From contig OZ004609.1 of the NCBI GenBank assembly GCA_963924565.1, forward strand, positions 36,332,001 through 36,396,000: DNA of 64,000 nucleotides. Reading direction: 5' to 3'. Below are positions 1 through 64,000 of this stretch, one piece after another. How positions within the stretch are numbered: position 1 is the first letter of the stretch; every line of letters begins with the position of its first letter. The position numbers and the translations under genes were made by a program. This stretch comes from Ascidiella aspersa (taxonomy: Eukaryota). The notes below the pieces were generated by a model. That model worked only from the letters and a program-made list of their open reading frames with translations. It was not told the DNA's origin and searched no databases.

Positions 1-639
1 CATGTTTTTAAGCCATTTTGAAAAGTTTGGGTAATAAAATGACAGATATTGTTTACTTTCACCTAACCAAGTTTTTTGCCTTAAAGTTATCCGATGTAAG
101 ATAACGAGAGAAGCCGAAAAATGCATTACGATTTGTAACTGAAATCATACTATGCCCGACACAATTTAATTGACCCGTCCGGTGTTACCGAAAAATTAAG
201 AATTATTCATGTTTCTTGGAAGCAGTATTAGTGGGAGATATTGGCAAACCTGTATGCAGAGACTTGTTTGAACAAAAACAAACAAAGTTTTGTTAATTAT
301 TTGTTGCAATTAAAAAAACACTTTTTAAGTGTGCCGCGAAAGTCTTTTCAATAGTGTACTTCTAATATTTTAGTCAATTTTTTTAAGCAAAACAATTTGA
401 TCATATTTACTATTTAGGCCAAATTTTTTACAACAATATTGAGAATAAAGGCTTGTAATGGTTTGACCAAGCCTGACTGAAAAATACAGTCAGATTCCAT
501 CCATATTAAGTCAAAATTAAAATAATACTTATCATTTGCTTACGGAAGACCCACTAAACTGGCGTATTTTAAACTAGTCGTGTTTTGATACCCCCCAAAA
601 TTTGGGAGCATTCCCTTTTCTTGGAAGCAGCATTCGTGC

Positions 640-1560
640 TCACATGCGCGAAATATTGGCCGCAACGACCTGGTGAAAACTTTACGAAACGCCTCATTTG
701 CTTTTGTCGCTAAACATTATTCGAGCCCAAGAATTCCGGGGACATAAAAAACTAAAAACCCGAGCGCTGGCGGCAGGTGCTGATTTGCGGGTGAAGAAAC
801 GGCGTGAAATTCGCGCTCATAACGTCCATGCCCCCTCGTAGCGTATATGTTCCCTGTAGCGCAGATATCGCGTGCATGAAACGTCGAGCGCATGACCAAC
901 TTGCCATCATCATTGGGTGACGTTTTGTACTTGAGCCATCCAGTTTTGTCGTTCCGTGCCATTTAGATTCCCTTCGCCTCCCGTTTTCTCTCCTCTCCCT
1001 CCGCGCTCCTCTCGTTTTTCTCCTCCATTGCTCCGAAGAGGAGCGAGCGGCGTCGCTTTGCCCTCGTGGCTCGAGCGAAATTAATGACTTCGGATAATAA
1101 GCAGACTTCTTTTTTTTCCCTTAACCGACGACCCTGGCCAATATTTTGCCGCCGCCTAAATGAGGCACCGCTGCGCCGCTGTATGACGTGACAATAGGCG
1201 ACTGCTCGCGCGCCGCGTTAAGGCTGCTGGAGGCAAATTAACGCCCAAGGAAAAGTAGCGATGGGAAAAGGCTGTTTGCAGATTAGGGCTTATTTTAATA
1301 ATGGAATCAATTATTAAGCAAGTGGCAATTTTTCTGAATGTTTGAATTATTCATTCGATTCAATTTGCCCCGTACGGTGATTAAGCAGCCGGAGAACGGC
1401 GACTGTTGGGCGTTAAAGATAGTTTGCGCGTTTTTTTATTCTTTATGGGTTGTCGCTTGAGGCGTCAGCCCCCCCCCCCCTCATTTAATTTTATTAATTC
1501 ATTCCTTAATTTCGCGAGCAAGAACGATCAGTTTTAAGTGAACGAGGGAAAATTACACAC
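640..1560. promoter_or_regulatory. CpG-rich island with pyrimidine tract; candidate promoter, non-coding first exon or enhancer of ZFHX
   Basis: Marked CpG/GC enrichment over the AT-rich flanks, a CT-rich tract at 970-1030 and several TAATT motifs. No TSS evidence is available. Confidence 0.35.
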
Positions 1561-4032
1561 ATAACGGCAGATAAGAACAGGTGTTAAACAAGGATGTCGT
1601 ACCGAGTGCAATAACCGGTAAAAGCGTTTTTATTTATTTATGCGCAAATTGAGAAATTCGATCAGGCGCTAATTAAGGTTCTCTGCTGCAAATAGGTTGG
1701 GCCCAAGATAAGATGAAGGAAAGCTTAGAGATGCCTTGACTCAGAAATGATTGTTTGCTCTTGTGCTAAGTTATTCATGAAGTACAAAAGTCGATAATTA
1801 AGTTACCTGCGCGCCTTTTAGATTAGATTGCTCATTAGGACGAAATTCAATTTCGAGCTGATGTCATTATGGTTAACTATGTCGGTAATTTATTGACGAG
1901 GTACTTTTAGAATGATGCAAAACCTTGGTTCTTTGGACTTTTATTTTTATTTTGAGTTTTTTGTTTCACAAAAGCAGTTTTAAACTGATTTGCATAAAGT
2001 GTACATTCTCTATCGATTTGGTCGCAGTTGTTTATTCCTGTGTGAAGCTTGTGCTAACTGTTACGTCACAGACATAGCTGTTGACCTTTGGGTAATCACA
2101 TTACGCTATAAATGGTTTCGAGGGTAAATTAGTAAACAGCTCATCGTAAAACGATTACTTTTTGTTTTGGGAAGTTCAGTCTATCAGTTAAAATTTTCAC
2201 AGTAAACGGAACAGGTATTTTTAAACAGATTTTCACCTTTAGCTACCGATGCCATGCTTTTTACAAGTTAATATAGAATTTGTGGGGCTTAAAGTGGGTT
2301 GTTTTAATTGTTTTGACTTTTGAGTGACATTGTTTGCATTACAATGTTAAGTGATGCTTGAGTACTTTTAGAGATGACCTAACAAATTGACGTCAAAATT
2401 AGACTTGAGAAACCTGCTGTTTTCGTCCAACAAATATGAAACTGAAATGAAGTAATATTGATCGGATCTAGGTTAAAGGTTGACCGTTATATCCATGTGT
2501 TACGTCACAGGGCTTGAAATTTAAAGTATAGGCATTGGGGCTTTAGCAATAGTGTTACGTAACCCTAGGGACAATTTGGCAACGGAAGTGGGCACGGTTT
2601 GCTACAGTAAGGCGTTTTTTAGCTAATGCTTTTGGCCCGTCATGGAAATAAACAGAGATTAAAATATTTCCCGCAATGTCACTTTGAATCAATATCGATC
2701 AAATAGCAATTAGTGCTGTTCTTTAAAGTTTATGAAAAGGCATTCAACATACTATAGTTAATTTTTTGCTGCTTAATTTTACTCTAAGTGCGAATCACTC
2801 GCCCAAAACCGTTTCGTCATGAAAAACCTATCAAAAATATCCTTTGCTTTAATCAGCTTTTTACAGCAAATTTGTCTCCATGGCCCCCCTAAATTACGAG
2901 GCAAATTCTCTTCTATATAGCTTCGGTCTAAATTAGTGCAAGGAAATCAAAATGATTAAACATAGTTTATTGTTAGCTGTTTAATTTCCCGCAAAATGGC
3001 AAATCACTAGCACTTCAAAAACTTCTAACAAAAACATATCTAAAATATCAGCTTTAGACAGCAATGTTTTATTCGTAGCCCCTCTAAATTACCAGGCATT
3101 TTTTCGCCTACGGTCGAAACTTGTGCAAGGCCACAGATCAGCGACCCACAGCCTTGACAATCAAAGCGAATCGAGGTGACTGTCTGACGACTAGCAATGG
3201 CAGGAATGCATGACTTCATTTGCTTCATCTAGCAATCTCTAGCACTAGAGCAATCCTCTCGCCCGCTGGCCTTTCGCCAGTACGAGTAAATATCTAAGTT
3301 GCGTTGCCAGTTTTAAGGTCATAATGATTAAAATCACTACTCTTTGCCTTAGGGTTTTGTACAATCGCCAAGGATTTATGATGTTTTTTTCAGCATAGTG
3401 CTAGTTGGTTGGTCAGAGTACACGTTTACGATTATTACAGGCACTAATTTATACAAAAAATCCACATACTTTTTACCATTTGCCCCTTTGTTTTTTTTGC
3501 AGTGCTTGGAAAATTTTTTTACCTGCTCTTCTTAAAATTTTAAATTTTTTACATTGTTGTAATGACTTAAGTTCGTGGCTTGACTAAGTTAAACTTACGT
3601 TACAAGGTTTAGAGTTTTAGACAAATTACTTGTCCTAAACTTAAGTTATTGTGTCCATAATACAATTAATCTCATTTAATATTTTTAGTAAAATTGTTTT
3701 TTATCTCCATTTTAACACGTAAAACAATTCCTGTGACTGTATGTTGCGTATTTGTTATTATTTAGTTTAAATATTGCTTATTTACAGACTAGTTTAACAA
3801 TTTTATTAGTTTAACGTTTTATTTTTCTGTCAATGACTTGATTTGAAGTTGATTTGCTCTTGTTAAGACTAAATCTGGGACTTAAATCATATTTTGACGT
3901 AGACTGTTGGTGTATTTTAAATTACGTACTGGAATTTAAATCATTATAACTTGTTAACAATACTAATTACACCTCTATGATGAAAAACAGCTAAAACAAG
4001 TATAAAAAACACTTTAAACTTTCTACCAGTTA

Positions 4033-4160
4033 CTTTTTCCAAAAGGCTTGAAAGTTACTTTGATGAGTCGGTCACTAGTTTTTTCCAAAAAGACTTGAAA
4101 GTTACTTTGATGAGTTTTTTTCAAAAGACTTGAAAGTTACTTTGATGAGTCGGTCACTAG
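4033..4160. repeat. Short tandem triplication
   Basis: ttgaaagttactttgatgagt at 4048, 4095 and 4130. Confidence 0.9.
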
Positions 4161-5254
4161 AAATAAATGAATGAGGTTAAAACCTTGCTGGGTGGGAAAT
4201 AGAGTTATTGTAAAACTTAATGTTTACTGTTGGTACAAGTTGATGTAGTTTGGTTTGCTTTTTCGCTGTCCTTGAGGCACTTAATTGTGCATGAAAGCTA
4301 GCTTAATGGTGTCCACTTTAACCTTGTATTTTCTCACTTGACGTCCAGCGATCACACTTTACTATCTTCCGAGGGACACAGTTATTTTAGGATCTTAAGA
4401 AATGGAAATTTACAAAGGAAGAAGTGTTAAGGGTGATTTGCATTTGTGGCCGATTCTTAGGGTGAAAAAATAGCAGAAGGATGTCATGTTTGTGGCTCAT
4501 TAGAAAATTATCTTCAGGTCGTACAGTACTTTTTCTATTGGTTTAGTTCGACGCCATTCTTGGGCTTTCAATGCACAGATTTGCAGTTGAAGCATAAATT
4601 GGCGAATTTAGCTTAAAAAATGTCCAAAGTTTAAATTTCTTGTGGCGTACAACTAAATCATCTACCGTGTAACCTCGCAGCCATACAGCTCCGGATATAA
4701 TCGTTGCGCGACTAAATTACGCCCCAAAAGAACGAAACAGGGGGGGGGGGGAGGTATAGGTGCGCGTAATTGCGCTGCTGGTTTTAAAAGGTTAAAAGCG
4801 GCGACGCGCCCTAATTTTACACCCAATTTAACGTCCGGGCTGTAGCGTGATGCAAAAACAAACAATGCGCCAATTACTCGGCTGCATTTCGGAGCAAATT
4901 CCCTCGCAATTACGCCCGGAACCCAATCAAGCAGCTCATTTTGCGTGTCGTCATTCGCTTTAGTTCTTCAAAAAAGCGTCCTCATCTCGAAGGAAAAGGC
5001 TGTGGGTGTATTCCTTGCTCACTGGAGCGTGACCAGATCCGCCAATTAAGTCGTACACGAGCGCTGAAGCGTGACGGTCTTTTCCATTGATAAATATCAT
5101 CGCTGGTCCATCTCTTTCTCTTCGTTGCGACCATTAACGCTAAATATCTTTCGATAGAAATAGTCGTTGTTGCGCCAATGTTATCGACCGCTATGGCGTT
5201 TTGTTTCGCCAAATTACCTCAGAGCAGTCTGGAAACGAACAAGCCTACATCTTA

Positions 5255-5425
5255 GAAAGAATAACAAAGCCCATATGGCAGTAAGTAGCATTTTGAACAT
5301 TTGCAATATCTCTTAATTTCTGATGTTGAGATTGAATAGAGAGATATTGGAAACGTTCAAAATGCTACCTATTTCTGTATGGGCTTTGATATTCTAACAA
5401 AAGCCTCCAACCATTATGCTCCAAA
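5255..5425. mobile_element. Foldback/MITE-like family A copy (self-complementary)
   Basis: aaagcccata..gtagcattttgaac..caatatctct is mirrored by agagatattg..gttcaaaatgctac..tatgggcttt. Ends ccattatgctccaaa, as in other copies. Confidence 0.75.
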
Positions 5426-6850
5426 GATATAGATTTAAGATGTCGATATTGGCCAATTTAACACAACACTTTACCTTAAAAGAACGATTGTGCGAAATCT
5501 TGTTCATTAAATACTTACTTTGTGTTTTTATGTATGTGCTCCCTCATTTTTATATTTTCACCGGTTTTAGCTGTTCAGTTTATACTAATAGCCGCCATTC
5601 TACTGACATATTAATTTCCTACCTTGAAAAACAGCCCAACAATGTACTTTACCTTTATAGTAATGCAGCTTAAATTATATGGAATGGCAACTTACTGATT
5701 TTGTTTAGCCTACAAGAAGGCATAATGTGGCAAAATTAAGTATTATGCATTGGCATAATATAATTAACACGGGTAAATTTACCCTATGAATGTCGTCTTG
5801 GTACAGAAACGTTATCCCTTGAATGTGTCCAACATTGACAACGCCACACACTTAATTGAACGCTGTGTAACAGTATTTCTTGAACTTGGACATTACAGCA
5901 ATGTAAATATAAAATAACGTGTTGTTGGTCCTGGTCCAAATATGTTGACACGTTTTCTCCCCAGTAGTTCTTTGATCAAGTTTGCAAGTTCTTAGGTATT
6001 ACAAAAACAAGCTTCTGTCCAATATTGACACCACGCGAGACGTATCCAAAGTACACCGGTAACACTCGAGTGTTCATAACCGAAATCTTTCCCAATTCGA
6101 TCCAGATTGTACTAATAGCAGCGCCAAGCCACCAGCTAATTGTTTTCCAAACCGTGTCATGCAAACACAACCTATTTTTCCCCTTTGTGTTGTTGTTACG
6201 ACCCCCTCACAAACCGGCCATAGCCCTCCCCTACCCACCAGCCCACTGCCAATCTAACTGTCTGGATAAACAAACTGCAAACGACACTGCTGTAGCTTAA
6301 TTGGCCGCTTCACGAGTTATCAAAAGGTGATATCAGGGTCTCCGGGAGTCACTCTACAGCTCTTTAAGCAATTAGAATGACGGATAATGAAAACAATCTT
6401 CACTCGCTCCGTTATTTGTCATCTTGGAGCACTTGAACGTGGCCGATAATTTTGGATTGGACGTAAAAGTCACTGTTTTCTGGATATTTTTTAGGCAGGG
6501 CTACTATTTCATCTATTTTCACTGTACCGCCTAAAATAAAACGTCTTGAAAAAGTATGCTTTTTCATAGAGACTTTCTCTTCGCATATAGAAAGTAAATG
6601 GGCCTGTATTTACAAATATTGTTTCGTTAAAAATGCGGAAATAATAGGGATTTAAGTCATATTTCGTTCCCAACCGGGGTGCCTCTGCCATTTCTCATAC
6701 TCACCATTGTTTACGGGTGCAAATACTTTTTTTGTGAATCTTCAGGAATGTGATTTTTGCTCAATTGGAAAGTCACATTGCTGATCTCTAATTGTGATTC
6801 GCAATTTTCATATACTTTCCATGGCTGGCGTGTCTTTCTGTGGCTTACAT

Positions 6851-7105
6851 CCAGACTTGGACAATTAGATTTATTTTATTCTTTTCAAATTAGATCACAA
6901 TTAAAATTAAAGAATTTTATTTTTCTCAAATTAGATTAGAATTAAAATTAGGGCATTTCGATTTTTCCAAATTAGATTAGAACTAAAATTAGAGCATTTT
7001 TTTCCAAATTAGATTAGAATTAAAATTGCCAAATTCTCTAAATAGATTTTAGATTCTTCAAACTAGACAATGAACTAGAATTTAAACTTAAATTACAATC
7101 TAATT
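6851..7105 (+). repeat. Dispersed repeat with internal aattagattagaattaaaatt subrepeats
   Basis: Starts ccagacttggacaattagattt. A reverse-complement copy lies at about 17155-17237 (aattttaattctaatctaattt...gttgtccaagtctgg). Confidence 0.75.
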
Positions 7106-7896
7106 GCAAATATTTTCGTGCTAATAATGGTACTTATTAGCATAGCATATTTTAGTCAAATAAATAAAAAAAAGTTTGTACAGAAAACTGATGACGCCTA
7201 TTCATAAAGCGGAATATACATTTCGGTAAAATTTTAAGAAATCGTGTTTTATAAACAATCTTAACATCATCATAACCGGAAGAAATTATTCTTAGTTTAC
7301 TAATGCGCGGTAGCAACAGTATGATTCTCCAATAAAGTGAAATCCAGCACTTAACTGCATTGGTAAGTTGGCAGAAAGGCTTCCGCATTGAGTTCCAATA
7401 CAATCGTCTGGCACCACTCTACTTTCGCCCAAAGTTTTCGAATCAGTTTAATTCCTTGGTCACGGGCTGTTTGTGCTAAGCCTTGGCCTCCCACGGGCAG
7501 CTGGTTTGGATTAAGGTCTGCTTTCTGCGCTCAATTCAAGCAGACAAGCCTGCCTTGGAGTTGGAATCGTTGTTAAGAGGCGCTTACCAGTTATTCTGAT
7601 ATACCTAAATGTTTCACATGTTTCCATGCCACTCTTTTTTCCAATTTGTTTTTATGTTTGATACAATGTGCCCAGTTTTATTGCCATTTTTAAGTTACAT
7701 TCCCCTCTATAACGCCTTTCGCTACATCATTTGGCCCGTTTGATAGCACTTTTTACAACAAGTTACGCTCTCTTTAACAAAACTTTTTTCAACCCTTGCA
7801 TGTGCTAGGAACACTTTTTCAACGAAAATATTTCACACCATTTGGTTGGTTTTATAGGCTTTTTAAAATGCGTGCCCCTCTTCCCCGACAATAACA

Positions 7897-7948
7897 TTTA
7901 TTCTCCAACGTTTCGACAATCTCTTCAGGTCGCCGTTTTCAGGTGGAA
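7897..7948 (-). ncRNA. Degenerate Penelope-type hammerhead motif followed by AATAAA
   Basis: Minus strand reads ttccac-CTGAAAA-c-GGCGA-cCTGAAGAga-TTGTC-GAAACGTT-ggagAATAAA. There are two nested candidate cores and stem I is poor. Confidence 0.4.
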
Positions 7949-8857
7949 TGGCATCGATTAATATTTCATTAATTTTTTTTGATTATTATTATCCCTGATA
8001 ACAAACGTTAATATAATTTTCCTTCTCTTTTTTTCTTTTTTTTTGAGTTACGAATGGAAAAAACTCGAAAAGATTTACCTCCAGTAAACGGTTTCATAAA
8101 ACTAATTGAGCCGTCGTTGTAAAATCTCTCTTACGATTTTAATCATACATCGGAATGTTTACGTTTTACAGGTCATTTTAATGAACTCTCTATAACTTTT
8201 AAAACGTTTTTCCCGATTTATTATACAGTTACGATCGGAATCAACTTTTAACTGCTATTCAGAAGCCAGGAGTCGTTAGCGTTTGATGTTTGGGCGGTCG
8301 AAGAGTAATTGCCAACACTTTTCCTAGTTAAGCGGGTGACGCGCATGTAGCGTTTGCGTGTTGCCAGTTACTCTGATCGAAGCATTGTGAAGTCGCGGCC
8401 GTAAAAATCGAACCTGCAAATTGAGTTTTAAATGCCTCGTCCCGCGCCAGCAGCATAAAGTAATTGCCTTTTTACCGTTGCCCGCCAAATTCCCTTTTAA
8501 TTCGCGCCAATAAATCCTTACGCGCACAACGATTGACGCGCATTAAAACTCCCACCGCTGATTAAATTGCTCCGGGGTGCGGCGACGAGCCGTCTTTTTT
8601 ATGGGCTCCGTAGAAGCGGCTTTAATTAGTTTTTCTGCTCCCCTGATGACTGTTTGCCCGGCCCTATTGTGTGCCAGCGTCTTGAAACCGTAAAGCAGCA
8701 ATTAGCCTGCCTTTTCTCTTTTTTCCTCTTCCTTTCTTTGCCCTGTTTGCCCTACTGCTTCTTCTCTGTTGTGTTTCTTCCGTATATTTTTTGGTTTTTG
8801 CGAACTCGTGGAGACCAGGAAGCAATCAAAAGCAAATTTCTCCTTTTTTCAAACATT

Positions 8858-9357
8858 GTGGTACCCAATCAAAAATGTTTTGAAAATTGTTATTAAAGTC
8901 TATTAGGTCTTAATCTACAGCATCCTATAAAAAACATTTCGATACACACTTGTATTATAATCAGTTATGTGACTCGACCTAGTTGGCGAAACATCGTGGT
9001 ACCTAAACAAAAATGTTTTGAAAATGAATTACAAAGACTAATAGGTTGAGTAAATTGACATCTTATAAAGACGTTTCGATACACACTTGTGTCACAATCA
9101 GTTATGTGACTAGACCTAGTTGGCGTTGACTTACTACTTTACAAATCCGTGTTATCAAATACGTTTTGAGTTAAGTTGTGGTACCCCAAACAAAAATGTT
9201 GTGAATATAAATAGCCTGATAGATCGAGTAAATAAACAAAAATCATTCACACTTGTATTATAATCAGTTATGTGAAGTTGTCATTGCAATTTCATTTTCA
9301 AGTAGTTGTCTTTGTCATTCATTTTTAAGCTACATTACAGATCCGTGCATAGTGTTA
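8858..9357. repeat. Family B, three tandem degenerate units plus terminal arm
   Basis: gtggtacc..caaaaatgtt starts at 8858, 8996 and 9178. The units share cacacttgt..aatcagttatgtga. 9327-9355 is the reverse complement of 30942-30970. Confidence 0.75.
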
Positions 9358-12129
9358 TCTAAATGTGTTAAAATGCTAAAAAAACTTCACAAAAATGGGC
9401 AAAATTTAGATATAAATCTAAGCCAAAAACAAAGTGTTAATTAATAAAAGATTTCAACAACCTTAACAAAGAATGAAAGCCTGTTTATTATTTGTTTCAT
9501 TGTCAGCAACTGTACGAATGTGTTAATGTATTGGTATTATAGAAACGTATCAAATTTACCTACAATTATTTAACTGCTAAATCAACTGCTTGCGTTTATC
9601 AGTTAAATCATTTGTCCAGTCGGTTTTCCGTGTTGGTTTTAAATTCGCCGCTAATTGAGTATGACTGAGCGTAGTAACAGCAATTCCTTTGGGGAAAGTC
9701 ACAGACTCGAAATCAACCGTTAAACTGTTCAGTTGACGCAGTGCGATTTCGCAGTAAAAAAAGTGTTCAAAGAAGGGCTATTTTACTGCTTCCTTAAAAT
9801 CGGAAACAACGGGCGCTAACTAATTCCTCTTCCGCATCTGGCCAGGCTAAGCAGCGTGTGCTGCGCTGTTAAAATTCCAAACCGTTATTTGGACGGCTCG
9901 AGCATTTAACGAGCAGTGCGCCGTCCATGCGCGTGTTTGCTTAGTCTTTATGGCATTAATTATATTGCTCTCGCTTGCGCGTAATTATTCCACAGGCTCC
10001 ATTCGTTATAACCGGCATATTGGAATTGTCGACGTGACACACTGTTGATTCTGACGTAACAATCAACAATCACAGGTTGTGTCTGTTTGAATTAGTGCTC
10101 GGCCGTAAAACGCGTTTTTGTCTCTGTGTGGCCGTTTTGTCTTGCCTGTGTGGCGGCGAGGGGCTTGACACGAATTAATTGTTTAATTTCGTGATTTTCT
10201 GATAGCACCGCTCCGTTTGCTTTGGCCGGGCGTGGTGCCAAACCCTTTGTCAGCTTAGTTAGTCTAGTGCGACTCAAGATCCGAGAGAATCTTGTGTGTG
10301 TAAAATTCATCTATAACTAGATTCTAATTAGCGGAAGTGTAGCTTTCAGGCAGTTTTCGGTACATTTTGTTAAATGTCAGTTGGTTTAAGGCACAGTTTG
10401 TGGGAGGACTCTTTAACTTATGTAAACTGTTTAGTTTTGTCTTTAAACCAGTTTAGTTTGAAAACTGTGTCTTGCTAACATTTATAATGAACAAAAAAGT
10501 TGTTTTACGCAAATATTTTGATCTTGTGAGTTGTGACTCGTACTTCACTTAGTCGTAAAAATGTTGAAAAGTAGTTTTGCCGATTTTTACCTGGGCACAC
10601 AATCATCAACTGTGGGCTGTGTCTATGTCTCGACGAATTCAAATGTTTGTTAGGTTTTGACGTCATTAAGTGACGTTACATCTTCGCCAGTAGTTGTTTA
10701 CATTAAGCTTGGCTTTGGCATTTGGAATTAACAATACGAGAAATATTGGAAATAAGTGTTTTAAATGTACTGTATCTCATTACATTAATGAAAAGTGAAG
10801 GTCTTTTTATGAATCCTGGTTCTTTTTTATTCCAGTTTAAAGCGAAACTGTTGATCACGGCATTTTATTGAGCTTTGAATGTCAAAGTGTTTTACGAACT
10901 TTTCAATCCTAGCTTCATTGACATCTAGTTGCTGTTCAGGAATTTTTCGGGATGTGCGCCGTTATCGATTCTAACAGTTATTTTTCAAACTTGTTACCAA
11001 TATGACGTCATAACCAATTAACCGCGTTGTGTGTTTCGTCACAATATTCCAAACGAAAAGTGACATACCGTAGGAAAAATAGCGTTTTTTAGGCCACTAA
11101 AATAAAAAGGAATAGGCGGAAATAGTGTATTAATTTGTTTGCTGAGTTTTATTTGTCCCAGAAGTTTTCTTTCAACGTTATTATTTTTACTAAATGTGAG
11201 ATCGTTAATATGAAAATTGGATAATATTAACATCGAAAGTCTCAACAAGCTTTTACCTCAATTTTAATCGCTATGTTTTTAGCATTTTTTTACGCCGCGT
11301 GTAAAAATTTACTAATTCCCCTTTACCCCCCACCTTCTATTTTCTCTTACTAATTATTTTAAATATAGCAATATGAACAAGTTTTTATTATAAAATCACC
11401 ACCAAAAGTTTTAAAGTGCTAGTAACCACATTGTAAACAAGCTTACGTGAAAATTTCAAAATGCTTTTAGCTCAATTCTAATCGCTCAGTTCTAGCACTT
11501 TGTTACGTCATCTATAAAACCAACAACCCCTTTTCACCCCCGCCCCCCCCATTTTGCTACCCCGGACCCCCAACGCGCTTTTCTCAGACGCTTTCGTCTT
11601 GTTGGGATTAACCGAAGAAATCCTGGTGATTATAAAATGGCGCCCGTTATTTACGCGCCAAAGGAACAATAGCACGGTAAAGCCGCCAGAAATAGGCCCG
11701 AGAATTCATCTCTCGGATGTTTAATTTCGAGTCGGCCTTTACTCATCACAGACCTGGCTTTTATCAATGCTCTGCTGTTTTGTTTTGATGTGGTAAGCGG
11801 TCCTTTCGTTCTTTAACCATGTTTCTTGGCGAAGATATGGGTTGTTTTTTAGTCAATATAGTTAGGTTGAACAATTTTGGGTAAACTTAAAGACCAGCTA
11901 AACTTGATTTGTGTTAATTAAAGATATATGGTTTGCGGCTTTAGAAGGAATTTTAGGTAAGAAAAACAGATGTTTTTTTTTAATGAAATCAAATGAAAAA
12001 TGCGGCTTGTCATGGCGCTACGCAAAAGAGAATAGTTCAGTTTTATTTAGGCTACTTCCGGTAGTACACACAGAAATTGGATGTACAAAAATAGAATAAA
12101 GTCAGTTTAGTGCGGTTTAAAAATAAGAA

Positions 12130-12480
12130 CGTGAAAAGAATATCAAATCCTATTCATAAGTAAGGTATCATTTTGTGACCGTTTTGAATAAATTTTAAGA
12201 TAATGGTTGGAGGTTGTAGTTAGACGCAGAATGAATATCAAAGCCCATACAGAAGTAGGTAGCATTTTGAACGTTTGGAATAAATCTTAATTCATTTTCA
12301 ACTTCTGTTTAAAATGCAACCTACTTCTGTATGGGCTTTGATATTCATTCTTCGTCCAACAACAACCTCCAGCCATTATCTTAAGTTTATTTGAAACGTT
12401 CACAAAATGCTGCCTACTTCTGTATGGGTTTACTATTCATTCTACGTCTTAATACAACCTCCAACCATTATGCTCCAAAA
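12130..12480. mobile_element. Foldback-like family A copy with arms built from ~90-95 bp tandem modules
   Basis: Module ataatggttggaggttgtagt..gaatatcaaagcccatacagaagtaggtagcattttgaacgtt occurs about twice forward, then twice in reverse complement. Confidence 0.8.
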
Positions 12481-12640
12481 AGTAGGAACGTCGTTTCTAT
12501 ACGACCAAAGTATGGAGCCTGAAGCTTTTGATTTCCACTCGTGCCTGAAATCAATTAATATCGCTCAACCCTTGCTCTTCTGTCTTTCCAGATGGGATTT
12601 AGCTTCTGCTTTGCTTTGCTTCCGTGAAGGTTAAATAATA

Positions 12641-13082
12641 ATGACGTCACAACCTGAAGGTCACGCACGATCGCCGACTATAATCGGTCATAGTGATGTC
12701 ATAAAACCAGTATCTGTGACGAAACATTCCTCGGCCGCCGCCGAAAGTTCATTCCAAGGTCAGATCCTGTACAAAGCCAACGGTTCCGCTCTGGTGATTT
12801 CCGCCTCGCTCGTTTCGCAATACGCAGGAGCGTATGACGTCACAGACGACATTGTTGACGTCGTAACGGGAAAGGATTCAAACGCAAACAACAACAGCAA
12901 TAACAACAACAGCATTGGCAACGAAACCGCTGTTGTGCTGAATAACACTGAACTTGAAAAAAATATTCCAAAACTCCCAAAGTTCCTTACGTTTCTCGAC
13001 ACTAGTGGGCGCCCCGGTGAGCGTGGGAACCCGGAAGTGCTTGATTCGATTGGAAATAATCCCGAGGACATACATGGAGATA
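12641..13082 (+). CDS. ZFHX3/ZFHX4: ZFHX coding exon 1 (start ATG; acceptor ttccag ends at 12591, 49 nt upstream)
   Basis: ATG 12641 is preceded by an in-frame TAA (12632-34). Encodes MTSQPEG...[16 protein letters not shown], the conserved N-terminal ZFHX motif. Donor A|gtaagg at 13083 (phase 1). An alternative phase-1 donor G|gtgagc at 13017 is equally plausible, so the 3' end is uncertain. Confidence 0.8.
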
Positions 13083-16000
13083 GTAAGGAAAAGAGAATAT
13101 TTAAGAATTGTTTTATATCAAACAATAAAGTTGTACCTAATAAAGCTTGGTCGTCAATGAAAATCATGATATTCCTTGAAAAACATTTATTTATAGAAAG
13201 TTTTCGGAAATTATATTACTATATCTAGTGGTTTACTATGTAGTGTATATTTTATCTCTTCGTCAAGGTTTTGTCTTTGTTTTTTATTTCTCTTTTTTAT
13301 TTGTCCAGCGGTCGTCATGAAACCAAACGTGCGGACGTTTCTAGTGCGCGCTTTCGACGACGTCGTGAAAAACCGCGTCAACTCCCTTCATTCCTCCGAG
13401 AGCGACGCACATTTTAACGCCGCTAAAAATCCCGGGTAAAAACAATTCACTTTCTGTCTCCTAAATATTTCGCTAATCACTAACCAAACCTTTTTACGCC
13501 ACAGTGATTCATCCATTCTGATGTGCTTCCCGTGTCGACTTAACTTCAATTCGATGACGTCATTCGTACAACACGTCACAAACGAGCATGACGTCACAAT
13601 TAACGGACGCGAGTTGGAAGATTTGAATAATAACAGCAATGTAAACATGGTTCTACAGGTAAGCTTTGATGCCTTTATGACGCAATAGAAGGGGCATTGA
13701 TGATGATGAATCTTAAAGCTAAAAAGTTGGATTAAATTGACATCATCTTGATAAAGACGTTCCAATGTGTTAAACTTTCTTGGCACACATTAACTGATAA
13801 GGCGCAAAGAATCCTACCACATTTTTTCCAGGGATTTATAATGGCAAAATTGTTTGTGTTAGGGGGTGCGGGTTAGCGTAAGTTCGGGTGGGTGGAATAT
13901 TATTAGTATTTTATTTATATTTATTTTGTCCACTTTTTTTTCAGTTTATTTTATTTGTTAAATAGATTCTGATTTTATTTTATTTGTTAACAATGAAATC
14001 CATATAATGATATGCCGGTGGTATTAGCTAGGTAAATGCCGTCGTTAGGCTTAATGTCAGATATTAGTGTTGAGTGGTAAAAAATATTTAATAATGCAAC
14101 TACCAAAAATGCAGATGAGCATTCCACTAAAATGAAACGAAAATTGTTGCAATATCTATTTAAATACAACAAAGCCAGTGATTCCACATATTATTTGCTT
14201 GTATTGAAATATAAGTGGTAGGATTCTGGCCAGCTACACTGATGATGATACAAGCTCGTATCGAAACGTCTTTATCAAGATGATTTCGATTTACTCGACC
14301 TTTTTGACTATGACATTCATTATCAAGCTACATTATCGATCCCTGCATTGTGTACCGACAAAGTGGCATTGTTTTGTCAATATAATGAGTTCTATATAGA
14401 TGGGTGAGATTTAATAATTCGACATTTCACCGGAATCCAGGCTTGAATCTCACTTCAAAGAGCCGCTGTAATAATAGCGCGGTCTCTCTACTTATCGCAA
14501 TCTCATTAAATCGAGTCCTTCTCACGTTTTAAGTCGTAAACAGACTCAGCAGTTTGTCGCCTTATCGGCCTACATAGATTGGGCGCAAATTAAGGGGTGG
14601 CGGGAGGCGCTAAAAGGGGTGAAATGCCAATTACGGGCCCCTGCCCTCTCAGTTAAATGCCATTTACCCGTTTCTGTCTAAGTGAAGGCCATATTTAGCC
14701 TTATATTCGATTCAAAGCGAATTTTAACGTTAAAACTAGGTGTGAAAAATCTGATTTACCCCGATAGCGTCGTTTGTATCAGAAGATGGTGAATTATCAT
14801 TTGGAGTAAAATGTCGGGTTGGCTAAACCAACTTGCGCACCCAGCAGCTAATTGGCACCTAACTGTGGATTTGAATTAGACTTCGAAGTCACTTTAGGCA
14901 CTTCTTAATGCATTTGGCACCAACCGTGATTCCTATCGCGCATTTGAAACGCTGGCAAGAAAAAGGTGTTTTATTTGCACCTGGCGTTTTGCCTTCAAGT
15001 ATTGCTTATCTATTTCAAATTGACCTTTTTGTTTTAAACGTGCGTTAGAAATTAAAGGTTCACCTAAATTTTTTGCTCGCCTATACGTCGGGTTTAATAA
15101 AATACAAGAAAACATACCTTTAAAATACCACAGAATCCAATTTTTAAAAACAGAATTCCCACAATTTTCAAATTAAATAAATTACAAAAATATGTTACAA
15201 CAACTACAGTACTCTTTCGCACCAGCAGTTATAATAACTCCCAATTGTTAACAAGCTTCAAAATGATTTATCCGATTACATACAAATTCGATTTCAACAA
15301 TGGGCCCTGACTTTATATAATTTTTCACTCAAAAATTTAAAAGATTGTGCCCTTAATTTATTGTCTTGAACCACATTTTGAGAAACTTTGTGCTAAATTT
15401 TAATTGCATGCCTTTAAACCACTAATCTTTTTTCATAAAGGGTCGAGTAAGAGTTGACGATCACTTCATTAACTTACATATAATTGAAAAGCAATATAAT
15501 GCAACAAAACTGTAGTGAGCCTTCATAAATTGCGGTTCAATTTGAAATTTCACCAATCAACAACATTTTAAATATACTTTATCTTAATTACGGAAATATT
15601 CCGCAGACCAAAAAAATTCACACTGCGGCTGGTGGGTGGTTACCCTGCTTTAAACGAAATAATTGCTTTTATAATACACAAAAACTACGAAAGTGACAGC
15701 ATCTTAATGTATTTATTTTTATTTTCCCAGAAATCTTCGGACGGAAAGAGCCTCGTCTGTTTGCTGGAACCTGTGGCGCCACCAAGTGTACAAAAACAAC
15801 CTGACGTCAAGGAGGAAGAAGGGAGTTCCCCTGAGCCAATACCGTCAGTTAAGGTAAGTTAAAAAAATATTTCCAAAAAATTTGGACAAGCCAACGTTTG
15901 CAAAAATTAGGGAAAAATTGGGAATAAAACTGTAGATTGAGCTACAACTGTGGTTTATCCAAAAACTGAGTTTTTTGTATGTCTGGGAAAACAATATTAT

Positions 16001-19000
16001 CTATTTTGCTCTTCTGTTGCACGAGGTTAGAATCAACTAATGTAAATTACCGATAAAAGAATACCTGTGTTTATATAATTAATCAACAAGCATGTTTACC
16101 CAAAAGCAAGCATTTGAACATTTGCAGTGATCACATTTTGGTTATAGAACAGATTTTGACACGACCTTTCAAACAGGGGTCCAGAAATTTTTAAACGGAC
16201 GCCCAGAAAATATATATGGTTTACGTGGACAATGCCCGGCATGGATTTTTGTAAAGATGTCGTCATAATATGACGTCATTAGAAAGGTTGAGAATCTACT
16301 ATTTTAGGTCGCACTGTTGCGCAAATAGGGAACTTATTCAAAGCAGTATAGTAAGATTTAAATAAGCCCTTTTCCCGGCTTATAAGTTTGATTTTAGGTT
16401 ATTTTGGCATTAAAATATAAAACGTTGTTTGTCGCAAAACTTTAAACACAAAAAAAATACAATGATTTGTGTGTTCTTACAACCTCCCAAACCCGATTGC
16501 ATTATCCGGAAGCGCATTAAAATCGCGCGATCGGCTCGAATTACCATTGTCACGTCATCATAGGTGCACAATGCACATTTGTTAGTCAAAATTTGCTGAG
16601 AACAGCGCGAAAAAACGGCAAAGTTTCGCAGGTTGAATAGAGCGTAGTGCAGCTGCTCTCAGGCCAGCGCAGTAATTAACGCATCCGATGTTGCTTGAGC
16701 TCCCACCATTCAACCAGTGGTGCATGGAACTGTTTCAGGACGCCAATTGCGCTAATTGCGCCGCAAACGCAAAACGCGTATGTCGCTCATAGGTTCCCAC
16801 AGGCAAAAATCGCGGTCTAGAGTACAGTTGAGGTTGTATAATTTCAAGAATCCGGAGCAAAATTCGGCTAATTTTGATTCGAATCTCTTTTGCGAATGGC
16901 CTGTGTGCTTTAATTTTTGTTCTAACCTAATTTTTGTTTTGCTTTTAATGTCACGTCGTCCGACGGCTTTTTGGACCCTCATTTGGAAAATAATTTTGAC
17001 GTTTGTATTTACTGTTTTTGTTAGATGACTTTACAATCATTTAGGTGAATTTGACATTAAACATAGGCTATGATAAAAAGCACCAATTTAGCCTATCAAC
17101 ATTTGCTATTCACATTCTCATGAAAATAGTTTTAGTTCGAATTATAATGCCATTCCAATTTAAAAAACTGAATGCTACAATTTTAATTCTAATCTAATTT
17201 TAGAAAGCTAAAATAAATCTAGTTGTCCAAGTCTGGCCCAGAGGTAGATTGTTGTATTTTTTAGATTTAGTTGAGTTGCTAAAGACGTAAAACCCTTAAT
17301 TGTTTGTTAAAAGCTGATTTCTTTAAATTTGTTTGTTAAGGTTTCTTCGGTAAGCTTAACAACGTGAATTCCTATTGTCTTATATCTTGGTAAATAAGGT
17401 TCTTAGAAATAAATCATTACGTTTTATTAAGGAATAATCTTTTTATTTTAGATTTTTAGATTAAATGCTCTTGTTTTATCGAAAGTTTATGAGTAGTTTT
17501 TCCATATTTCTAGGTCTATTTTTGCTGTAAAAAAATTAGTTTTCTTGTTGGTGTCTAAAAACAAGTAGATGTTTACAGGCGAATCGAGAATTTAATGTTA
17601 ATAAAGCGCTTTACGAGAAAAGCCCTCCTTGAATATGCAGTCGTTTAATGGTTTGATAATTTACTTTTCGTAACATACTCACTACTTTCTGCATAGTCCT
17701 CAATTTTATCAAAATATTTAGGCATTTTTGTTATTTGACTTGCATGATTAAAATACAACACTTCTGAAATACTAATTTTTGATCGGTCTTAGAGTTAGTT
17801 CCGAGCTTGTCTTTTAAAACAGATAAAAATTTTCGGTAATTACCGGCCCAGTTTACTAATAACAAATAGCCCGATTCGTTTGCACAACGTTGCAGCAACG
17901 CACCAATCTTCTAACATTACAAGACTTACCAGGAAAACTCATGTAGGTTTCGAAATCCGGTAGTTTGCATCACGCGTTTAAAATTTAAAACTTTTCAAAT
18001 ATTCTCAAATTTTTATCAGTGTCAAGTTCAGTTCATTCCACCTCTTTCAAAAACAGGTTAAAATTTTCGCAGCTTATAACATTTTAATAATAACGAATTG
18101 CCCAGTTCCTTTACCCAGGCTAATTGCTCGAACCCCGGCCGGCGATGTTCCCATAGAATCAAATGGCCTTGCCAAATCTCGTTTTATTGCGCCGGTATAG
18201 GCGAGATAAGGCCGGTTAAGCGTGGGAGTTCGCTAATGAGCAAGACACTCAGCCGGGGATTGCTTCCGATTCAGGCATTTTCTTGTGCGAAAAACCAGCG
18301 CTGACGCCGACCCGCTACGCTGAGCGGTCAAGTCCCGCGAAAAAATGGCCCTCATTTGTCAGTTTGACGCTGATTTGCAAGAGATTTTTTGTGAAGAGAA
18401 TATCTTGATCAATATTCCAGGCCAAAATATTGGCCCTTACTGAAAGATTAAGGTTTAATGCTATAACGTATGCGCCACAGATGCTAGTTAGAGCCAGTTA
18501 GGCGTGATTTCTTTCGAAACGTTTGTCACTTCTGATTTGCGAGAGTTTTTTAAGGGAATGGATTTATCATCGTCTAGGCTGAAATATATTTGCCACTTGC
18601 TGTAAAATTTAGGTTTGACGATAAATAAAGTCAGATAGGCTGATTGTCTTTTTAGCTGAACGCAATTTCCTGGATTGTTCGATATAGTAACCATTCTGGA
18701 AAACTTTAGCAAGTTTTATTTCGCCTAACCCAATTTCTACTTATGTACAAGTTCGTATTAATGTATATTCGAAATTTCATTGCAATTGAAACACGTTGGT
18801 GCTCATTAAAAAAGTTGATGACACTTTCAGCCAGTCAGTTGTGATTGAGATTGTCAGTTAGCTGTAAGGGCTGTTGTCTTAAAGAGCTTTTAGTAAAACT
18901 GTGGCTGTGGTATATTTTTGTTTAGTAATATTTCAAGATAAATTAAAAATATACTTTATGGCCTATTGTCTAATCATTGCCTTAAAATATTTCGTAAAGC

Positions 19001-22000
19001 TTTTTCAGTAGACAAAAGATGCTATAAACTTGGAAGTACTAGCTGGCTGCAAGGTTATTTATTTTAAGCTTGAAAAGAACATTTAGGCTATTTCACAATT
19101 TAATAAAGAATTTAGTATGTTATCTTAATGTTATTTCATAGTAATATTTGAAATTTGAATGGCTTATTGCGTGTGTATCAGATTTAATTTATTGCTTTGG
19201 TAAAAGGCGCCATGAAATCCAATTATAATTTCACAGACTCAATGTGAAACTCAATTTGAGTTTAATCATATTCCACTGAAAAAAGCTCCAAGTTAATTTT
19301 CATTAAACCAATAATAAACGGAAAGTAAATAAGAGAGGGATAAGTGCTTGGCATTGTGTTTGGAATCAAGTGATTTTTATTGGTTTGTTACAGTTTTTAT
19401 ATCGGTGCGTTGTGTGCGTAATTCCTAATGTGCGTTAATTTTACAATCTACGGAATTGCCAGCGCGTCCATTAGCGCAAAATACACGCAAACTTTTCCGG
19501 TTTTAGAGCAAATGTTTGAGGTTGTAGTTATACATAGAATGAATATCAAAGCCCATACAGAAGTAGAAAGCATTTTTTAACGTTTCAAATAAACCTTAAA
19601 ATAATGGTTGGAGGTTGTAGCTAGTCGTAGAAATAATATCAGAGTCCATACAGAAGTAATTAACACTCAGAGCAGTTCAAATATATCTTTATTTATTTTC
19701 GACATGAATAAAGAGATGTTCGAAATGTTTAAAATTTTACCTACTTCTATATGAGCTGTGATTTTTCTTCAAACGATAGAAATTGCAAGACTGGCGAAAT
19801 AAATTATTTACTTTTCGCAATTATAAACTTGCTTAATTGCAGTTCGTTTTGAAGCAGTGGCTTTAAAGCCACATTTAGGTTGTAAAGTAGGCAGACCAAT
19901 AATATTTCTCAGGCTTGGCTTAATGTATGACTAACACTGAACTGTTGTGTGGTTTTGTCGAACAACTTGCAAATTGCTTGCGACCAATGCAATGAGCACA
20001 TCAGCAATTTCCGCTAGGCCTAGTTTCAGTTGAGTTACATTGCATTACTAGCCCGACCTTTTCTATCCTTAAAAATGCCATTAGCTTAATTGTTTAAATT
20101 ACTCTAAAAAATACTTTTTTTTCAATATTTTAGTAAACTGTTTTAAGCTGCTAAGTGATATATCTTAAGTTAAGTCAAAAATCTTTGCTAATTATGTGGA
20201 AACATGTTTAATCGCGGAAGGGTCCCTGTTTCATTTACACGTCGTATTTGTACACAGTACATGTGCATGTTCGTATCCTTAAACAGTTAAACTTACGTCT
20301 GTATTCCTATGCATTGTACCCATGTTCCCATTCATACACAGCCTTTGCACACACGTAATACAGACAAAAAGCATTCAGTTCTAAAGCAGATCAAACATGT
20401 TTTCCCCATTTATCCTCATTATGCACACACATATGAAGACCAACGGATGAATAATTTAAAGTATTTAATTGCAGCGTAATTTTTATTCACACACAACACA
20501 CAGACATCTGCTCTATAAAATTAATAGAGGGATGGTATCATGACAACATTCGAGCTATGTTCTTCGTAAAACAGTTTAGTTTACATTTTTTCAGACTGTC
20601 ATTTATAACGGTAATGATAAACGTGAAATAAGTTTTAATCTCCTTATTGCACGTCAGTTATACTGTTTTGTTTAAATTGTTTTCAAAGCATGTAGAGTGA
20701 TTTAATTTGTAGGTCTTCCATAACCTACAACTTTTCTTCCAAAAGTCTTCGAATGTCTTTGAATTAATTTCATCTTAAAGTTTGGCAACCTTGTTTAACC
20801 AATACACACACGATGATAACGTTCGTTTTTTTTTGTATAAAGCTACCTCGTAGTGGTTCAAACCCAATCAACCGCCAAATTTAAGAAATAAACATTTTCC
20901 CAAACCCCCGTAGAGCGCGATTGGCGCTTTCAACTCAACTTCAAAACTTGGAACAACAATCACACACAATCACGCACACAGGGCTGGCCTTAAACAAAAC
21001 AAACAAGACCCAGTTGAGCGAACGGCCCGAATAATTCAGTCGCCAACGGATTAGGACACTTATTTCACACGTTATAATTTCCGCGCTTTGCTCGATGTTA
21101 TGATAACCTGGCCCGACAGGCCGCGGCCTGCTCCACTTACTTAATTTTTGACTCATAACCAAAAGGCAACAGCAGCGGCTCCGGAACACCGGAACAAGAG
21201 TTATAGAACAATTCTTGTTTTGATTCGAATCTCTCACAATCGAACGGGCCTTTGTGCCGACAATAATTGCGCCTACTGTTGCGTCACAGTGGATTTGCAG
21301 CAGCCAGGGCGAGTTAATCTGGCCGGGAAGGGATTAGATGGAAATCGGTGAGATCAAAACGGTTTAGGGGCGAAGTTATAAACCTTGGTGTTAACTTGTT
21401 GTTTGTGAGAGTTTTTATTTGTCAAATATTTTCAATAATTATGTTTGTTTTGGGATTATCCATAACTGCCAATTGTTGATCTTTTACAAATCAAAAAAGT
21501 TTTGCTCGAATTAATTTAGACAGGTTTGGCGTAACTACAGTATTCTGTGATGTATATTGAAAACGGTTTTAAGTCTATTTAAACCTTTTTTAATCGAATT
21601 TGTTCCTAAAAGCTTTTAATTTTTAGGTTTTTTAATAAAAAGGCGTTTGAAAATTAAGTGTTTACATCGTTGTTTGACATTATTAGAATGTAATGCTATC
21701 ACAATTGCTTTGAAAGCCGTTTATGAAAGAGCTAGTAAATATATATATAATTAACAAAGGTTTAAAGATATGTTTAATAGATATGATCGTCCGTTAAATG
21801 ATTGTATTTTGGGAATTGGGTTCCAAAGCCAAAATAATAAACTAAAAATGAACTACAATATAACTAAACACCAGGCAAAAACATCAAAGCTATTCAATGC
21901 GCGTCGAGTTTAAATATGACGACTTAGATTATGCTGTGCTCTTCAAAATACAGCACGCTTTGCTGAACAGCTAATGCCCGTACGTGCCTAATAAGCCTGC

Positions 22001-25000
22001 GATGGCATTTTGATGGCGGTCTGTGGAAAGTCTGCTTCACAGTGCAACGTGTAAGGATTTCCTATGGGAGTGGAATTTGTCCAAATCCTGAATAAATCAA
22101 ATTAAGTTCGCGCCGAGGAGAAGCTTTTGCTGGGCGTTAATTGGCCAGAGCGCAGCCAATGAGCGCTTTCCCACGACCGGAGAGCATTGTTTGCTGATAA
22201 TGCAATTATTGTGGCATAATGGTGGCGGCATTTTAGTGGGAAAGGTCTCGTTCTGATTTGGTATGATGCGTTTTTATGTCTGGGCCGCTGCTATAATTGC
22301 ATGCTGTTTTGTAAATGTTCAAACCTCAGCTTGGGGATGTATTTCCAAAACTTGTGATGGGGAGTTTGGTATGATAGTGCAAATACCAGTACTATATAAA
22401 GCTTTTCATGTATAACTTTGCCAATTTAAATTGAACGATGCAAAATATAAATAGTAATTAACCTCAATAGCGTGAACATTTTCTACAACAAAAGAAAATT
22501 AATTCAATAATCTCAGTATTTAGAGGATTTTTTATTGGATATTGGATCCTTAAATTATAGGTCTCAAATATCCTTAAAATACCTGATTAGAGGACTTTGC
22601 TTCCAACTAACTGGCATTCGGAACTAAATGGCATGTCTTAACTTAATTGTGAAAATCAGCTTCTGGGACAGGTTTTTTTAGATCTGTTTTACCTGGTTCG
22701 CTACCCGGGTTTACTTTATTAGCTATCTTCTAAAACCTGTAAAAACAAGCGTATCTACTAATCGTCAAACTTTGTGTGTTTAACATAATTATTAAACAAA
22801 AAGATGTAGGTCAGGTAAACTTGTATCTTAATTTGCTAAAAGTCTCTCATTTTTGGCCGCTACTTCCGACTCTGATGCGACATGTAGTGGTCAACTGTAT
22901 CCTTACACATTTTCGATTTACTTTGAATAAATTATAAAATGAAAACTATAGCCTTTTCATTTTAAAAAATAACCTTTTCATTTTAAATAAACTAAAGAAA
23001 TATCTTAGGGTTTTATATAAAATCAGTTGTTTTAGCAGTTTTTCACTCAATGGATGTGATAACTGAAAACCAAGCATATTCTTTATAATAATAGATAAAA
23101 AAATTGGTTCTTTCCTAAATATGTTTTCCTGAATGTTGTATTTTTGAATTTTCCTTAATAACAACATTTCGGTGTTGAATTGACATAAGTCTTAAGTCGC
23201 TGATTTTAAATGACTTAACTTAAATCATGATTTCAAATGTTTGAAATACACATAAAAACGAATTTATTTGGGTAAAAAATAACTTCATAGCTACATTAGT
23301 GATAAGATATACCGCTCAATGGTGTGCCCTGGTATAATTAGCCTAAGTTTTTTTTGCGAACTATTAAAACAACAGACCTACCTATTTATAAAAACTAAAT
23401 AATTTTGATAACACGCTGTAAACCTAAAAAAAATAACTTGTTACGGAACTGCGAAATGGTGCGACATTGATTTGTGTAATTTTTATTCAAGGCTTGTATT
23501 TTGGGTTGAAACTTCAATCTGAAATGGCCGACGAAAATAAATTTTCACAAAGATTAGATTTAGGCCCTTCCCAGCTCCAGTTACCACGATATTGTCAAAA
23601 TTAAGCGTTTTATATTCACGGGCAATTCTCTACCTGTTTGTAGGTGTTGTTTGGATTCGGAATCAGCATTTTCAAAGGCATCTTGTGTATTGAATGGGTG
23701 CCGCTATCGTTGGCCAGTCAGACTCTAGAAGGGCTTGGTCACAGAAAACATGTTTGCATATTTCAGTTGCTCTTTGGGATGTTTAGGGTTTGTTTGGGAT
23801 GTTTAGGGTGTTGGATTCGACAAAAAAGTTCAGCTTTGTGGGTTCTGTTTCCATTTTACGAGATTTAAAATAATCAAAACACGAGAGGAAATTAAACAAG
23901 AAAGTAGGAAAAAAAATTAAACAAAAAAGTAGGAAAAATAAAGAAACAACTATTTTGTTTAATTACATTAAATTAGCATTCAAAAAAAAGTCAGCGTTCG
24001 AAACGCGAGATTGTTTTATGTTTTTCTGTTGTTGTTTTCTCTCTTCTAAACGTGTAACTCATTAAATTCGCTCAGTTCGTTTAAAACGTTGAAAAGTGCC
24101 ATCACTTAAATGTGCATTTTCATAATGTTTGGAATGATAAAATCCCTATCAGAGTGCATTAGACAGGTGCGCCAAGATACGACAAAAGGCCATTAACAGA
24201 TGCGCGACGAAATTTGCGCGTTTTTTCTGATTTCAGCCGCTCGTCAATTCAGATCGAGATCAAAAGAAACTGACCTTATCGCAAAAATCTCTCGCTTTTT
24301 CGACGACAAATTAAACCTCGTCGTTTAACCGGGTGGTGGTGAACGCACACTTCGTTGTGTGACGTCACAAGCGCTGTTTGTTTGCTCAGCAATCGGCGTG
24401 TCCCTTTGTTACGAAACAATCGGACAGGCGCAATGATTAATTAGCGTCGGGCGCAATTAGCCACCTCCTCGCTTTGTTGTATCGCGAAATCTTCAGCTGA
24501 CGGCTGCTGGTTTTAATTTGGCCGCTAAAAGTGAGATAACATCGCCGAATTAAAGGAAACGCTCGCTTATATAAGGCTTACGGCGAGCCGAAAGGGTCAT
24601 GCGTGTAATGTGGGCAAGTCAAACCTTGGTAAACAACAAAATTTTACCATTCACGACTAAATAACAGTACAGTAATCAGGTGACACTATTTAAAGACAAA
24701 TTGTATTAAATTCTCGTCATAGCTGCCGTTCCTGTTCAAAATCTAATTAACCGGTAAATTTGGATACATTTATGTGTGTCAAATGTACCATTGGCAATAT
24801 TTTGCGGTTTAAGATAAACTCAAAGTTTTTGGAACTTTTTGTCAAAGTATTATCTTTTTAACCAATGTTTTGTAAATAAAAAAATAAAAAAAAATAAAAA
24901 GGGGTGCAGTTGACTCGATGTACCTTACGGTCTTTCACTGCAGCCTGGAACAAACAACTGTATTTTTTCCTTGTTACTTCGTACTGAGTTTTAGTTGTTT

Positions 25001-28000
25001 TGTTTCCAAAATAATAAAATCTATCTATCTACGTTACCCTTGAAACTAATTTTTGAGGGTCAGTTTCTATCACAAATCATCTATTCTTACAACAAAGTAT
25101 AAATGTCCTTCCGAAATTGAGTGACGGTTTAGTGATTTTCATCCCAGTAAGGTGTTTGTTTAACGTTGGATGTCTAAAACAAAATGCTGTCAACTCTTAA
25201 CGGATTTGTTCGTTGACGCTGTGGTTTTGTGATAACATCACATTCCCTTAAGTTCCCACAACGATGTTCAATCGATAAAATTGTTCCGCTGACAAATCAC
25301 AACTTCCAACAAACTCAAGTCGCACCACAAAATGTTTATCGCAAAACGGGCCAAGTACGAAACAACTCGTCGAAAATCCACGTTTTTTGGCGCACACTTG
25401 CAATGTTGGCCCAAATTTCTCGCCAGCTGCTCAACCGTGGTTTCGGCAGATCCTTATCACAACTCAAAGACTAATTGTTCCGTCCATCAAGAAAACGGGT
25501 TTCTTATTGCAGGGGTGGCCTGAATGTTTCCGACAGAGGGGGGTCGTATGGGTTGTTTGTGACGAGTAGATATTCGATGACGTCACGTATTTGTGCCTTT
25601 TGGCAGATCACAAGTTATTTTTACTTATTTTGCCTTTCTATTTAAAATATCGAATTTCGGAATAAAATAAGTTACTTTACCCCTATCCGTGTACCCCCAT
25701 GTTTTTGTAACACCTCTACCCCTAATATTTTGCCCCACCATCGCCCCTAAACGCCCCCCCCCCTCGCCACCTTTTTAACTCACATTCCGTATTATTGAAC
25801 TCTTTCCTTAACACCAATTACCCTTATTCTTTTGCCTCTTTGCTCCCCCAATTTTATTTCCTTTACCATTTCCCTCTTAACACCCCTAACCCTATTTTTC
25901 ATCCCTAGTTATTTCTGCTCCCATTTGTAACACCTTACACATATTTTACCAATCCCTTTGTTCCCTATGTAGCCCCTAAGACCCATACTTCCATTATTTG
26001 AGCCTTATTGATCCTTTCTCTCATTTATAACCCCTTATACCTATTATTTCGCTCCTACCTTAGCCATAATACCCCTACTGTTAAGATTTAGCCTTATGTC
26101 CCCTAACACCCCTACCACTAATATTTTACCCCATTATTTTAACCCTAGTTACCCCACCCCCCGGTTATAAACCCTTATCCCTATTATTTCACCCCTTCGT
26201 GATTCCCAACCTTCAACTTACAGCTTCATTAGCGGCATTTGCACGTTCTTCTAATTAGCTGCCATGGTCGTGCATTTTAACTGGGAGCGGGGCACGAAAT
26301 GTCAGCCATTGTTGACGACACAAACAGCTTCTCGCGTTGCGCTGAAGCTTGGCGTGAATCGATTACGCTATCAAATTCGCCGATTAACGGTGCAACTCGG
26401 GTCCCCCCCGGGGAATTAGCTGCTTACTCCCCGCCAAAGATAAATCCGTTTTATTTCAGTTCGAATGGGCGCAGTTTAGCATTCTTTGAGATACAGACTG
26501 CCACTAGTATGGAAATCAGGTGGCAATTTTTACCGACAATTTGTAAAAATACTGCTTACTCCCCCGCCAAAGATAAATCCGTTTAATTTAGCCCGAATTT
26601 AACAAGGATTTTGGCCAGGGCTTGTTAGTGGATAAGTTTTGTAATCTTATGGGCGCAGTTTGGCGTCGTTTTGAGATACAGACTGTCACTAGTATGGAAA
26701 TTAGGGGGCAATCGTTAACGGTAATTTATAAAAAATATAAATATAATCTTACTACACCCAACCATGTGAACTACTGCAGTCGGCGACCCAACCAAATCAG
26801 AGGGCCACCATTTTTGGTTGCTACCCAGTGGTTAAGAAACATTGGCTTGAGGTTAAGCGTGACGTATTGACAAAAGCTCGAATTTAAACGCCTACACAAG
26901 TTTAGCGAAAAGCAACGCATTTTGTTTAAAGTCTGTAATAAATAAAAACGTGCTGCTATTGTAAAAATGCCGACTTTTTCGTAAATTTTTCGTGACATGC
27001 ATTGGCGTAATCCTTCATTGAAAATTGTCCACTACTGTTGCCATTGAAACAACATAAGGGGCCTTGATGCAAAAAACGCAAAATGTAGCTTTTTTCTCGA
27101 GATTTTGAATTGTGGCGTTCACAGAAAGCAAGCGAAAGTAGCGAAGAGGCTACGGTCAATTACTCTTATTTACGCACACGCCCATGCTGTCAAAACATCG
27201 GCCGTGGTTTGTCGCGAGCAAAACACATCCAGAAATATTCGTGCAAAATTATCCTCTGTGACGTAACACACGTGAGCTCGCGCGACGTTACGGCTTTAGC
27301 GCTTGTCGCGGCAAAGGAACTTTATTTGGAAATTAAATTTAGGTTTTTAAAGGTTATTGACGATTTTTAAATTAGACGCTGACACTTTTACGTTTTGTTG
27401 TTATAAAAATGGATTATTTTGTATTTTATTACAAAATGAGTTATTGTGAGGTCGCATATAACTGATTTTTGACTCGCTAGGCTTAAAATCTGTTTTGTTG
27501 TTGTTTTTTCGCTTGCTATCAGCAGCAAAATTGTAAGTCAAGTTTTGCAATTACAGTATAAGAGTTGTGCGCTCTTTGCACAACTAACACAGCACTAACG
27601 AAAATACAATTTTACAGGCTGATATATTGGGAATGCGAGCATGGACTAAAGGAGTGCTTGTTATTATAGCTGGCAATTTCTGACGTTTTCCGTGCTGTGG
27701 CTTTGGAAATGTAGAAAACATTTTAAATCTGGTTTTAGTTGTTTTCTGACAAATCTAAATATGACTTTGAGCCAGATTAGAAAACAACCGGTGATAGGTT
27801 TTTTGTTGGTTGTCGGTTGTAACTTCCAGAAAAAAAAATTGTCAACCTTCGTTGTGTGGCCTTCTAATTTATAAAGTGGCCTGTTAAATTATAAGTTGGA
27901 GATCAACTTAAAATTTGCGTGAGATAAGTTTGATAAAGTGCGTACGCCGTAATTCGACGCGTGCGGTGTTTCTGAGCCTATGGGTCGCGACCCAAAGTGG

Positions 28001-31000
28001 GGTCGCGTTTGAATTCATTTGGTCGCCGACTGCATTAGTTTACATGGTTAAAAGCAATACGAAGACGGACCCATAGTTGGTCAATTTTATATTTTTATGC
28101 TACTGCTTTATTTTTTCTTTGTCATTTCAAGCTAGCAAAATATTTAACGAAGAGAATTGTGCCAAAGCTCCTCTATTTCAAAGCGACAAAGTATTTTTTA
28201 TTCAACAAACTATAACAAATATCCACGAACAATTCCAACCATTAAAAAGTAAGGTTTCGCAGAACGAAACAAGCTAAAATTGTTGCGATTAACACAAATA
28301 AACACACATCATCAAAGGTGTTTGCTTGATGTTTCAACCATCATCAGTTAGTTATGCGTAATGAAGGGGAACCTGAAGCAGCGTTACCGCTGGGTTTTTA
28401 CCCCATTAAATGCTCCACTTTTCTCAATCACAGCCAGTTAAATCACAGTTAAAAACCTAACAACGTCTAAATGTGCGTAGCCGTAGATAAATGCAGCGGT
28501 CTGAAAAACGGAAACCTAACACCCCCGCCTTTCATGTGACCTCCCCCCTGCCGCGCCCTATTATTACATCATAAATTGACGGCAATTATCCTGACCCCCT
28601 GAATCGGCAATTTCGTGCTAGGCCGGTCGAAATTTTCGATGCTATCGAAGGATAGGCGCCGGAAGAAATTGTTTTTGGCCCGTGTTTTACATTTAATGTT
28701 GTACTAGATGGGGGTAGAGCAACAGTGCTATTTCTGCGCCACCTATTGAGCTATATTAAAATTTAATGGCCTTCCAAAGGCGCCCTGTAAACTTACCAGC
28801 CGTGACCGCAAAAGAAGAAAAACTGAAAGCCCAAGAAAATTCCAACTTTGTAATATTTCTTTTCTTCTTCGTTTCTCTTTCTCTCGCCCCTTTTTTCTTT
28901 TATTTTCAAAGCGCCGCTTTTTTCTCTTGGCTTCTCTCGCGCCGCTTAATTGCGTCTCGGCGCGAAGTAGGCTGTCGTTTCCGAACGGGAGAGCGCTCGC
29001 GTTTTAAGATTGTTTCGACTTTAGACGCGACGCGAGCTCGCCGCCGCCGCCGCCGACAGAATTTCCAGGTAGCGCGACGCTGTTGTGACGAAACAGAGGC
29101 GTTTGTTTGGCAGCGGTGACGGAAAGCGGTCGCCTGTGGAAGGGAAGATGTTTGTTGCTGGTGCAGCTTAAGCCGTCGGCGAAAGAAACTGGGAGTTAGG
29201 GGAATAAAAATAGGTTTTCCGCAAATTTAGAAAAAAGTTTTACCTAAAAAAAGAATTTAGTTTAAAATGTGTAGCAAGTGCATTTGTAAGACTGTTCAGT
29301 TGAGTTAAGCTAACGAAAATTACGCTAAGGTTGAGTTTTAAGACTTGAAACTTTTTAACATTTCGAGACTTAATTAGTTAATTTCTTGTCGCTTATTCGT
29401 CGCTTTTTAGTTCCGTTTTATTTCTTATTCGAGCTCTAAATACTAAACCGACGTTTCGAAAATTTACCTAAAAATTGAAATGTATGTCAAGCTCAAAGTT
29501 CTTGGTGTAATATCTCCGGAAGTATTGAAGTTACTGATCGGAAATTTTTACACATTAACGCAAGCAGACCTATCCGGCCATCATACTTTTAGCAAAAATA
29601 TTTTTGAAATATGAGGTGCTTGGTGGAGTATAGTGCAAAGTCAAAAACGAGAAACATCTAAAAACGTGTAAAAGTTAAGCGAAATCTACTTTGGCAACTA
29701 AATACTACAGACTTATAAAAAATACTCTTTGGAATTTTATGACGTATTTAAAGTCGCTTATAAGATGTAAAATATATAAATTTCGCCCTAAATGAATCGT
29801 CAGTCTTTAGAAAAGATGAAATATACAAACAGACTCACAGTGTGCGATGAATGTGCCAGTGCCAATCAAAAGTCATATTCTGGAGCGGAATCGTTACTTT
29901 GTTGACTTGACTGGACGAACTTTTTAACAGCCCTACGTAGGCGTTGGGTTGCGGGATGTATTGGCAGTAAAAAGCAAGCTCTGGCGTCGATTTACAGAAT
30001 CTATGCAAATAAGAAGCAGTGGAGTTGAGAGTGCGAATGCCTGGCGTCACTTGCGCGAGCAATTTATAATTGATTGCTGTTTGCCGAACTAATGATGGCG
30101 AGGTAATTAGGGCTAATGAGCGCTGAGTAATTAGGTATATTTGCCCGTAACTTGAATGCTAAACGCAGCGCTCATTTGCAAAGCTTTTTTTCGCCCTGGT
30201 TTACCAAGTTGGCCAGCGTAACGCAAACAGTAAAAACGACTCATTTGTGTGAATAGTGGTTCTAGTATGTAGCTTTATCATGTAGATTTTTTAACGCAAA
30301 AACAAGTTTCAGTCTGATACACTGGAAGTTATTGCCATTTCACGTAAAAATTTGATCTATTTTGCTTGTTTGGTCATAGTAATGACGTCATTAGATATTG
30401 CATCGGCGATAGTTTTAACCAAAATGTCGCGATCGGAATAAAATAAATACCAAGTACCGGACATTTCTAATCTTTATGAAATCATTAGCAGTTAGGTTTC
30501 TGCTCGTCGATCACTGTTCCACTGAAGCGTATGTAAGCAAGTAAAACTTTAATTGCAAAAACATTTCCTTGAATTGGATGATCTCACGTGTTTAATTTAA
30601 GAAACTAATGATGCCAATTAGACGAAATATATATTCTTGGGAATTGAAATACTCTGGTACTTCAACTTTCCATACAATCATTAACATAGCCCGTGTGGAA
30701 AAATTGACAGATGTCGCGAGAAAATGGCAGAAAAAAATCTGATTGACCCGATCCACTAAAAGTCAAAAGTGCAGCACGCTTAATAAGCGTATGGAAAATA
30801 TATGGGCGCACATGAGGTTGTTTATGGATGTGCGGGTTTGAAAACAACTCGCTGATGCACTGGTAATACTTTCCACAATTAAGTTTTAGTAATGCCCAAA
30901 ACACCGCAATTCTTTAAAGACATACTATAGGCTACTTGGGTACACTATGCACGGATCTGTAATGTAGCTTGATAATAAATTGCAAAGCCAAAAAGGTCGA

Positions 31001-34000
31001 GTAGATCGTCAAATTAGCTGAAGGTGATAGAAGTTCATACCTAAATGTCTTAATCAAGATGATGTCGATCTACTCGACCTTTTTGGCTTTGCGATTTATT
31101 ATTAAGCTACATATTATACATACTTTGAATTTAAGGTTTAAGCAAAACCCCATTTCTATCGCGCGCATTCCACTCAAAGCATTCGCTTGGAAAACTTTGT
31201 TTGGACATCTGCTGCCTTTTCCGTGATGTATTCCAGACTTCTGGCTTAGCAGCTGGTATCATTAAAGTTGCATCAAAATTCTCGGAAGCAAAAAAACAGA
31301 GTTAGAGATTCCAGTAGCGTTTTTCTTCTATAAAATCCTAGATTTCTTATCATTTGCATTTTCTTGGGTTAAAGCAGTTTTTGTGTTATGCATACATAGT
31401 ATTTGGTATTTTTTATGATTATTATATGTGTTTTTCGTGCTACGTAAAGGCAATGATTTTTCAAAAATGTGCCGACTCTAGATATTACGAAATTCAACCT
31501 TTCCAGTCCATTGATCCTTTTTTGTTTTATAAAACCCAGCTTAAATTCCCACCTGGGATAAAGTGCTAGTTTTAGTTCAAATCGCCAGCTTCAAACCCCA
31601 GTTTTACCACATCGCTATTTACCATTATATGAAAGACTGTAAATTCCTTCAATAGGGTTGACGTGATTTCAAGTAATAGCGTTAAACATCACTTTTGCGA
31701 AACTAAAAACTTAATTTGGCGCAATATACTGTTAGTGCGAATTAATTCTAAGGTAAACTGTTTTAAATAGAAGTGGTTCTTCTATTCGTCGTTATAATTT
31801 TCCAAGATTATGTTTTTGTATATAAACCTAATTGCGGTAACGAAATGCTCACATAGATAGATAGATATATTTTATTTGCACGTTTGTAATCGTTTTATAA
31901 CAAAGAATGCAAAGAAACAAATAAATTAACGTGCAGGGTGACGAAAGACCAAAAGGTCACCAAGTCAGTCACCCTTTAAAACACTATAGATTGTATAATG
32001 TATGATGCATGTACTGCGAAAAACCACAAAACTGCAGAAAAAAAACACTAAAGAAAACTAAAGATGTATTTTACATGTATTATTATCCCATGATGCAGTC
32101 GAACTCGTTATTACGAGAAAACAGTGCGAAAAGTGGCAAAAAAAACAAGTAAAAAATTGATAAAAATTTTTCATCACAAAAAAAAAGGTTGAGAACAATA
32201 TGTGATTTTTCATATCTTATGGATTTTTTTGAAAACATGTTACTTTTTGGGAGCTTAATTTCTGTTCAAGTTATTTATTTTTCTCGCCCTAAAAGAGCTT
32301 TAAAACCTCAACTATTTATTTCTGTCTGCAAACTGGAATTTATTTCATAATGTTCATCTTGAAATACCTAACGTCGCCCCAATTACTTTAACGGCCCTAC
32401 GGCTCGCATTTTTTACTGTTAAGTTCGATTTATATCGATGCATTGAAATTATCTCTCGTAACTTGATACTTTAAGTTCGGCAATTGCTTGAAATTACGGC
32501 TTAAGATGCTCGCTTTTAATAGGACAAAATGTTGAGCTCAAAATTATTATCAATTGAAATATAATAGTTTAATTTTGTCCGCTTGCTCAAATTCTAGTCG
32601 TTCCTTGTAAGTAAATAGTTTTGAACACGATTTCTTGCGCCGTGATAAAAATCAATACTTTAATGCATTTAAATGGCGAGTTCGCAGTTTAAATTATAGT
32701 TATACGAAGCATCTTTGCGTCATGCCAGTAATACATGTTAGCTCGAACTGTTCTTTAATTGAATAATTTCAAAATTGCTGTGAGCGTTACGTAAGATCCA
32801 GTGGTCCCATTTTAAGGAGAAATTTCTTATCTCTATAATTCGTCTCCAATCAATGGATGTCTACAATTCCATGCGTCATATCTATCCCGTCATATTTTCC
32901 GCCCATCTATGTAATAGGAATTGCCGCTGAATCACAAAGAAAGGGTATTAAGTGAGCTTTAAATGTTCAGTAATAATTATTTTGACCCCAGTTGTCATAA
33001 AACAGTCATTATGTGTTTGAAGCCTGAAAACCAAGTTATAAAGTACATTTTACTTATTGGATTGTTGAATTGCGGGCCACTTTTATACCACGGTAATTGC
33101 TAGCAAAAGTAAAAAATATATTTAAATTTTTTGAATTGGTATAGCATGTTAATTTGTTTTAAAAAAATCAAATGATTAGTTATTTAGAACTTAAATTTCT
33201 CTTATGAGGAAAGATTTATTCCATAATGTGCGAAATTAAAAATGTAATAAATTAGAATTAGATGTTGAATTTTCCCCAAAATTCAAATAATTAGTTGTTT
33301 ATTACTTACAGCTATCTGCGGAGCAAATATTGCATAATGTGCTACGTTGAACATAACAAGGTTACAACTTTCCAGATTCAAACAAAATTATCCAGTTCAG
33401 TAATAATTGCCCCTTATTTATCATTTCGCACAACACAAAAGGGGATACCAGCTACAAAAACGTTGAACCGTCTAAACACGTAGACACTAAGCGGCGATAC
33501 GCGGTCCCTATACTTCTGCATAATTGCCAATCCCGTCCCTGACCTAAAATAAACAGGGCTGTGTCGATGGGACGTCCCTTGTCCGCCAGACCGTGACCAA
33601 TTGCCGAACGCCGTGTGCGCCTCCCGTTCTATTCATCGCCGATATGAGTAATATTCAACTCAGCTGGATATCGACAGATAACCGTTGGGCGTCCAGCGTT
33701 ATTTAATTGCCATCTTTTAAAAAAACAACGATTTTTTTCTTTTCCAAAGCGCTATGTGTTATTAATCACAGCGTGACTTGACTGGGTAACCGCTGGTGTT
33801 TCTCGGTGATAGTTAATTGCCTATTTTTCTTACCGGGTTACCGTGTGATCTGACGCGTTATGGAAGCAATTTTCGTCTAGAATTTCGCTATTTTCTTTTC
33901 GGCGCCCGGATTAGATATTCTTCCCCCGAAACACGCGCAAAAAAACGCTTTGAAATTTGTAAATCTTGATATCAGCAGTTTTAATGTAAAACAAATAATA

Positions 34001-37000
34001 GTTCTTTGGGTTTGCGGGTGTATGTTAAGAATGAATAAAATGTTATACCAACTTCTGTATGGGCTTTGATATTTATTCTACGTCCAACTACAACCTCCAG
34101 CCATTAATGACCGTAAGATTGTTTGCAAAACGTTCATAAAATGCTACTGTATAGGTTTGGTATTCATTGTACAGGCTTAATGTGTAACTAAAAACTATAC
34201 TGTCCTATTCCGTTATTACCCATTCGTTAATTAAAAATCCAAACGGCTGCAGGTGGCAAATTTGGTCATACACGAGGATTTGTATTCTGTTCAATATTTT
34301 TTGGCATGTGTAAAAATAGTTTTCTGTACCGACGCCAGTAATAATAACTGTCTTGTCGCTTGAAAAGAGTTTATTGCATCGCTGCTTGGCCTTCTTACTA
34401 TCCTATTATATTTTCTTCCAGTCATTTTCGTCTCACGTTTCGCATAGATTAAGATTTTCATCTCGATAAACTTGGGAAAACTTCAGTGAGGTTTCTACAG
34501 ACGTGAAAGTGCGCCAAAAATTACAGCTTTGGCCTAAAGGCAAATTAACCTTACTAAAGATAACTTTAATTATGCAAATTGCAAAAATGACTTCCATAAC
34601 CGTTAAAAAAACGGGTTATATAGAATGTTTTGACTATTTTATCATGTGCTTAATTTTCTAAGCAAATAAGGTAGCAAACCCTTGGAAATAGTCTTTTATA
34701 CGTAAAAGTCTTAAGGCAGAAGAGTATTTCTGTGCAACTAAAACGCCTGGAGCCCAGTCAGTCTGTCCGTTCCAACAAAAACAGGAAAACGCGCAAACTT
34801 TTTATCCGGGCGCTTGTTATTTTTACTCGCTGCCGCTTTTGATGGGTTCACCTTACGGTCAACTTCTCGAAATTTCCCCGGCGCCATTTTTGGTCTGGTT
34901 CCTGCACGTTTAAGTCTTGGTGTGAAATCGACACCAATTTTTAAAATAATGCTGCTTTTCATATATTTTTCTGTTTCAGTATATTTATGGCTACAGTATT
35001 GCGTCAGCGACAGAATTATTTACGGGATTTTTTTAGGTTGTTTCAAGGCGAAACTATGTGATTGTTTTGTAAGAAAACAACAAAATAGTAATTTTTTTTT
35101 AATGTGTTAGTGGCGTTTTAATTACTTTTATTCGATATTTACTACATTTTTTATATACCGGTACCCAACCGGTGTTAATAATAAAGGACAAGAGTATGCG
35201 ACGATATTTCGACCCTTGAAGCAAAAAAGGGAAAATTTAGAATAGATGTTTAGTTTCCTGTGGCGGTAATTTTTAGTTGACGCAAGCGCACAGAGTAAGA
35301 AAAAAAATGAAGACTAATTTGTACATTTGTAAATAGGACCCAGCGCTGTTCCAAGGAAGTTTAAAATGTTTTTACCCAAGTATTTTACTCCCCAGAAATC
35401 CTATGTTGCAAAGCATAAAACCCTTTAAAAATAAAATTCATCTGCTTTGTCCATACGACATTACCTGCTTTATTTAGAGTAATTTTACCTCCTTTGTTAA
35501 ACCGCCATTAAGCCAACTTAAGACAACACGCCTGGCATTTTCCTACGATTTCACCTTTTTTGCCCCCCCCCCTTCCTTTGTGCGCAGGTGCCCCATTGTT
35601 TTCGCACAATAATTAGGACAAATTTATTTATCCGCGTTCACGCATGGCCGACTCGCTTTGTCGCGTCACAATAGCAAAGCTCTTTTGTTGCCCCGCGCCG
35701 GAATTTCCGTTGCTCGCGCGTCGTTAGCTGTTTTTTTTTCCCAAGTTTTTTTTTTCAGTTGAATTATTAGTAAGCGCGATTTTTAACATTTATTGAATGA
35801 AATAACTTGAAAATAACGAGCGAAACATTTTCCATCGATTTGCGCGTCACAAATCGATATAAAATGTAGTTGATTACTTTAAAGTCAAAAAATCCTTTTT
35901 TTTACTAATAACAACTTTTAAACACCCAAATTAAGAAAATTAAACCTAACAATGGCGTACCAATATCGTTAAATTTAGAAATCACTCAAAAATATCTTAA
36001 AAGTAACTCACCAAGAATTCTTAGGCTTTTCTTAGGGGGGTTTATGTGGTACACTATAATCATGTAGGGAAAAGTAGGTCATTAAAAAGTTCTTTGAAAG
36101 TTTTTTATTGTCCTTTCGCCGTTCCAGCTGAAGTGGTGATTTAATGGGATAAGCAATTAATAAAAAAACGGCCCCTGTCTGTTTTGCCAGCGCCCTTTTG
36201 TGCATTTTAAAGCGGCGTCGAGATTATCCCAATTTACCGACGCAACGCTGCGGAATAATCGCCTTATCAGCGCCTTTTAGCGCGCTGGGAAACTTCGTTA
36301 GGTGGCAACTTCAAAGCACAAATTGTTGAGGGGAGAGGGGGGGTGGTTTGTTAAGTTTGATGCCGTCGCCGTTCAACGGATTTTCTTATTCACACGAGCG
36401 TCAATTGTTGTGAATGTTATTTAATGAGGTCCCTTTTTCATCAATTTAACTAATACGCATCAAGCATTAGAGCTTAATGGTAATTTCAAGCAAATTTGGT
36501 TGAAATACATAATAATTTGGCTTATAGGTACGCCTATAATGTAATTTCAAGTCTATTTTGAATCTCAAAGCATTGTTCCTAAGTATGTTGCAGCTTTAGA
36601 ATTTTCTAAACGTCTTCCATTCTTTAAGTAGTATTTTAGTAAATCTGCATTGAAAATTTCTTTAAAACTACTGAATCGTTAACCAATTTATGATTTCAAT
36701 ATTAAGGTCATCTTTGTATTGAAGTTGCCATTCTAGCGCTCTTTTGAGAGTGCGCCGGGCGACCCAATTCGCCGGGCGACCCAATTTATTGAATTGATTG
36801 TTATTCTTGGCATTTCAAGCACTATAGAAGTCGAACCTGCGCACTCTGTGTTTATTTTCTCTTGTCTAATGATAGATCATAGGCTCGTTACTTCGCTTGT
36901 AACAAATAATCAGAACCCAATTTTCGGTATGACATCACGAGCATTGGATCTGTTAAAATCTCTAATCAACCATCGCCACTTAAAGCTCAAACAACCTAAA

Positions 37001-40000
37001 CCAGTTCGGTTATGAATGTTTTTAACTCAGCTATTAACTTGTGGTTCTAATTAAAGGAAACTGTAATTAGACGATAATTCCTAAACTTGGTTAGTTAAAC
37101 CAAGCATGTAAATTTACTTCCTTTTTTTTCCGTGAATTTATCATTTGCCCAAACTGGATAATACACTTATTTATTGGTTATTCCCCCAATAACATCAATC
37201 ATTTAACCCAATATGATATTATTGACAAACGCTTTTCTATTTCGTTAAACGAAAGAATAAATTAAGTTATCATTTCAAACTGAGTTATAACATTAGCCAT
37301 TTTGAACACAACTGATTAAATTGATTTTAGTCGAAGCCCAACGGTCATTAGCAAATCCTCGTCAGGCGCAAAATTAAAAGAAATCGAAGCCTAATGTTGG
37401 CTTCAGTACAAGCCCAGAGCATTCGCCGACTTGATTTGTTAACAGCGCCACATTAAAACGGAAAATTTCAGCAAAGCGCTGCGGCGTCGACAGGTGTATT
37501 GAAAATATCTGAAAAGTCGACAGCTAGCCATCGATTTTATCAGCTTAAACTTCGCGTTTTAATTTCAAAGCCGAGCGTTGATTAGCGGAGCGGGCCAACC
37601 AGTGTCAATATTCGACCTACCCAAGCACGTATTGCCATTAGCCCGAATTCACACCGCTCCATGCGCCCTGTGCTTGCCTCTAGTAGGATTGAACATCGGT
37701 CCCTGTGAATTTCGCAGCTAAGCCGAGCCGGAGATTTTAATTAATTCGAGCGCCTTAAATAGCGCCAGGCGCCCATTGAGACCAGCGAAATGGCCAATTA
37801 ACATTTCATCAGCATAGCTTGTTTAATTGCTACAGTCGAGCTCGACTCTGTAGCAACTATTAATTGGAAAGAAGGGCTACTTTAATAACTCGAAAACGGG
37901 GATATTTCTTTGACAGCAAATCGGAATAAATAGTTGTGGGTAAAGCATCCAATATGCAAGCAAATACTAAGTTTGAATCCTATAATTTTCGTTAAATTCC
38001 TACATTTAGGTAGACTTGGACCACTGGATATTTCTACTTGTCTGGTTAATGGAACTGAAGCAAAATGTTTCTAATTTGTATATCAATATAATTTGTGAAT
38101 TGCGTGTGTCCTCTAATTGTGGTTCCAATTCAATATGGGTTCGCAAAAACACAAACCTGTATTGAGGTAACCTGTATTGAAGAAAATAGTATTCCTTTTT
38201 GTTCTAGTGAGAGCCTAAAATGCTCTGAAATTTTAATTTTGCAGAATAGAATGATCTATTCCCCTCTTCTCCGGTTGAAACCACCCAAACCCCATCCTAT
38301 AGCTTCTTGGTATAACGCCACGTTTAAATGCCGCCTTGCAGTAAAGGTAGAAAATATATACTTTCAAAATGGTAGAAATGAAAACTTAAGTGTAAAAGCT
38401 GTATTGCTTTACAAAGAATTAAAAAGTACGAATAAATATCCAAGATTGGTATTCCTCCATCTCTAATTTCAACCAACGACCCTTTAGGTGGCAAGATTCT
38501 ATCGCTTCTTGTTGTAGCGTCCCGTTTAATTGCCGCCGTGCAGAAACAACAGCGTACTCCGGTTACCTTAACACTGCATAGCCAGGCAGACTCAAATCTA
38601 TCGCCGCAGCCGACTTAATCCGCTCTAATCACATGCTACTTTGGCTAATTAGCGCCGCTGCATGAAAATACGCGGCTCTCGGCTAATTTTGACCAAGTTT
38701 TTCGCACCTCGCTCAAATGAACGAACCAGTTCTGCTGTAATTGCGTTTCCTGTCGAAATTTGCGCGCTAATGGCCCGAATACCGGATGAGCGAGGCAATT
38801 TTTTCCGGCCTATGTATTGGCGCCTCGTGGAAAACACCTGCGCTTATCCGAAACCGCTAGTTATTTGAAGTAATTTCAATACACATTACCAGGAAGTTAA
38901 TTGATTGGGATTAACACCTGTAAGTTTGATCGTAAATGGAAACCCATTAACATACTGAAGAGCCTGACTTTTAGTTTTTTGTGATATACGGTGATTCGTT
39001 GATTTATAAGCTTTTAACAAGGGTTTCACGCATGTAAATAGATTAAGTAAAAAATAAATGTTAAGTAGATTAAGTAAAAAAGAAATATGCTATGAAAGAA
39101 ATTAGTCGTTTGTGGTATGTTCCAAATTGCTAAACACAGTTATTTTTAAAGTTTGTATAAGAAAAACTATTGTTTGTCTAACAGTTTTTCATCTAATTTA
39201 AAATCAACTCAACTAGAATTAAACTTAGTATCACTTCTACAATTATACTAATAAATCAAAATAGGAGTATTTTGTAAAATACGCGACTAATTCGCTTGGG
39301 TTATGTTCCAAATTCGAATACAGTTTAAAGTTTTAAGTCAGATTTGTATAAAAAAACCTGTTGTCTCGTCCACTACTTTTTTAACTTTTTGCTAGCCAAC
39401 ATTTAGCGATGTATTTTCAAAAAATTATAGAAATATTCTTCCGAGTTTTAATTAATTCGCATGACAGTCTGAAGCGTTTCAAAAAAGGAAAAACTTTTAT
39501 TTAAAATCCATTAATAGCGTAGCCAAAAATCACAAAAGTGGCAAATGATAACGAAAAAAAGGACGCTTGCGTTTTTCTCCCATTACAAACAAAACAATAA
39601 ACAGAATTAAACTGCTCGCTCGAATCAAACTTTAAACGAAATTTCCCTGAACTTCAAAAGCCCGGAACCTCAAATCAGATGACCCTTGCTTTATTAAGCG
39701 AATCAATCGCCGAGATTTTTTTTCCGCGAAACGATCCCGAATCAGCGGTGATTGGCAGATAATGGCGCTCGGCTAAATTAGAGGCGTTTTGCGTCGGCCA
39801 AGCTTTCTTAATGCCACGTTAAAATCGCGCGCGCGCTTTCCTCTGTGAGATCATAATCGACACCTGCCGGAATTAGAAACATTTTGCTTCCCACGCAACG
39901 TTTTATTGCGCTGACCAGGGAGGGGTCTTTGGGGAATACAAAGGGGTGCAAACGATATTTAGGGATAACCAGCAGTAGTTTATTTTCATTTCAATTGTAA

Positions 40001-43000
40001 AAAATGGTAAAAATAACCAAAATTGACAAGTGCAATGCTATTGTTTTTATTATACCAGGATGAAATTTGCTTTTGCGTTGAGAAACCCATTTTTCGATTT
40101 TAATCTGATATTTTCTCAGAAATTACCTTTAAAAGTTCAAGGCTTTGGGATTTGAAAAACAAACGTATGAACCCCCTCTAAAATGTAAATCGCAAAACCA
40201 AATGGGCGACCCTCCCTCAAAAACGTGAATCGCACCCTTAGTTTGACTTGCTCGCGGTTAGCGTGAGAGCTGAGCACGGTTTGACCTTTACATCAACAAA
40301 CAGAGCAACATCGCGAATTAATTAGACGCAAAATAACGACAAAGATAAGCGCGAATAAGGAGAAACGATTGGTCTCCGTCGTTTAATTAAACCTATTTTC
40401 CTTTCTATCAGATGCTACAGTCCTCCTGGTTTCCCATTAAAACCTTATCTCGGTTCAGGGCTGGTTACTATGTCCTCATAAACACAAGCTGCTGTCGTCA
40501 ATTACACGCCTGTCTTTCACCCAGCTTGGCTCGCCACTTAATAACGGCTTCACGCCAAATCAGTGTAATTGCTGCAATTTCGTAAACGTGTTTTTAAAAC
40601 AAACTCACCCGCGCCCCTGAATGCAAAACGACGTTTTTTTGCGCGATAAGATTAGGAAGACCATGTGCCGTGTTTCCTAAAAAATCCCCGGGCTGTAAGT
40701 TTCGTTTTTAACAATTGGGGGACCCCTACACTTTTTTTTAAAACACGAAATATTAAAAATACATCTCGGTTTAATTGGAATCAGTTCTCAAAAAATCTAA
40801 AAGTTGTTCACGATCTGTAAAATGATTATATATTATAATTATTCATATAAAATGATTTTCCTCAGCAGTAAATTTTCACGCTGAAAAAATATTTACCTAT
40901 ACTCCGGACAGCGTCTTTATGGACCCCCTTGGGTTCTAATTCATCTTTTGAGAAACACTGATTTAAACGTGCTTTGTATCGCAAAATGATCGAATAGCCA
41001 TGTTTTTTAATGTGTTTTCAAAACAAATTGCTGAAGAATCTTGAATTTTCACCGAAAATTGTTTATATTATATAACCTAATTTTCCATGGTTGAATGCGC
41101 ACCATCAGCGGCCTTTTCCGCCTCGAGGTCGGTCGCGCTTGGTCGCGCACCAATCACAAGGCTCGGAAGCGCCGCAAAAGCCGTTATTGCGCGAAAATTG
41201 CGCGGATTTTGATAATTTTGCATGACGAGATGATTTGTGACGTTAGCTGGTCGCCGATTCGCTTCTAATACGAAATGAATTGCATTTTGTCGGTCGCGCG
41301 ATGCCCCGGCGCGCTATTATTGGCGAAAAAGATGCGTCGGGAGGCTAATCTGTGCTGACAGTTGCAACAGCAAGCCAAGCCCCGGTTATCATCAAATAAC
41401 GGCGCCCGACGCGATAATAAGGCCTCTGGGCGCCCCGACAGCGCTCCATGTCGCATATAATTGCAATAAAAATCGATGGCGGCCATGACAAACATCGTTA
41501 TGCGACGGAATAATGCGGCAGGATGCGGCAGCACGCCGCGTCCAATTTCGCCGCTTATTCCGCGTGTTATTGTCGTCTTTATTGCGCCCCACTGTTGATT
41601 AGCTTGGCCAGGAAACGACGGCCTAATCAGGTTACCCATCCATCGCTTCTTACCGCAGCTATGGTATTGTCTTATGGCCGCTTTTCTAGAGTCTAGAATC
41701 TTGACGGCCTCTTTTTTAGGATTTAGCCATTTAACGGCGTTTTTAATTGTCCTAATTTTGCGGTGTAGGCGTGTAAATACCGAGGAATAATAAAAAGTAA
41801 TACTATAAGAAGCAGCTATTTGAAATAACTAGAGTGTTTGTTGTATAAACAAGCTTTCTGGGCGAAGCTTTTAAATCTTTATGTTAAGTCATTCCTAAGT
41901 ACTAAACTCGCATTATTTAAAGAAACACCAACAGAAACCAAAAAAATCTACTTATTACTGTTAGATTGTGTATTAAAAGGCTTGATTGTGTTACGTTAGA
42001 GGAGGAATCTTAAACTGGAGTCCGTGGACTTTTTTAGAGGGGTCCATTTTGGACAAAATTGAAATCTTGATGAATGGTTAAAAAATTCAAATTTTTTGGG
42101 CGAAAACAGCCGGTTATATAAGTCAATTTATGACGTCATCTCAAAATTCTACGCCGACGTTTGGTCCACCGAACTATAAAAAAATGGGGTCCGCAAAATA
42201 AGAATTTTAAGAATCACAGGCTTACACACGTAGATGTAAGACCCGAGTTTTATAAAATGTCTACCAAAAATAATAGTCTTAACGACACTCCTTCAAACTT
42301 TATAAACTACTGTGAATGTTTGAGCTTATTTGACACAAGCGGACCGCCGGATCCAATATCCACGCTCAATGCCGAGCTCTCAAATTACGCGGCAATCTCA
42401 TGCCGAGAAATATTGACTTTTTCGTCGCTTCGTTACAGTATCACGACCCATTCCCTCCCCGTTTTAAACCCGTCAATTATTTCACCGTTTTCGCCGTTTT
42501 ACGAGGTTATGGCAATTCGGCGCAAAATTTGAGGTTTGTGCAAACTGGATTAGAAAAAAAATGGCTTTTAATGTCTTGGCGGATAAATGTTACGGCTCTT
42601 CTGTGAAATTGGTTCAGTTTATTTCGCTGGTTTTGGAAGTTAAGTTGGACAACGTTTAGATACAGCAGTGTTTCATAATTCGTTTTCGCGGCAATCCAAT
42701 ACTAAGGATAAGTGTAACAGTGAAGTTTTGGTGTTTCTATTCTCTTTTTTCTTGTAAGCTTTAGTTAAACACAGAGGAAATAAGACATTAGCATCAATAA
42801 TTTAGAATTCGAATAATATGAGCCATGTATTTGTATTGTTTTTTCGCAATTTTCTCAAATATTTGAGAAAGCTTGATCAGGACCAATCTCGACAAATCAA
42901 ACCACATAAAAAATTTGCCGGTGACGTCAAAAGGTGGTTTTGCCGGTGACGTCAAAAGGTGGTTTTGCCGGTGACGTCAAAAGGTGGTTTTGCCGGTGAC

Positions 43001-46000
43001 GTTAAAAGGTGGTTTTGCCGGTGGCGTTATCCGAAAACCGTCAAGTATAAACCTGTAAACAAAAGGTCAATTGCACATTGGGCGTAATGCTAATTGCTCA
43101 TTGTTTAATAATAAAGGTTTGTATGTCATTTTACAAAAAAAAGAAAGCTAAAAAAAAACCTTTTCACATTCCAGTGGTCAAACATATACCAAGCACATCG
43201 TAAAAATTTCAAAACCACGCACCAAAAACTACCTCTTACCCACTACCATCAAACAGCGATCGAATTATAGGTCGGAACCGTGTTAGGAAATACTGAGCTA
43301 CGGCGTCGTATTGTATATTGCTCTTTTTATGGAGTTTCCATATAGTCTTTTACTCTTTTTTGTATACCTGCTTAGGCTAAGATATATAGCAACATGTTGG
43401 CTCTGTTTCAATCAATTGTTATTACACTATATTTTATGATTTGAGAGATATACTGTGCAGAAATTGCGCTTGTCAAGTAAAAGGTTTAGGTCTGGTTCTA
43501 ATCTATTTCTTGGCAATAAAGGTAATTTTGCACCATATTTGAGGTTTTTGCCGAATATACTTGTCTTTAAGTAACAGACGCTCGCATTGGATAACTAGTC
43601 CATATGTTGTAGGCCTACATCTAAAAATCGACCTTTCATTTGCACAACTTTTAAAAAAAATTTGACTTTATTCATTTTTACACGGAGTTCTAACGTAAAA
43701 TTTATTTATTTCTTTTCTTTATTTTTTACATTACGATTTTCTTTATTTTTTTACATTTGCGTTTACTTTACGATCAACAACCCTCACGTGCCGCTTGAGT
43801 TTAAATCTTTCGGAAGTTCTAACATTAATTTTTAATTTTTTTATGTTTTTTATTTTACTATAATTGGATAATTAGGCCTACATGGAACCCGGGCGATTCA
43901 CACCGATTCGTTCCCCCTTTCATACCAAACCCCGGGTCGCCGCACCACTCGGTGTGAACGCAAGGGTGCGGATAATTATGTTGCGATGGTCACGTGACGC
44001 AGGACTAGGTATTACTGCGCCGTTCGTCGCGCGCAAACGAACGAAGAGAAGCGAATTCGAACGCGCGCGCCCTTAATTAATAAATAATTAAATTTAGCCA
44101 ACACGCATATGGCTGGCGGGATGCTCTCTCTTTCTGTATGACGAGTGGCGACGAATTTAAGCTGACCCGTTTAAATTTTCGCTCATTCGCTGTTTCGCAG
44201 TCGCACTCAATGCCTGTTTGATTTTTAAAGGCTGTTTTCAGCTTTTTCGGGTTTTCGGTTTGTTTTATTAGGTTTGGCGTGTTTTTGGCAGTTTTTAGAT
44301 GCTATGTTTCGACGCTCGCAGTTATAGATTTCTTTTGTTAAGAAAAGTCCATAAAAACGCCCATGTTTTTCTAAAAGTATTTCAATAGTCGTTAGAGTTA
44401 TTTAATGTCCAGCTTAACTTACGCGTTTAGTCAAAAAATTAGAAAAATTGTTTTTTACCTATTTTGTATTGTGTTTACTAAAGCCATTTTAACTGTTTTG
44501 TTTTTAAATTATTGTAAAAAACGTTAAGCGATCCAATTTTTTAAATCTTTAAATACCCACAAAATTGAAAAGTTTATGAAAAACTTTTTGTTCATAAAAG
44601 TGCGCGGCAAACGTTGTAGTTTTAGTTGCAAGAATTATTTTTCTAAACAGCTCCTTGATTTAGCTGTTTTAAAACATTATACCCTATGATGATATTAGTT
44701 TTACAACAGCTGCAATATATTTTCAAGTTTGTTTTCTATTGCGGTTTATTTATATATAAGTTTTCCCATAGCTCCAATAATAATTGCCAAATAAACATCT
44801 CGAAATTTTAAGGAGCAGAGATATCCGTTTGCAATTAGCGAGTCATTCATATTTACATATAAAATTTAGCATTTTAATGAGAGGCAAGACTGTGACAACT
44901 AGCTAGACTATTTTTGTGAAAAAGTCTAAAAAAATCTGGCAAAAAATTAAGGTATTGTGTTGAAGGCAAAAATAGGTGGCGCTTGATAAGTAAGGTATTT
45001 TTCGTGAGGTTTTTGGAGCAAATAATAGATTGGCAGGATGGTGTTGCCGCGTTTCGTTAGGTAGCTATTTGCAAAGTAAAGTTATTTTAAATCGAACGAG
45101 TTTAATGACAAATTTAGCGTTTTTTTGACATTTGTTAGACCCATTATTTGCTCTAATATTTGGTGATAGTAGTCATATTTTCAGAAAAGCCTTTTTTATA
45201 TTATGAAACTGGCTAAAGACGGTTTAAAGGTTTATTATATTTTTGACTAAAGTTACTTTAATGTTTTTATTAAAAACTTCAATTGTAAAGTGTTTTAAGT
45301 CGTTTCAGTCCTCAATTTTATAACATCTTCTTGCGGTTGTGTCAAATTCCAAGGGTGTTAAGTTCGAATCTGTGCCTAGACAAAGATAGCTTAATCGAGC
45401 CTTTGAAGTCAGGTTCTGTGTCCCGGCATCTTGTCTGTGTGATTAGGAAATGTTGACTGACAGCAGTTTGAGAGAACGTCGTTAAAACGAGCCCATTCAT
45501 TTGGGCGGCTGGATTACACATTGAAATACCTCTCGACGTTTCAATCGAGCTTATTGCGCTAAATTTCAATCAATGTATAACTACTTCCGGATGTAGATTG
45601 GCAGTTCTTAATTCGCCGAAAGCATTTCTAGCGTCAAAAGGTGATCTTCTCTTCCTTGAATTATGTCGCCATTCCTTCAATTAATCTCCGCAACATGTTC
45701 CATAATGCTGGGAGCAAACATACTTGGAAATCGACATCATTCAGCGATTCAGTTTCGATTCATCGAAACCTAAAGCGATTGAATGGATCCTGGAAAGAAA
45801 GTCGTATTTCAATTAAACGCGCCGCCTAAATGAATGGGCTCCATTTAATAGCGTCTGGGCGCCGCTGTTAGGTTCCTGTTCTTTGCCATGTCAGTCAACA
45901 TATCTTAATCACGCCGATCCTGATGCGAAGGTTGTTGTACAGAGCGTTAGGCTTGATAAGGGCGCGCCAGTAGAACACGCTGCTGCATTCCGCACCGACT

Positions 46001-49000
46001 CGTATACTTGTTCATGCTGGTGGAAATATCAGAGCACTGAGAGTGTTGATTGAATTCCACCTGCCAATGAGTGTATATACCCGTGCTGTGTACTGCACAG
46101 TTTGGATTCGCGCCTTACTTCATTTAGGGGCCAATTATTCCACTTTTAATTACAAAGACTAAATGATTACATTGGAACTATATACGGATCTGTTCATAAG
46201 TTTAATGGACTTTAATGGGCCTTCATATCACTGATGATGGCAAGAGTATTTGCCAAAACGTTTGAACAATAAAGCATGTCGCTTTTTTATGTCTATTTGG
46301 GCCGTTATTTTCACCATTAAAAATGATTACAAGTTTGGCAAAACCTGCTCAAATTGAAATCAAACATTGGGGCATAGCATAATGGGTGGAAGTTTTAGTT
46401 GGACGTAATTAAATATCAAGGTGACATTTTTTGAAAAAAATCCAGCATTTAAAAAATGCTAACACATGCGCGTTTAGGTTTTAAGAATTTGTTAGGCCTG
46501 CTCGTCATTTTGAAATTAGGTTAAAGTTAAGAGACCCACGAAATCTGAGCTAATATGTTGGGTTCAGGCTTAAGACCGAAATGTTTTGAAACCCACGCTA
46601 CTGTGTATTGTGCCGACCAATTCTTAACAATGTTATGGCATCGCATAATTATTTGCACCCCACACACGTGCACTTCTTAAATTGCCATGCTTTCATATGT
46701 TTGTCGATGTCTGGGCATTAGCATCGAAATCATCCAAAACGCAGCGGCTTTAATTAAATCCAAGCAACTGCTCAACGCTGCGTCGCCCCAACACAAAAAA
46801 TCAGCTTTCTACACCCGCTCTCTTTACAAAATTCAGCGACAAGACGGCAAATTAATTCGGACGCCGAACTGCGCGTTTAACAGATGCCTAATTAATCCCC
46901 AAGATAATCCCAACCTGATTAAACAGGCCTGGCAGGGTCGCATTTGTGCGGTCCGGGGAGGGTCAGGAATTTATTTTAATTTGCCCTGCTCTGTTTTTCT
47001 GTTGTTTCGCCGCCTCGGCGAAGATCGCGGCCGGCGCATTAATTAATAAAATATTTGCACGTTCATTAATAAAGGATTCCGGCGGTCTGGCATACGAATG
47101 CTGCGTGACGCTCTATAAATACTGAGTGTTCTTATTAGCGTTTTGTTCGCTAATTTTGGCAATAAATTTGCGTCCTCTACTTGACCATTAACGTATTTTG
47201 GGTTTTTTGGCATAGTGGCTTATATGGTTTTTTGGCATAGTGGCTTATATTTTGCTACCTTATTTTGCCCAATAATTTTGCGTCTTGTACTTAAAAAATT
47301 ACGTTTATGTTTGCCACCCTTTGGTACAGGAGCTATATTTCCCTAATTCTGCAAATTCTGATGCCTTCCTTACATTTTACCCACACAATAAAGACGAAGT
47401 GAGTTTTTGGCCGTATGCTCGCTAATTTTTGCCAATTTTTTTTTTAACTTTTCACACAAGATCTTATAATTACCATATTTCCTTAAAAGTTTAAGCCCCC
47501 CGTTATTTTTAACTTGCCTTTTTTTAAATATTTTTTAAGTTGTGAATAATTATTTTCTCGCACGATTTTTGGATTTATTATCCTTAATAACCAATTAGGA
47601 AATGGTAAGGCAGTATTTTGTAATCCATTTTCTCTTTTTGCCCCTTCCTTTAATTTAGTTTTACTGATGTACCACTAGTACACTTAATAATAATGAACAT
47701 TTGTTCAATGCATAACATATAGTAAAATTGCTTCACCTAAAACGACATACATAGTCCGTAATTTGAGTAGGGGTAAATTAACCCCAGGTTAAGTTTTACA
47801 GCGAAACTTATTTCCCAACGGGCTGTAAAATGTGGCGCAATATCACTAAGCGGAAAAAAGTCCGACGCTTCAAAGTCACTTTTATAAATTGGCCAATTAA
47901 ATGTTATCAGCGCGAAGTCTGTCGCAAACCAGACCAGACCCTCAACCACAGTTGATCATGACTCAATCCCAAGGCATCTGCTGACAAAACACCACCCAAC
48001 GTTAGAAGTGCGCCAGATACAAAATTCCCCTCTCCAAGACAAAACCGCTTCCACATGATTAACAATCAGCTAATTACATTTCTTTCTTTTGGCTCAACAG
48101 TCGAGCGGTTGCGGTTTTAACGGAAAATTTTGCCACGAGCGATATGCTTTAAAATGGCATATTGGCTAATTGCTTGAAAACCGCCAGCTTTTAATTGGAC
48201 CTTTAGAGGCACGTGTGTCTTATTAAGGCGTTAAACTGTTTCAAGCGGTTTTAGTGGTGTTAATTCCAGCTGGCGTTAAACACTTGGAAGTTTTTGTAAT
48301 TCCGTTTGGAAATATAGCTGTGTTTATTTGTGTATTAAATGGATTGTCGATCCCTCTTAGTTTAAAGTCATTTGCTGTTTTTAGATTGTGTTTCAAATAC
48401 GAGTGCAACAAACTGAGTAGTCGAACTCGCTACTCACAAACAGTATTGTTTCGCACTCGGTCTATATAAGTAGCTATTCGAGTTGAACACATGGTATGTT
48501 ACTTTGATCTTGTGTAACCTCGAAAAAAAATGCCTGTATTTAACACCTTGTAAGTAATAAATATTAAATAGTACACCGTAAGCCTACCTTGGTAAGGTTT
48601 ACCAAAATAAATCGACACTTTGGGGGTTTCAACATGTGAAATGATTCAATCTTTTAAAGCATTTTTTCCCCAAAATATTATACTATTAATCGGACAGGTT
48701 CAATTTCGACGTTATCTTTAATCCTTCAAAGTGTAAATGTTAATTTCAAACTCTTGATACTCCCCTTTGTTCTATATTGGACCTTCGCACGGAAAGAGTT
48801 AAGAGCCTAATCTCGCGTCTCACTTTCACACAGAACATGGATAACCGCATTTCAAGTTGCTGGGAGGGAGGTCCAAGCCTTCCAAACTAATTGCCTTTGA
48901 CTTAACGTACACATGTTAAAACCTGCCTCTAATCTAACTCCCCTGCCAAGAGATTTCGTGTCGAATTATGTATAGCTTCTAGCTGTGTATTTGCACAGAG

Positions 49001-52000
49001 AATCTTTGCTAGTTGGTTTCATGAGTTTGATTTAGCGTTTTAAACTATTTTTTCGGGTAGCTTTTATTTCTAAACTGCAAAATTAAATGTTAAACCACAC
49101 GCATAAACATTTTGAGAACAATACCAGTCAAAAACACATTTTATCATAATTGTAATTGTTCACAAACTTATAACGAACCATAATATCTACATTCTTCCCC
49201 CTGTCTTTTTACCCGATTTGAATAGGTTGCCGAGACCTTGGTTAACAATTACAATTACCAGAGGAGCTGTTTTTGATTAATATTACTATGCCTGGTAGTT
49301 TATATATTTGAAGAACAACTTTTTTATTAACTGAGTATAAAAAACAGTTTAGTTGTAGAAGCTTTAATTAAGGGCCTTTCGATGATTTATGATGTAAGCA
49401 AACCCATTGCGTAACTCTATTTAATTAGGAACAAGGCGTGTTTGGCAATCTGCCGGCAAACAAAATGATTTAAAATGACGTCAGGCCTTTAGAATATCTA
49501 ATCACCTTATGTAAAAATCGATTTATTTATATCAATACAAGCTATCATTTGAGCATGATCGCTTTACAAAAATCAATTCTGATTTTAATGAACGTCTGTA
49601 ATATTAATGATTTCCAACCGCATTTTAAATACATTCACTGTCTGTCCTTAAGAATAATAGTCGTTGCGTGTTTAAGAACCCAAAAGTAGTTTGACAAATT
49701 TTTATTTTATTTAAGAAAAAGGGGCTTTAGGGAAAAAATGGGGATTCATCCCCTGAAACAGACAGCCCATGTAGGGAGCCTTTTTTGAACTTTTCAATTT
49801 ATCCTCCCTACTTCTGTATGGGCATTGATATTCATTTTACGCCTAACTACAACCCCAATCCATTGTTTTAAGAATTACTCGAAACGTTCACAAAATTCCA
49901 CCTACTCTTGTATGAAAGGGGGCTTTACCCCTATAATGCGCCCCTGGGTAAGTTACTCACATCTTTCAAAGCAGTGAGAGCCGAGCCTTGCATTCTAATT
50001 CGCTTTCCCGCCCGAACCAATCACCGACCTTTCCAAGCGAAATCACGCGTAACCATTTAATTAGTTCTATCGCGGGCCTGGGCTTAATGAGATGGCAGCA
50101 GTTCTGCCCTAGAAGCCAGCTAACCCCTGTGAAGCCTCTAAGCCTGATCCAAGCTCATACCGCTGCTCATGCTGCCTTAGGTTAGTGGTAAGGCGATTGA
50201 AAGACTCTGCAATTAAGCCAGTTTACTTAGGCTCGTCTAGCCGAGTGCGATGTTGGGTTTAAGGCCTATATGCAGATGTATTCTGTCACATTTAAAACTT
50301 GTTGCTGTTGCATAGATGCTGGGCTGTTTGTTCAGTTGAGGCGATTATATACAGTTTATCCGCTTTTCTGGCTATTTTTGTTTGAAAAAGTTCCACAGTG
50401 GTAGGTTTTTACTTTCATTTTCGGTTACTTGTCATGTGTTTTGTTGATGCCTAAAGAGTCAGCGTACGAAAGTAATATTTACTGGCTGCTGTTGTGTAGC
50501 TGGGACTATTTAACACAGTTATACGAATTACTGAGTACATTTGTGGGAAAGAAATTTTGCATATTTTAGTTGATTGTAGTTATTGCTGGAAAACATATCT
50601 GTTGATGTTCACAGATGTCAGTGTACCGCTGTAATATCGTACGGGTAAAAATACTAGATTAAGCTACTAACTGGGCGCGTTTTTGTCAGTTTTGCGTACA
50701 AAAACATACGTGTTTATACTTTTGTACAGCTTTCCTAAAACGTCTAAATATTTTGGAAAAAAATTGACTTAAAAATCGCGACTTTTCGTTTGAGTCTTCC
50801 AACCTGTGTATTTTAGGCGTAAATCTTGTCAACCAACTCGCGATAAATATTTGCTTAGCATTTACGGCGCTAAGAAGTTATGTAGGGGTTTCGCTGATTC
50901 ATTGTATCAACATAATCGGAAGCGGCAGGTGCACATTCTCGCTGGAATACTTGTCCAAGGCCGAGTACAAATAAAGTTAACAGTGGTTAACATATTTTAG
51001 CCTTGGTGTGGACTTGAGGTTAAACGTGTATGTGAGAGCATTTAGTCGCCGGGGAAGATTATTACTTAATTACAGTTAATTAAAAGTTTAAGGTATTTTT
51101 GTACCAGTTGAGCTATTCCGTTTAAAACGCAGAGCTTCGTGTGCTGCTAAGTTGAGATATAGTGATATTGCTTTCAATTTAGCACATCAGTGTCAATAAG
51201 GATTATACTCTTTAAAAATTAATAGCCTTTGCTTGCTGGCACTTGCTTGGTATAAGTTTGAAGTCCAGTCATGCAGCTGGCTGGAGTTTCGCAATTAGAC
51301 TAATTACTGCTGAAGCAATTAGCGTGGTAATTAAGCGCTAGCTGTTGCCACAATTAACGCGCTGCCTGTTGTATGGTATCAGGTTGTAGTGCTAGAAGTT
51401 TCCTTGTTCAGTGTAAAAAACTTTAAATCAAATAAGAAAGATTTTGGAGCATAATGGTTGGAGGTTGTAGTAAGACGTAATAAGAATATCAAAGCCCATA
51501 CAGAAGTAGGTATCATTTTGAACGTTTCGAATAACTCTTTGTTTATTTTAAACATTAGTCTTTATTCATTCAACGATGTTGAAAATGAAGGAAGATTTGG
51601 TTTAGCTATACCATTGTTTCTCAACCAATGGACCCAAACTCGGGTCGCAGTTCGATTTGGCCTGATCTCCGACTGTACTAGTTTTACATGGTTAGATTTA
51701 TTACGATTTGTACTGAGCGATATTCCTCCAAAATGTGAGAAAACTGAGCGACATACGTAGGCATGGCTCATAAAAATAAATTCGAATTTATTTGTTTTGT
51801 TTCATGTTGTGTTTACTTTTCAAAAAGTTCAGTGTGAGTAATTAAGTCGCCCAAGCTGTTTACAATTAAAAAAGGTTGAGAAACACTGAACTAAAAAAGG
51901 TTCGGGCATTTTTATCCCATTTTGCAGCATTTTTTTTTTCATTTTGCAAAGTTTTGGGCCTATTTGGCTTGTTTTCTCTTTTGTTGCTGGTAAAATCATC

Positions 52001-55000
52001 ACATTTCGCCACAACTATAAAAATTGGGGCAGAAACGTTTTGGAAACAGAAACAGAACCCGGTAAAAGCACCTGTGTGTCAGCCAGGCAATTAAAATAGT
52101 TCTCCAATCACGCTAATTCGTCTCTGGTGTAAGAGATACGGACAGCTTAATCGGGGTTTGTCTCAAAACACACGATTTGTATGGCCTGGTGTGTTTTCTG
52201 TTTGCCTACTACTTATCATTGGTTGGGTCGGGATGTCGCCTATCTCTAAGTTACTTGTTTCGCCGAAGATATTCGCTTTACACGAAACGTGAAGATGTTT
52301 AAAGTTGATTGAGCTGTTAGCGGCAGTGTGCTGTGTGGCTTCTGCTTTTTAAATGTGTTTTGTAGGTTTAATAACGCAGTAGACAAGCAAGCCTAATTTT
52401 GTTTGATTCTCAATTGTTGCTTTGTAAACTGTATGGTTTAAGATATCTTTTGAAACAAAAATTTGGTGTTTTTAGCTTGCACCTGTAAAAACTGTGATAT
52501 CTTACTATTGCCAATGCAGTGGCCCGTGTTTTTAAGGGTTATTAAAGGACCAAAACATCTTATCAAAATAAAGCTTCTACTTTTGTAACCACAACAGAGT
52601 ATTAGCAGTTAGTTGATCTAATATATCTTTAATGAAACCTGTATATGCCTGATTTCGTTAATGCATTGTTTCGTAATCTACGTTTTTCCTACTTCATATA
52701 GAAAGACGTAATTAAACAATAACTGTATTTGAATATCTTTAACCTAAATATTTCATTGCATTATTCCAGCCTAATTAGGACGATATTCTTCCTTATAGGC
52801 AAATATAACTTGCGAGCAAAATGTCAAAGAGAACGACAAAGAATCGTCAAAGACCCTAGACTTGAACATAACACAACCCACCAGCACTCAAGAAAACCAA
52901 GCCCAAGACGCATCTTTCAAATCCACCTGCAACAGTGACGTCACAAAGCCTCCCAGTGACATCACAAACCTAACCTGTGCCGAACCAAATGAGTCAGAGC
53001 TCGTGCTGGACTTATCCAACCCAGCAGCCGTAGTCTCGGAGCAGCCCGCCGCGTCGATGATGTCATTCGGTGCTGACGTCACAACCTCCATCCCCCACTC
53101 GGCGATGATGATGGTGGCGACGAAGCATGACGTCATACATTCGAGCGAGAATTCGCTCTCTTCACGGGTGTTTTCCCCCGAAGCATCTGAACCCCAGGAA
53201 ATAATAAAGCCTTCTGTTGTAAGTTGAATATTTTATTGAAAAAAATTAGTTTTAAGCAAAAAGCTGAACGAAATAAATCGCAAGTTTTATCATTTAAATT
53301 AATTGTATATATTTTTTTATCTTAAATCTTGTAAAATTCGTTCATTGCGTTCCTAAATCTTAAAGATATAACATTTAAAACAGATTTTTTTGGAAAAACT
53401 ATTTTTTTTTTTTTTAAGCAAATGCGATTGAGTGTGAACTGTGATTGTTGTTTCAGTTTTTATTAAGTAGTTCGTTTTTTAATTTTTTTTTTTCAAATTA
53501 ACCACTTAATTGTATATCAAAAGATTCTTAACTTTCCTAATAAAGTAATTGCTGTTCTATAATTCAAAGGTAAATTTAAAGGTGAAGTTATTATTTTCTT
53601 ATTAAAAGAGCCAATTGTCGAGTCAACCTTATTTCCAAATATATTTTATACACTAAATTAATGACGTCACGTTTTTATGACGTAGTCATCTGTGTCGTCA
53701 CCGCCCTCGATGGTCGTCGAAGCGTTACAGAGACCTTTCGTGAAAGATGAACGGTGGTTGGGCAATCACGAAGATGAAAACAACTCACGAAGCAACTTTA
53801 AAACTCCGGTGAGACAATCAAGACATGATTCAGTGACAGTGGTTGAATCGTCTATCAAGGAAGCCAAAAAAAATAAGCTTTCTAATTATTATTGTCACTT
53901 TTTTCGAAAGATCCTAATTATGAATGAACGGATTGATATTATTTGTTTAGTTTATTTTTTAGTTCAGATCGCAAACTATAGGGAGTTCCAATTGAAATCA
54001 TTTTCTTGTATAAAACAATCACGTTGTTTTTATTAACCCAGAAACAGTGTTTCTTAACCTATGGGTCGCAGCCCCGAAATTGGGCTGCGTATTATTTGGT
54101 TGGGTCGCCGACTGCAGTATAGTTCTATAAGACGAGACTTATTGAGATTGGATGTGAGTTTTCTCTAAAATTTGAGAATATTGCGGTAGCAATACGAATA
54201 CATTGCTCTTATTTAAGAAATCGCACTGATAATGCTAACTGCTAATGTCTTGTACACTTAAAAGTTCAGTAAGAGAAAAGGTTCGTCATAACTTCGCCGT
54301 TGCACTTACGCTTTAGTTTTTGGGTCATTGCGAACAAATATTCTTAATTTAGAATTATAACAATTATCTCAATTTATACAGAAGCGTCCCAGCGCTATTT
54401 AATTAAAACAGTGTTAAGTTAATAGCTAAAAACCGATTTTTACTCTATTTGTTGCTTCAGGAGAGCCACAAGGTTAGTGACAGCTTCGCCGGTTCTTCGA
54501 TGGACGTTTTGTCGATGTCTTTGTTCCAATCGCGCAACTCCTGCAAGACCCTGAAGTGTCCACACTGCAACTGGCACTACAAGTACAGGTGAACGCAGAG
54601 ACTGTGGAATGTTTTAAAGCTGTGATCCTCAACCTTTTTGTTGTCGCTACCCCTTGCCAGTTTTCAGTTTTCCATTAAAAAAAAGAGTAAAGGAGACTCA
54701 AAAACACGACTGGTTCACTAAATCAAATGTTGTTAACATAATTGTTAGACTGGGTAGCTTTTCACTCTTTTGCTCCATAGACTGCTATTTTTTCTTTTTT
54801 TTCGTGTGACAACTAGTACACAGCGACCCCCCTGACACCTCTTTTGACCCCTTTTGGGGTCGCAACCCCCCACATTGGGAACCACTGCTGTATAGAGATA
54901 TGTACTTGCTTTTAATTTGCTTCCTATTTTTTCCAAACTATTGAAACGAATATTATTCTGTTTCGTTCAGTAATATTAGATTTTTTAACCTAGTGATAAA

Positions 55001-58000
55001 AGACATTTATCTAAGTTTTATTTTATTGTTCAATCGAAAAACAAAATGACAATAAATGCTTTAAAATTTTTTTTTTTCTGACGTAATGGTTTAACATAAA
55101 TTTCTTGCTGCTTGACACAGCCTGATATTGATGTAAATAACAATATAGCTTGAAAATAAAAAAACCTTACTCATAAAAGGTGGAAGGCAATTTAATAACC
55201 ATCATTTTCGATGTTAATTCGTTGCTGCAGACAAACCCTTGAAGCTCACATGAAGGAGAAGCATTTAGAAGACACAACCGACTGTATGTATTGCAATGCT
55301 GGTCAACCACACCCAAGACTTTCAAGAGGGGAAAGCTATTCGTGTGGTTACAAGGTATGGTGTACTATTTGAAAACTAAAATATTTATGCTATACTATTT
55401 GAAAACTGAATTCTGTATTCTATATTCTATATTCTATACTACTTAAAAACCTCAACCACCAGTCATTTTTCATATTTCATTAAATAGTCTCTCAAACTGT
55501 AGTTTTTAATTTAATTTTTGCCATTCCAAAAGCATTGATATTTAAATTCGCTGTAGATTAAAATTAAAGACTTGTTTAATATATGAAAATAGTTTTTTTG
55601 GTTTTTAATATAAATATTACAATTTTAAAAGGATTTAGTTTGATGGTCGCAAGTTGTTTTTAGGTTGATTTTATAAATTTTTAGCAACATTTTCAAAAGA
55701 TGAAAAAACAACGTGTGAAAATCAATGCAAAACACGTTAGTATTGCAAAAAAAATTACGACAATTTCCCACGGTTTTTTCGCAACTTTTTGCTCAACTCC
55801 GTGAGAAAAGGTTGTTTGTTGATCGTGTGAAGTAGCCTCAGTAGGTGATAGTTCACACCCCGGGGTTCCCCGCCCCTTTAAACGCCCCTTCTTCAATTGG
55901 TTAAAACCAAACCAAACCCTTTAAACGCCCCCTACTCGTGAATACACAGTTTCACCTGTTGTTGATTGGATCACGTCGAGGAAAAGGTTGGAGTAAACCC
56001 CGATCGTTTTCTGGGAGAAAAAACTTGTAGTTTATTCACAACTCGATTTAAATCAGTGGTTATAAAAGTATATCGGTTTTATTTGGAGCTATCCGATAAT
56101 ACCAAGAGGTAGTATCGGCCATTGTCCAATAATACCAAGAGGTAGTATCGGCCATTATCCGATAATACCAAGAGGTAGTATCGGCCATTATCCGATAATA
56201 CTAAGAGGTAGTATCGGCCATTATCCGATAATACCAAGAGGTAGTATCGGCCATTATCCGATAATACCAAGAGGTAGTATCGGTCATTGTCCGATACTAG
56301 GGTGATATTGGCGCCGATCTGATATCAAATTAATCGAAACACTTACCAGCAAATAGTGGGATGCTTGTTCTTTCGCACGTCGCTTAAATAGAAGTTGCGC
56401 GTAATTTTTGATCTATGTATTAAAACGACTTTTAAACGCTCTTATTGGCCTACAACAGTGTGTGACCTGTTTTAATACAAAAATTGTTTTTTTTGTTTGT
56501 TTTTTACATTAGATTAAAACAAGGATTGCATCTAATAAGTTCACAGAAAAAATTTCATCAGGTCAAAAAACAAAAATCATCGTTTGATTGTTATTTTTAT
56601 TTTTAGCTAAGATGTAAGTTGATTGCCCTAAAGAGGATTATCGAAATAGGCCATCGAAACGCTGGTATTTTTTCAAGAAAATATTTGTCAGACAAACACT
56701 TTTATAAATGACGTAATTCCAGTTTTGACTAAATTTTAACTCTAATCTAATTTTTGAATGGATTGCGCTAATTTTTGAATGAATTTTTGGCTAACATAAA
56801 GAAGTTTTACCAAAAGTGCTACTTGGTCCAAAAACATTTTTATTCCCTCAGTCGTAACAAAGAAATTGGATTAATAATTTTCGGTCAGAACGGTTTGGCT
56901 CTGGCCATCAAATAATTCTAATTGGTTGTATTTCAACCAGCTGTACTCTATTCTGACGTGAGCCTACGTAAGGCAAGCTAATGAACTTTATTGCCAGTCT
57001 TTAGTGCCCGAAGCACCTGCTAGTTACTTTTAATTCAACCCGAGCCAAAACACTTACCACGGAATCCTTCCACTTTAAGTCGCCCCAAAGACCATGGGGT
57101 ATACAGGTGGTAAATAGCACCGTGGGTTACAAAGGGGCGCTATCCAACCCATTAGTGCAATTATCTTTTAAACCTCTTAATGAGTTATATCTATGTAAAC
57201 TAACAGAACAGAAAACGCTCTTATTCAGGCGTTCTAAACTTTTTTTAACGCTGATATCTAAAGATTTTTTATTTCGCTGGGACTAGGGTTGTGGCCAAAA
57301 AATTCAGTTTGATAAACGCCACGTGTAGTTTCCTCTAAGCCAGTGTCTGTTGAACTTTTTTGAACCAGGCCTCACTTTTGTGTTTACAACATGTTAGCCC
57401 CCCTCTAGCTCTAAAGTATTCCATTATAGTGGACAATCTATCCGTATCGAAAATCCAGTGTGAATATACCCTTTAATAATCTCTTTCCAAACTTTATTGT
57501 TTTCTATTTGAAAACCGCACCAAACAGGGTTTAAAAAACCCGCATTTAGCCCCCACTCACCCCCAATAACTTACCCCGGTTTCTTGCATCGCTTCCGCAG
57601 CCGTTCAAGTGTACAGTGTGCAACTACTCGACCACCACAAAGGGCAACCTTAGCATCCACATGCAATCCGACAAGCATCTCTACAACGCCCGATCTCTAC
57701 AGCACAGACAGCACGAGAGCATCAGGCAGCATCAGCAAGCAGCCGTATCGTCCGTCTCGAGCGCCCTAAGCAAACTGGGTTCCGCTGGGGGGCAGCAGAG
57801 TGGAATTGCCGCTTCGCAGTTTGAAGAGGTGAGATTTCGATGTTTTATCTTATTTGCGAACTTTCGAGCAATATTCGGCTTTAAAATGGGAAAGTGTGTT
57901 GATATGCGAAAGTAGATGGTTGTTAGATACAAAAGAGATTTTCTGTTTTTTTGTATTGTTTTTCAAATGTAATTAAAACAATATCTGTAAAACAAATACT

Positions 58001-59590
58001 AAGTGAGTTCCGTATTATTTAAACAAGATGTCGTGTCTTGTATAGAGTGTTTTTCAACTTGCTTCTCCACCGAGCCTGCGTAGCTCAGTCGGTAAATCGA
58101 TGGTCCCGTTGTGGCCGAGGTCGTGAGTTCGAACCTCACAGCGGTTTGTTTTACGAACAGGATGCAGCAGGCAACGGTGACATATTGTTTTTAGTTTGCT
58201 ACTATAATGCACAAGAATCACAGCTTTTAACCTTTTTGATTCCGAAACTTCAACCTATAACACTGTTCTATCATAAGAATTTTAATGCAAGCAAAGCGAA
58301 GATAAAAACACTGTCCTGCGTCGAGGTTTGAACTCATAACCTCAGTCATTCCGTCAACGTTGCCTTACTTTTGTTTTGACAAACATTGTCGCGATCCGAT
58401 CGGATACCACATTAGTACTATGTTCAGATAGGTGATATTGAAACATTAAAGGCATTTTTTTGTTAGGCTAACATTTGTTTCAGCAGTAACACGTTATCGC
58501 AAGTCAAGTCCCAGTCCAAGTCACATCATTTTAAAAATCTCTATCGCAGAACCAAGGGTCTGCGGTTCGATCCCCGAGCACGGAAAACTTCACCAGCTAC
58601 CGCGAAGTGGAAAAATCGATGCCGCGTCGTCGGCGCTCGTCGAGCAAGACTGGGGCCGAGGGGAATCACCCTGGGGGGCGCCAGGGCCCCAACAAGTGGC
58701 GCTGTGACGTTTGTGGGTACGAGACGTCGATCGCGCGGAACCTTCGCATCCACAACACGAGTGAGAAGCACGCACAGAACGTCGCTCTGCAGGAGAGGGG
58801 ACTCCTCAAGCATATGAGACATGCAAGTGGAGGTTAGTGGGGAGGTTGTCACTTGGTCATTACTTATGTCAGTTGGCAGGTTGTCACTTGGTCATTTGGA
58901 TATTTCTATGGCAGCTCTTTACTTGCTCATTACTTATGTGGGTGGTGAGGTTACCACTTGGTCATTACTTATGTCAGTTGGGAGGTTATCACTTGTTCAT
59001 TGCATATGTGGGTGGAGTGGTTATCACTTGTCTTTTGGATAATCAAATGCCAACTCTTTACTTGGCCATTTACAATTTTTTTCTTCACCTGGTCATAAGC
59101 AGTTACTTAAAGTTTGTCACTTGGTGATATACGATATACATTTATTATTAGAACTCTTCACTTGGTCACAAGCCGTTGTATGTCACTCGGTCTTTTGAAC
59201 TTGGTTTAAGTTCTTTACTTGGTCATTTTATCTACAAGTTGACAGGTTTAATTTTTTTTTGATTAGCTCTTTATTAAAAAGTAGCTGCTTAAGTTCCTGC
59301 TTGATCATTATTGCTTTCTTGTTAAACGGTTTATAGTTACAAATTTGCCCAACATAACGTGTTTTGTGATTTCATTTTGTGTAGTAATCTTGTGCAGGTT
59401 CTTTCAAAATGGAAAACTGGGACTTAATCATATTAGTTGGGTGTTTTTAACTACACCTAAAAGCTTATCCTCTTTTCCTTTTCAACCCTGTGTATAAACC
59501 TTTTTAAATTTCAACGTTTAGACTTACAAAACGATCACCACCTTCACCACCAACATGGAGATCGTCCACAACAACAACAACAACAACAGC

Positions 59591-59627
<37 letters not shown>

Positions 59628-60637
59628 GCAGCAGCAACAGCAAGGCATCGTCGACTACTACACCAGCGCTCTCAAGTCGCTACAGCAAAACCACAGCATC
59701 ATGAGCGACGCGAGCAACCATTTGTCAGCGGGAAACGACGAAGCTGAGAAGGCTCGGAAGCTACAAGCCGATTACCTCCAACAACAGCTTCTAATATCAC
59801 AGCAACAGCAGCTTCTACTCGCCCAGCAATACCAGCAACTCATGGTGGCCGCTGCAGCCGCATCTTCGCTACAACAACGCCTCGGTGGAGGGGTTGGGGG
59901 CCCTGAGGAACCGGGGAACCACCTGTTGCAAGCCAAACAGGCCCAGCTTTGGAAGCAGCTTTTCCCAAACGCCCCAGCAGCTGAGGGGAGTCCCCCGCCA
60001 CCCGGGAAGCCACTTTCGGTGAGTTGGTTTGTTTGCTTCGCATGTTTTTATTACTAGTTTACTTCTAGTTTTGTTTTTGCCGTAAATTTTGCATGTTTTT
60101 GTTTAATTTTTTTATTACCGTTTATTTAATTTGTTAATTTTTTCAGTGAATTGACTTTTGTTTTGTATTTTTGCGTTATTTTTCTCCTTTAGCCCATTTT
60201 TGTTTAGTTTTTGCTACTGCATCCCATACTAATATTTTTTTAACTTTACTTGTGGTAATTGCTTTTGCCATTTTTTTCAATTTTTTTTTCATTATTTAAC
60301 TATACCTGTTCGTCAACTTTGTAGATTAAAGTTTAATTAACTCAATCAAATTATTTAAACTCAGAAATTTCCACAAACTTCTGGAAATTTATAATCATTC
60401 CGAATTTTCTAAAATTCGTTTTCATATTTCCAGCCCGACCCTAGTGAAGTGACGTCATCTTGCATGTTCTCCTGTGACGTATGCGGCGTGTTCGGCACCG
60501 ACGACCTCGGCGCCCTCGACGCCCACACTCGCCGATTACGTCACGCTGACGTAAGCAAGGACGTTATGTCGAACGAATGGGTGACTCGGACTCAACGCGA
60601 AGGATACTTCTGTCGGTTGTGCAAGTACACAACCCCG
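12641..60637 (+). CDS. ZFHX3/ZFHX4: Zinc finger homeobox protein ZFHX3/ZFHX4 (ATBF1/zfh2) orthologue, 5' partial, 12 coding exons: join(12641..13082,13309..13435,13505..13658,15731..15853,52799..53218,53686..53808,54461..54588,55231..55354,57601..57828,58550..58832,59522..60018,60434..60637); continues 3' of window
   Basis: Manual splicing gives one open frame of 2853 nt (951 aa) with GT..AG introns and matching phases. It contains the family hallmarks in the expected order: [16 protein letters not shown] (cf. GEIVYQPDGSAYI), [154 protein letters not shown]. Confidence 0.95.
13309..13435 (+). CDS. ZFHX3/ZFHX4: ZFHX coding exon 2
   Basis: Polypyrimidine tract plus ttgtccag acceptor. Reads [23 protein letters not shown]...KNP. 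Donor GG|gtaaa (phase 2) joins the next exon in frame. Confidence 0.8.
13505..13658 (+). CDS. ZFHX3/ZFHX4: ZFHX coding exon 3 (first C2H2-type finger)
   Basis: ccacag acceptor. [51 protein letters not shown] matches the vertebrate PILMCFLCKLSF..SFVTHAVHDH..SAIIQ block. Donor CAG|gtaagc. Confidence 0.92.
13690..14357. mobile_element. Family B inverted-repeat element (arms ~130-140 bp)
   Basis: atcatcttgataaagacgtt (13742) mirrors aacgtctttatcaagatgat (14265). agaatcctaccac (13808) mirrors gtggtaggattct (14215). The right arm matches the 30939-31112 copy. Confidence 0.7.
14235..14274 (+). ncRNA. Minimal (short stem III, dimer-type) type I hammerhead ribozyme motif
   Basis: CTGATGA(14239-45)-T-GATAC/aagctc/GTATC-GAAA-CG-TC(14270). 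All core nucleotides are present, stem II is 5 bp, and palindromic ACGT replaces stem III. Stem I is weak (TACA/TTTA, one mismatch). Confidence 0.55.
15731..15853 (+). CDS. ZFHX3/ZFHX4: ZFHX coding exon 4
   Basis: ttttcccag acceptor. [18 protein letters not shown]... (cf. GIGKDKEPLVSFLEPK). Donor AAG|gtaagt, phase 0. Confidence 0.9.
19501..19765. mobile_element. Family A copy
   Basis: Two forward modules (gaatatcaaagcccatacagaagta) followed by an inverted cctacttctatatgagct. Confidence 0.75.
25670..26215. repeat. Degenerate C-rich/G-poor tandem tract (taacacccctaccc..tattttt units)
   Basis: About 550 bp with recurrent acccct(a)/ccccta motifs and very few G on the + strand. Confidence 0.75.
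26420..26735. repeat. Local tandem duplication (~130 bp unit; second copy longer)
   Basis: ctgcttactcccc(c)gccaaagataaatccgttt at 26420 and 26552. tttgagatacagactg.cactagtatggaaat occurs twice. Confidence 0.9.
27965..28050 (+). mobile_element. hAT-type MITE left end
   Basis: cggtgtttctgagcctatgggtcgcgacccaaagtggggtcgcg...ggtcgccgactgcattagtttacatggtta, same family as 51612 and 54045. Confidence 0.65.
30939..31112. mobile_element. Family B short palindromic copy with decayed hammerhead motif in its loop
   Basis: atgtagcttgataataaattgcaaagccaaaaaggtcgagtagatcg (30962-31008) pairs with cgatctactcgacctttttggctttgcgatttattattaagctacat (31066-31112). Spacer ctgaaggtgatagaagttcatacctaaatgtc aligns to 14239-14270. 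Confidence 0.8.
31853..31976 (-). mobile_element. Probable 3' end of a non-LTR retroelement (L2/CR1-like)
   Basis: Minus strand: stem-loop agggtgac..gacc-tttt-ggtc..gtcaccct, a second stem tgcacgtt/aacgtgca, then AATAAA and a (CTAT)3 tail. Confidence 0.5.
34037..34172 (-). mobile_element. Family A fragment
   Basis: acttctgtatgggctttgatatttattctacgtccaactacaacctccagccatta, the reverse complement of the module. Confidence 0.75.
42914..43028. repeat. 25-bp minisatellite, ~4.6 copies
   Basis: Unit tttgccggtgacgtcaaaaggtggt; gtgacg recurs at 42921, 42946, 42971 and 42996. Confidence 0.95.
46228..46273 (+). ncRNA. Degenerate Penelope-type hammerhead motif followed by AATAAA
   Basis: tca-CTGATGA-T-GGCAA/gagtat/TTGCC-aAAA-CG-TT-tga..AATAAA. 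Stems I (3 bp) and II (5 bp) form, but G12 is replaced by A. Confidence 0.45.
49807..49914 (-). mobile_element. Family A fragment
   Basis: cctacttctgtatgggcattgatattcattttacgcctaactacaacc...gaaacgttcacaaaat. Confidence 0.7.
51442..51555 (+). mobile_element. Family A fragment with intact terminus
   Basis: ttttggagcataatggttggaggttgtagt...aaagcccatacagaagtaggtatcattttgaacgtt. Confidence 0.75.
51612..51888. mobile_element. hAT/Charlie-type MITE, full length
   Basis: 15-bp TIRs CATTGTTTCTCAACC / GGTTGAGAAACACTG (1 mismatch), subterminal gggtcgc motifs, and a decayed 8-bp TSD agctatac/aactaaaa. Confidence 0.8.
52799..53218 (+). CDS. ZFHX3/ZFHX4: ZFHX coding exon 5 (Ser/Thr-rich linker)
   Basis: ttcttccttatag acceptor. 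140-codon open frame [27 protein letters not shown]...IIKPSV. Donor GTT|gtaagt, phase 0 at both ends. No conserved motif, so the assignment rests on splice signals and composition. Confidence 0.8.
53686..53808 (+). CDS. ZFHX3/ZFHX4: ZFHX coding exon 6
   Basis: gacgtag acceptor. [41 protein letters not shown]. Donor CCG|gtgaga, phase 0/0. Confidence 0.7.
54045..54125 (+). mobile_element. hAT-type MITE left end
   Basis: cagtgtttcttaacctatgggtcgc...gggtcgccgactgca, homologous to the 27965 and 51612 copies. Confidence 0.65.
54461..54588 (+). CDS. ZFHX3/ZFHX4: ZFHX coding exon 7 ([19 protein letters not shown])
   Basis: ttgcttcag acceptor. Diagnostic ZFHX motif [19 protein letters not shown]. 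Donor AG|gtgaac, phase 2. Confidence 0.96.
54620..54887. mobile_element. hAT/Charlie-type MITE
   Basis: Ends CTGTGATCCTCAACC ... TTGGGAACCACTG, internal gcgacccc/ggggtcgc motifs, decayed TSD ttttaaag/ctgtatag. Confidence 0.65.
55231..55354 (+). CDS. ZFHX3/ZFHX4: ZFHX coding exon 8
   Basis: gctgcag acceptor. (R)[41 protein letters not shown]. Donor AAG|gtatgg. Confidence 0.96.
56090..56297. repeat. 33-bp minisatellite, ~6.2 copies, each unit a hairpin
   Basis: Unit atccgataataccaagaggtagtatcggccatt at 56091, 56124, 56157, 56190, 56223 and 56256. Confidence 0.95.
57601..57828 (+). CDS. ZFHX3/ZFHX4: ZFHX coding exon 9
   Basis: ttccgcag acceptor. [29 protein letters not shown].... Donor GAG|gtgaga. 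Confidence 0.96.
58074..58146 (+). mobile_element. tRNA-derived SINE head / tRNA pseudogene
   Basis: A box TAGCTCAGTCGG, B box GAGTTCGAACC and a perfect T arm gtgag/ctcac. The D and acceptor stems are broken. Confidence 0.65.
58314..58370 (-). mobile_element. Second, inverted tRNA-derived fragment
   Basis: Minus strand reads gactgaggttatgagttcaaacctcgacgcagg, homologous to gccgaggtcgtgagttcgaacctcacagcgg at 58114-58144. Confidence 0.55.
58550..58832 (+). CDS. ZFHX3/ZFHX4: ZFHX coding exon 10
   Basis: tatcgcag acceptor. ...[32 protein letters not shown].... Donor G|gttagt, phase 1. Confidence 0.93.
58834..59226. repeat. Degenerate ~35-40 bp tandem repeat (gtcacttggtcattacttatgt...)
   Basis: acttggtca and variants recur about ten times directly after the exon 10 donor. 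Confidence 0.8.
59522..60018 (+). CDS. ZFHX3/ZFHX4: ZFHX coding exon 11 (His/Gln-rich, polyQ25)
   Basis: cgtttag acceptor, phase 1. (D)[16 protein letters not shown]25[10 protein letters not shown]...GKPLS. Donor TCG|gtgagt. Confidence 0.88.
59569..59643 (+). repeat. Coding (CAA/CAG)25 polyglutamine tract
   Basis: 25 consecutive Gln codons in frame, including a run of 12 pure CAA. Confidence 0.95.
60434..60637 (+). CDS. ZFHX3/ZFHX4: ZFHX coding exon 12
   Basis: atttccag acceptor. [31 protein letters not shown]...NEW...[12 protein letters not shown] (cf. LFQCAVCNKFTTDNLDML...DEW...YQCKLCRYNTQ). Donor CCG|gtgagt. The second half of this finger is not found in the window. Confidence 0.92.
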
Positions 60638-63600
60638 GTGAGTGTGAAAATGTGCGACCGTGAAAATGCGAGGCAGTGTGTTGCTAAAATTGTGGGTAAT
60701 TTTACCCACTTGATTGGCTATTTAAACATTTTTAGGCTATTAGGTAAGCTAAACTGTATTTTTTTTTCTCCCAATTGGTTTACATTACGAATTTAGGCGG
60801 TAGCTTCAAAAATGTGAAAATGTGCGGCTTTAAAAATGAGGTGCATTGAATAGAAAACTTTGTGTGCTTGGTTTAGAGTTTTTGCTTTTAGCATCAATGG
60901 CGTAAGTTTGGTGCAAGTACACAACGCCATTGAGTAGGAAAATGTGCGGCCGTAAAAATGCGTGATGGATGTGCTTGTGTTTGGTAAATTTAACACAAAT
61001 TTAACGAGTTACTAAGCTTCTTTTACAGTTAAAATTTAACTAAATAATGAGTAAATTACTCATTAAACCAGGTTGGTACATGACAATTGTAAGGGGTAGT
61101 TTTTATAGCTATAAAATTGTAAAATGCTAGTTATTGGGCTGTTAAAATTGTGGGTATTTTTAACCTCAAAGGAGGTATTTGACTATTTTAGGGATGGTTT
61201 TAAAAGCCATAGAAATGTGAATGTATTTTGCAGAAAAGCTTGTTTATAGTTAACAGTGCTGCTAAAAACGTTGGTAAATTTACTCACAAAATCGGTCTAA
61301 TTTTACGTTTTTAGGGGGTAGTTTTGACTGTGATAAAAAAGCGAAATAAGAATCCCCGATTTAGATCAAAACAAACGTAAATATTTACAGGGGCGTTGTA
61401 AATGCCACATCGCATCATTCCCGGGCATCTTTATAAGGAATCGGCCATCTTGATAAACAAGCATATTCAAATCATTACTGAATAACAAATAAAATGTATA
61501 TACAATTTCTGGACGATTTCGGCTTGCAAATTAAAACTTGTCCTCAAGGGTCCTTCAATTTGCAGCGAAACCAAGCCAATCTAGAATCGTGTCGCGTTTC
61601 AGTCCACAAAAATATCTGGAGAGCTCCTTCTTCGACTTTCAGCATTTCTCGACCGACACAGGAAATTCTGCGTCGCGTACAAACTGACCCGCGTCGACTT
61701 CCAAGAACGAATATTAATTGCCGCGTCGTTTCGCCTTTTTGATTTTGTTGTCCCCCAACGGTCGTCACGCTCCGTTGGCCGCGTTTCACGCGTCACAATC
61801 GACTTGCTGTAATTGTGACGTTTTTTCGGAGCACTTAAAAGTTTGGCGTTAATCTCCCGTTTGGGTGGTCTAGGTCGCTCTCTATTTTTGGCAGAGTCGG
61901 ACTAATGCTAATGGTCCTTGATTTTGGTGCATGTGGGGCTATGGGGGGTAACACACCCCCCTAAAAACGGGGCTGGTTTTTGAAATAATTCACTTGAACT
62001 GACCCCAGCGTAGGTATTGTTTCGTAAATTATTTTTTGACCCAACGTCAACTTTTCAACACAATTTTTTGACGCTTAACCTACATTTTAAGGGCTCTTTT
62101 AAGAGAAAACTAACATATGGTATTTAAAGCGATAAACACTTTTAGTTTCTGTCAAACTAGTTATCTGGAATAAACATTGCAAAAATTTGTTTGCATATTT
62201 GTCTTCATACAAACAGCTTAGCAAAATATTTTGTCCCCCCCTTCCACGTAAATCGACACCCAAAAAAATATTTCGCCCACCCCCTCGAAGTTTACCCCTC
62301 CTGCATTTACGTCCTGCCTTAAGAGCATTAACGCTCAATTTGATTTCAATTTAGCCCCAAACATTGGTGAACGCACCCTTTAAGTGATGTCCGGTGGTGG
62401 CTTTGTTTTTACCTTTGTCAAATGAACCTTACACAGGCGCCATAATTAAAGTGCTGTCTTTTCCTGTGCCACTTTTACGCCCTGATTTCAAGCGATTCGC
62501 TTTTTGACCTTGAGAGCATCCACAAGGTCAATTAAGCGGGGAATAGTTGTGCATTTTTCGTAAATTAGGCGAATACAGGCAAAGCGGCATTATAAAGAGA
62601 AAAATGAGTCATTTTTGAATTAAAACCAAATTACGAGTTATTAGATGTTTTTTACAGTTCAAATTCAACTAAATAATCTGTAGATTACTAACTATTTTTT
62701 CTTTCTATTTGTATAATGACCCTTACGATTTTAACACTTCTTGATGTTTGTCTAAAAGTTAATGATATTTATGGAAAGGCAATATTTTCGTCCATACAAA
62801 TAGTTTTATTAAAAAAAAAACATAACTTTACCTCTTCATGACCTTAATCCGAGACCGTGCCTTTACTTCTAAACATCTACCGTTTCATTTTAAAACGCGC
62901 TATTAAAACGCACAACACCTACCATCTTACGTGTGAGACGAATCGCACAATTTCACGCGTCTCCGATTTTCACGGCGCTGCGCGAATTTGAAACTGTGTT
63001 TTTCTGCGAAGGTCCCAAGGCGTCGTAATTAGATCCCAATTAGCGCGGCGCTCATTAAAAGGCGCGCTAATTACCGGGCACTGGGTAATTAATCACGCAA
63101 GTCACGCCGTCAATTAGCCTAAGTGGACGAAGACACAATCTTAAAGCTAAACTAGTCAATTGCTACTAATGGAAGTTGAGGCTATTTTAGGAAATTTTCG
63201 CGATTTTCCGAAACCCTATTTTTTCGCTTTTGATTTGCCTGTAAGTGGTTATAGGATAATGTCCACTGTTGTAACGACTCAAGTCGATGACTTGAGAATA
63301 TTTTTGAGTGTGACTTTACAATGAATTGACTTAAATGCACATAAGTCCATGTTTTTACAATGACTTGACGCAATTTCTTTGACTTAACTTAGTAATTGTA
63401 ATTTAAATAAATGGCTTAGACGTTCAATCATTTACGCCAATCACTTAATTGTATTTAGGTGATTAAATTAAAAACGTTTTAGAAACTTTTGGTTATTGAA
63501 GAAAATTATTAGAGGTAAAATATCAGCTTTCCATTTGTTTCGGTGTTTAGCCTTTGCTATGCAAATTATTGCTCAGGATAAAACGCGTTCGCCAGTTTTA

Positions 63601-64000
63601 AAGTTTAATTTTTATTTTTTATGCCATTGCTGTTGGTTGAGAATAAATTGTGTTGGACTGAAGTGATTTTAAAGACACTTGTTTACACCTGGTGTTGACC
63701 ATTGCAACGTACGTTTTATCAAACTATCTTCCTAACAGCCATAACAAACCCAGCGATTAATAAATATACATTTGTGTTCTTGTATGCAAATAGAGGAAAT
63801 GTATTTAAATTATACGTTTCGTAGGATTTTAGGTGATGATTTTTTTACATTTCAAAACAACCTCATGCTCGACTAAAAAGTTTTAAGCGGTATTTTAAGC
63901 GTTTTATAATTTTGGAATTTTTTTTTGGAATATTTGGCCGGAAATTGTCGGCGCTAATTAAAAAGTTGAACGTCCGCCACTGAATGGGAAATTAGCGTCA

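Follow-up and report, generated by a model that had tools for sequence, protein, structure and literature searches.

The closest described counterpart of the sequence pattern analysed here is HIP1 (GCGATCGC) of cyanobacteria, an 8-bp palindrome in 15- to 300-fold excess that occurs both within reading frames, where it is spelled out in codons, and between them; selection is favoured over biased repair as the cause of its maintenance, while its function is still unknown (PMC5861425). The word TGACGTCA is likewise an over-represented 8-bp palindrome that occurs in and between frames and is embedded in codons. However, HIP1 is bacterial, has no exon/intron contrast and is no known transcription-factor site, whereas TGACGTCA is found in an animal, is the canonical cAMP-response element (CRE), shows a ~17x higher excess within exons than outside them and goes along with CpG-replete DNA. 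It does not belong to HIP1 proper, as the genome is that of a tunicate and the word differs from GCGATCGC; the resemblance is one of kind alone.

With the CRE of CREB/ATF factors, TGACGTCA shares the identical 8-mer, the R/Y flanks and copies placed beside CCAAT boxes in promoter-like modules. The central CpG of the 8-mer renders binding methylation-sensitive, its methylation blocking CREB. Classical CREs are few and lie near transcription starts. Here, in contrast, we count ~45,000 candidate sites, ~2/kb of unique coding sequence, with the synonymous options nearly saturated. Most in-gene copies are exonic, although a CCAAT-CRE-CCAAT module stands at 10995-11030. Exonic splicing enhancers and 'duons' also superimpose a nucleic-acid signal on the protein code, are denser in exons than in introns and skew codon and amino-acid choice, but splicing enhancers are degenerate, strand-specific, mostly purine-rich and located near exon ends, while TGACGTCA is one exact reverse-complement palindrome that occupies exon interiors and also an intronless gene. 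The M26/CRE site of fission yeast (ATGACGT, Atf1-Pcr1) is a CRE-type word in a coding region that acts at the DNA level via a bZIP dimer; it is, however, a meiotic recombination hotspot, a kind of site that gene conversion should wear away rather than multiply. In the literature, we found no description of an exon-saturating TGACGTCA in this sea-squirt genome.

The window, i.e. the whole stretch of 64,000 nucleotides analysed, contains 22 exact copies of TGACGTCA, where dinucleotide shuffles predict 0.52 and none of 100 shuffles exceeded 3. Nine copies are exonic (~2.6 kb) in a ZFHX3/4-type gene and 13 are non-coding (61 kb); the probability that at least 9 of 22 copies fall inside 4.1% of the window is 1e-7. 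The re-derived model of this gene has 11 exons (2627 nt), listed here with their copies of the palindrome, to which no strand is assigned:

12641-13082, plus strand: exon 1, from the ATG; donor uncertain, joins exon 2 out of frame
12642-12649: TGACGTCA in exon 1, sharing letters with the start codon; A/TG ACG TCA, M-T-S
12835-12842: TGACGTCA in exon 1; TAT GAC GTC ACA, Y-D-V-T
13505-13658, plus strand: exon 2, first C2H2 finger
13555-13562: TGACGTCA in exon 2, within zinc finger 1; ATG ACG TCA, M-T-S
13589-13596: TGACGTCA in exon 2, end of finger 1; CAT GAC GTC ACA, H-D-V-T
15731-15853, plus strand: exon 3
15802-15809: TGACGTCA in exon 3; CCT GAC GTC AAG, P-D-V-K
52799-53218, plus strand: exon 4, a Ser/Thr-rich, unconserved segment
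52936-52943: TGACGTCA in exon 4; S-D-V-T
53074-53081: TGACGTCA in exon 4; A-D-V-T
53128-53135: TGACGTCA in exon 4; H-D-V-I
53686-53808, plus strand: exon 5
54461-54588, plus strand: exon 6, first part of a finger
55231-55354, plus strand: exon 7
57601-57828, plus strand: exon 8, C2H2 finger
58649-58832, plus strand: exon 9, finger; acceptor uncertain
59522-60018, plus strand: exon 10, poly-Q, Q/L-rich
60434-60637, plus strand: exon 11, two more C2H2-like fingers
60450-60457: TGACGTCA in exon 11, 17 nt past the acceptor; GTG ACG TCA, V-T-S

The host gene combines many widely spaced C2H2 fingers with PF24056, a ZFHX3-type C2H2 finger, as expected for ZFHX3/4: the only PF24056 match of the genome lies 2.5 kb past the window end on the same strand, Atlas neighbours carry this domain, and exon 8 encodes a C2H2 finger. 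The homeodomains of a ZFHX3/4 gene would fall downstream of the window. A search for relatives of the exon 4 segment returned none, and reads of the one RNA run barely cover the gene.

All nine exonic positions of the original prediction recur among the 22 exact matches and lie inside the re-derived exons, although the coding length shrinks from the 2853 nt given there. Re-reading the nine sites returned the same frames, M/V-T-S three times and D-V-T/I/K six times; the copy at 13555 lies inside finger 1 and that at 13589 at its end, as described, and the CpG-decayed variants TGATGTCA (12694, ~53058) and TGACATCA (~52957) are indeed exonic. The non-coding copies number 13 rather than ~12, three of them, as predicted, from one 25-bp minisatellite (42914-43027). 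The copy at 53662 does precede an acceptor: 16 nt separate its end from position 53686, where exon 5 of the re-derived model begins. The non-coding features are the following:

2388-2395: TGACGTCA, upstream of the gene
10658-10682: upstream of the gene, TGACGTCA with a TGACGT half-site 5 nt further on
10995-11030: promoter-like module CCAAT-ATGACGTCAT-AACCAAT, ~1.6 kb upstream of the ATG, including the copy at 11003
16271-16278: intronic TGACGTCA, 418 nt past exon 3
24360-24367: TGACGTCA as GTGACGTCAC, large intron
25578-25585: TGACGTCA, large intron
30383-30390: TGACGTCA as ATGACGTCAT, large intron
42131-42138: TGACGTCA as ATGACGTCAT, large intron
42914-43027: minisatellite of 4.6 units with unit TTTGCCGGTGACGTCAAAAGGTGGT, three exact TGACGTCA, large intron
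49476-49483: TGACGTCA, large intron
53662-53669: intronic TGACGTCA followed by a TGACGT half-site, upstream of exon 5

A cluster at another locus (L010, 9231-9620) resembles the CCAAT-CRE-CCAAT module.

Could composition, codon or amino-acid usage, repeats or wrongly called exons have produced the exonic excess as an artefact? The exons are indeed richer in GC (52%) than the whole window (37%). However, dinucleotide, codon-order and synonymous shuffles all fall short of the observed counts by factors of 16 to 200. Synonymous-codon shuffles of the ZFHX-type exons yielded on average 0.55 copies (maximum 4 in 3000) and codon-order shuffles 0.046, compared with 9 observed; thus, the exonic signal does not arise from protein sequence, codon usage or GC. 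Exons hold 3.4 copies/kb, while the nine short introns between them hold 0.12/kb (1 copy in 8.4 kb) and GC-matched (>=0.48) non-exonic windows 0.10/kb (1 in 10.3 kb). One whole rDNA unit contains no copy, and the exonic copies lie outside repeats. The tetranucleotide ACGT occurs at expectation (0.97), with enrichment beginning at 6-mers, and unrelated GST-encoding metagenome contigs (299 kb) carry 3 copies where 4.0 are expected. Within the 244 kb of genome read, the shuffles rule out composition, codon and amino-acid usage, and an artefact of any kind is extremely improbable. The original prediction had placed the signal at the DNA rather than the protein level; a nucleic-acid level is borne out, in that amino-acid-preserving shuffles fail to reproduce the count, and we are highly confident that the TGACGTCA overlay is a real feature at this level.

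Is this pattern a peculiarity of one gene? Across the genome (308 Mb, 9 chromosomes), TGACGTCA occurs 45,059 times, whereas its reversed control word occurs 5,750 times, a many-fold excess of one short palindrome; copies lie both within and between reading frames. It is over-represented 27x in a 234 kb sample and 157x in coding sequence; to call exons outside the window, we relied on a small codon model together with open frames and Pfam hits. Six unlinked loci yield 8.9 kb of confident coding sequence, in which it is the top-ranked 8-mer (24 copies vs 0.15 expected). An unlinked open frame of 751 codons (L018) alone contains 8 copies, compared with 0.40 in synonymous and 0.037 in codon-order shuffles, and further copies reside in a caveolin exon, an intronless GST gene and ADAMTS-type TSP1 exons. 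The ZFHX gene is one ordinary example of a genome-wide pattern, and the excess predicted to be lineage-specific is a property of the lineage and of its whole genome.

The same 8.9 kb reveals how far the word has penetrated the proteins. Among the sites at which the amino acids permit TGACGTCA, 24 of 31 (77%) carry it exactly, where 1.3 are expected, and these compatible peptide sites are themselves in about five-fold excess (31 vs 6.0 expected). The dipeptides DV and VT are 2.3-2.7x in excess, while the reversed VD and TV are not. Together, these numbers uphold the earlier claim that protein sequence is being reshaped, and the bending reaches conserved domains (DFSDVIAEPEG of caveolin, zinc finger 1). 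From the 24/31 sites realised against 1.3 expected, we estimate a scaled strength of the force of ~4.

Such near-saturation of compatible sites and bending of conserved domains resembles a blind pressure more than placed regulatory sites. A repair or gene-conversion bias could favour the exact palindrome in heterozygotes and spread it without benefit to the animal, for instance by a mismatch correction similar to very-short-patch repair, which is bacterial, or by a protein that, once bound, guards its chromatid against meiotic breaks and turns it into the conversion donor. To our knowledge, animals possess no sequence-specific conversion system that favours a palindrome. With lengths of hundreds of bases, conversion tracts should extend into introns of 400-800 nt, yet the introns remain at the general non-coding level; a fast turnover of intron DNA might rescue the argument. 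The CRE-dependent M26 hotspot, moreover, predicts loss of the word and not gain. On the other hand, the HIP1 study takes biased repair as the usual neutral account of iterated palindromes (PMC5861425), and the enrichment of TGACGTCA throughout CpG-replete DNA, including ~0.12-0.2 copies/kb of non-coding DNA vs ~0.009 expected, would suit it. We consider a drive free of function unlikely, though it deserves some weight, as does the biased mutational process that the original prediction raised as its own alternative.

The specificity of the signal is sharp. In the 234 kb sample, GACGTCA is preceded by T in 59 of 59 cases, and genome-wide it follows T 45,059 times compared with 7,630 times for A, C or G. 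No enrichment is seen for variants at the outer positions, while RTGACGTCAY 10-mers exceed expectation 57-94x in the same sample. Sense-oriented exonic copies are flanked by A10 G9 C5 T0 at -1 and by T9 C11 G3 A1 at +1, i.e. mostly by the R and Y of a CRE, and this two-fold symmetry holds for exonic and non-exonic copies alike. Such symmetric flanks suggest that nucleic acid is read as a duplex, most simply by an ATF/CREB-type bZIP dimer on DNA, RTGACGTCAY being the full CRE. The odds that the reader is a bZIP dimer are about even; the genome has ~12 bZIP_1 matches and the family is not expanded.

Pairing between copies in RNA would also yield R...Y symmetry. A self-complementary octamer might act in spliced mRNA or in exon definition, through pairing among copies or with a shared RNA, or through binding by an exonic splicing enhancer protein, which would account for an excess that ends at exon borders; the drop from exons to adjacent introns and the use of both open reading frames are consistent with this. 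However, copies do not cluster at exon ends as splicing enhancers do: eight are interior to a 2.2-kb exon, and another lies in the intronless GST gene, where an enhancer would be dispensable. A protein that binds single-stranded RNA would have no reason to prefer a reverse-complement palindrome, nor does a palindromic word with symmetric flanks behave as a strand-specific RNA word. RTGACGTCAY is also found in CCAAT modules and non-coding repeats, where a role in mRNA is inapplicable, and the rDNA offers no copy as a pairing partner. We regard an RNA-read signal as improbable.

A further restriction concerns CpG. Loci rich in CpG contain 58 copies in 174 kb, compared with 1 copy in 50 kb of CpG-depleted loci, the latter without recognisable unique exons; the word is limited to loci whose CpG observed/expected ratio is >=0.96, being near-absent at 0.56-0.86. 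This lends indirect support to the tie to an unmethylated state proposed earlier, and TGACGTCA is probably kept only where germline DNA is unmethylated, as far as CpG content reports on it. A mucin-like 10-kb coding array with ~88 V-T-S sites has no TGACGTCA; this array is CpG-depleted and recently homogenised, and each of its V-T-S sites is three substitutions short of the word. Following the original prediction, one could imagine that a factor on exonic copies prevents CpG methylation in the bodies of unmethylated genes or labels these as self, the copies taking the place of the gene-body methylation by which the other class of ascidian genes is tagged. The CpG limits, the empty mucin-like array, the C5 DNA methyltransferase genes encoded in the genome and the known block of CREB binding by CpG methylation would fit such a code. 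Causality may nevertheless run in reverse, with methylation destroying TGACGTCA or rendering it useless. CpG-decayed forms are only ~1.6-1.8x in excess genome-wide and unenriched in CpG-depleted loci, introns of TGACGTCA-bearing genes are equally CpG-replete (1.17) yet lack the word, and the CpG-depleted loci sampled, having no recognisable unique exons, are a poor proxy for methylated genes. We doubt that methylation protection is the explanation.

We propose that, in this tunicate genome, TGACGTCA/RTGACGTCAY forms a highly iterated palindrome driven by a directional force. Acting on nucleic acid, not protein, this force would favour the exact word, fill nearly every coding site where synonymous choice permits it and draw weakly constrained protein segments toward D-V-T/I/K and M/V-T-S. 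The force may be weak selection that a very large population renders effective. Symmetry, sharp specificity and occurrence in promoter-like CCAAT-box modules suggest that duplex DNA is read by a dimer, most simply of the ATF/CREB bZIP type. To this statement as a whole, an iterated CRE palindrome under a nucleic-acid-directed force with a bZIP-type reader and restriction to CpG-replete DNA, we assign a probability of roughly 55%. Several observations sit uneasily with it: a chromatin or transcription signal in DNA should serve introns as well as exons, the bZIP family is unexpanded and the mucin-like array is empty. The exon excess could reflect either an exon-specific task or merely exons outlasting fast-turnover non-coding DNA; for the sharp stop at exon borders, selection, transmission drive and a role at the mRNA level are candidates. 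More speculatively, the CRE could form a second, DNA-level code over the protein code, present at nearly every permissible codon position in exons of unmethylated genes, read by a bZIP dimer, tagging exons or genes in the service of chromatin state, absence of methylation or exon recognition during transcription, and altering amino acids even in conserved domains; we deem this stronger version rather unlikely.

If true genome-wide, this would be the first animal counterpart of a cyanobacterial highly iterated palindrome and an unusually clear example of protein sequences being rewritten by a non-protein signal, with 77% of synonymous opportunities used and compatible peptides in 5x excess. In this lineage, TGACGTCA will bias analyses of codon usage, dN/dS and motif discovery. 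Ascidians can be electroporated, and their populations are huge and polymorphic; they would offer a tractable system to learn how powerful selection or drive acting on a DNA word may become compared with selection on protein. The finding also raises the questions of whether exonic transcription-factor sites serve as gene-body marks and how they relate to the mosaic methylation of tunicate genomes.

The palindromic octamer TGACGTCA, the cAMP response element (CRE), occurs 22 times as an exact match in the 64 kb, compared with 0.52 copies in dinucleotide-preserving shuffles, none of 100 of which held more than three. No other non-trivial 8-mer is as strongly over-represented in the window, which has a GC content of 37% and a CpG observed/expected ratio of 1.14, i.e. 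is not CpG-depleted. On the plus strand lies the 5' portion of a ZFHX3/4-type zinc-finger homeobox gene; the Atlas clusters nearest to exon 8 carry the ZFHX3-type finger family, and the sole genome-wide match to PF24056, the ZFHX3-type finger, lies 2.5 kb past the window end on the same strand. We rebuilt 11 exons, summing to 2627 nt.

Exons of the ZFHX-type model, all called from an open frame plus splice consensus
12641-13082, plus strand, exon 1
13505-13658, plus strand, exon 2
15731-15853, plus strand, exon 3
52799-53218, plus strand, exon 4
53686-53808, plus strand, exon 5
54461-54588, plus strand, exon 6
55231-55354, plus strand, exon 7
57601-57828, plus strand, exon 8, C2H2 finger
58649-58832, plus strand, exon 9, acceptor uncertain
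59522-60018, plus strand, exon 10
60434-60637, plus strand, exon 11

Exon 1 ends in phase 1 at its only good donor (GTAAGG, 13083), exon 2 requires two preceding bases, and no GT donor was found that joins the two in frame; what the model lacks here is a micro-exon, a different donor or a different first exon. The exons were searched singly, not as a joined spliced model, and exon 4 had no relatives in a word search. In one RNA run, which barely covers the gene, exon 2 received 1-3 reads and exons 1 and 3 none, and no splice joints were seen. The only deep RNA pile-ups of the stretch (12151-12603) are repeat-derived: they carry mismatches and thus stem from other copies of a ~90-bp unit, present twice at 12143-12634 directly upstream of the start codon with similar open frames on both strands. 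Since this run is barely informative, the exon model is based on open frames, splice consensus and resemblance to the gene family. A 35/70-bp tandem repeat (58836-59064) begins right at the exon 9 donor, and intron 7 holds a clean 33-bp tandem repeat of 6.3 units (56090-56296). Protein-kinase domain matches cluster by the dozen around the window (chromosome 3, 32.4-38 Mb), many of them interrupted by a single in-frame TAA, which looks like a large tandem kinase family with pseudogenes.

By exact search against this model, all nine copies listed in the original prediction lie inside the rebuilt exons and in the frames given there. The probability that at least 9 of 22 copies fall within 4.1% of the window is 1e-7. 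The 13 non-coding copies include three in one 25-bp minisatellite (42914-43027), whose unit contains the word. Shuffles that preserve the amino acids do not reproduce the exonic counts: permuting synonymous codons, with protein and codon usage kept, yields 0.55 copies in the ZFHX exons (maximum 4 in 3000) against the nine seen, and permuting codon order yields 0.046. Like the shuffles, the comparison with GC-matched DNA, which the original prediction named as another way to refute it, speaks against refutation within the window: non-exonic DNA of matched GC (≥0.48) is far poorer in the word than the exons, 10.3 kb of it containing a single copy. The 8.4 kb of the nine short introns that separate the ZFHX exons likewise contain one. 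Conserved finger exons 5-10 offer no site at which the protein would permit the word by synonymous codon choice, and the copies occupy exons 1-4, which are less constrained, as well as exon 11 and those positions of finger 1 that vary.

Is the excess a property of this one gene? We sampled eighteen 10-kb stretches over the nine chromosomes (26-41 Mb each) of the 308.6 Mb assembly, bringing the DNA read to 244 kb including the window, and found 37 further copies; the whole assembly contains 45,059 TGACGTCA versus 5,750 of the word read backwards. The enrichment is thus genome-wide in the sampled DNA and far beyond chance. With coding calls limited to Pfam-backed and codon-model exons, unique coding sequence (~7.6 kb) holds ~15-17 of the 37 copies, i.e. 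~2 per kb versus ~0.12 per kb elsewhere. Long open frames as a coding proxy were dropped as too noisy, with a contrast of only 2-fold.

Coding copies in the sampled 10-kb stretches
L018, one 751-codon open frame: 8 copies (0.40 and 0.037 by the two shuffles)
L004, caveolin exon: 2 copies, one on the conserved DFxDVIAEPEG
L008, intronless GST: 1 copy
L010, ADAMTS-type TSP1 exons: 3-4 copies
L005, one exon: at least 1 copy

The proteins most similar to the GST come from Clavelina, Phallusia and Ciona (~50% identity), which places the animal among the tunicates and most likely the ascidians. Unrelated metagenome contigs encoding GST relatives, 299 kb in all, served as a negative control and contained 3 copies versus 4.0 expected. 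One likely tunicate metagenome contig, present twice (L019 and L020), had one copy upstream of its GST-relative gene and none within, which says little either way. At the motif site of the GST (L008 position 2766, protein P0009) the residues are C-D-V-T, as in Ciona intestinalis GST F7AHC2; of the ten other aligned tunicate relatives, eight have [D/N]-M-x and two C-E-V-S or C-E-M-S. The shared C-D-V-T is perhaps a hint that the word predates this species.

A pooled set of confidently coding sequence, 8.9 kb in all (ZFHX, the L018 frame, GST, caveolin, TSP1 exons plus a few more), contains 24 copies versus 0.15 from codon-order shuffles, and the word is its top 8-mer by far, the other top words being its fragments or CAA/AAC runs. 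We defined permissive sites as a codon ending in T followed by Asp-Val and a codon starting with A, or as Leu/Met/Val-Thr-Ser. The word is realised at 24 of 31 such sites, where codon usage predicts 1.3, and the permissive peptides are themselves five times in excess: shuffling the amino acids yields 6.0 such sites (at most 17 in 5000 shuffles) against the 31 seen. Correspondingly, DV (26 versus 9.8) and VT (30 versus 12.9) are over-represented, while the reversed dipeptides VD and TV show no excess in the pooled set. The total excess of ~157-fold thus resolves into roughly 5-fold at the protein level and 20- to 30-fold at the codon level. Because the word is read in two frames as different peptides and synonymous shuffles fail to account for it, a cause at the protein level is excluded; together with the excess of permissive peptides, this supports the core idea of the original prediction, a DNA-level overlay that reshapes proteins.

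The enrichment is very sharply specific. T precedes all 59 GACGTCA in 234 kb, and genome-wide the base before GACGTCA is T in 45,059 cases and A, C or G in 7,630. Single variants at the outer positions are not enriched, and the inner variants TTACGTCA and TGTCGTCA and the CpG-transition form TGATGTCA are enriched mildly (2.7- to 3.5-fold). ACGT occurs at expectation, and enrichment rises from 3-4x for 6-mers to 27x for 8-mers and 57-94x for RTGACGTCAY 10-mers. The genome-wide level of VGACGTCA, 0.61 of its reversed control, was considered as a sign of directional flux and dropped, since the dinucleotide make-up of word and control predicts ~0.55. Read in sense orientation, the exonic copies are preceded by A (10), G (9) or C (5) and never by T, and followed by C (11), T (9), G (3) or A (1); non-exonic copies show the same flank preference. 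A reverse-complement palindrome whose flanks are also symmetric fits a dimer that reads duplex DNA, and RTGACGTCAY is the textbook ATF/CREB site; the putative reader may be a dimer of that type. The genome contains about a dozen bZIP matches, i.e. no expansion. A module at 10995-11030, upstream of the ZFHX gene and ~1.6 kb from its start codon, reads CCAAT-ATGACGTCAT-AACCAAT with an extra CGTCA half-site 20 nt on, and looks like a core promoter with NF-Y boxes and a CRE; in L010 the word likewise lies in a promoter-like module with flanking CCAAT boxes.

The word follows the CpG status of the DNA. In 174 kb of loci with a CpG observed/expected ratio of ≥0.96 there are 58 copies, compared with 1.6 expected; the 50 kb of loci at 0.56-0.86 yield a single copy, compared with 0.35 expected. 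This CpG-depleted sample contained no methylated genes with unique exons, and decayed forms of the word show no excess in it. Genome-wide, the CpG-transition form reaches only ~1.6x its control. L006 (chromosome 2, 15000001-15010000) is a 10-kb uninterrupted frame of 3333 codons, a mucin-like giant exon of ~88 Thr/Ser/Gly/Pro-rich 114-bp (38-residue) units; at a CpG observed/expected ratio of 0.51 it has about 88 V-T-S sites and zero TGACGTCA, each site being three substitutions from the word in an array undergoing homogenisation. L013 (chromosome 5, 10500001-10510000), with a complete rDNA unit (18S, 5.8S, 28S), part of the next and a 200-N gap, has a GC content of 57.6% and no TGACGTCA. Genome methylation in Ciona is mosaic and CRE binding is methyl-sensitive; the CpG link fits both, and the causal direction could be either. 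C5 DNA methyltransferases are encoded in the genome: a full C5 methyltransferase domain lies in one intronless 985-residue open frame (chromosome 2, 20080392-20081753), and a second, split gene on chromosome 8 at 25.98 Mb.

Why should the excess end within a few hundred bases of exon borders? Such a stop is unexpected for a process at the level of chromatin or recombination. The flank symmetry argues against an ordinary RNA motif, and the copies are unlike splicing enhancers because they are found in the interior of exons, and an intronless gene has one too; self-complementary copies may nevertheless pair mutually in spliced mRNA. The DNA-level overlay may instead reflect a uniform pressure of scaled strength ~4 on all unmethylated DNA, with exons persisting and non-coding DNA turning over before equilibrium; a rough calculation gives ~10-fold enrichment in young DNA and ~100-fold at equilibrium, near the observed values. 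Alternatively, as originally proposed, the word may serve an exon- or gene-specific task at the DNA level, such as a mark for unmethylated genes. The pressure may come from selection that, though weak, takes effect because ascidian populations are very large, or from a function-free transmission bias.

Part of the genome total is repeat-borne, as minisatellite runs carry the word: on chromosome 1, runs at 3781-3838, 53111-53167 and 159958-160017 have copies spaced 21-26 bp, and over its first 160 kb the word reaches 0.6 copies per kb. The non-coding pairs L002 686/7276 and L007 1098/7731 have 15-25 nt of flank in common, so some dispersed repeat families carry the word as well, often with a second ACGTCA half-site adjoining. 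The large intron of the window contains ~180-200 bp elements (30933-31113 and 31854-32059) that recur many times on every chromosome, with 75-93% identity and matches on both strands, and look like MITEs, palindromic miniature transposons.

In kind, the closest precedent comes from cyanobacteria: HIP1, an 8-bp palindrome that is 15- to 300-fold over-represented, written into reading frames and conserved, and whose function is still unknown (PMC5861425). In the full-text literature, with most subscription journals outside its scope, we found no description of hyper-abundant TGACGTCA in animal exons, tunicates included. We regard the word as an animal variant of the highly-iterated-palindrome kind, and as a new one.

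Follow-up and report, generated by a model that had tools for sequence, protein, structure and literature searches.

A hammerhead ribozyme core that lies in an inverted repeat, in an intron and on the sense strand, raises the question of which element brought it there and whether it can cut the pre-mRNA that contains it. The case considered here comes from a 64,000-nucleotide stretch of Ascidiella aspersa DNA (the window). We consider it very probable that the locus is the ribozyme-bearing end of a Penelope element, which inserted head-to-head in an intron of a ZFHX-like gene and was later split by a MITE, and that it is hence likely unable to self-cleave.

The host gene is identified by one exon upstream of the motif:

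13497 to 13658, + strand: ZFHX-like coding exon with the first conserved C2H2 finger, its 5' limit approximate (tblastn with 30 long homologues, best E 3e-13; donor GT at 13659-13660)

In the same comparison the next homologous block is at 52937 (about 52.9 kb), and the homeodomain exons lie beyond the window, on the + strand. The motif was first described as sense to the ZFHX pre-mRNA, and this is borne out: the ZFHX-like host gene is read from the + strand, and its intron after the exon ending at 13658 contains the motif. Judged from these homologies, the intron may be up to 39 kb long if it contains no intervening unconserved exon. One RNA run gives a few sense-strand reads on the 13497-13658 exon, and no joints. 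We also note that a ZFHX-like exon at 54494-54595 ends in HYKYR and is followed by a stop in the read-through frame, which is most likely a mere splice boundary.

The hammerhead core

Two features make up what remains of the ribozyme on the 3' side:

14239 to 14270, + strand: minimal type I hammerhead core, with an extra U before G10.1, an ACGU palindrome and loop 3 missing; nominal cleavage after 14270
14271 to 14275, + strand: 3' strand of stem I, UUUAU, now partnerless; UUAAU in most family copies

The core reads CUGAUGA (14239-14245), U (14246), GAUAC-aagcuc-GUAUC, GAAA (14263-14266), CG and UC (to 14270), so that the window copy has the CUGANGA...GAAA...UH of minimal hammerheads; as read from the sequence, 14247-14251 pair with 14258-14262 in a 5-bp stem II. 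A generic descriptor of the core and stem II matches nothing else on either strand of the 64-kb window. In the genome, the 32-mer of the family core has 463 exact matches versus none for a reversed control, and a generic minimal-hammerhead pattern has 3554 matches versus 9 in the control. The core nucleotides, the inserted U, stem II and the ACGU thus stand as they were first described.

Among 136 family cores, gathered with up to five mismatches allowed, position 7 and one loop base are the most variable, and the remaining positions are kept in 128 to 136 copies. G10.1 is paired in each of 21 aligned rows and 86.7% of the stem II cells are paired; the palindromic stem III ACGU is invariant in these rows, which is not independent evidence, since the search pattern demanded ACGU.

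The running of Infernal with hammerhead models, which the earlier note proposed, gave no match at E<=10, whether in a scan of the window, in 14180-14330 or in an uninterrupted copy. That no Rfam hammerhead model scores the core would be expected if the motif were a chance match, and in the sister families the region of stem II also encodes the first residues of the ORF. By these models the motif is not a canonical type I hammerhead, with its stable stem III or loop 1-loop 2 contact. The Rfam miss is, however, explained by the limits of those models for motifs that have no stem III, and the genome counts given above (463 versus 0 and 3554 versus 9) argue strongly against chance. So does the variation of the stems. 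We compared 20 motif types from this genome, for which 14 of the 24 motifs of one list were used; seven motifs that nearly duplicate others were omitted, as were three copies that pair poorly (L185, L195 and L199+), so that the following figures are biased upward, and the rows are related. The first pair of stem I forms in all 20 types versus 11.3 with shuffled partners, pairs 2-4 of stem I form in 45 of 60 cells versus 34.1, and pairs 2-4 of stem II in 53 of 60 versus 39.4; none of 5000 shuffles attained any of these three values. When the window copy is added, 79% of the cells are paired versus 60.7% shuffled and at most 54% slid, and double-sided changes in both stems amount to 46 cells versus 17.7 shuffled. 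Stems I and II therefore covary across motif types, as the earlier note had asked to see, and one sister family has the U3-A8 core covariant. The counts and the covariation refute a chance match, whose probability we regard as negligible.

A closing stem I of 4-5 bp is found at the level of the family, whose stem I is weak: at least five contiguous pairs form in 44 of the 136 cores, and two large subfamilies have 2-3 pairs followed by a C-A mismatch.

These properties are those of the minimal hammerheads of Penelope-like elements (PLEs) described by Cervera and De la Pena (2014, PMC4209133), which share the type I core, the unpaired base between positions 9 and 10.1, G10.1-C11.1, the palindromic 15.2-16.2, the absence of loop 3, the short stem I and the U3-A8 variant of the sister family, and which occur as thousands of solo copies per genome and as opposite-strand pairs 100-700 bp apart. 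Stem II is 5 bp long here versus 7-8 bp in the schistosome families of that account, and the window copy is unlike them in that its stem I is physically broken by a MITE.

A Penelope terminus in head-to-head insertions

By its sequence, the core is part of the pLTR of a Penelope-like retroelement. Coordinates such as +86, +117 and -7 are counted below from C3 of the ribozyme. In one of the 30 best genomic copies (L020), the sequence upstream runs into RT C-terminal and GIY-YIG-type coding, with a stop 102 nt before C3; in this copy as in L032, L033, L036 and others, the ORF ends some 90-110 nt before this core. A protein search in which 150 candidates were scored yielded 151 matches among them, and those of the same family share the terminus. 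Pfam RVT_1 is found in a same-family piece (L071, E 1e-7) and in two sister families, a weak GIY-YIG match occurs in sister family C only (E 7e-4, below the cut-off), and a VYxLxCxC..YIGxT..H..H motif, of the GIY-YIG/CCHH type, is present in a same-family piece and in a sister family. The family that owns the terminus thus has RT followed by a C-terminal GIY-YIG, as expected of an EN+ Penelope-like element. The earlier note had proposed a Penelope-type minimal hammerhead and a Penelope origin, and suggested a search for autonomous elements with this terminus; both proposals hold, since RT and GIY-YIG coding ends about 100 nt upstream of it in same-family copies.

The pLTR of the family follows the RT-GIY-YIG ORF; besides the minimal hammerhead it contains a TATA-like box, an initiator-like motif and the opening codons of the ORF. 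On sequence grounds, 14238-14356 is such a pLTR with first codons, as described for PLEs (PMC3846280, PMC11167929). In this family, the frame of the first AUG, within the hammerhead, is closed by a stop nine codons on, and it is from a second AUG, 10 nt past the cut, that the conserved N-terminal reading begins; in sister families B and C, the ORF opens at an AUG within the hammerhead. The peptide encoded after the cut resembles the N-terminus of the uninterrupted 836-aa RT-EN ORF of sister family B, and L130/L181 extends it by a few codons. In families A and B, a motif search for a CX2-5CxxC linker preceding EN found none; the element may be of the Penelope/Poseidon rather than of the Neptune type.

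Sister families B and C have uninterrupted frames of 816-848 aa in tandem, with a spacing of about 2.7 kb and a hammerhead opening each, which is the pLTR-ORF-pLTR arrangement with one hammerhead per pLTR. Among the loci fetched, we found neither an intact tandem of this kind nor a full-length uninterrupted ORF or full N-terminal ORF of the exact family of the window. The Poseidon element PAc of Anolis (Frangieh et al. 2024, PMC11167929) is described as likewise having a hammerhead at the ORF start, the same order of RT and C-terminal GIY-YIG, and copies whose ends fall at two sites in the first codons, some 30 nt from each other. Sister families B and C resemble it in opening their ORF at the AUG of the hammerhead, and the present family differs in its use of the second AUG.

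Young, near-identical tandem Penelope units with uninterrupted RT-EN frames of 816-848 aa are present at L077 (G000:C3:20855500-20865000), L079 and L080-L082, and they would be better material for the study of the ribozyme than the window locus. Three frames that adjoin family copies, L012:227-1012 (-), L071:5485-6201 (+) and L076:2428-4347 (+), look by eye similar to gag-like, integrase-like and DNA-transposase-like proteins from other mobile elements.

Regarding the inverted repeat, the earlier note considered 13690-14357 as one palindromic element and as a member of the same family as 30939-31112. Sequence comparison confirms the common family and shows that 13700-14359 consists of two elements, a Penelope inverted pair and a nested, unrelated MITE. 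The Penelope features of the window are the following:

13688 to 13699: left copy of the 12-bp target-site duplication that flanks the Penelope insertion, now decayed and 10/12 identical to 14360-14371
13700 to 13766, - strand: inverted, short-ended Penelope arm, +21 to +86, 77% identical to the reference copy
14280 to 14356, + strand: first 26 or so codons of the Penelope ORF, to the long 3' end of the family at +117; +87 to +117 is the 'tail'
14360 to 14371: right copy of the 12-bp target duplication
30939 to 31112: second head-to-head insertion of the same family, arms +45 to +117 inverted and -10 to +94 direct; core decayed
8912 to 9355: third, more decayed cluster of the same family, with two minus-strand cores, both mutated, and a + strand tail

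The direct arm ends at 14356 (+117) and the inverted one at +86, so that a 5'-truncated inverted copy, a one-sided tail and a target duplication are all present. A 10/12 match of the duplication was equalled by 37 of 5000 random flank pairs. The left arm is 77% and the right arm 88% identical to the reference; this difference could mean two separate insertions, but the 12-bp duplication and the variants common to both arms argue for one.

The same anatomy recurs in the genome. In 59 loci, sampled from the first 100 listed among the 463 core matches, an adjacent outward-facing pair is seen 36 times (two pairs of loci look duplicated). One arm ends at +78 to +105 and the other at +110 or beyond in 34 of the 36 pairs, and the outer flanks have a common string of 9-13 nt in 14. 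The inner junctions vary by locus: arms of pairs begin anywhere between +84 and -341, and the arm of one solo copy begins as far out as -1133; some copies reach more than 1 kb into the ORF.

Could the palindromes nevertheless be mobile on their own, as a MITE-like element or as a retrozyme-like one with its own hairpin or circular RNA? The high proportion of palindromic loci (36/59), and the common flank string of at least 9 nt in 14 of the 36, would agree with this idea. On the contrary, the junctions differ from locus to locus, the arms are unequal, neither a uniform repeated unit nor tandem arrays of short units were seen among the family loci, and ordinary PLE insertions are described with the same anatomy (PMC3846280, PMC8557442). 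We therefore hold an independent palindromic element to be scarcely probable. The earlier proposal of a distinct, non-autonomous, MITE-like palindrome does not survive, given the unequal outer ends, the variable inner junctions and the copies that extend far into the ORF: neither 13700-14359 nor 30939-31112 has the equal TIR ends and uniform unit length of a MITE, and their homology to a retroelement ORF is likewise unlike a MITE. A head-to-head pair of Penelope stubs can easily pass for a MITE.

The head-to-head pLTRs of EN+ PLEs (Arkhipova et al. 2013, PMC3846280; Craig et al. 2021, PMC8557442) are described as having, like the window pair, an inverted 5'-truncated copy beside a direct one, a tail of 30-40 bp on one arm, the first codons covered and a putative TATA plus Inr; the target duplication is 9-10 bp there and 12 here. 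The window locus differs from them in that both its arms are stubs with no ORF body, and in the MITE of the direct arm. Non-LTR retrozymes (Li, Clavereau and Pollet 2026, bioRxiv 10.64898/2026.07.22.740005), as presented in that preprint, are also hammerhead-bearing, non-coding and derived from PLE pLTRs, but they consist of tandem units with a type I hammerhead each, whereas the family is dispersed and the locus is an inverted pair with a single core.

The nested MITE and the predicted behaviour of the copy

Four features describe the interruption of the direct arm:

13784 to 13793, + strand: original 5' start of the direct arm, with the displaced 5' strand of stem I, CAUUAA; in register with a family copy when the MITE is omitted
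13793 to 13800: left copy of the 8-bp target duplication of the MITE, ACTGATAA, which matches 14238-14245 at 7/8 positions; no other duplication length fits
13801 to 14237: nested TIR element (MITE) in the ribozyme, 437 nt, about 230 nt longer than the usual copies of about 203 nt
14238 to 14245: right copy of the 8-bp duplication, ACTGATGA, which kept CUGAUGA beside stem II

The bases immediately left of the MITE, CACACATTAA (13784-13793), are the family's own pre-C3 bases, with the displaced 5' strand of stem I at 13788-13793. The nested element has TIRs of about 24 bp, for which the genome gives 2725 exact matches versus 0 for the control, and the spacer of the window pair matches this separate repeat family, so that the simpler view of a copy merely 5'-truncated at -1 was dropped. 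Of 15 sampled copies that have both TIRs, 9 are flanked by an 8-bp duplication with at most one mismatch; five further sampled loci have no partner TIR within 700 nt. With its TIRs, target duplication of fixed length, typical size of about 203 nt and high copy number, the element is like other MITEs of TIR DNA transposons with 8-bp duplications, which we take to be a hAT- or P-like duplication length. It is devoid of a hammerhead and has no relation to the palindrome first labelled MITE-like. A contig of run X1 spans the junction between the MITE and the core, but this run is possibly the source of the window itself; the same contig skips 96 nt of the MITE (13940-14037), which suggests a length allele.

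The MITE has displaced the 5' strand of stem I by about 445 nt from the core; one A-U pair remains, which is not a stem I. The hammerhead was first called intact: this is true of the core and wrong for stem I, whose 5' strand the 437-nt insertion has split off. The heptamer still looks intact because the insertion duplicated the start of the core, and this calls for caution, since a broken ribozyme that retains its catalytic heptamer is easily taken for a whole one.

Folding predictions agree with a disabled copy. The probability of stem I is 0.0 in the window copy, and a MITE hairpin that would restore stem I also has a pairing probability of 0.0. When 13660-14420 is folded, C15.2-C17 pair with the inverted arm (p about 1.0), and in a local fold they pair with 14278-14287; the local hairpin is predicted at -10.9 kcal/mol, versus -7.6 in an uninterrupted copy, and the duplex of the inverted arm (13700-13766 with 14259-14326) at -59 kcal/mol. 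Nearest-neighbour folding does not yield stem I even in family copies that are uninterrupted, so that folding alone cannot tell live copies from dead ones; what argues for a dead copy is that the 5' strand of stem I has been physically lost from the core. In uninterrupted copies (L004:1530-1545 and others), CGUCUU is predicted to fold with AAGAUG, which would hide both the cut site and the AUG of the ORF; this hairpin may be an off-state.

The earlier note wondered about nicking of the ZFHX pre-mRNA while allowing that the copy may be inactive. The inactivity is supported by the broken stem I; nicking by this copy is unlikely, since the cut site is moreover predicted to pair elsewhere. Minimal PLE hammerheads are described as inactive as monomers and weak even as engineered dimers or trimers (PMC4209133), and that of Poseidon as cleaving only with protein (PMC11167929). 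In a same-species RNA run (X4, of which about 6% was read, at low depth), no RNA end piles or joints were found at the locus; 98% of the aligned reads continue into unlike sequence, so that they come mostly from other copies and give no evidence on cleavage.

It may be asked whether the copy serves as the substrate strand only, the intact RNA of the family and the element protein pairing with ACGUC-UUUAU and occasionally nicking the ZFHX intron in trans. The copy retains the core, the ACGU palindrome and the 3' strand of stem I, potential partner copies number in the hundreds, family-derived reads occur in one RNA run, and minimal hammerheads are reported to act as dimers (PMC4209133; review PMC6765202). 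But the helices would be marginal (stem I +1.9 kcal/mol, with a U-U mismatch; stem III -1.7), they would compete with the local hairpin and the inverted arm (-10.9 and -59 kcal/mol), and co-folding yields a duplex with swapped stems II instead of an active dimer. Besides, an intronic nick need not stop splicing. We consider such cleavage in trans very unlikely, and prefer the reading of a disabled passenger.

The following history would then apply. By analogy with the biochemistry of Poseidon (PMC11167929), the element protein would have cut into both DNA strands and started reverse transcription from two internal priming sites close to each other, which would give two 5'-truncated, outward-facing arms with ends at +117 and near +87, within a duplication of about 12 bp. 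The MITE with its 8-bp duplication inserted at A(-1)..A9, duplicating ACTGATRA, and the core still reads CUGAUGA. In the pre-mRNA, GAAACGUC is predicted to pair with the inverted arm or in the local hairpin, and neither a cis nor a dimer fold would form, the motif being probably an inherited passenger. The locus itself is of little weight: its family has several hundred such stubs, in a genome with about 3500 minimal-hammerhead matches, and this one is disabled; its anatomy and its motif are already published, as described in PMC4209133, PMC3846280, PMC8557442 and PMC11167929.

A later intron of the same ZFHX-like gene contains another head-to-head pair (L089:430-540, G000:C3:36406001-36416000), with two complete hammerheads of family E that have a 4-bp stem I, one of them on the sense strand. 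From its sequence, this pair appears a better candidate for intronic cleavage than the copy at 14239-14270.

5' junctions and other repeats of the window

The 5' junctions of the copies gather around a predicted initiator at -7. In the 59-locus sample (68 cores), the 5' junction is exactly at -7 in 12 cores and between -5 and -11 in 30; in 30 loci chosen by their tail (25 cores), the corresponding numbers are 5 and 8, a few of the calls being substitutions or small insertions rather than true junctions. The A of an initiator-like TCACAT falls on position -7, and TATAA precedes it by 30-31 nt. Families A, B, C, E and F, but not D, have a TATA-like box 35-42 nt upstream of C3; only 4 of 24 listed motifs have one, many of those motifs being truncated. 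By eye, there is no clear excess of an untemplated G, as from cap copying, at the -7 junctions. Use of the T-rich ...CAG just ahead of stem I as a 3' splice site finds no support, since the copies whose junctions fall there have no upstream exon in common.

We infer that the stubs are cDNAs that run from internal priming sites to the 5' end of the RNA. The map of the ends (+117, +87 to +95, and a 5' peak at -7) fits the two-site internal priming of Poseidon and predicts a start site. More tentatively, it is possible, if somewhat doubtful, that the thousands of solo stubs of about 125 nt are run-off cDNAs of the capped 5' end of an mRNA that starts at an initiator 7 nt before C3, and that the ribozyme is a protein-triggered off-switch that removes the cap and the first AUG, rather than a cutter of tandem precursors. 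An mRNA start 7 nt before C3 and about 30 nt after the TATA would place the first few nucleotides of the mRNA in stem I. If this is true, genomic 5' junctions would map the start sites of PLEs without RNA data. TATA- and Inr-like motifs in pLTRs have been noted before (PMC3846280), and the Penelope of D. virilis is described as TATA-less (PMC2377424). A literature search found no paper that combines Penelope, promoter, TATA and hammerhead, PMC3846280 nonetheless noting the TATA/Inr-like motifs.

Last, we note that a second hairpin repeat family of the window also consists of Penelope pLTR/ORF-start stubs, those of sister family C with the U3-A8 core variant (5254-5426, 12129-12479, 19514-19765, 34045-34106, 46376-46419, 49807-49864 and 51443-51555). 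Five cores inspected there are mutated, and weak miRNA-like Rfam matches occur around 5.3 kb. Hammerhead-like cores of other families, each one base off, lie at 46231 (+), with G12 changed to A, and at 7942 (-), with C3 opposite A8. Short tandem arrays are present at 56057-56353, 58837-59036, 42889-43038, 6873-7035 and 4034-4160, with periods of 33, 35, 25, 41 and 35-47 nt, respectively.
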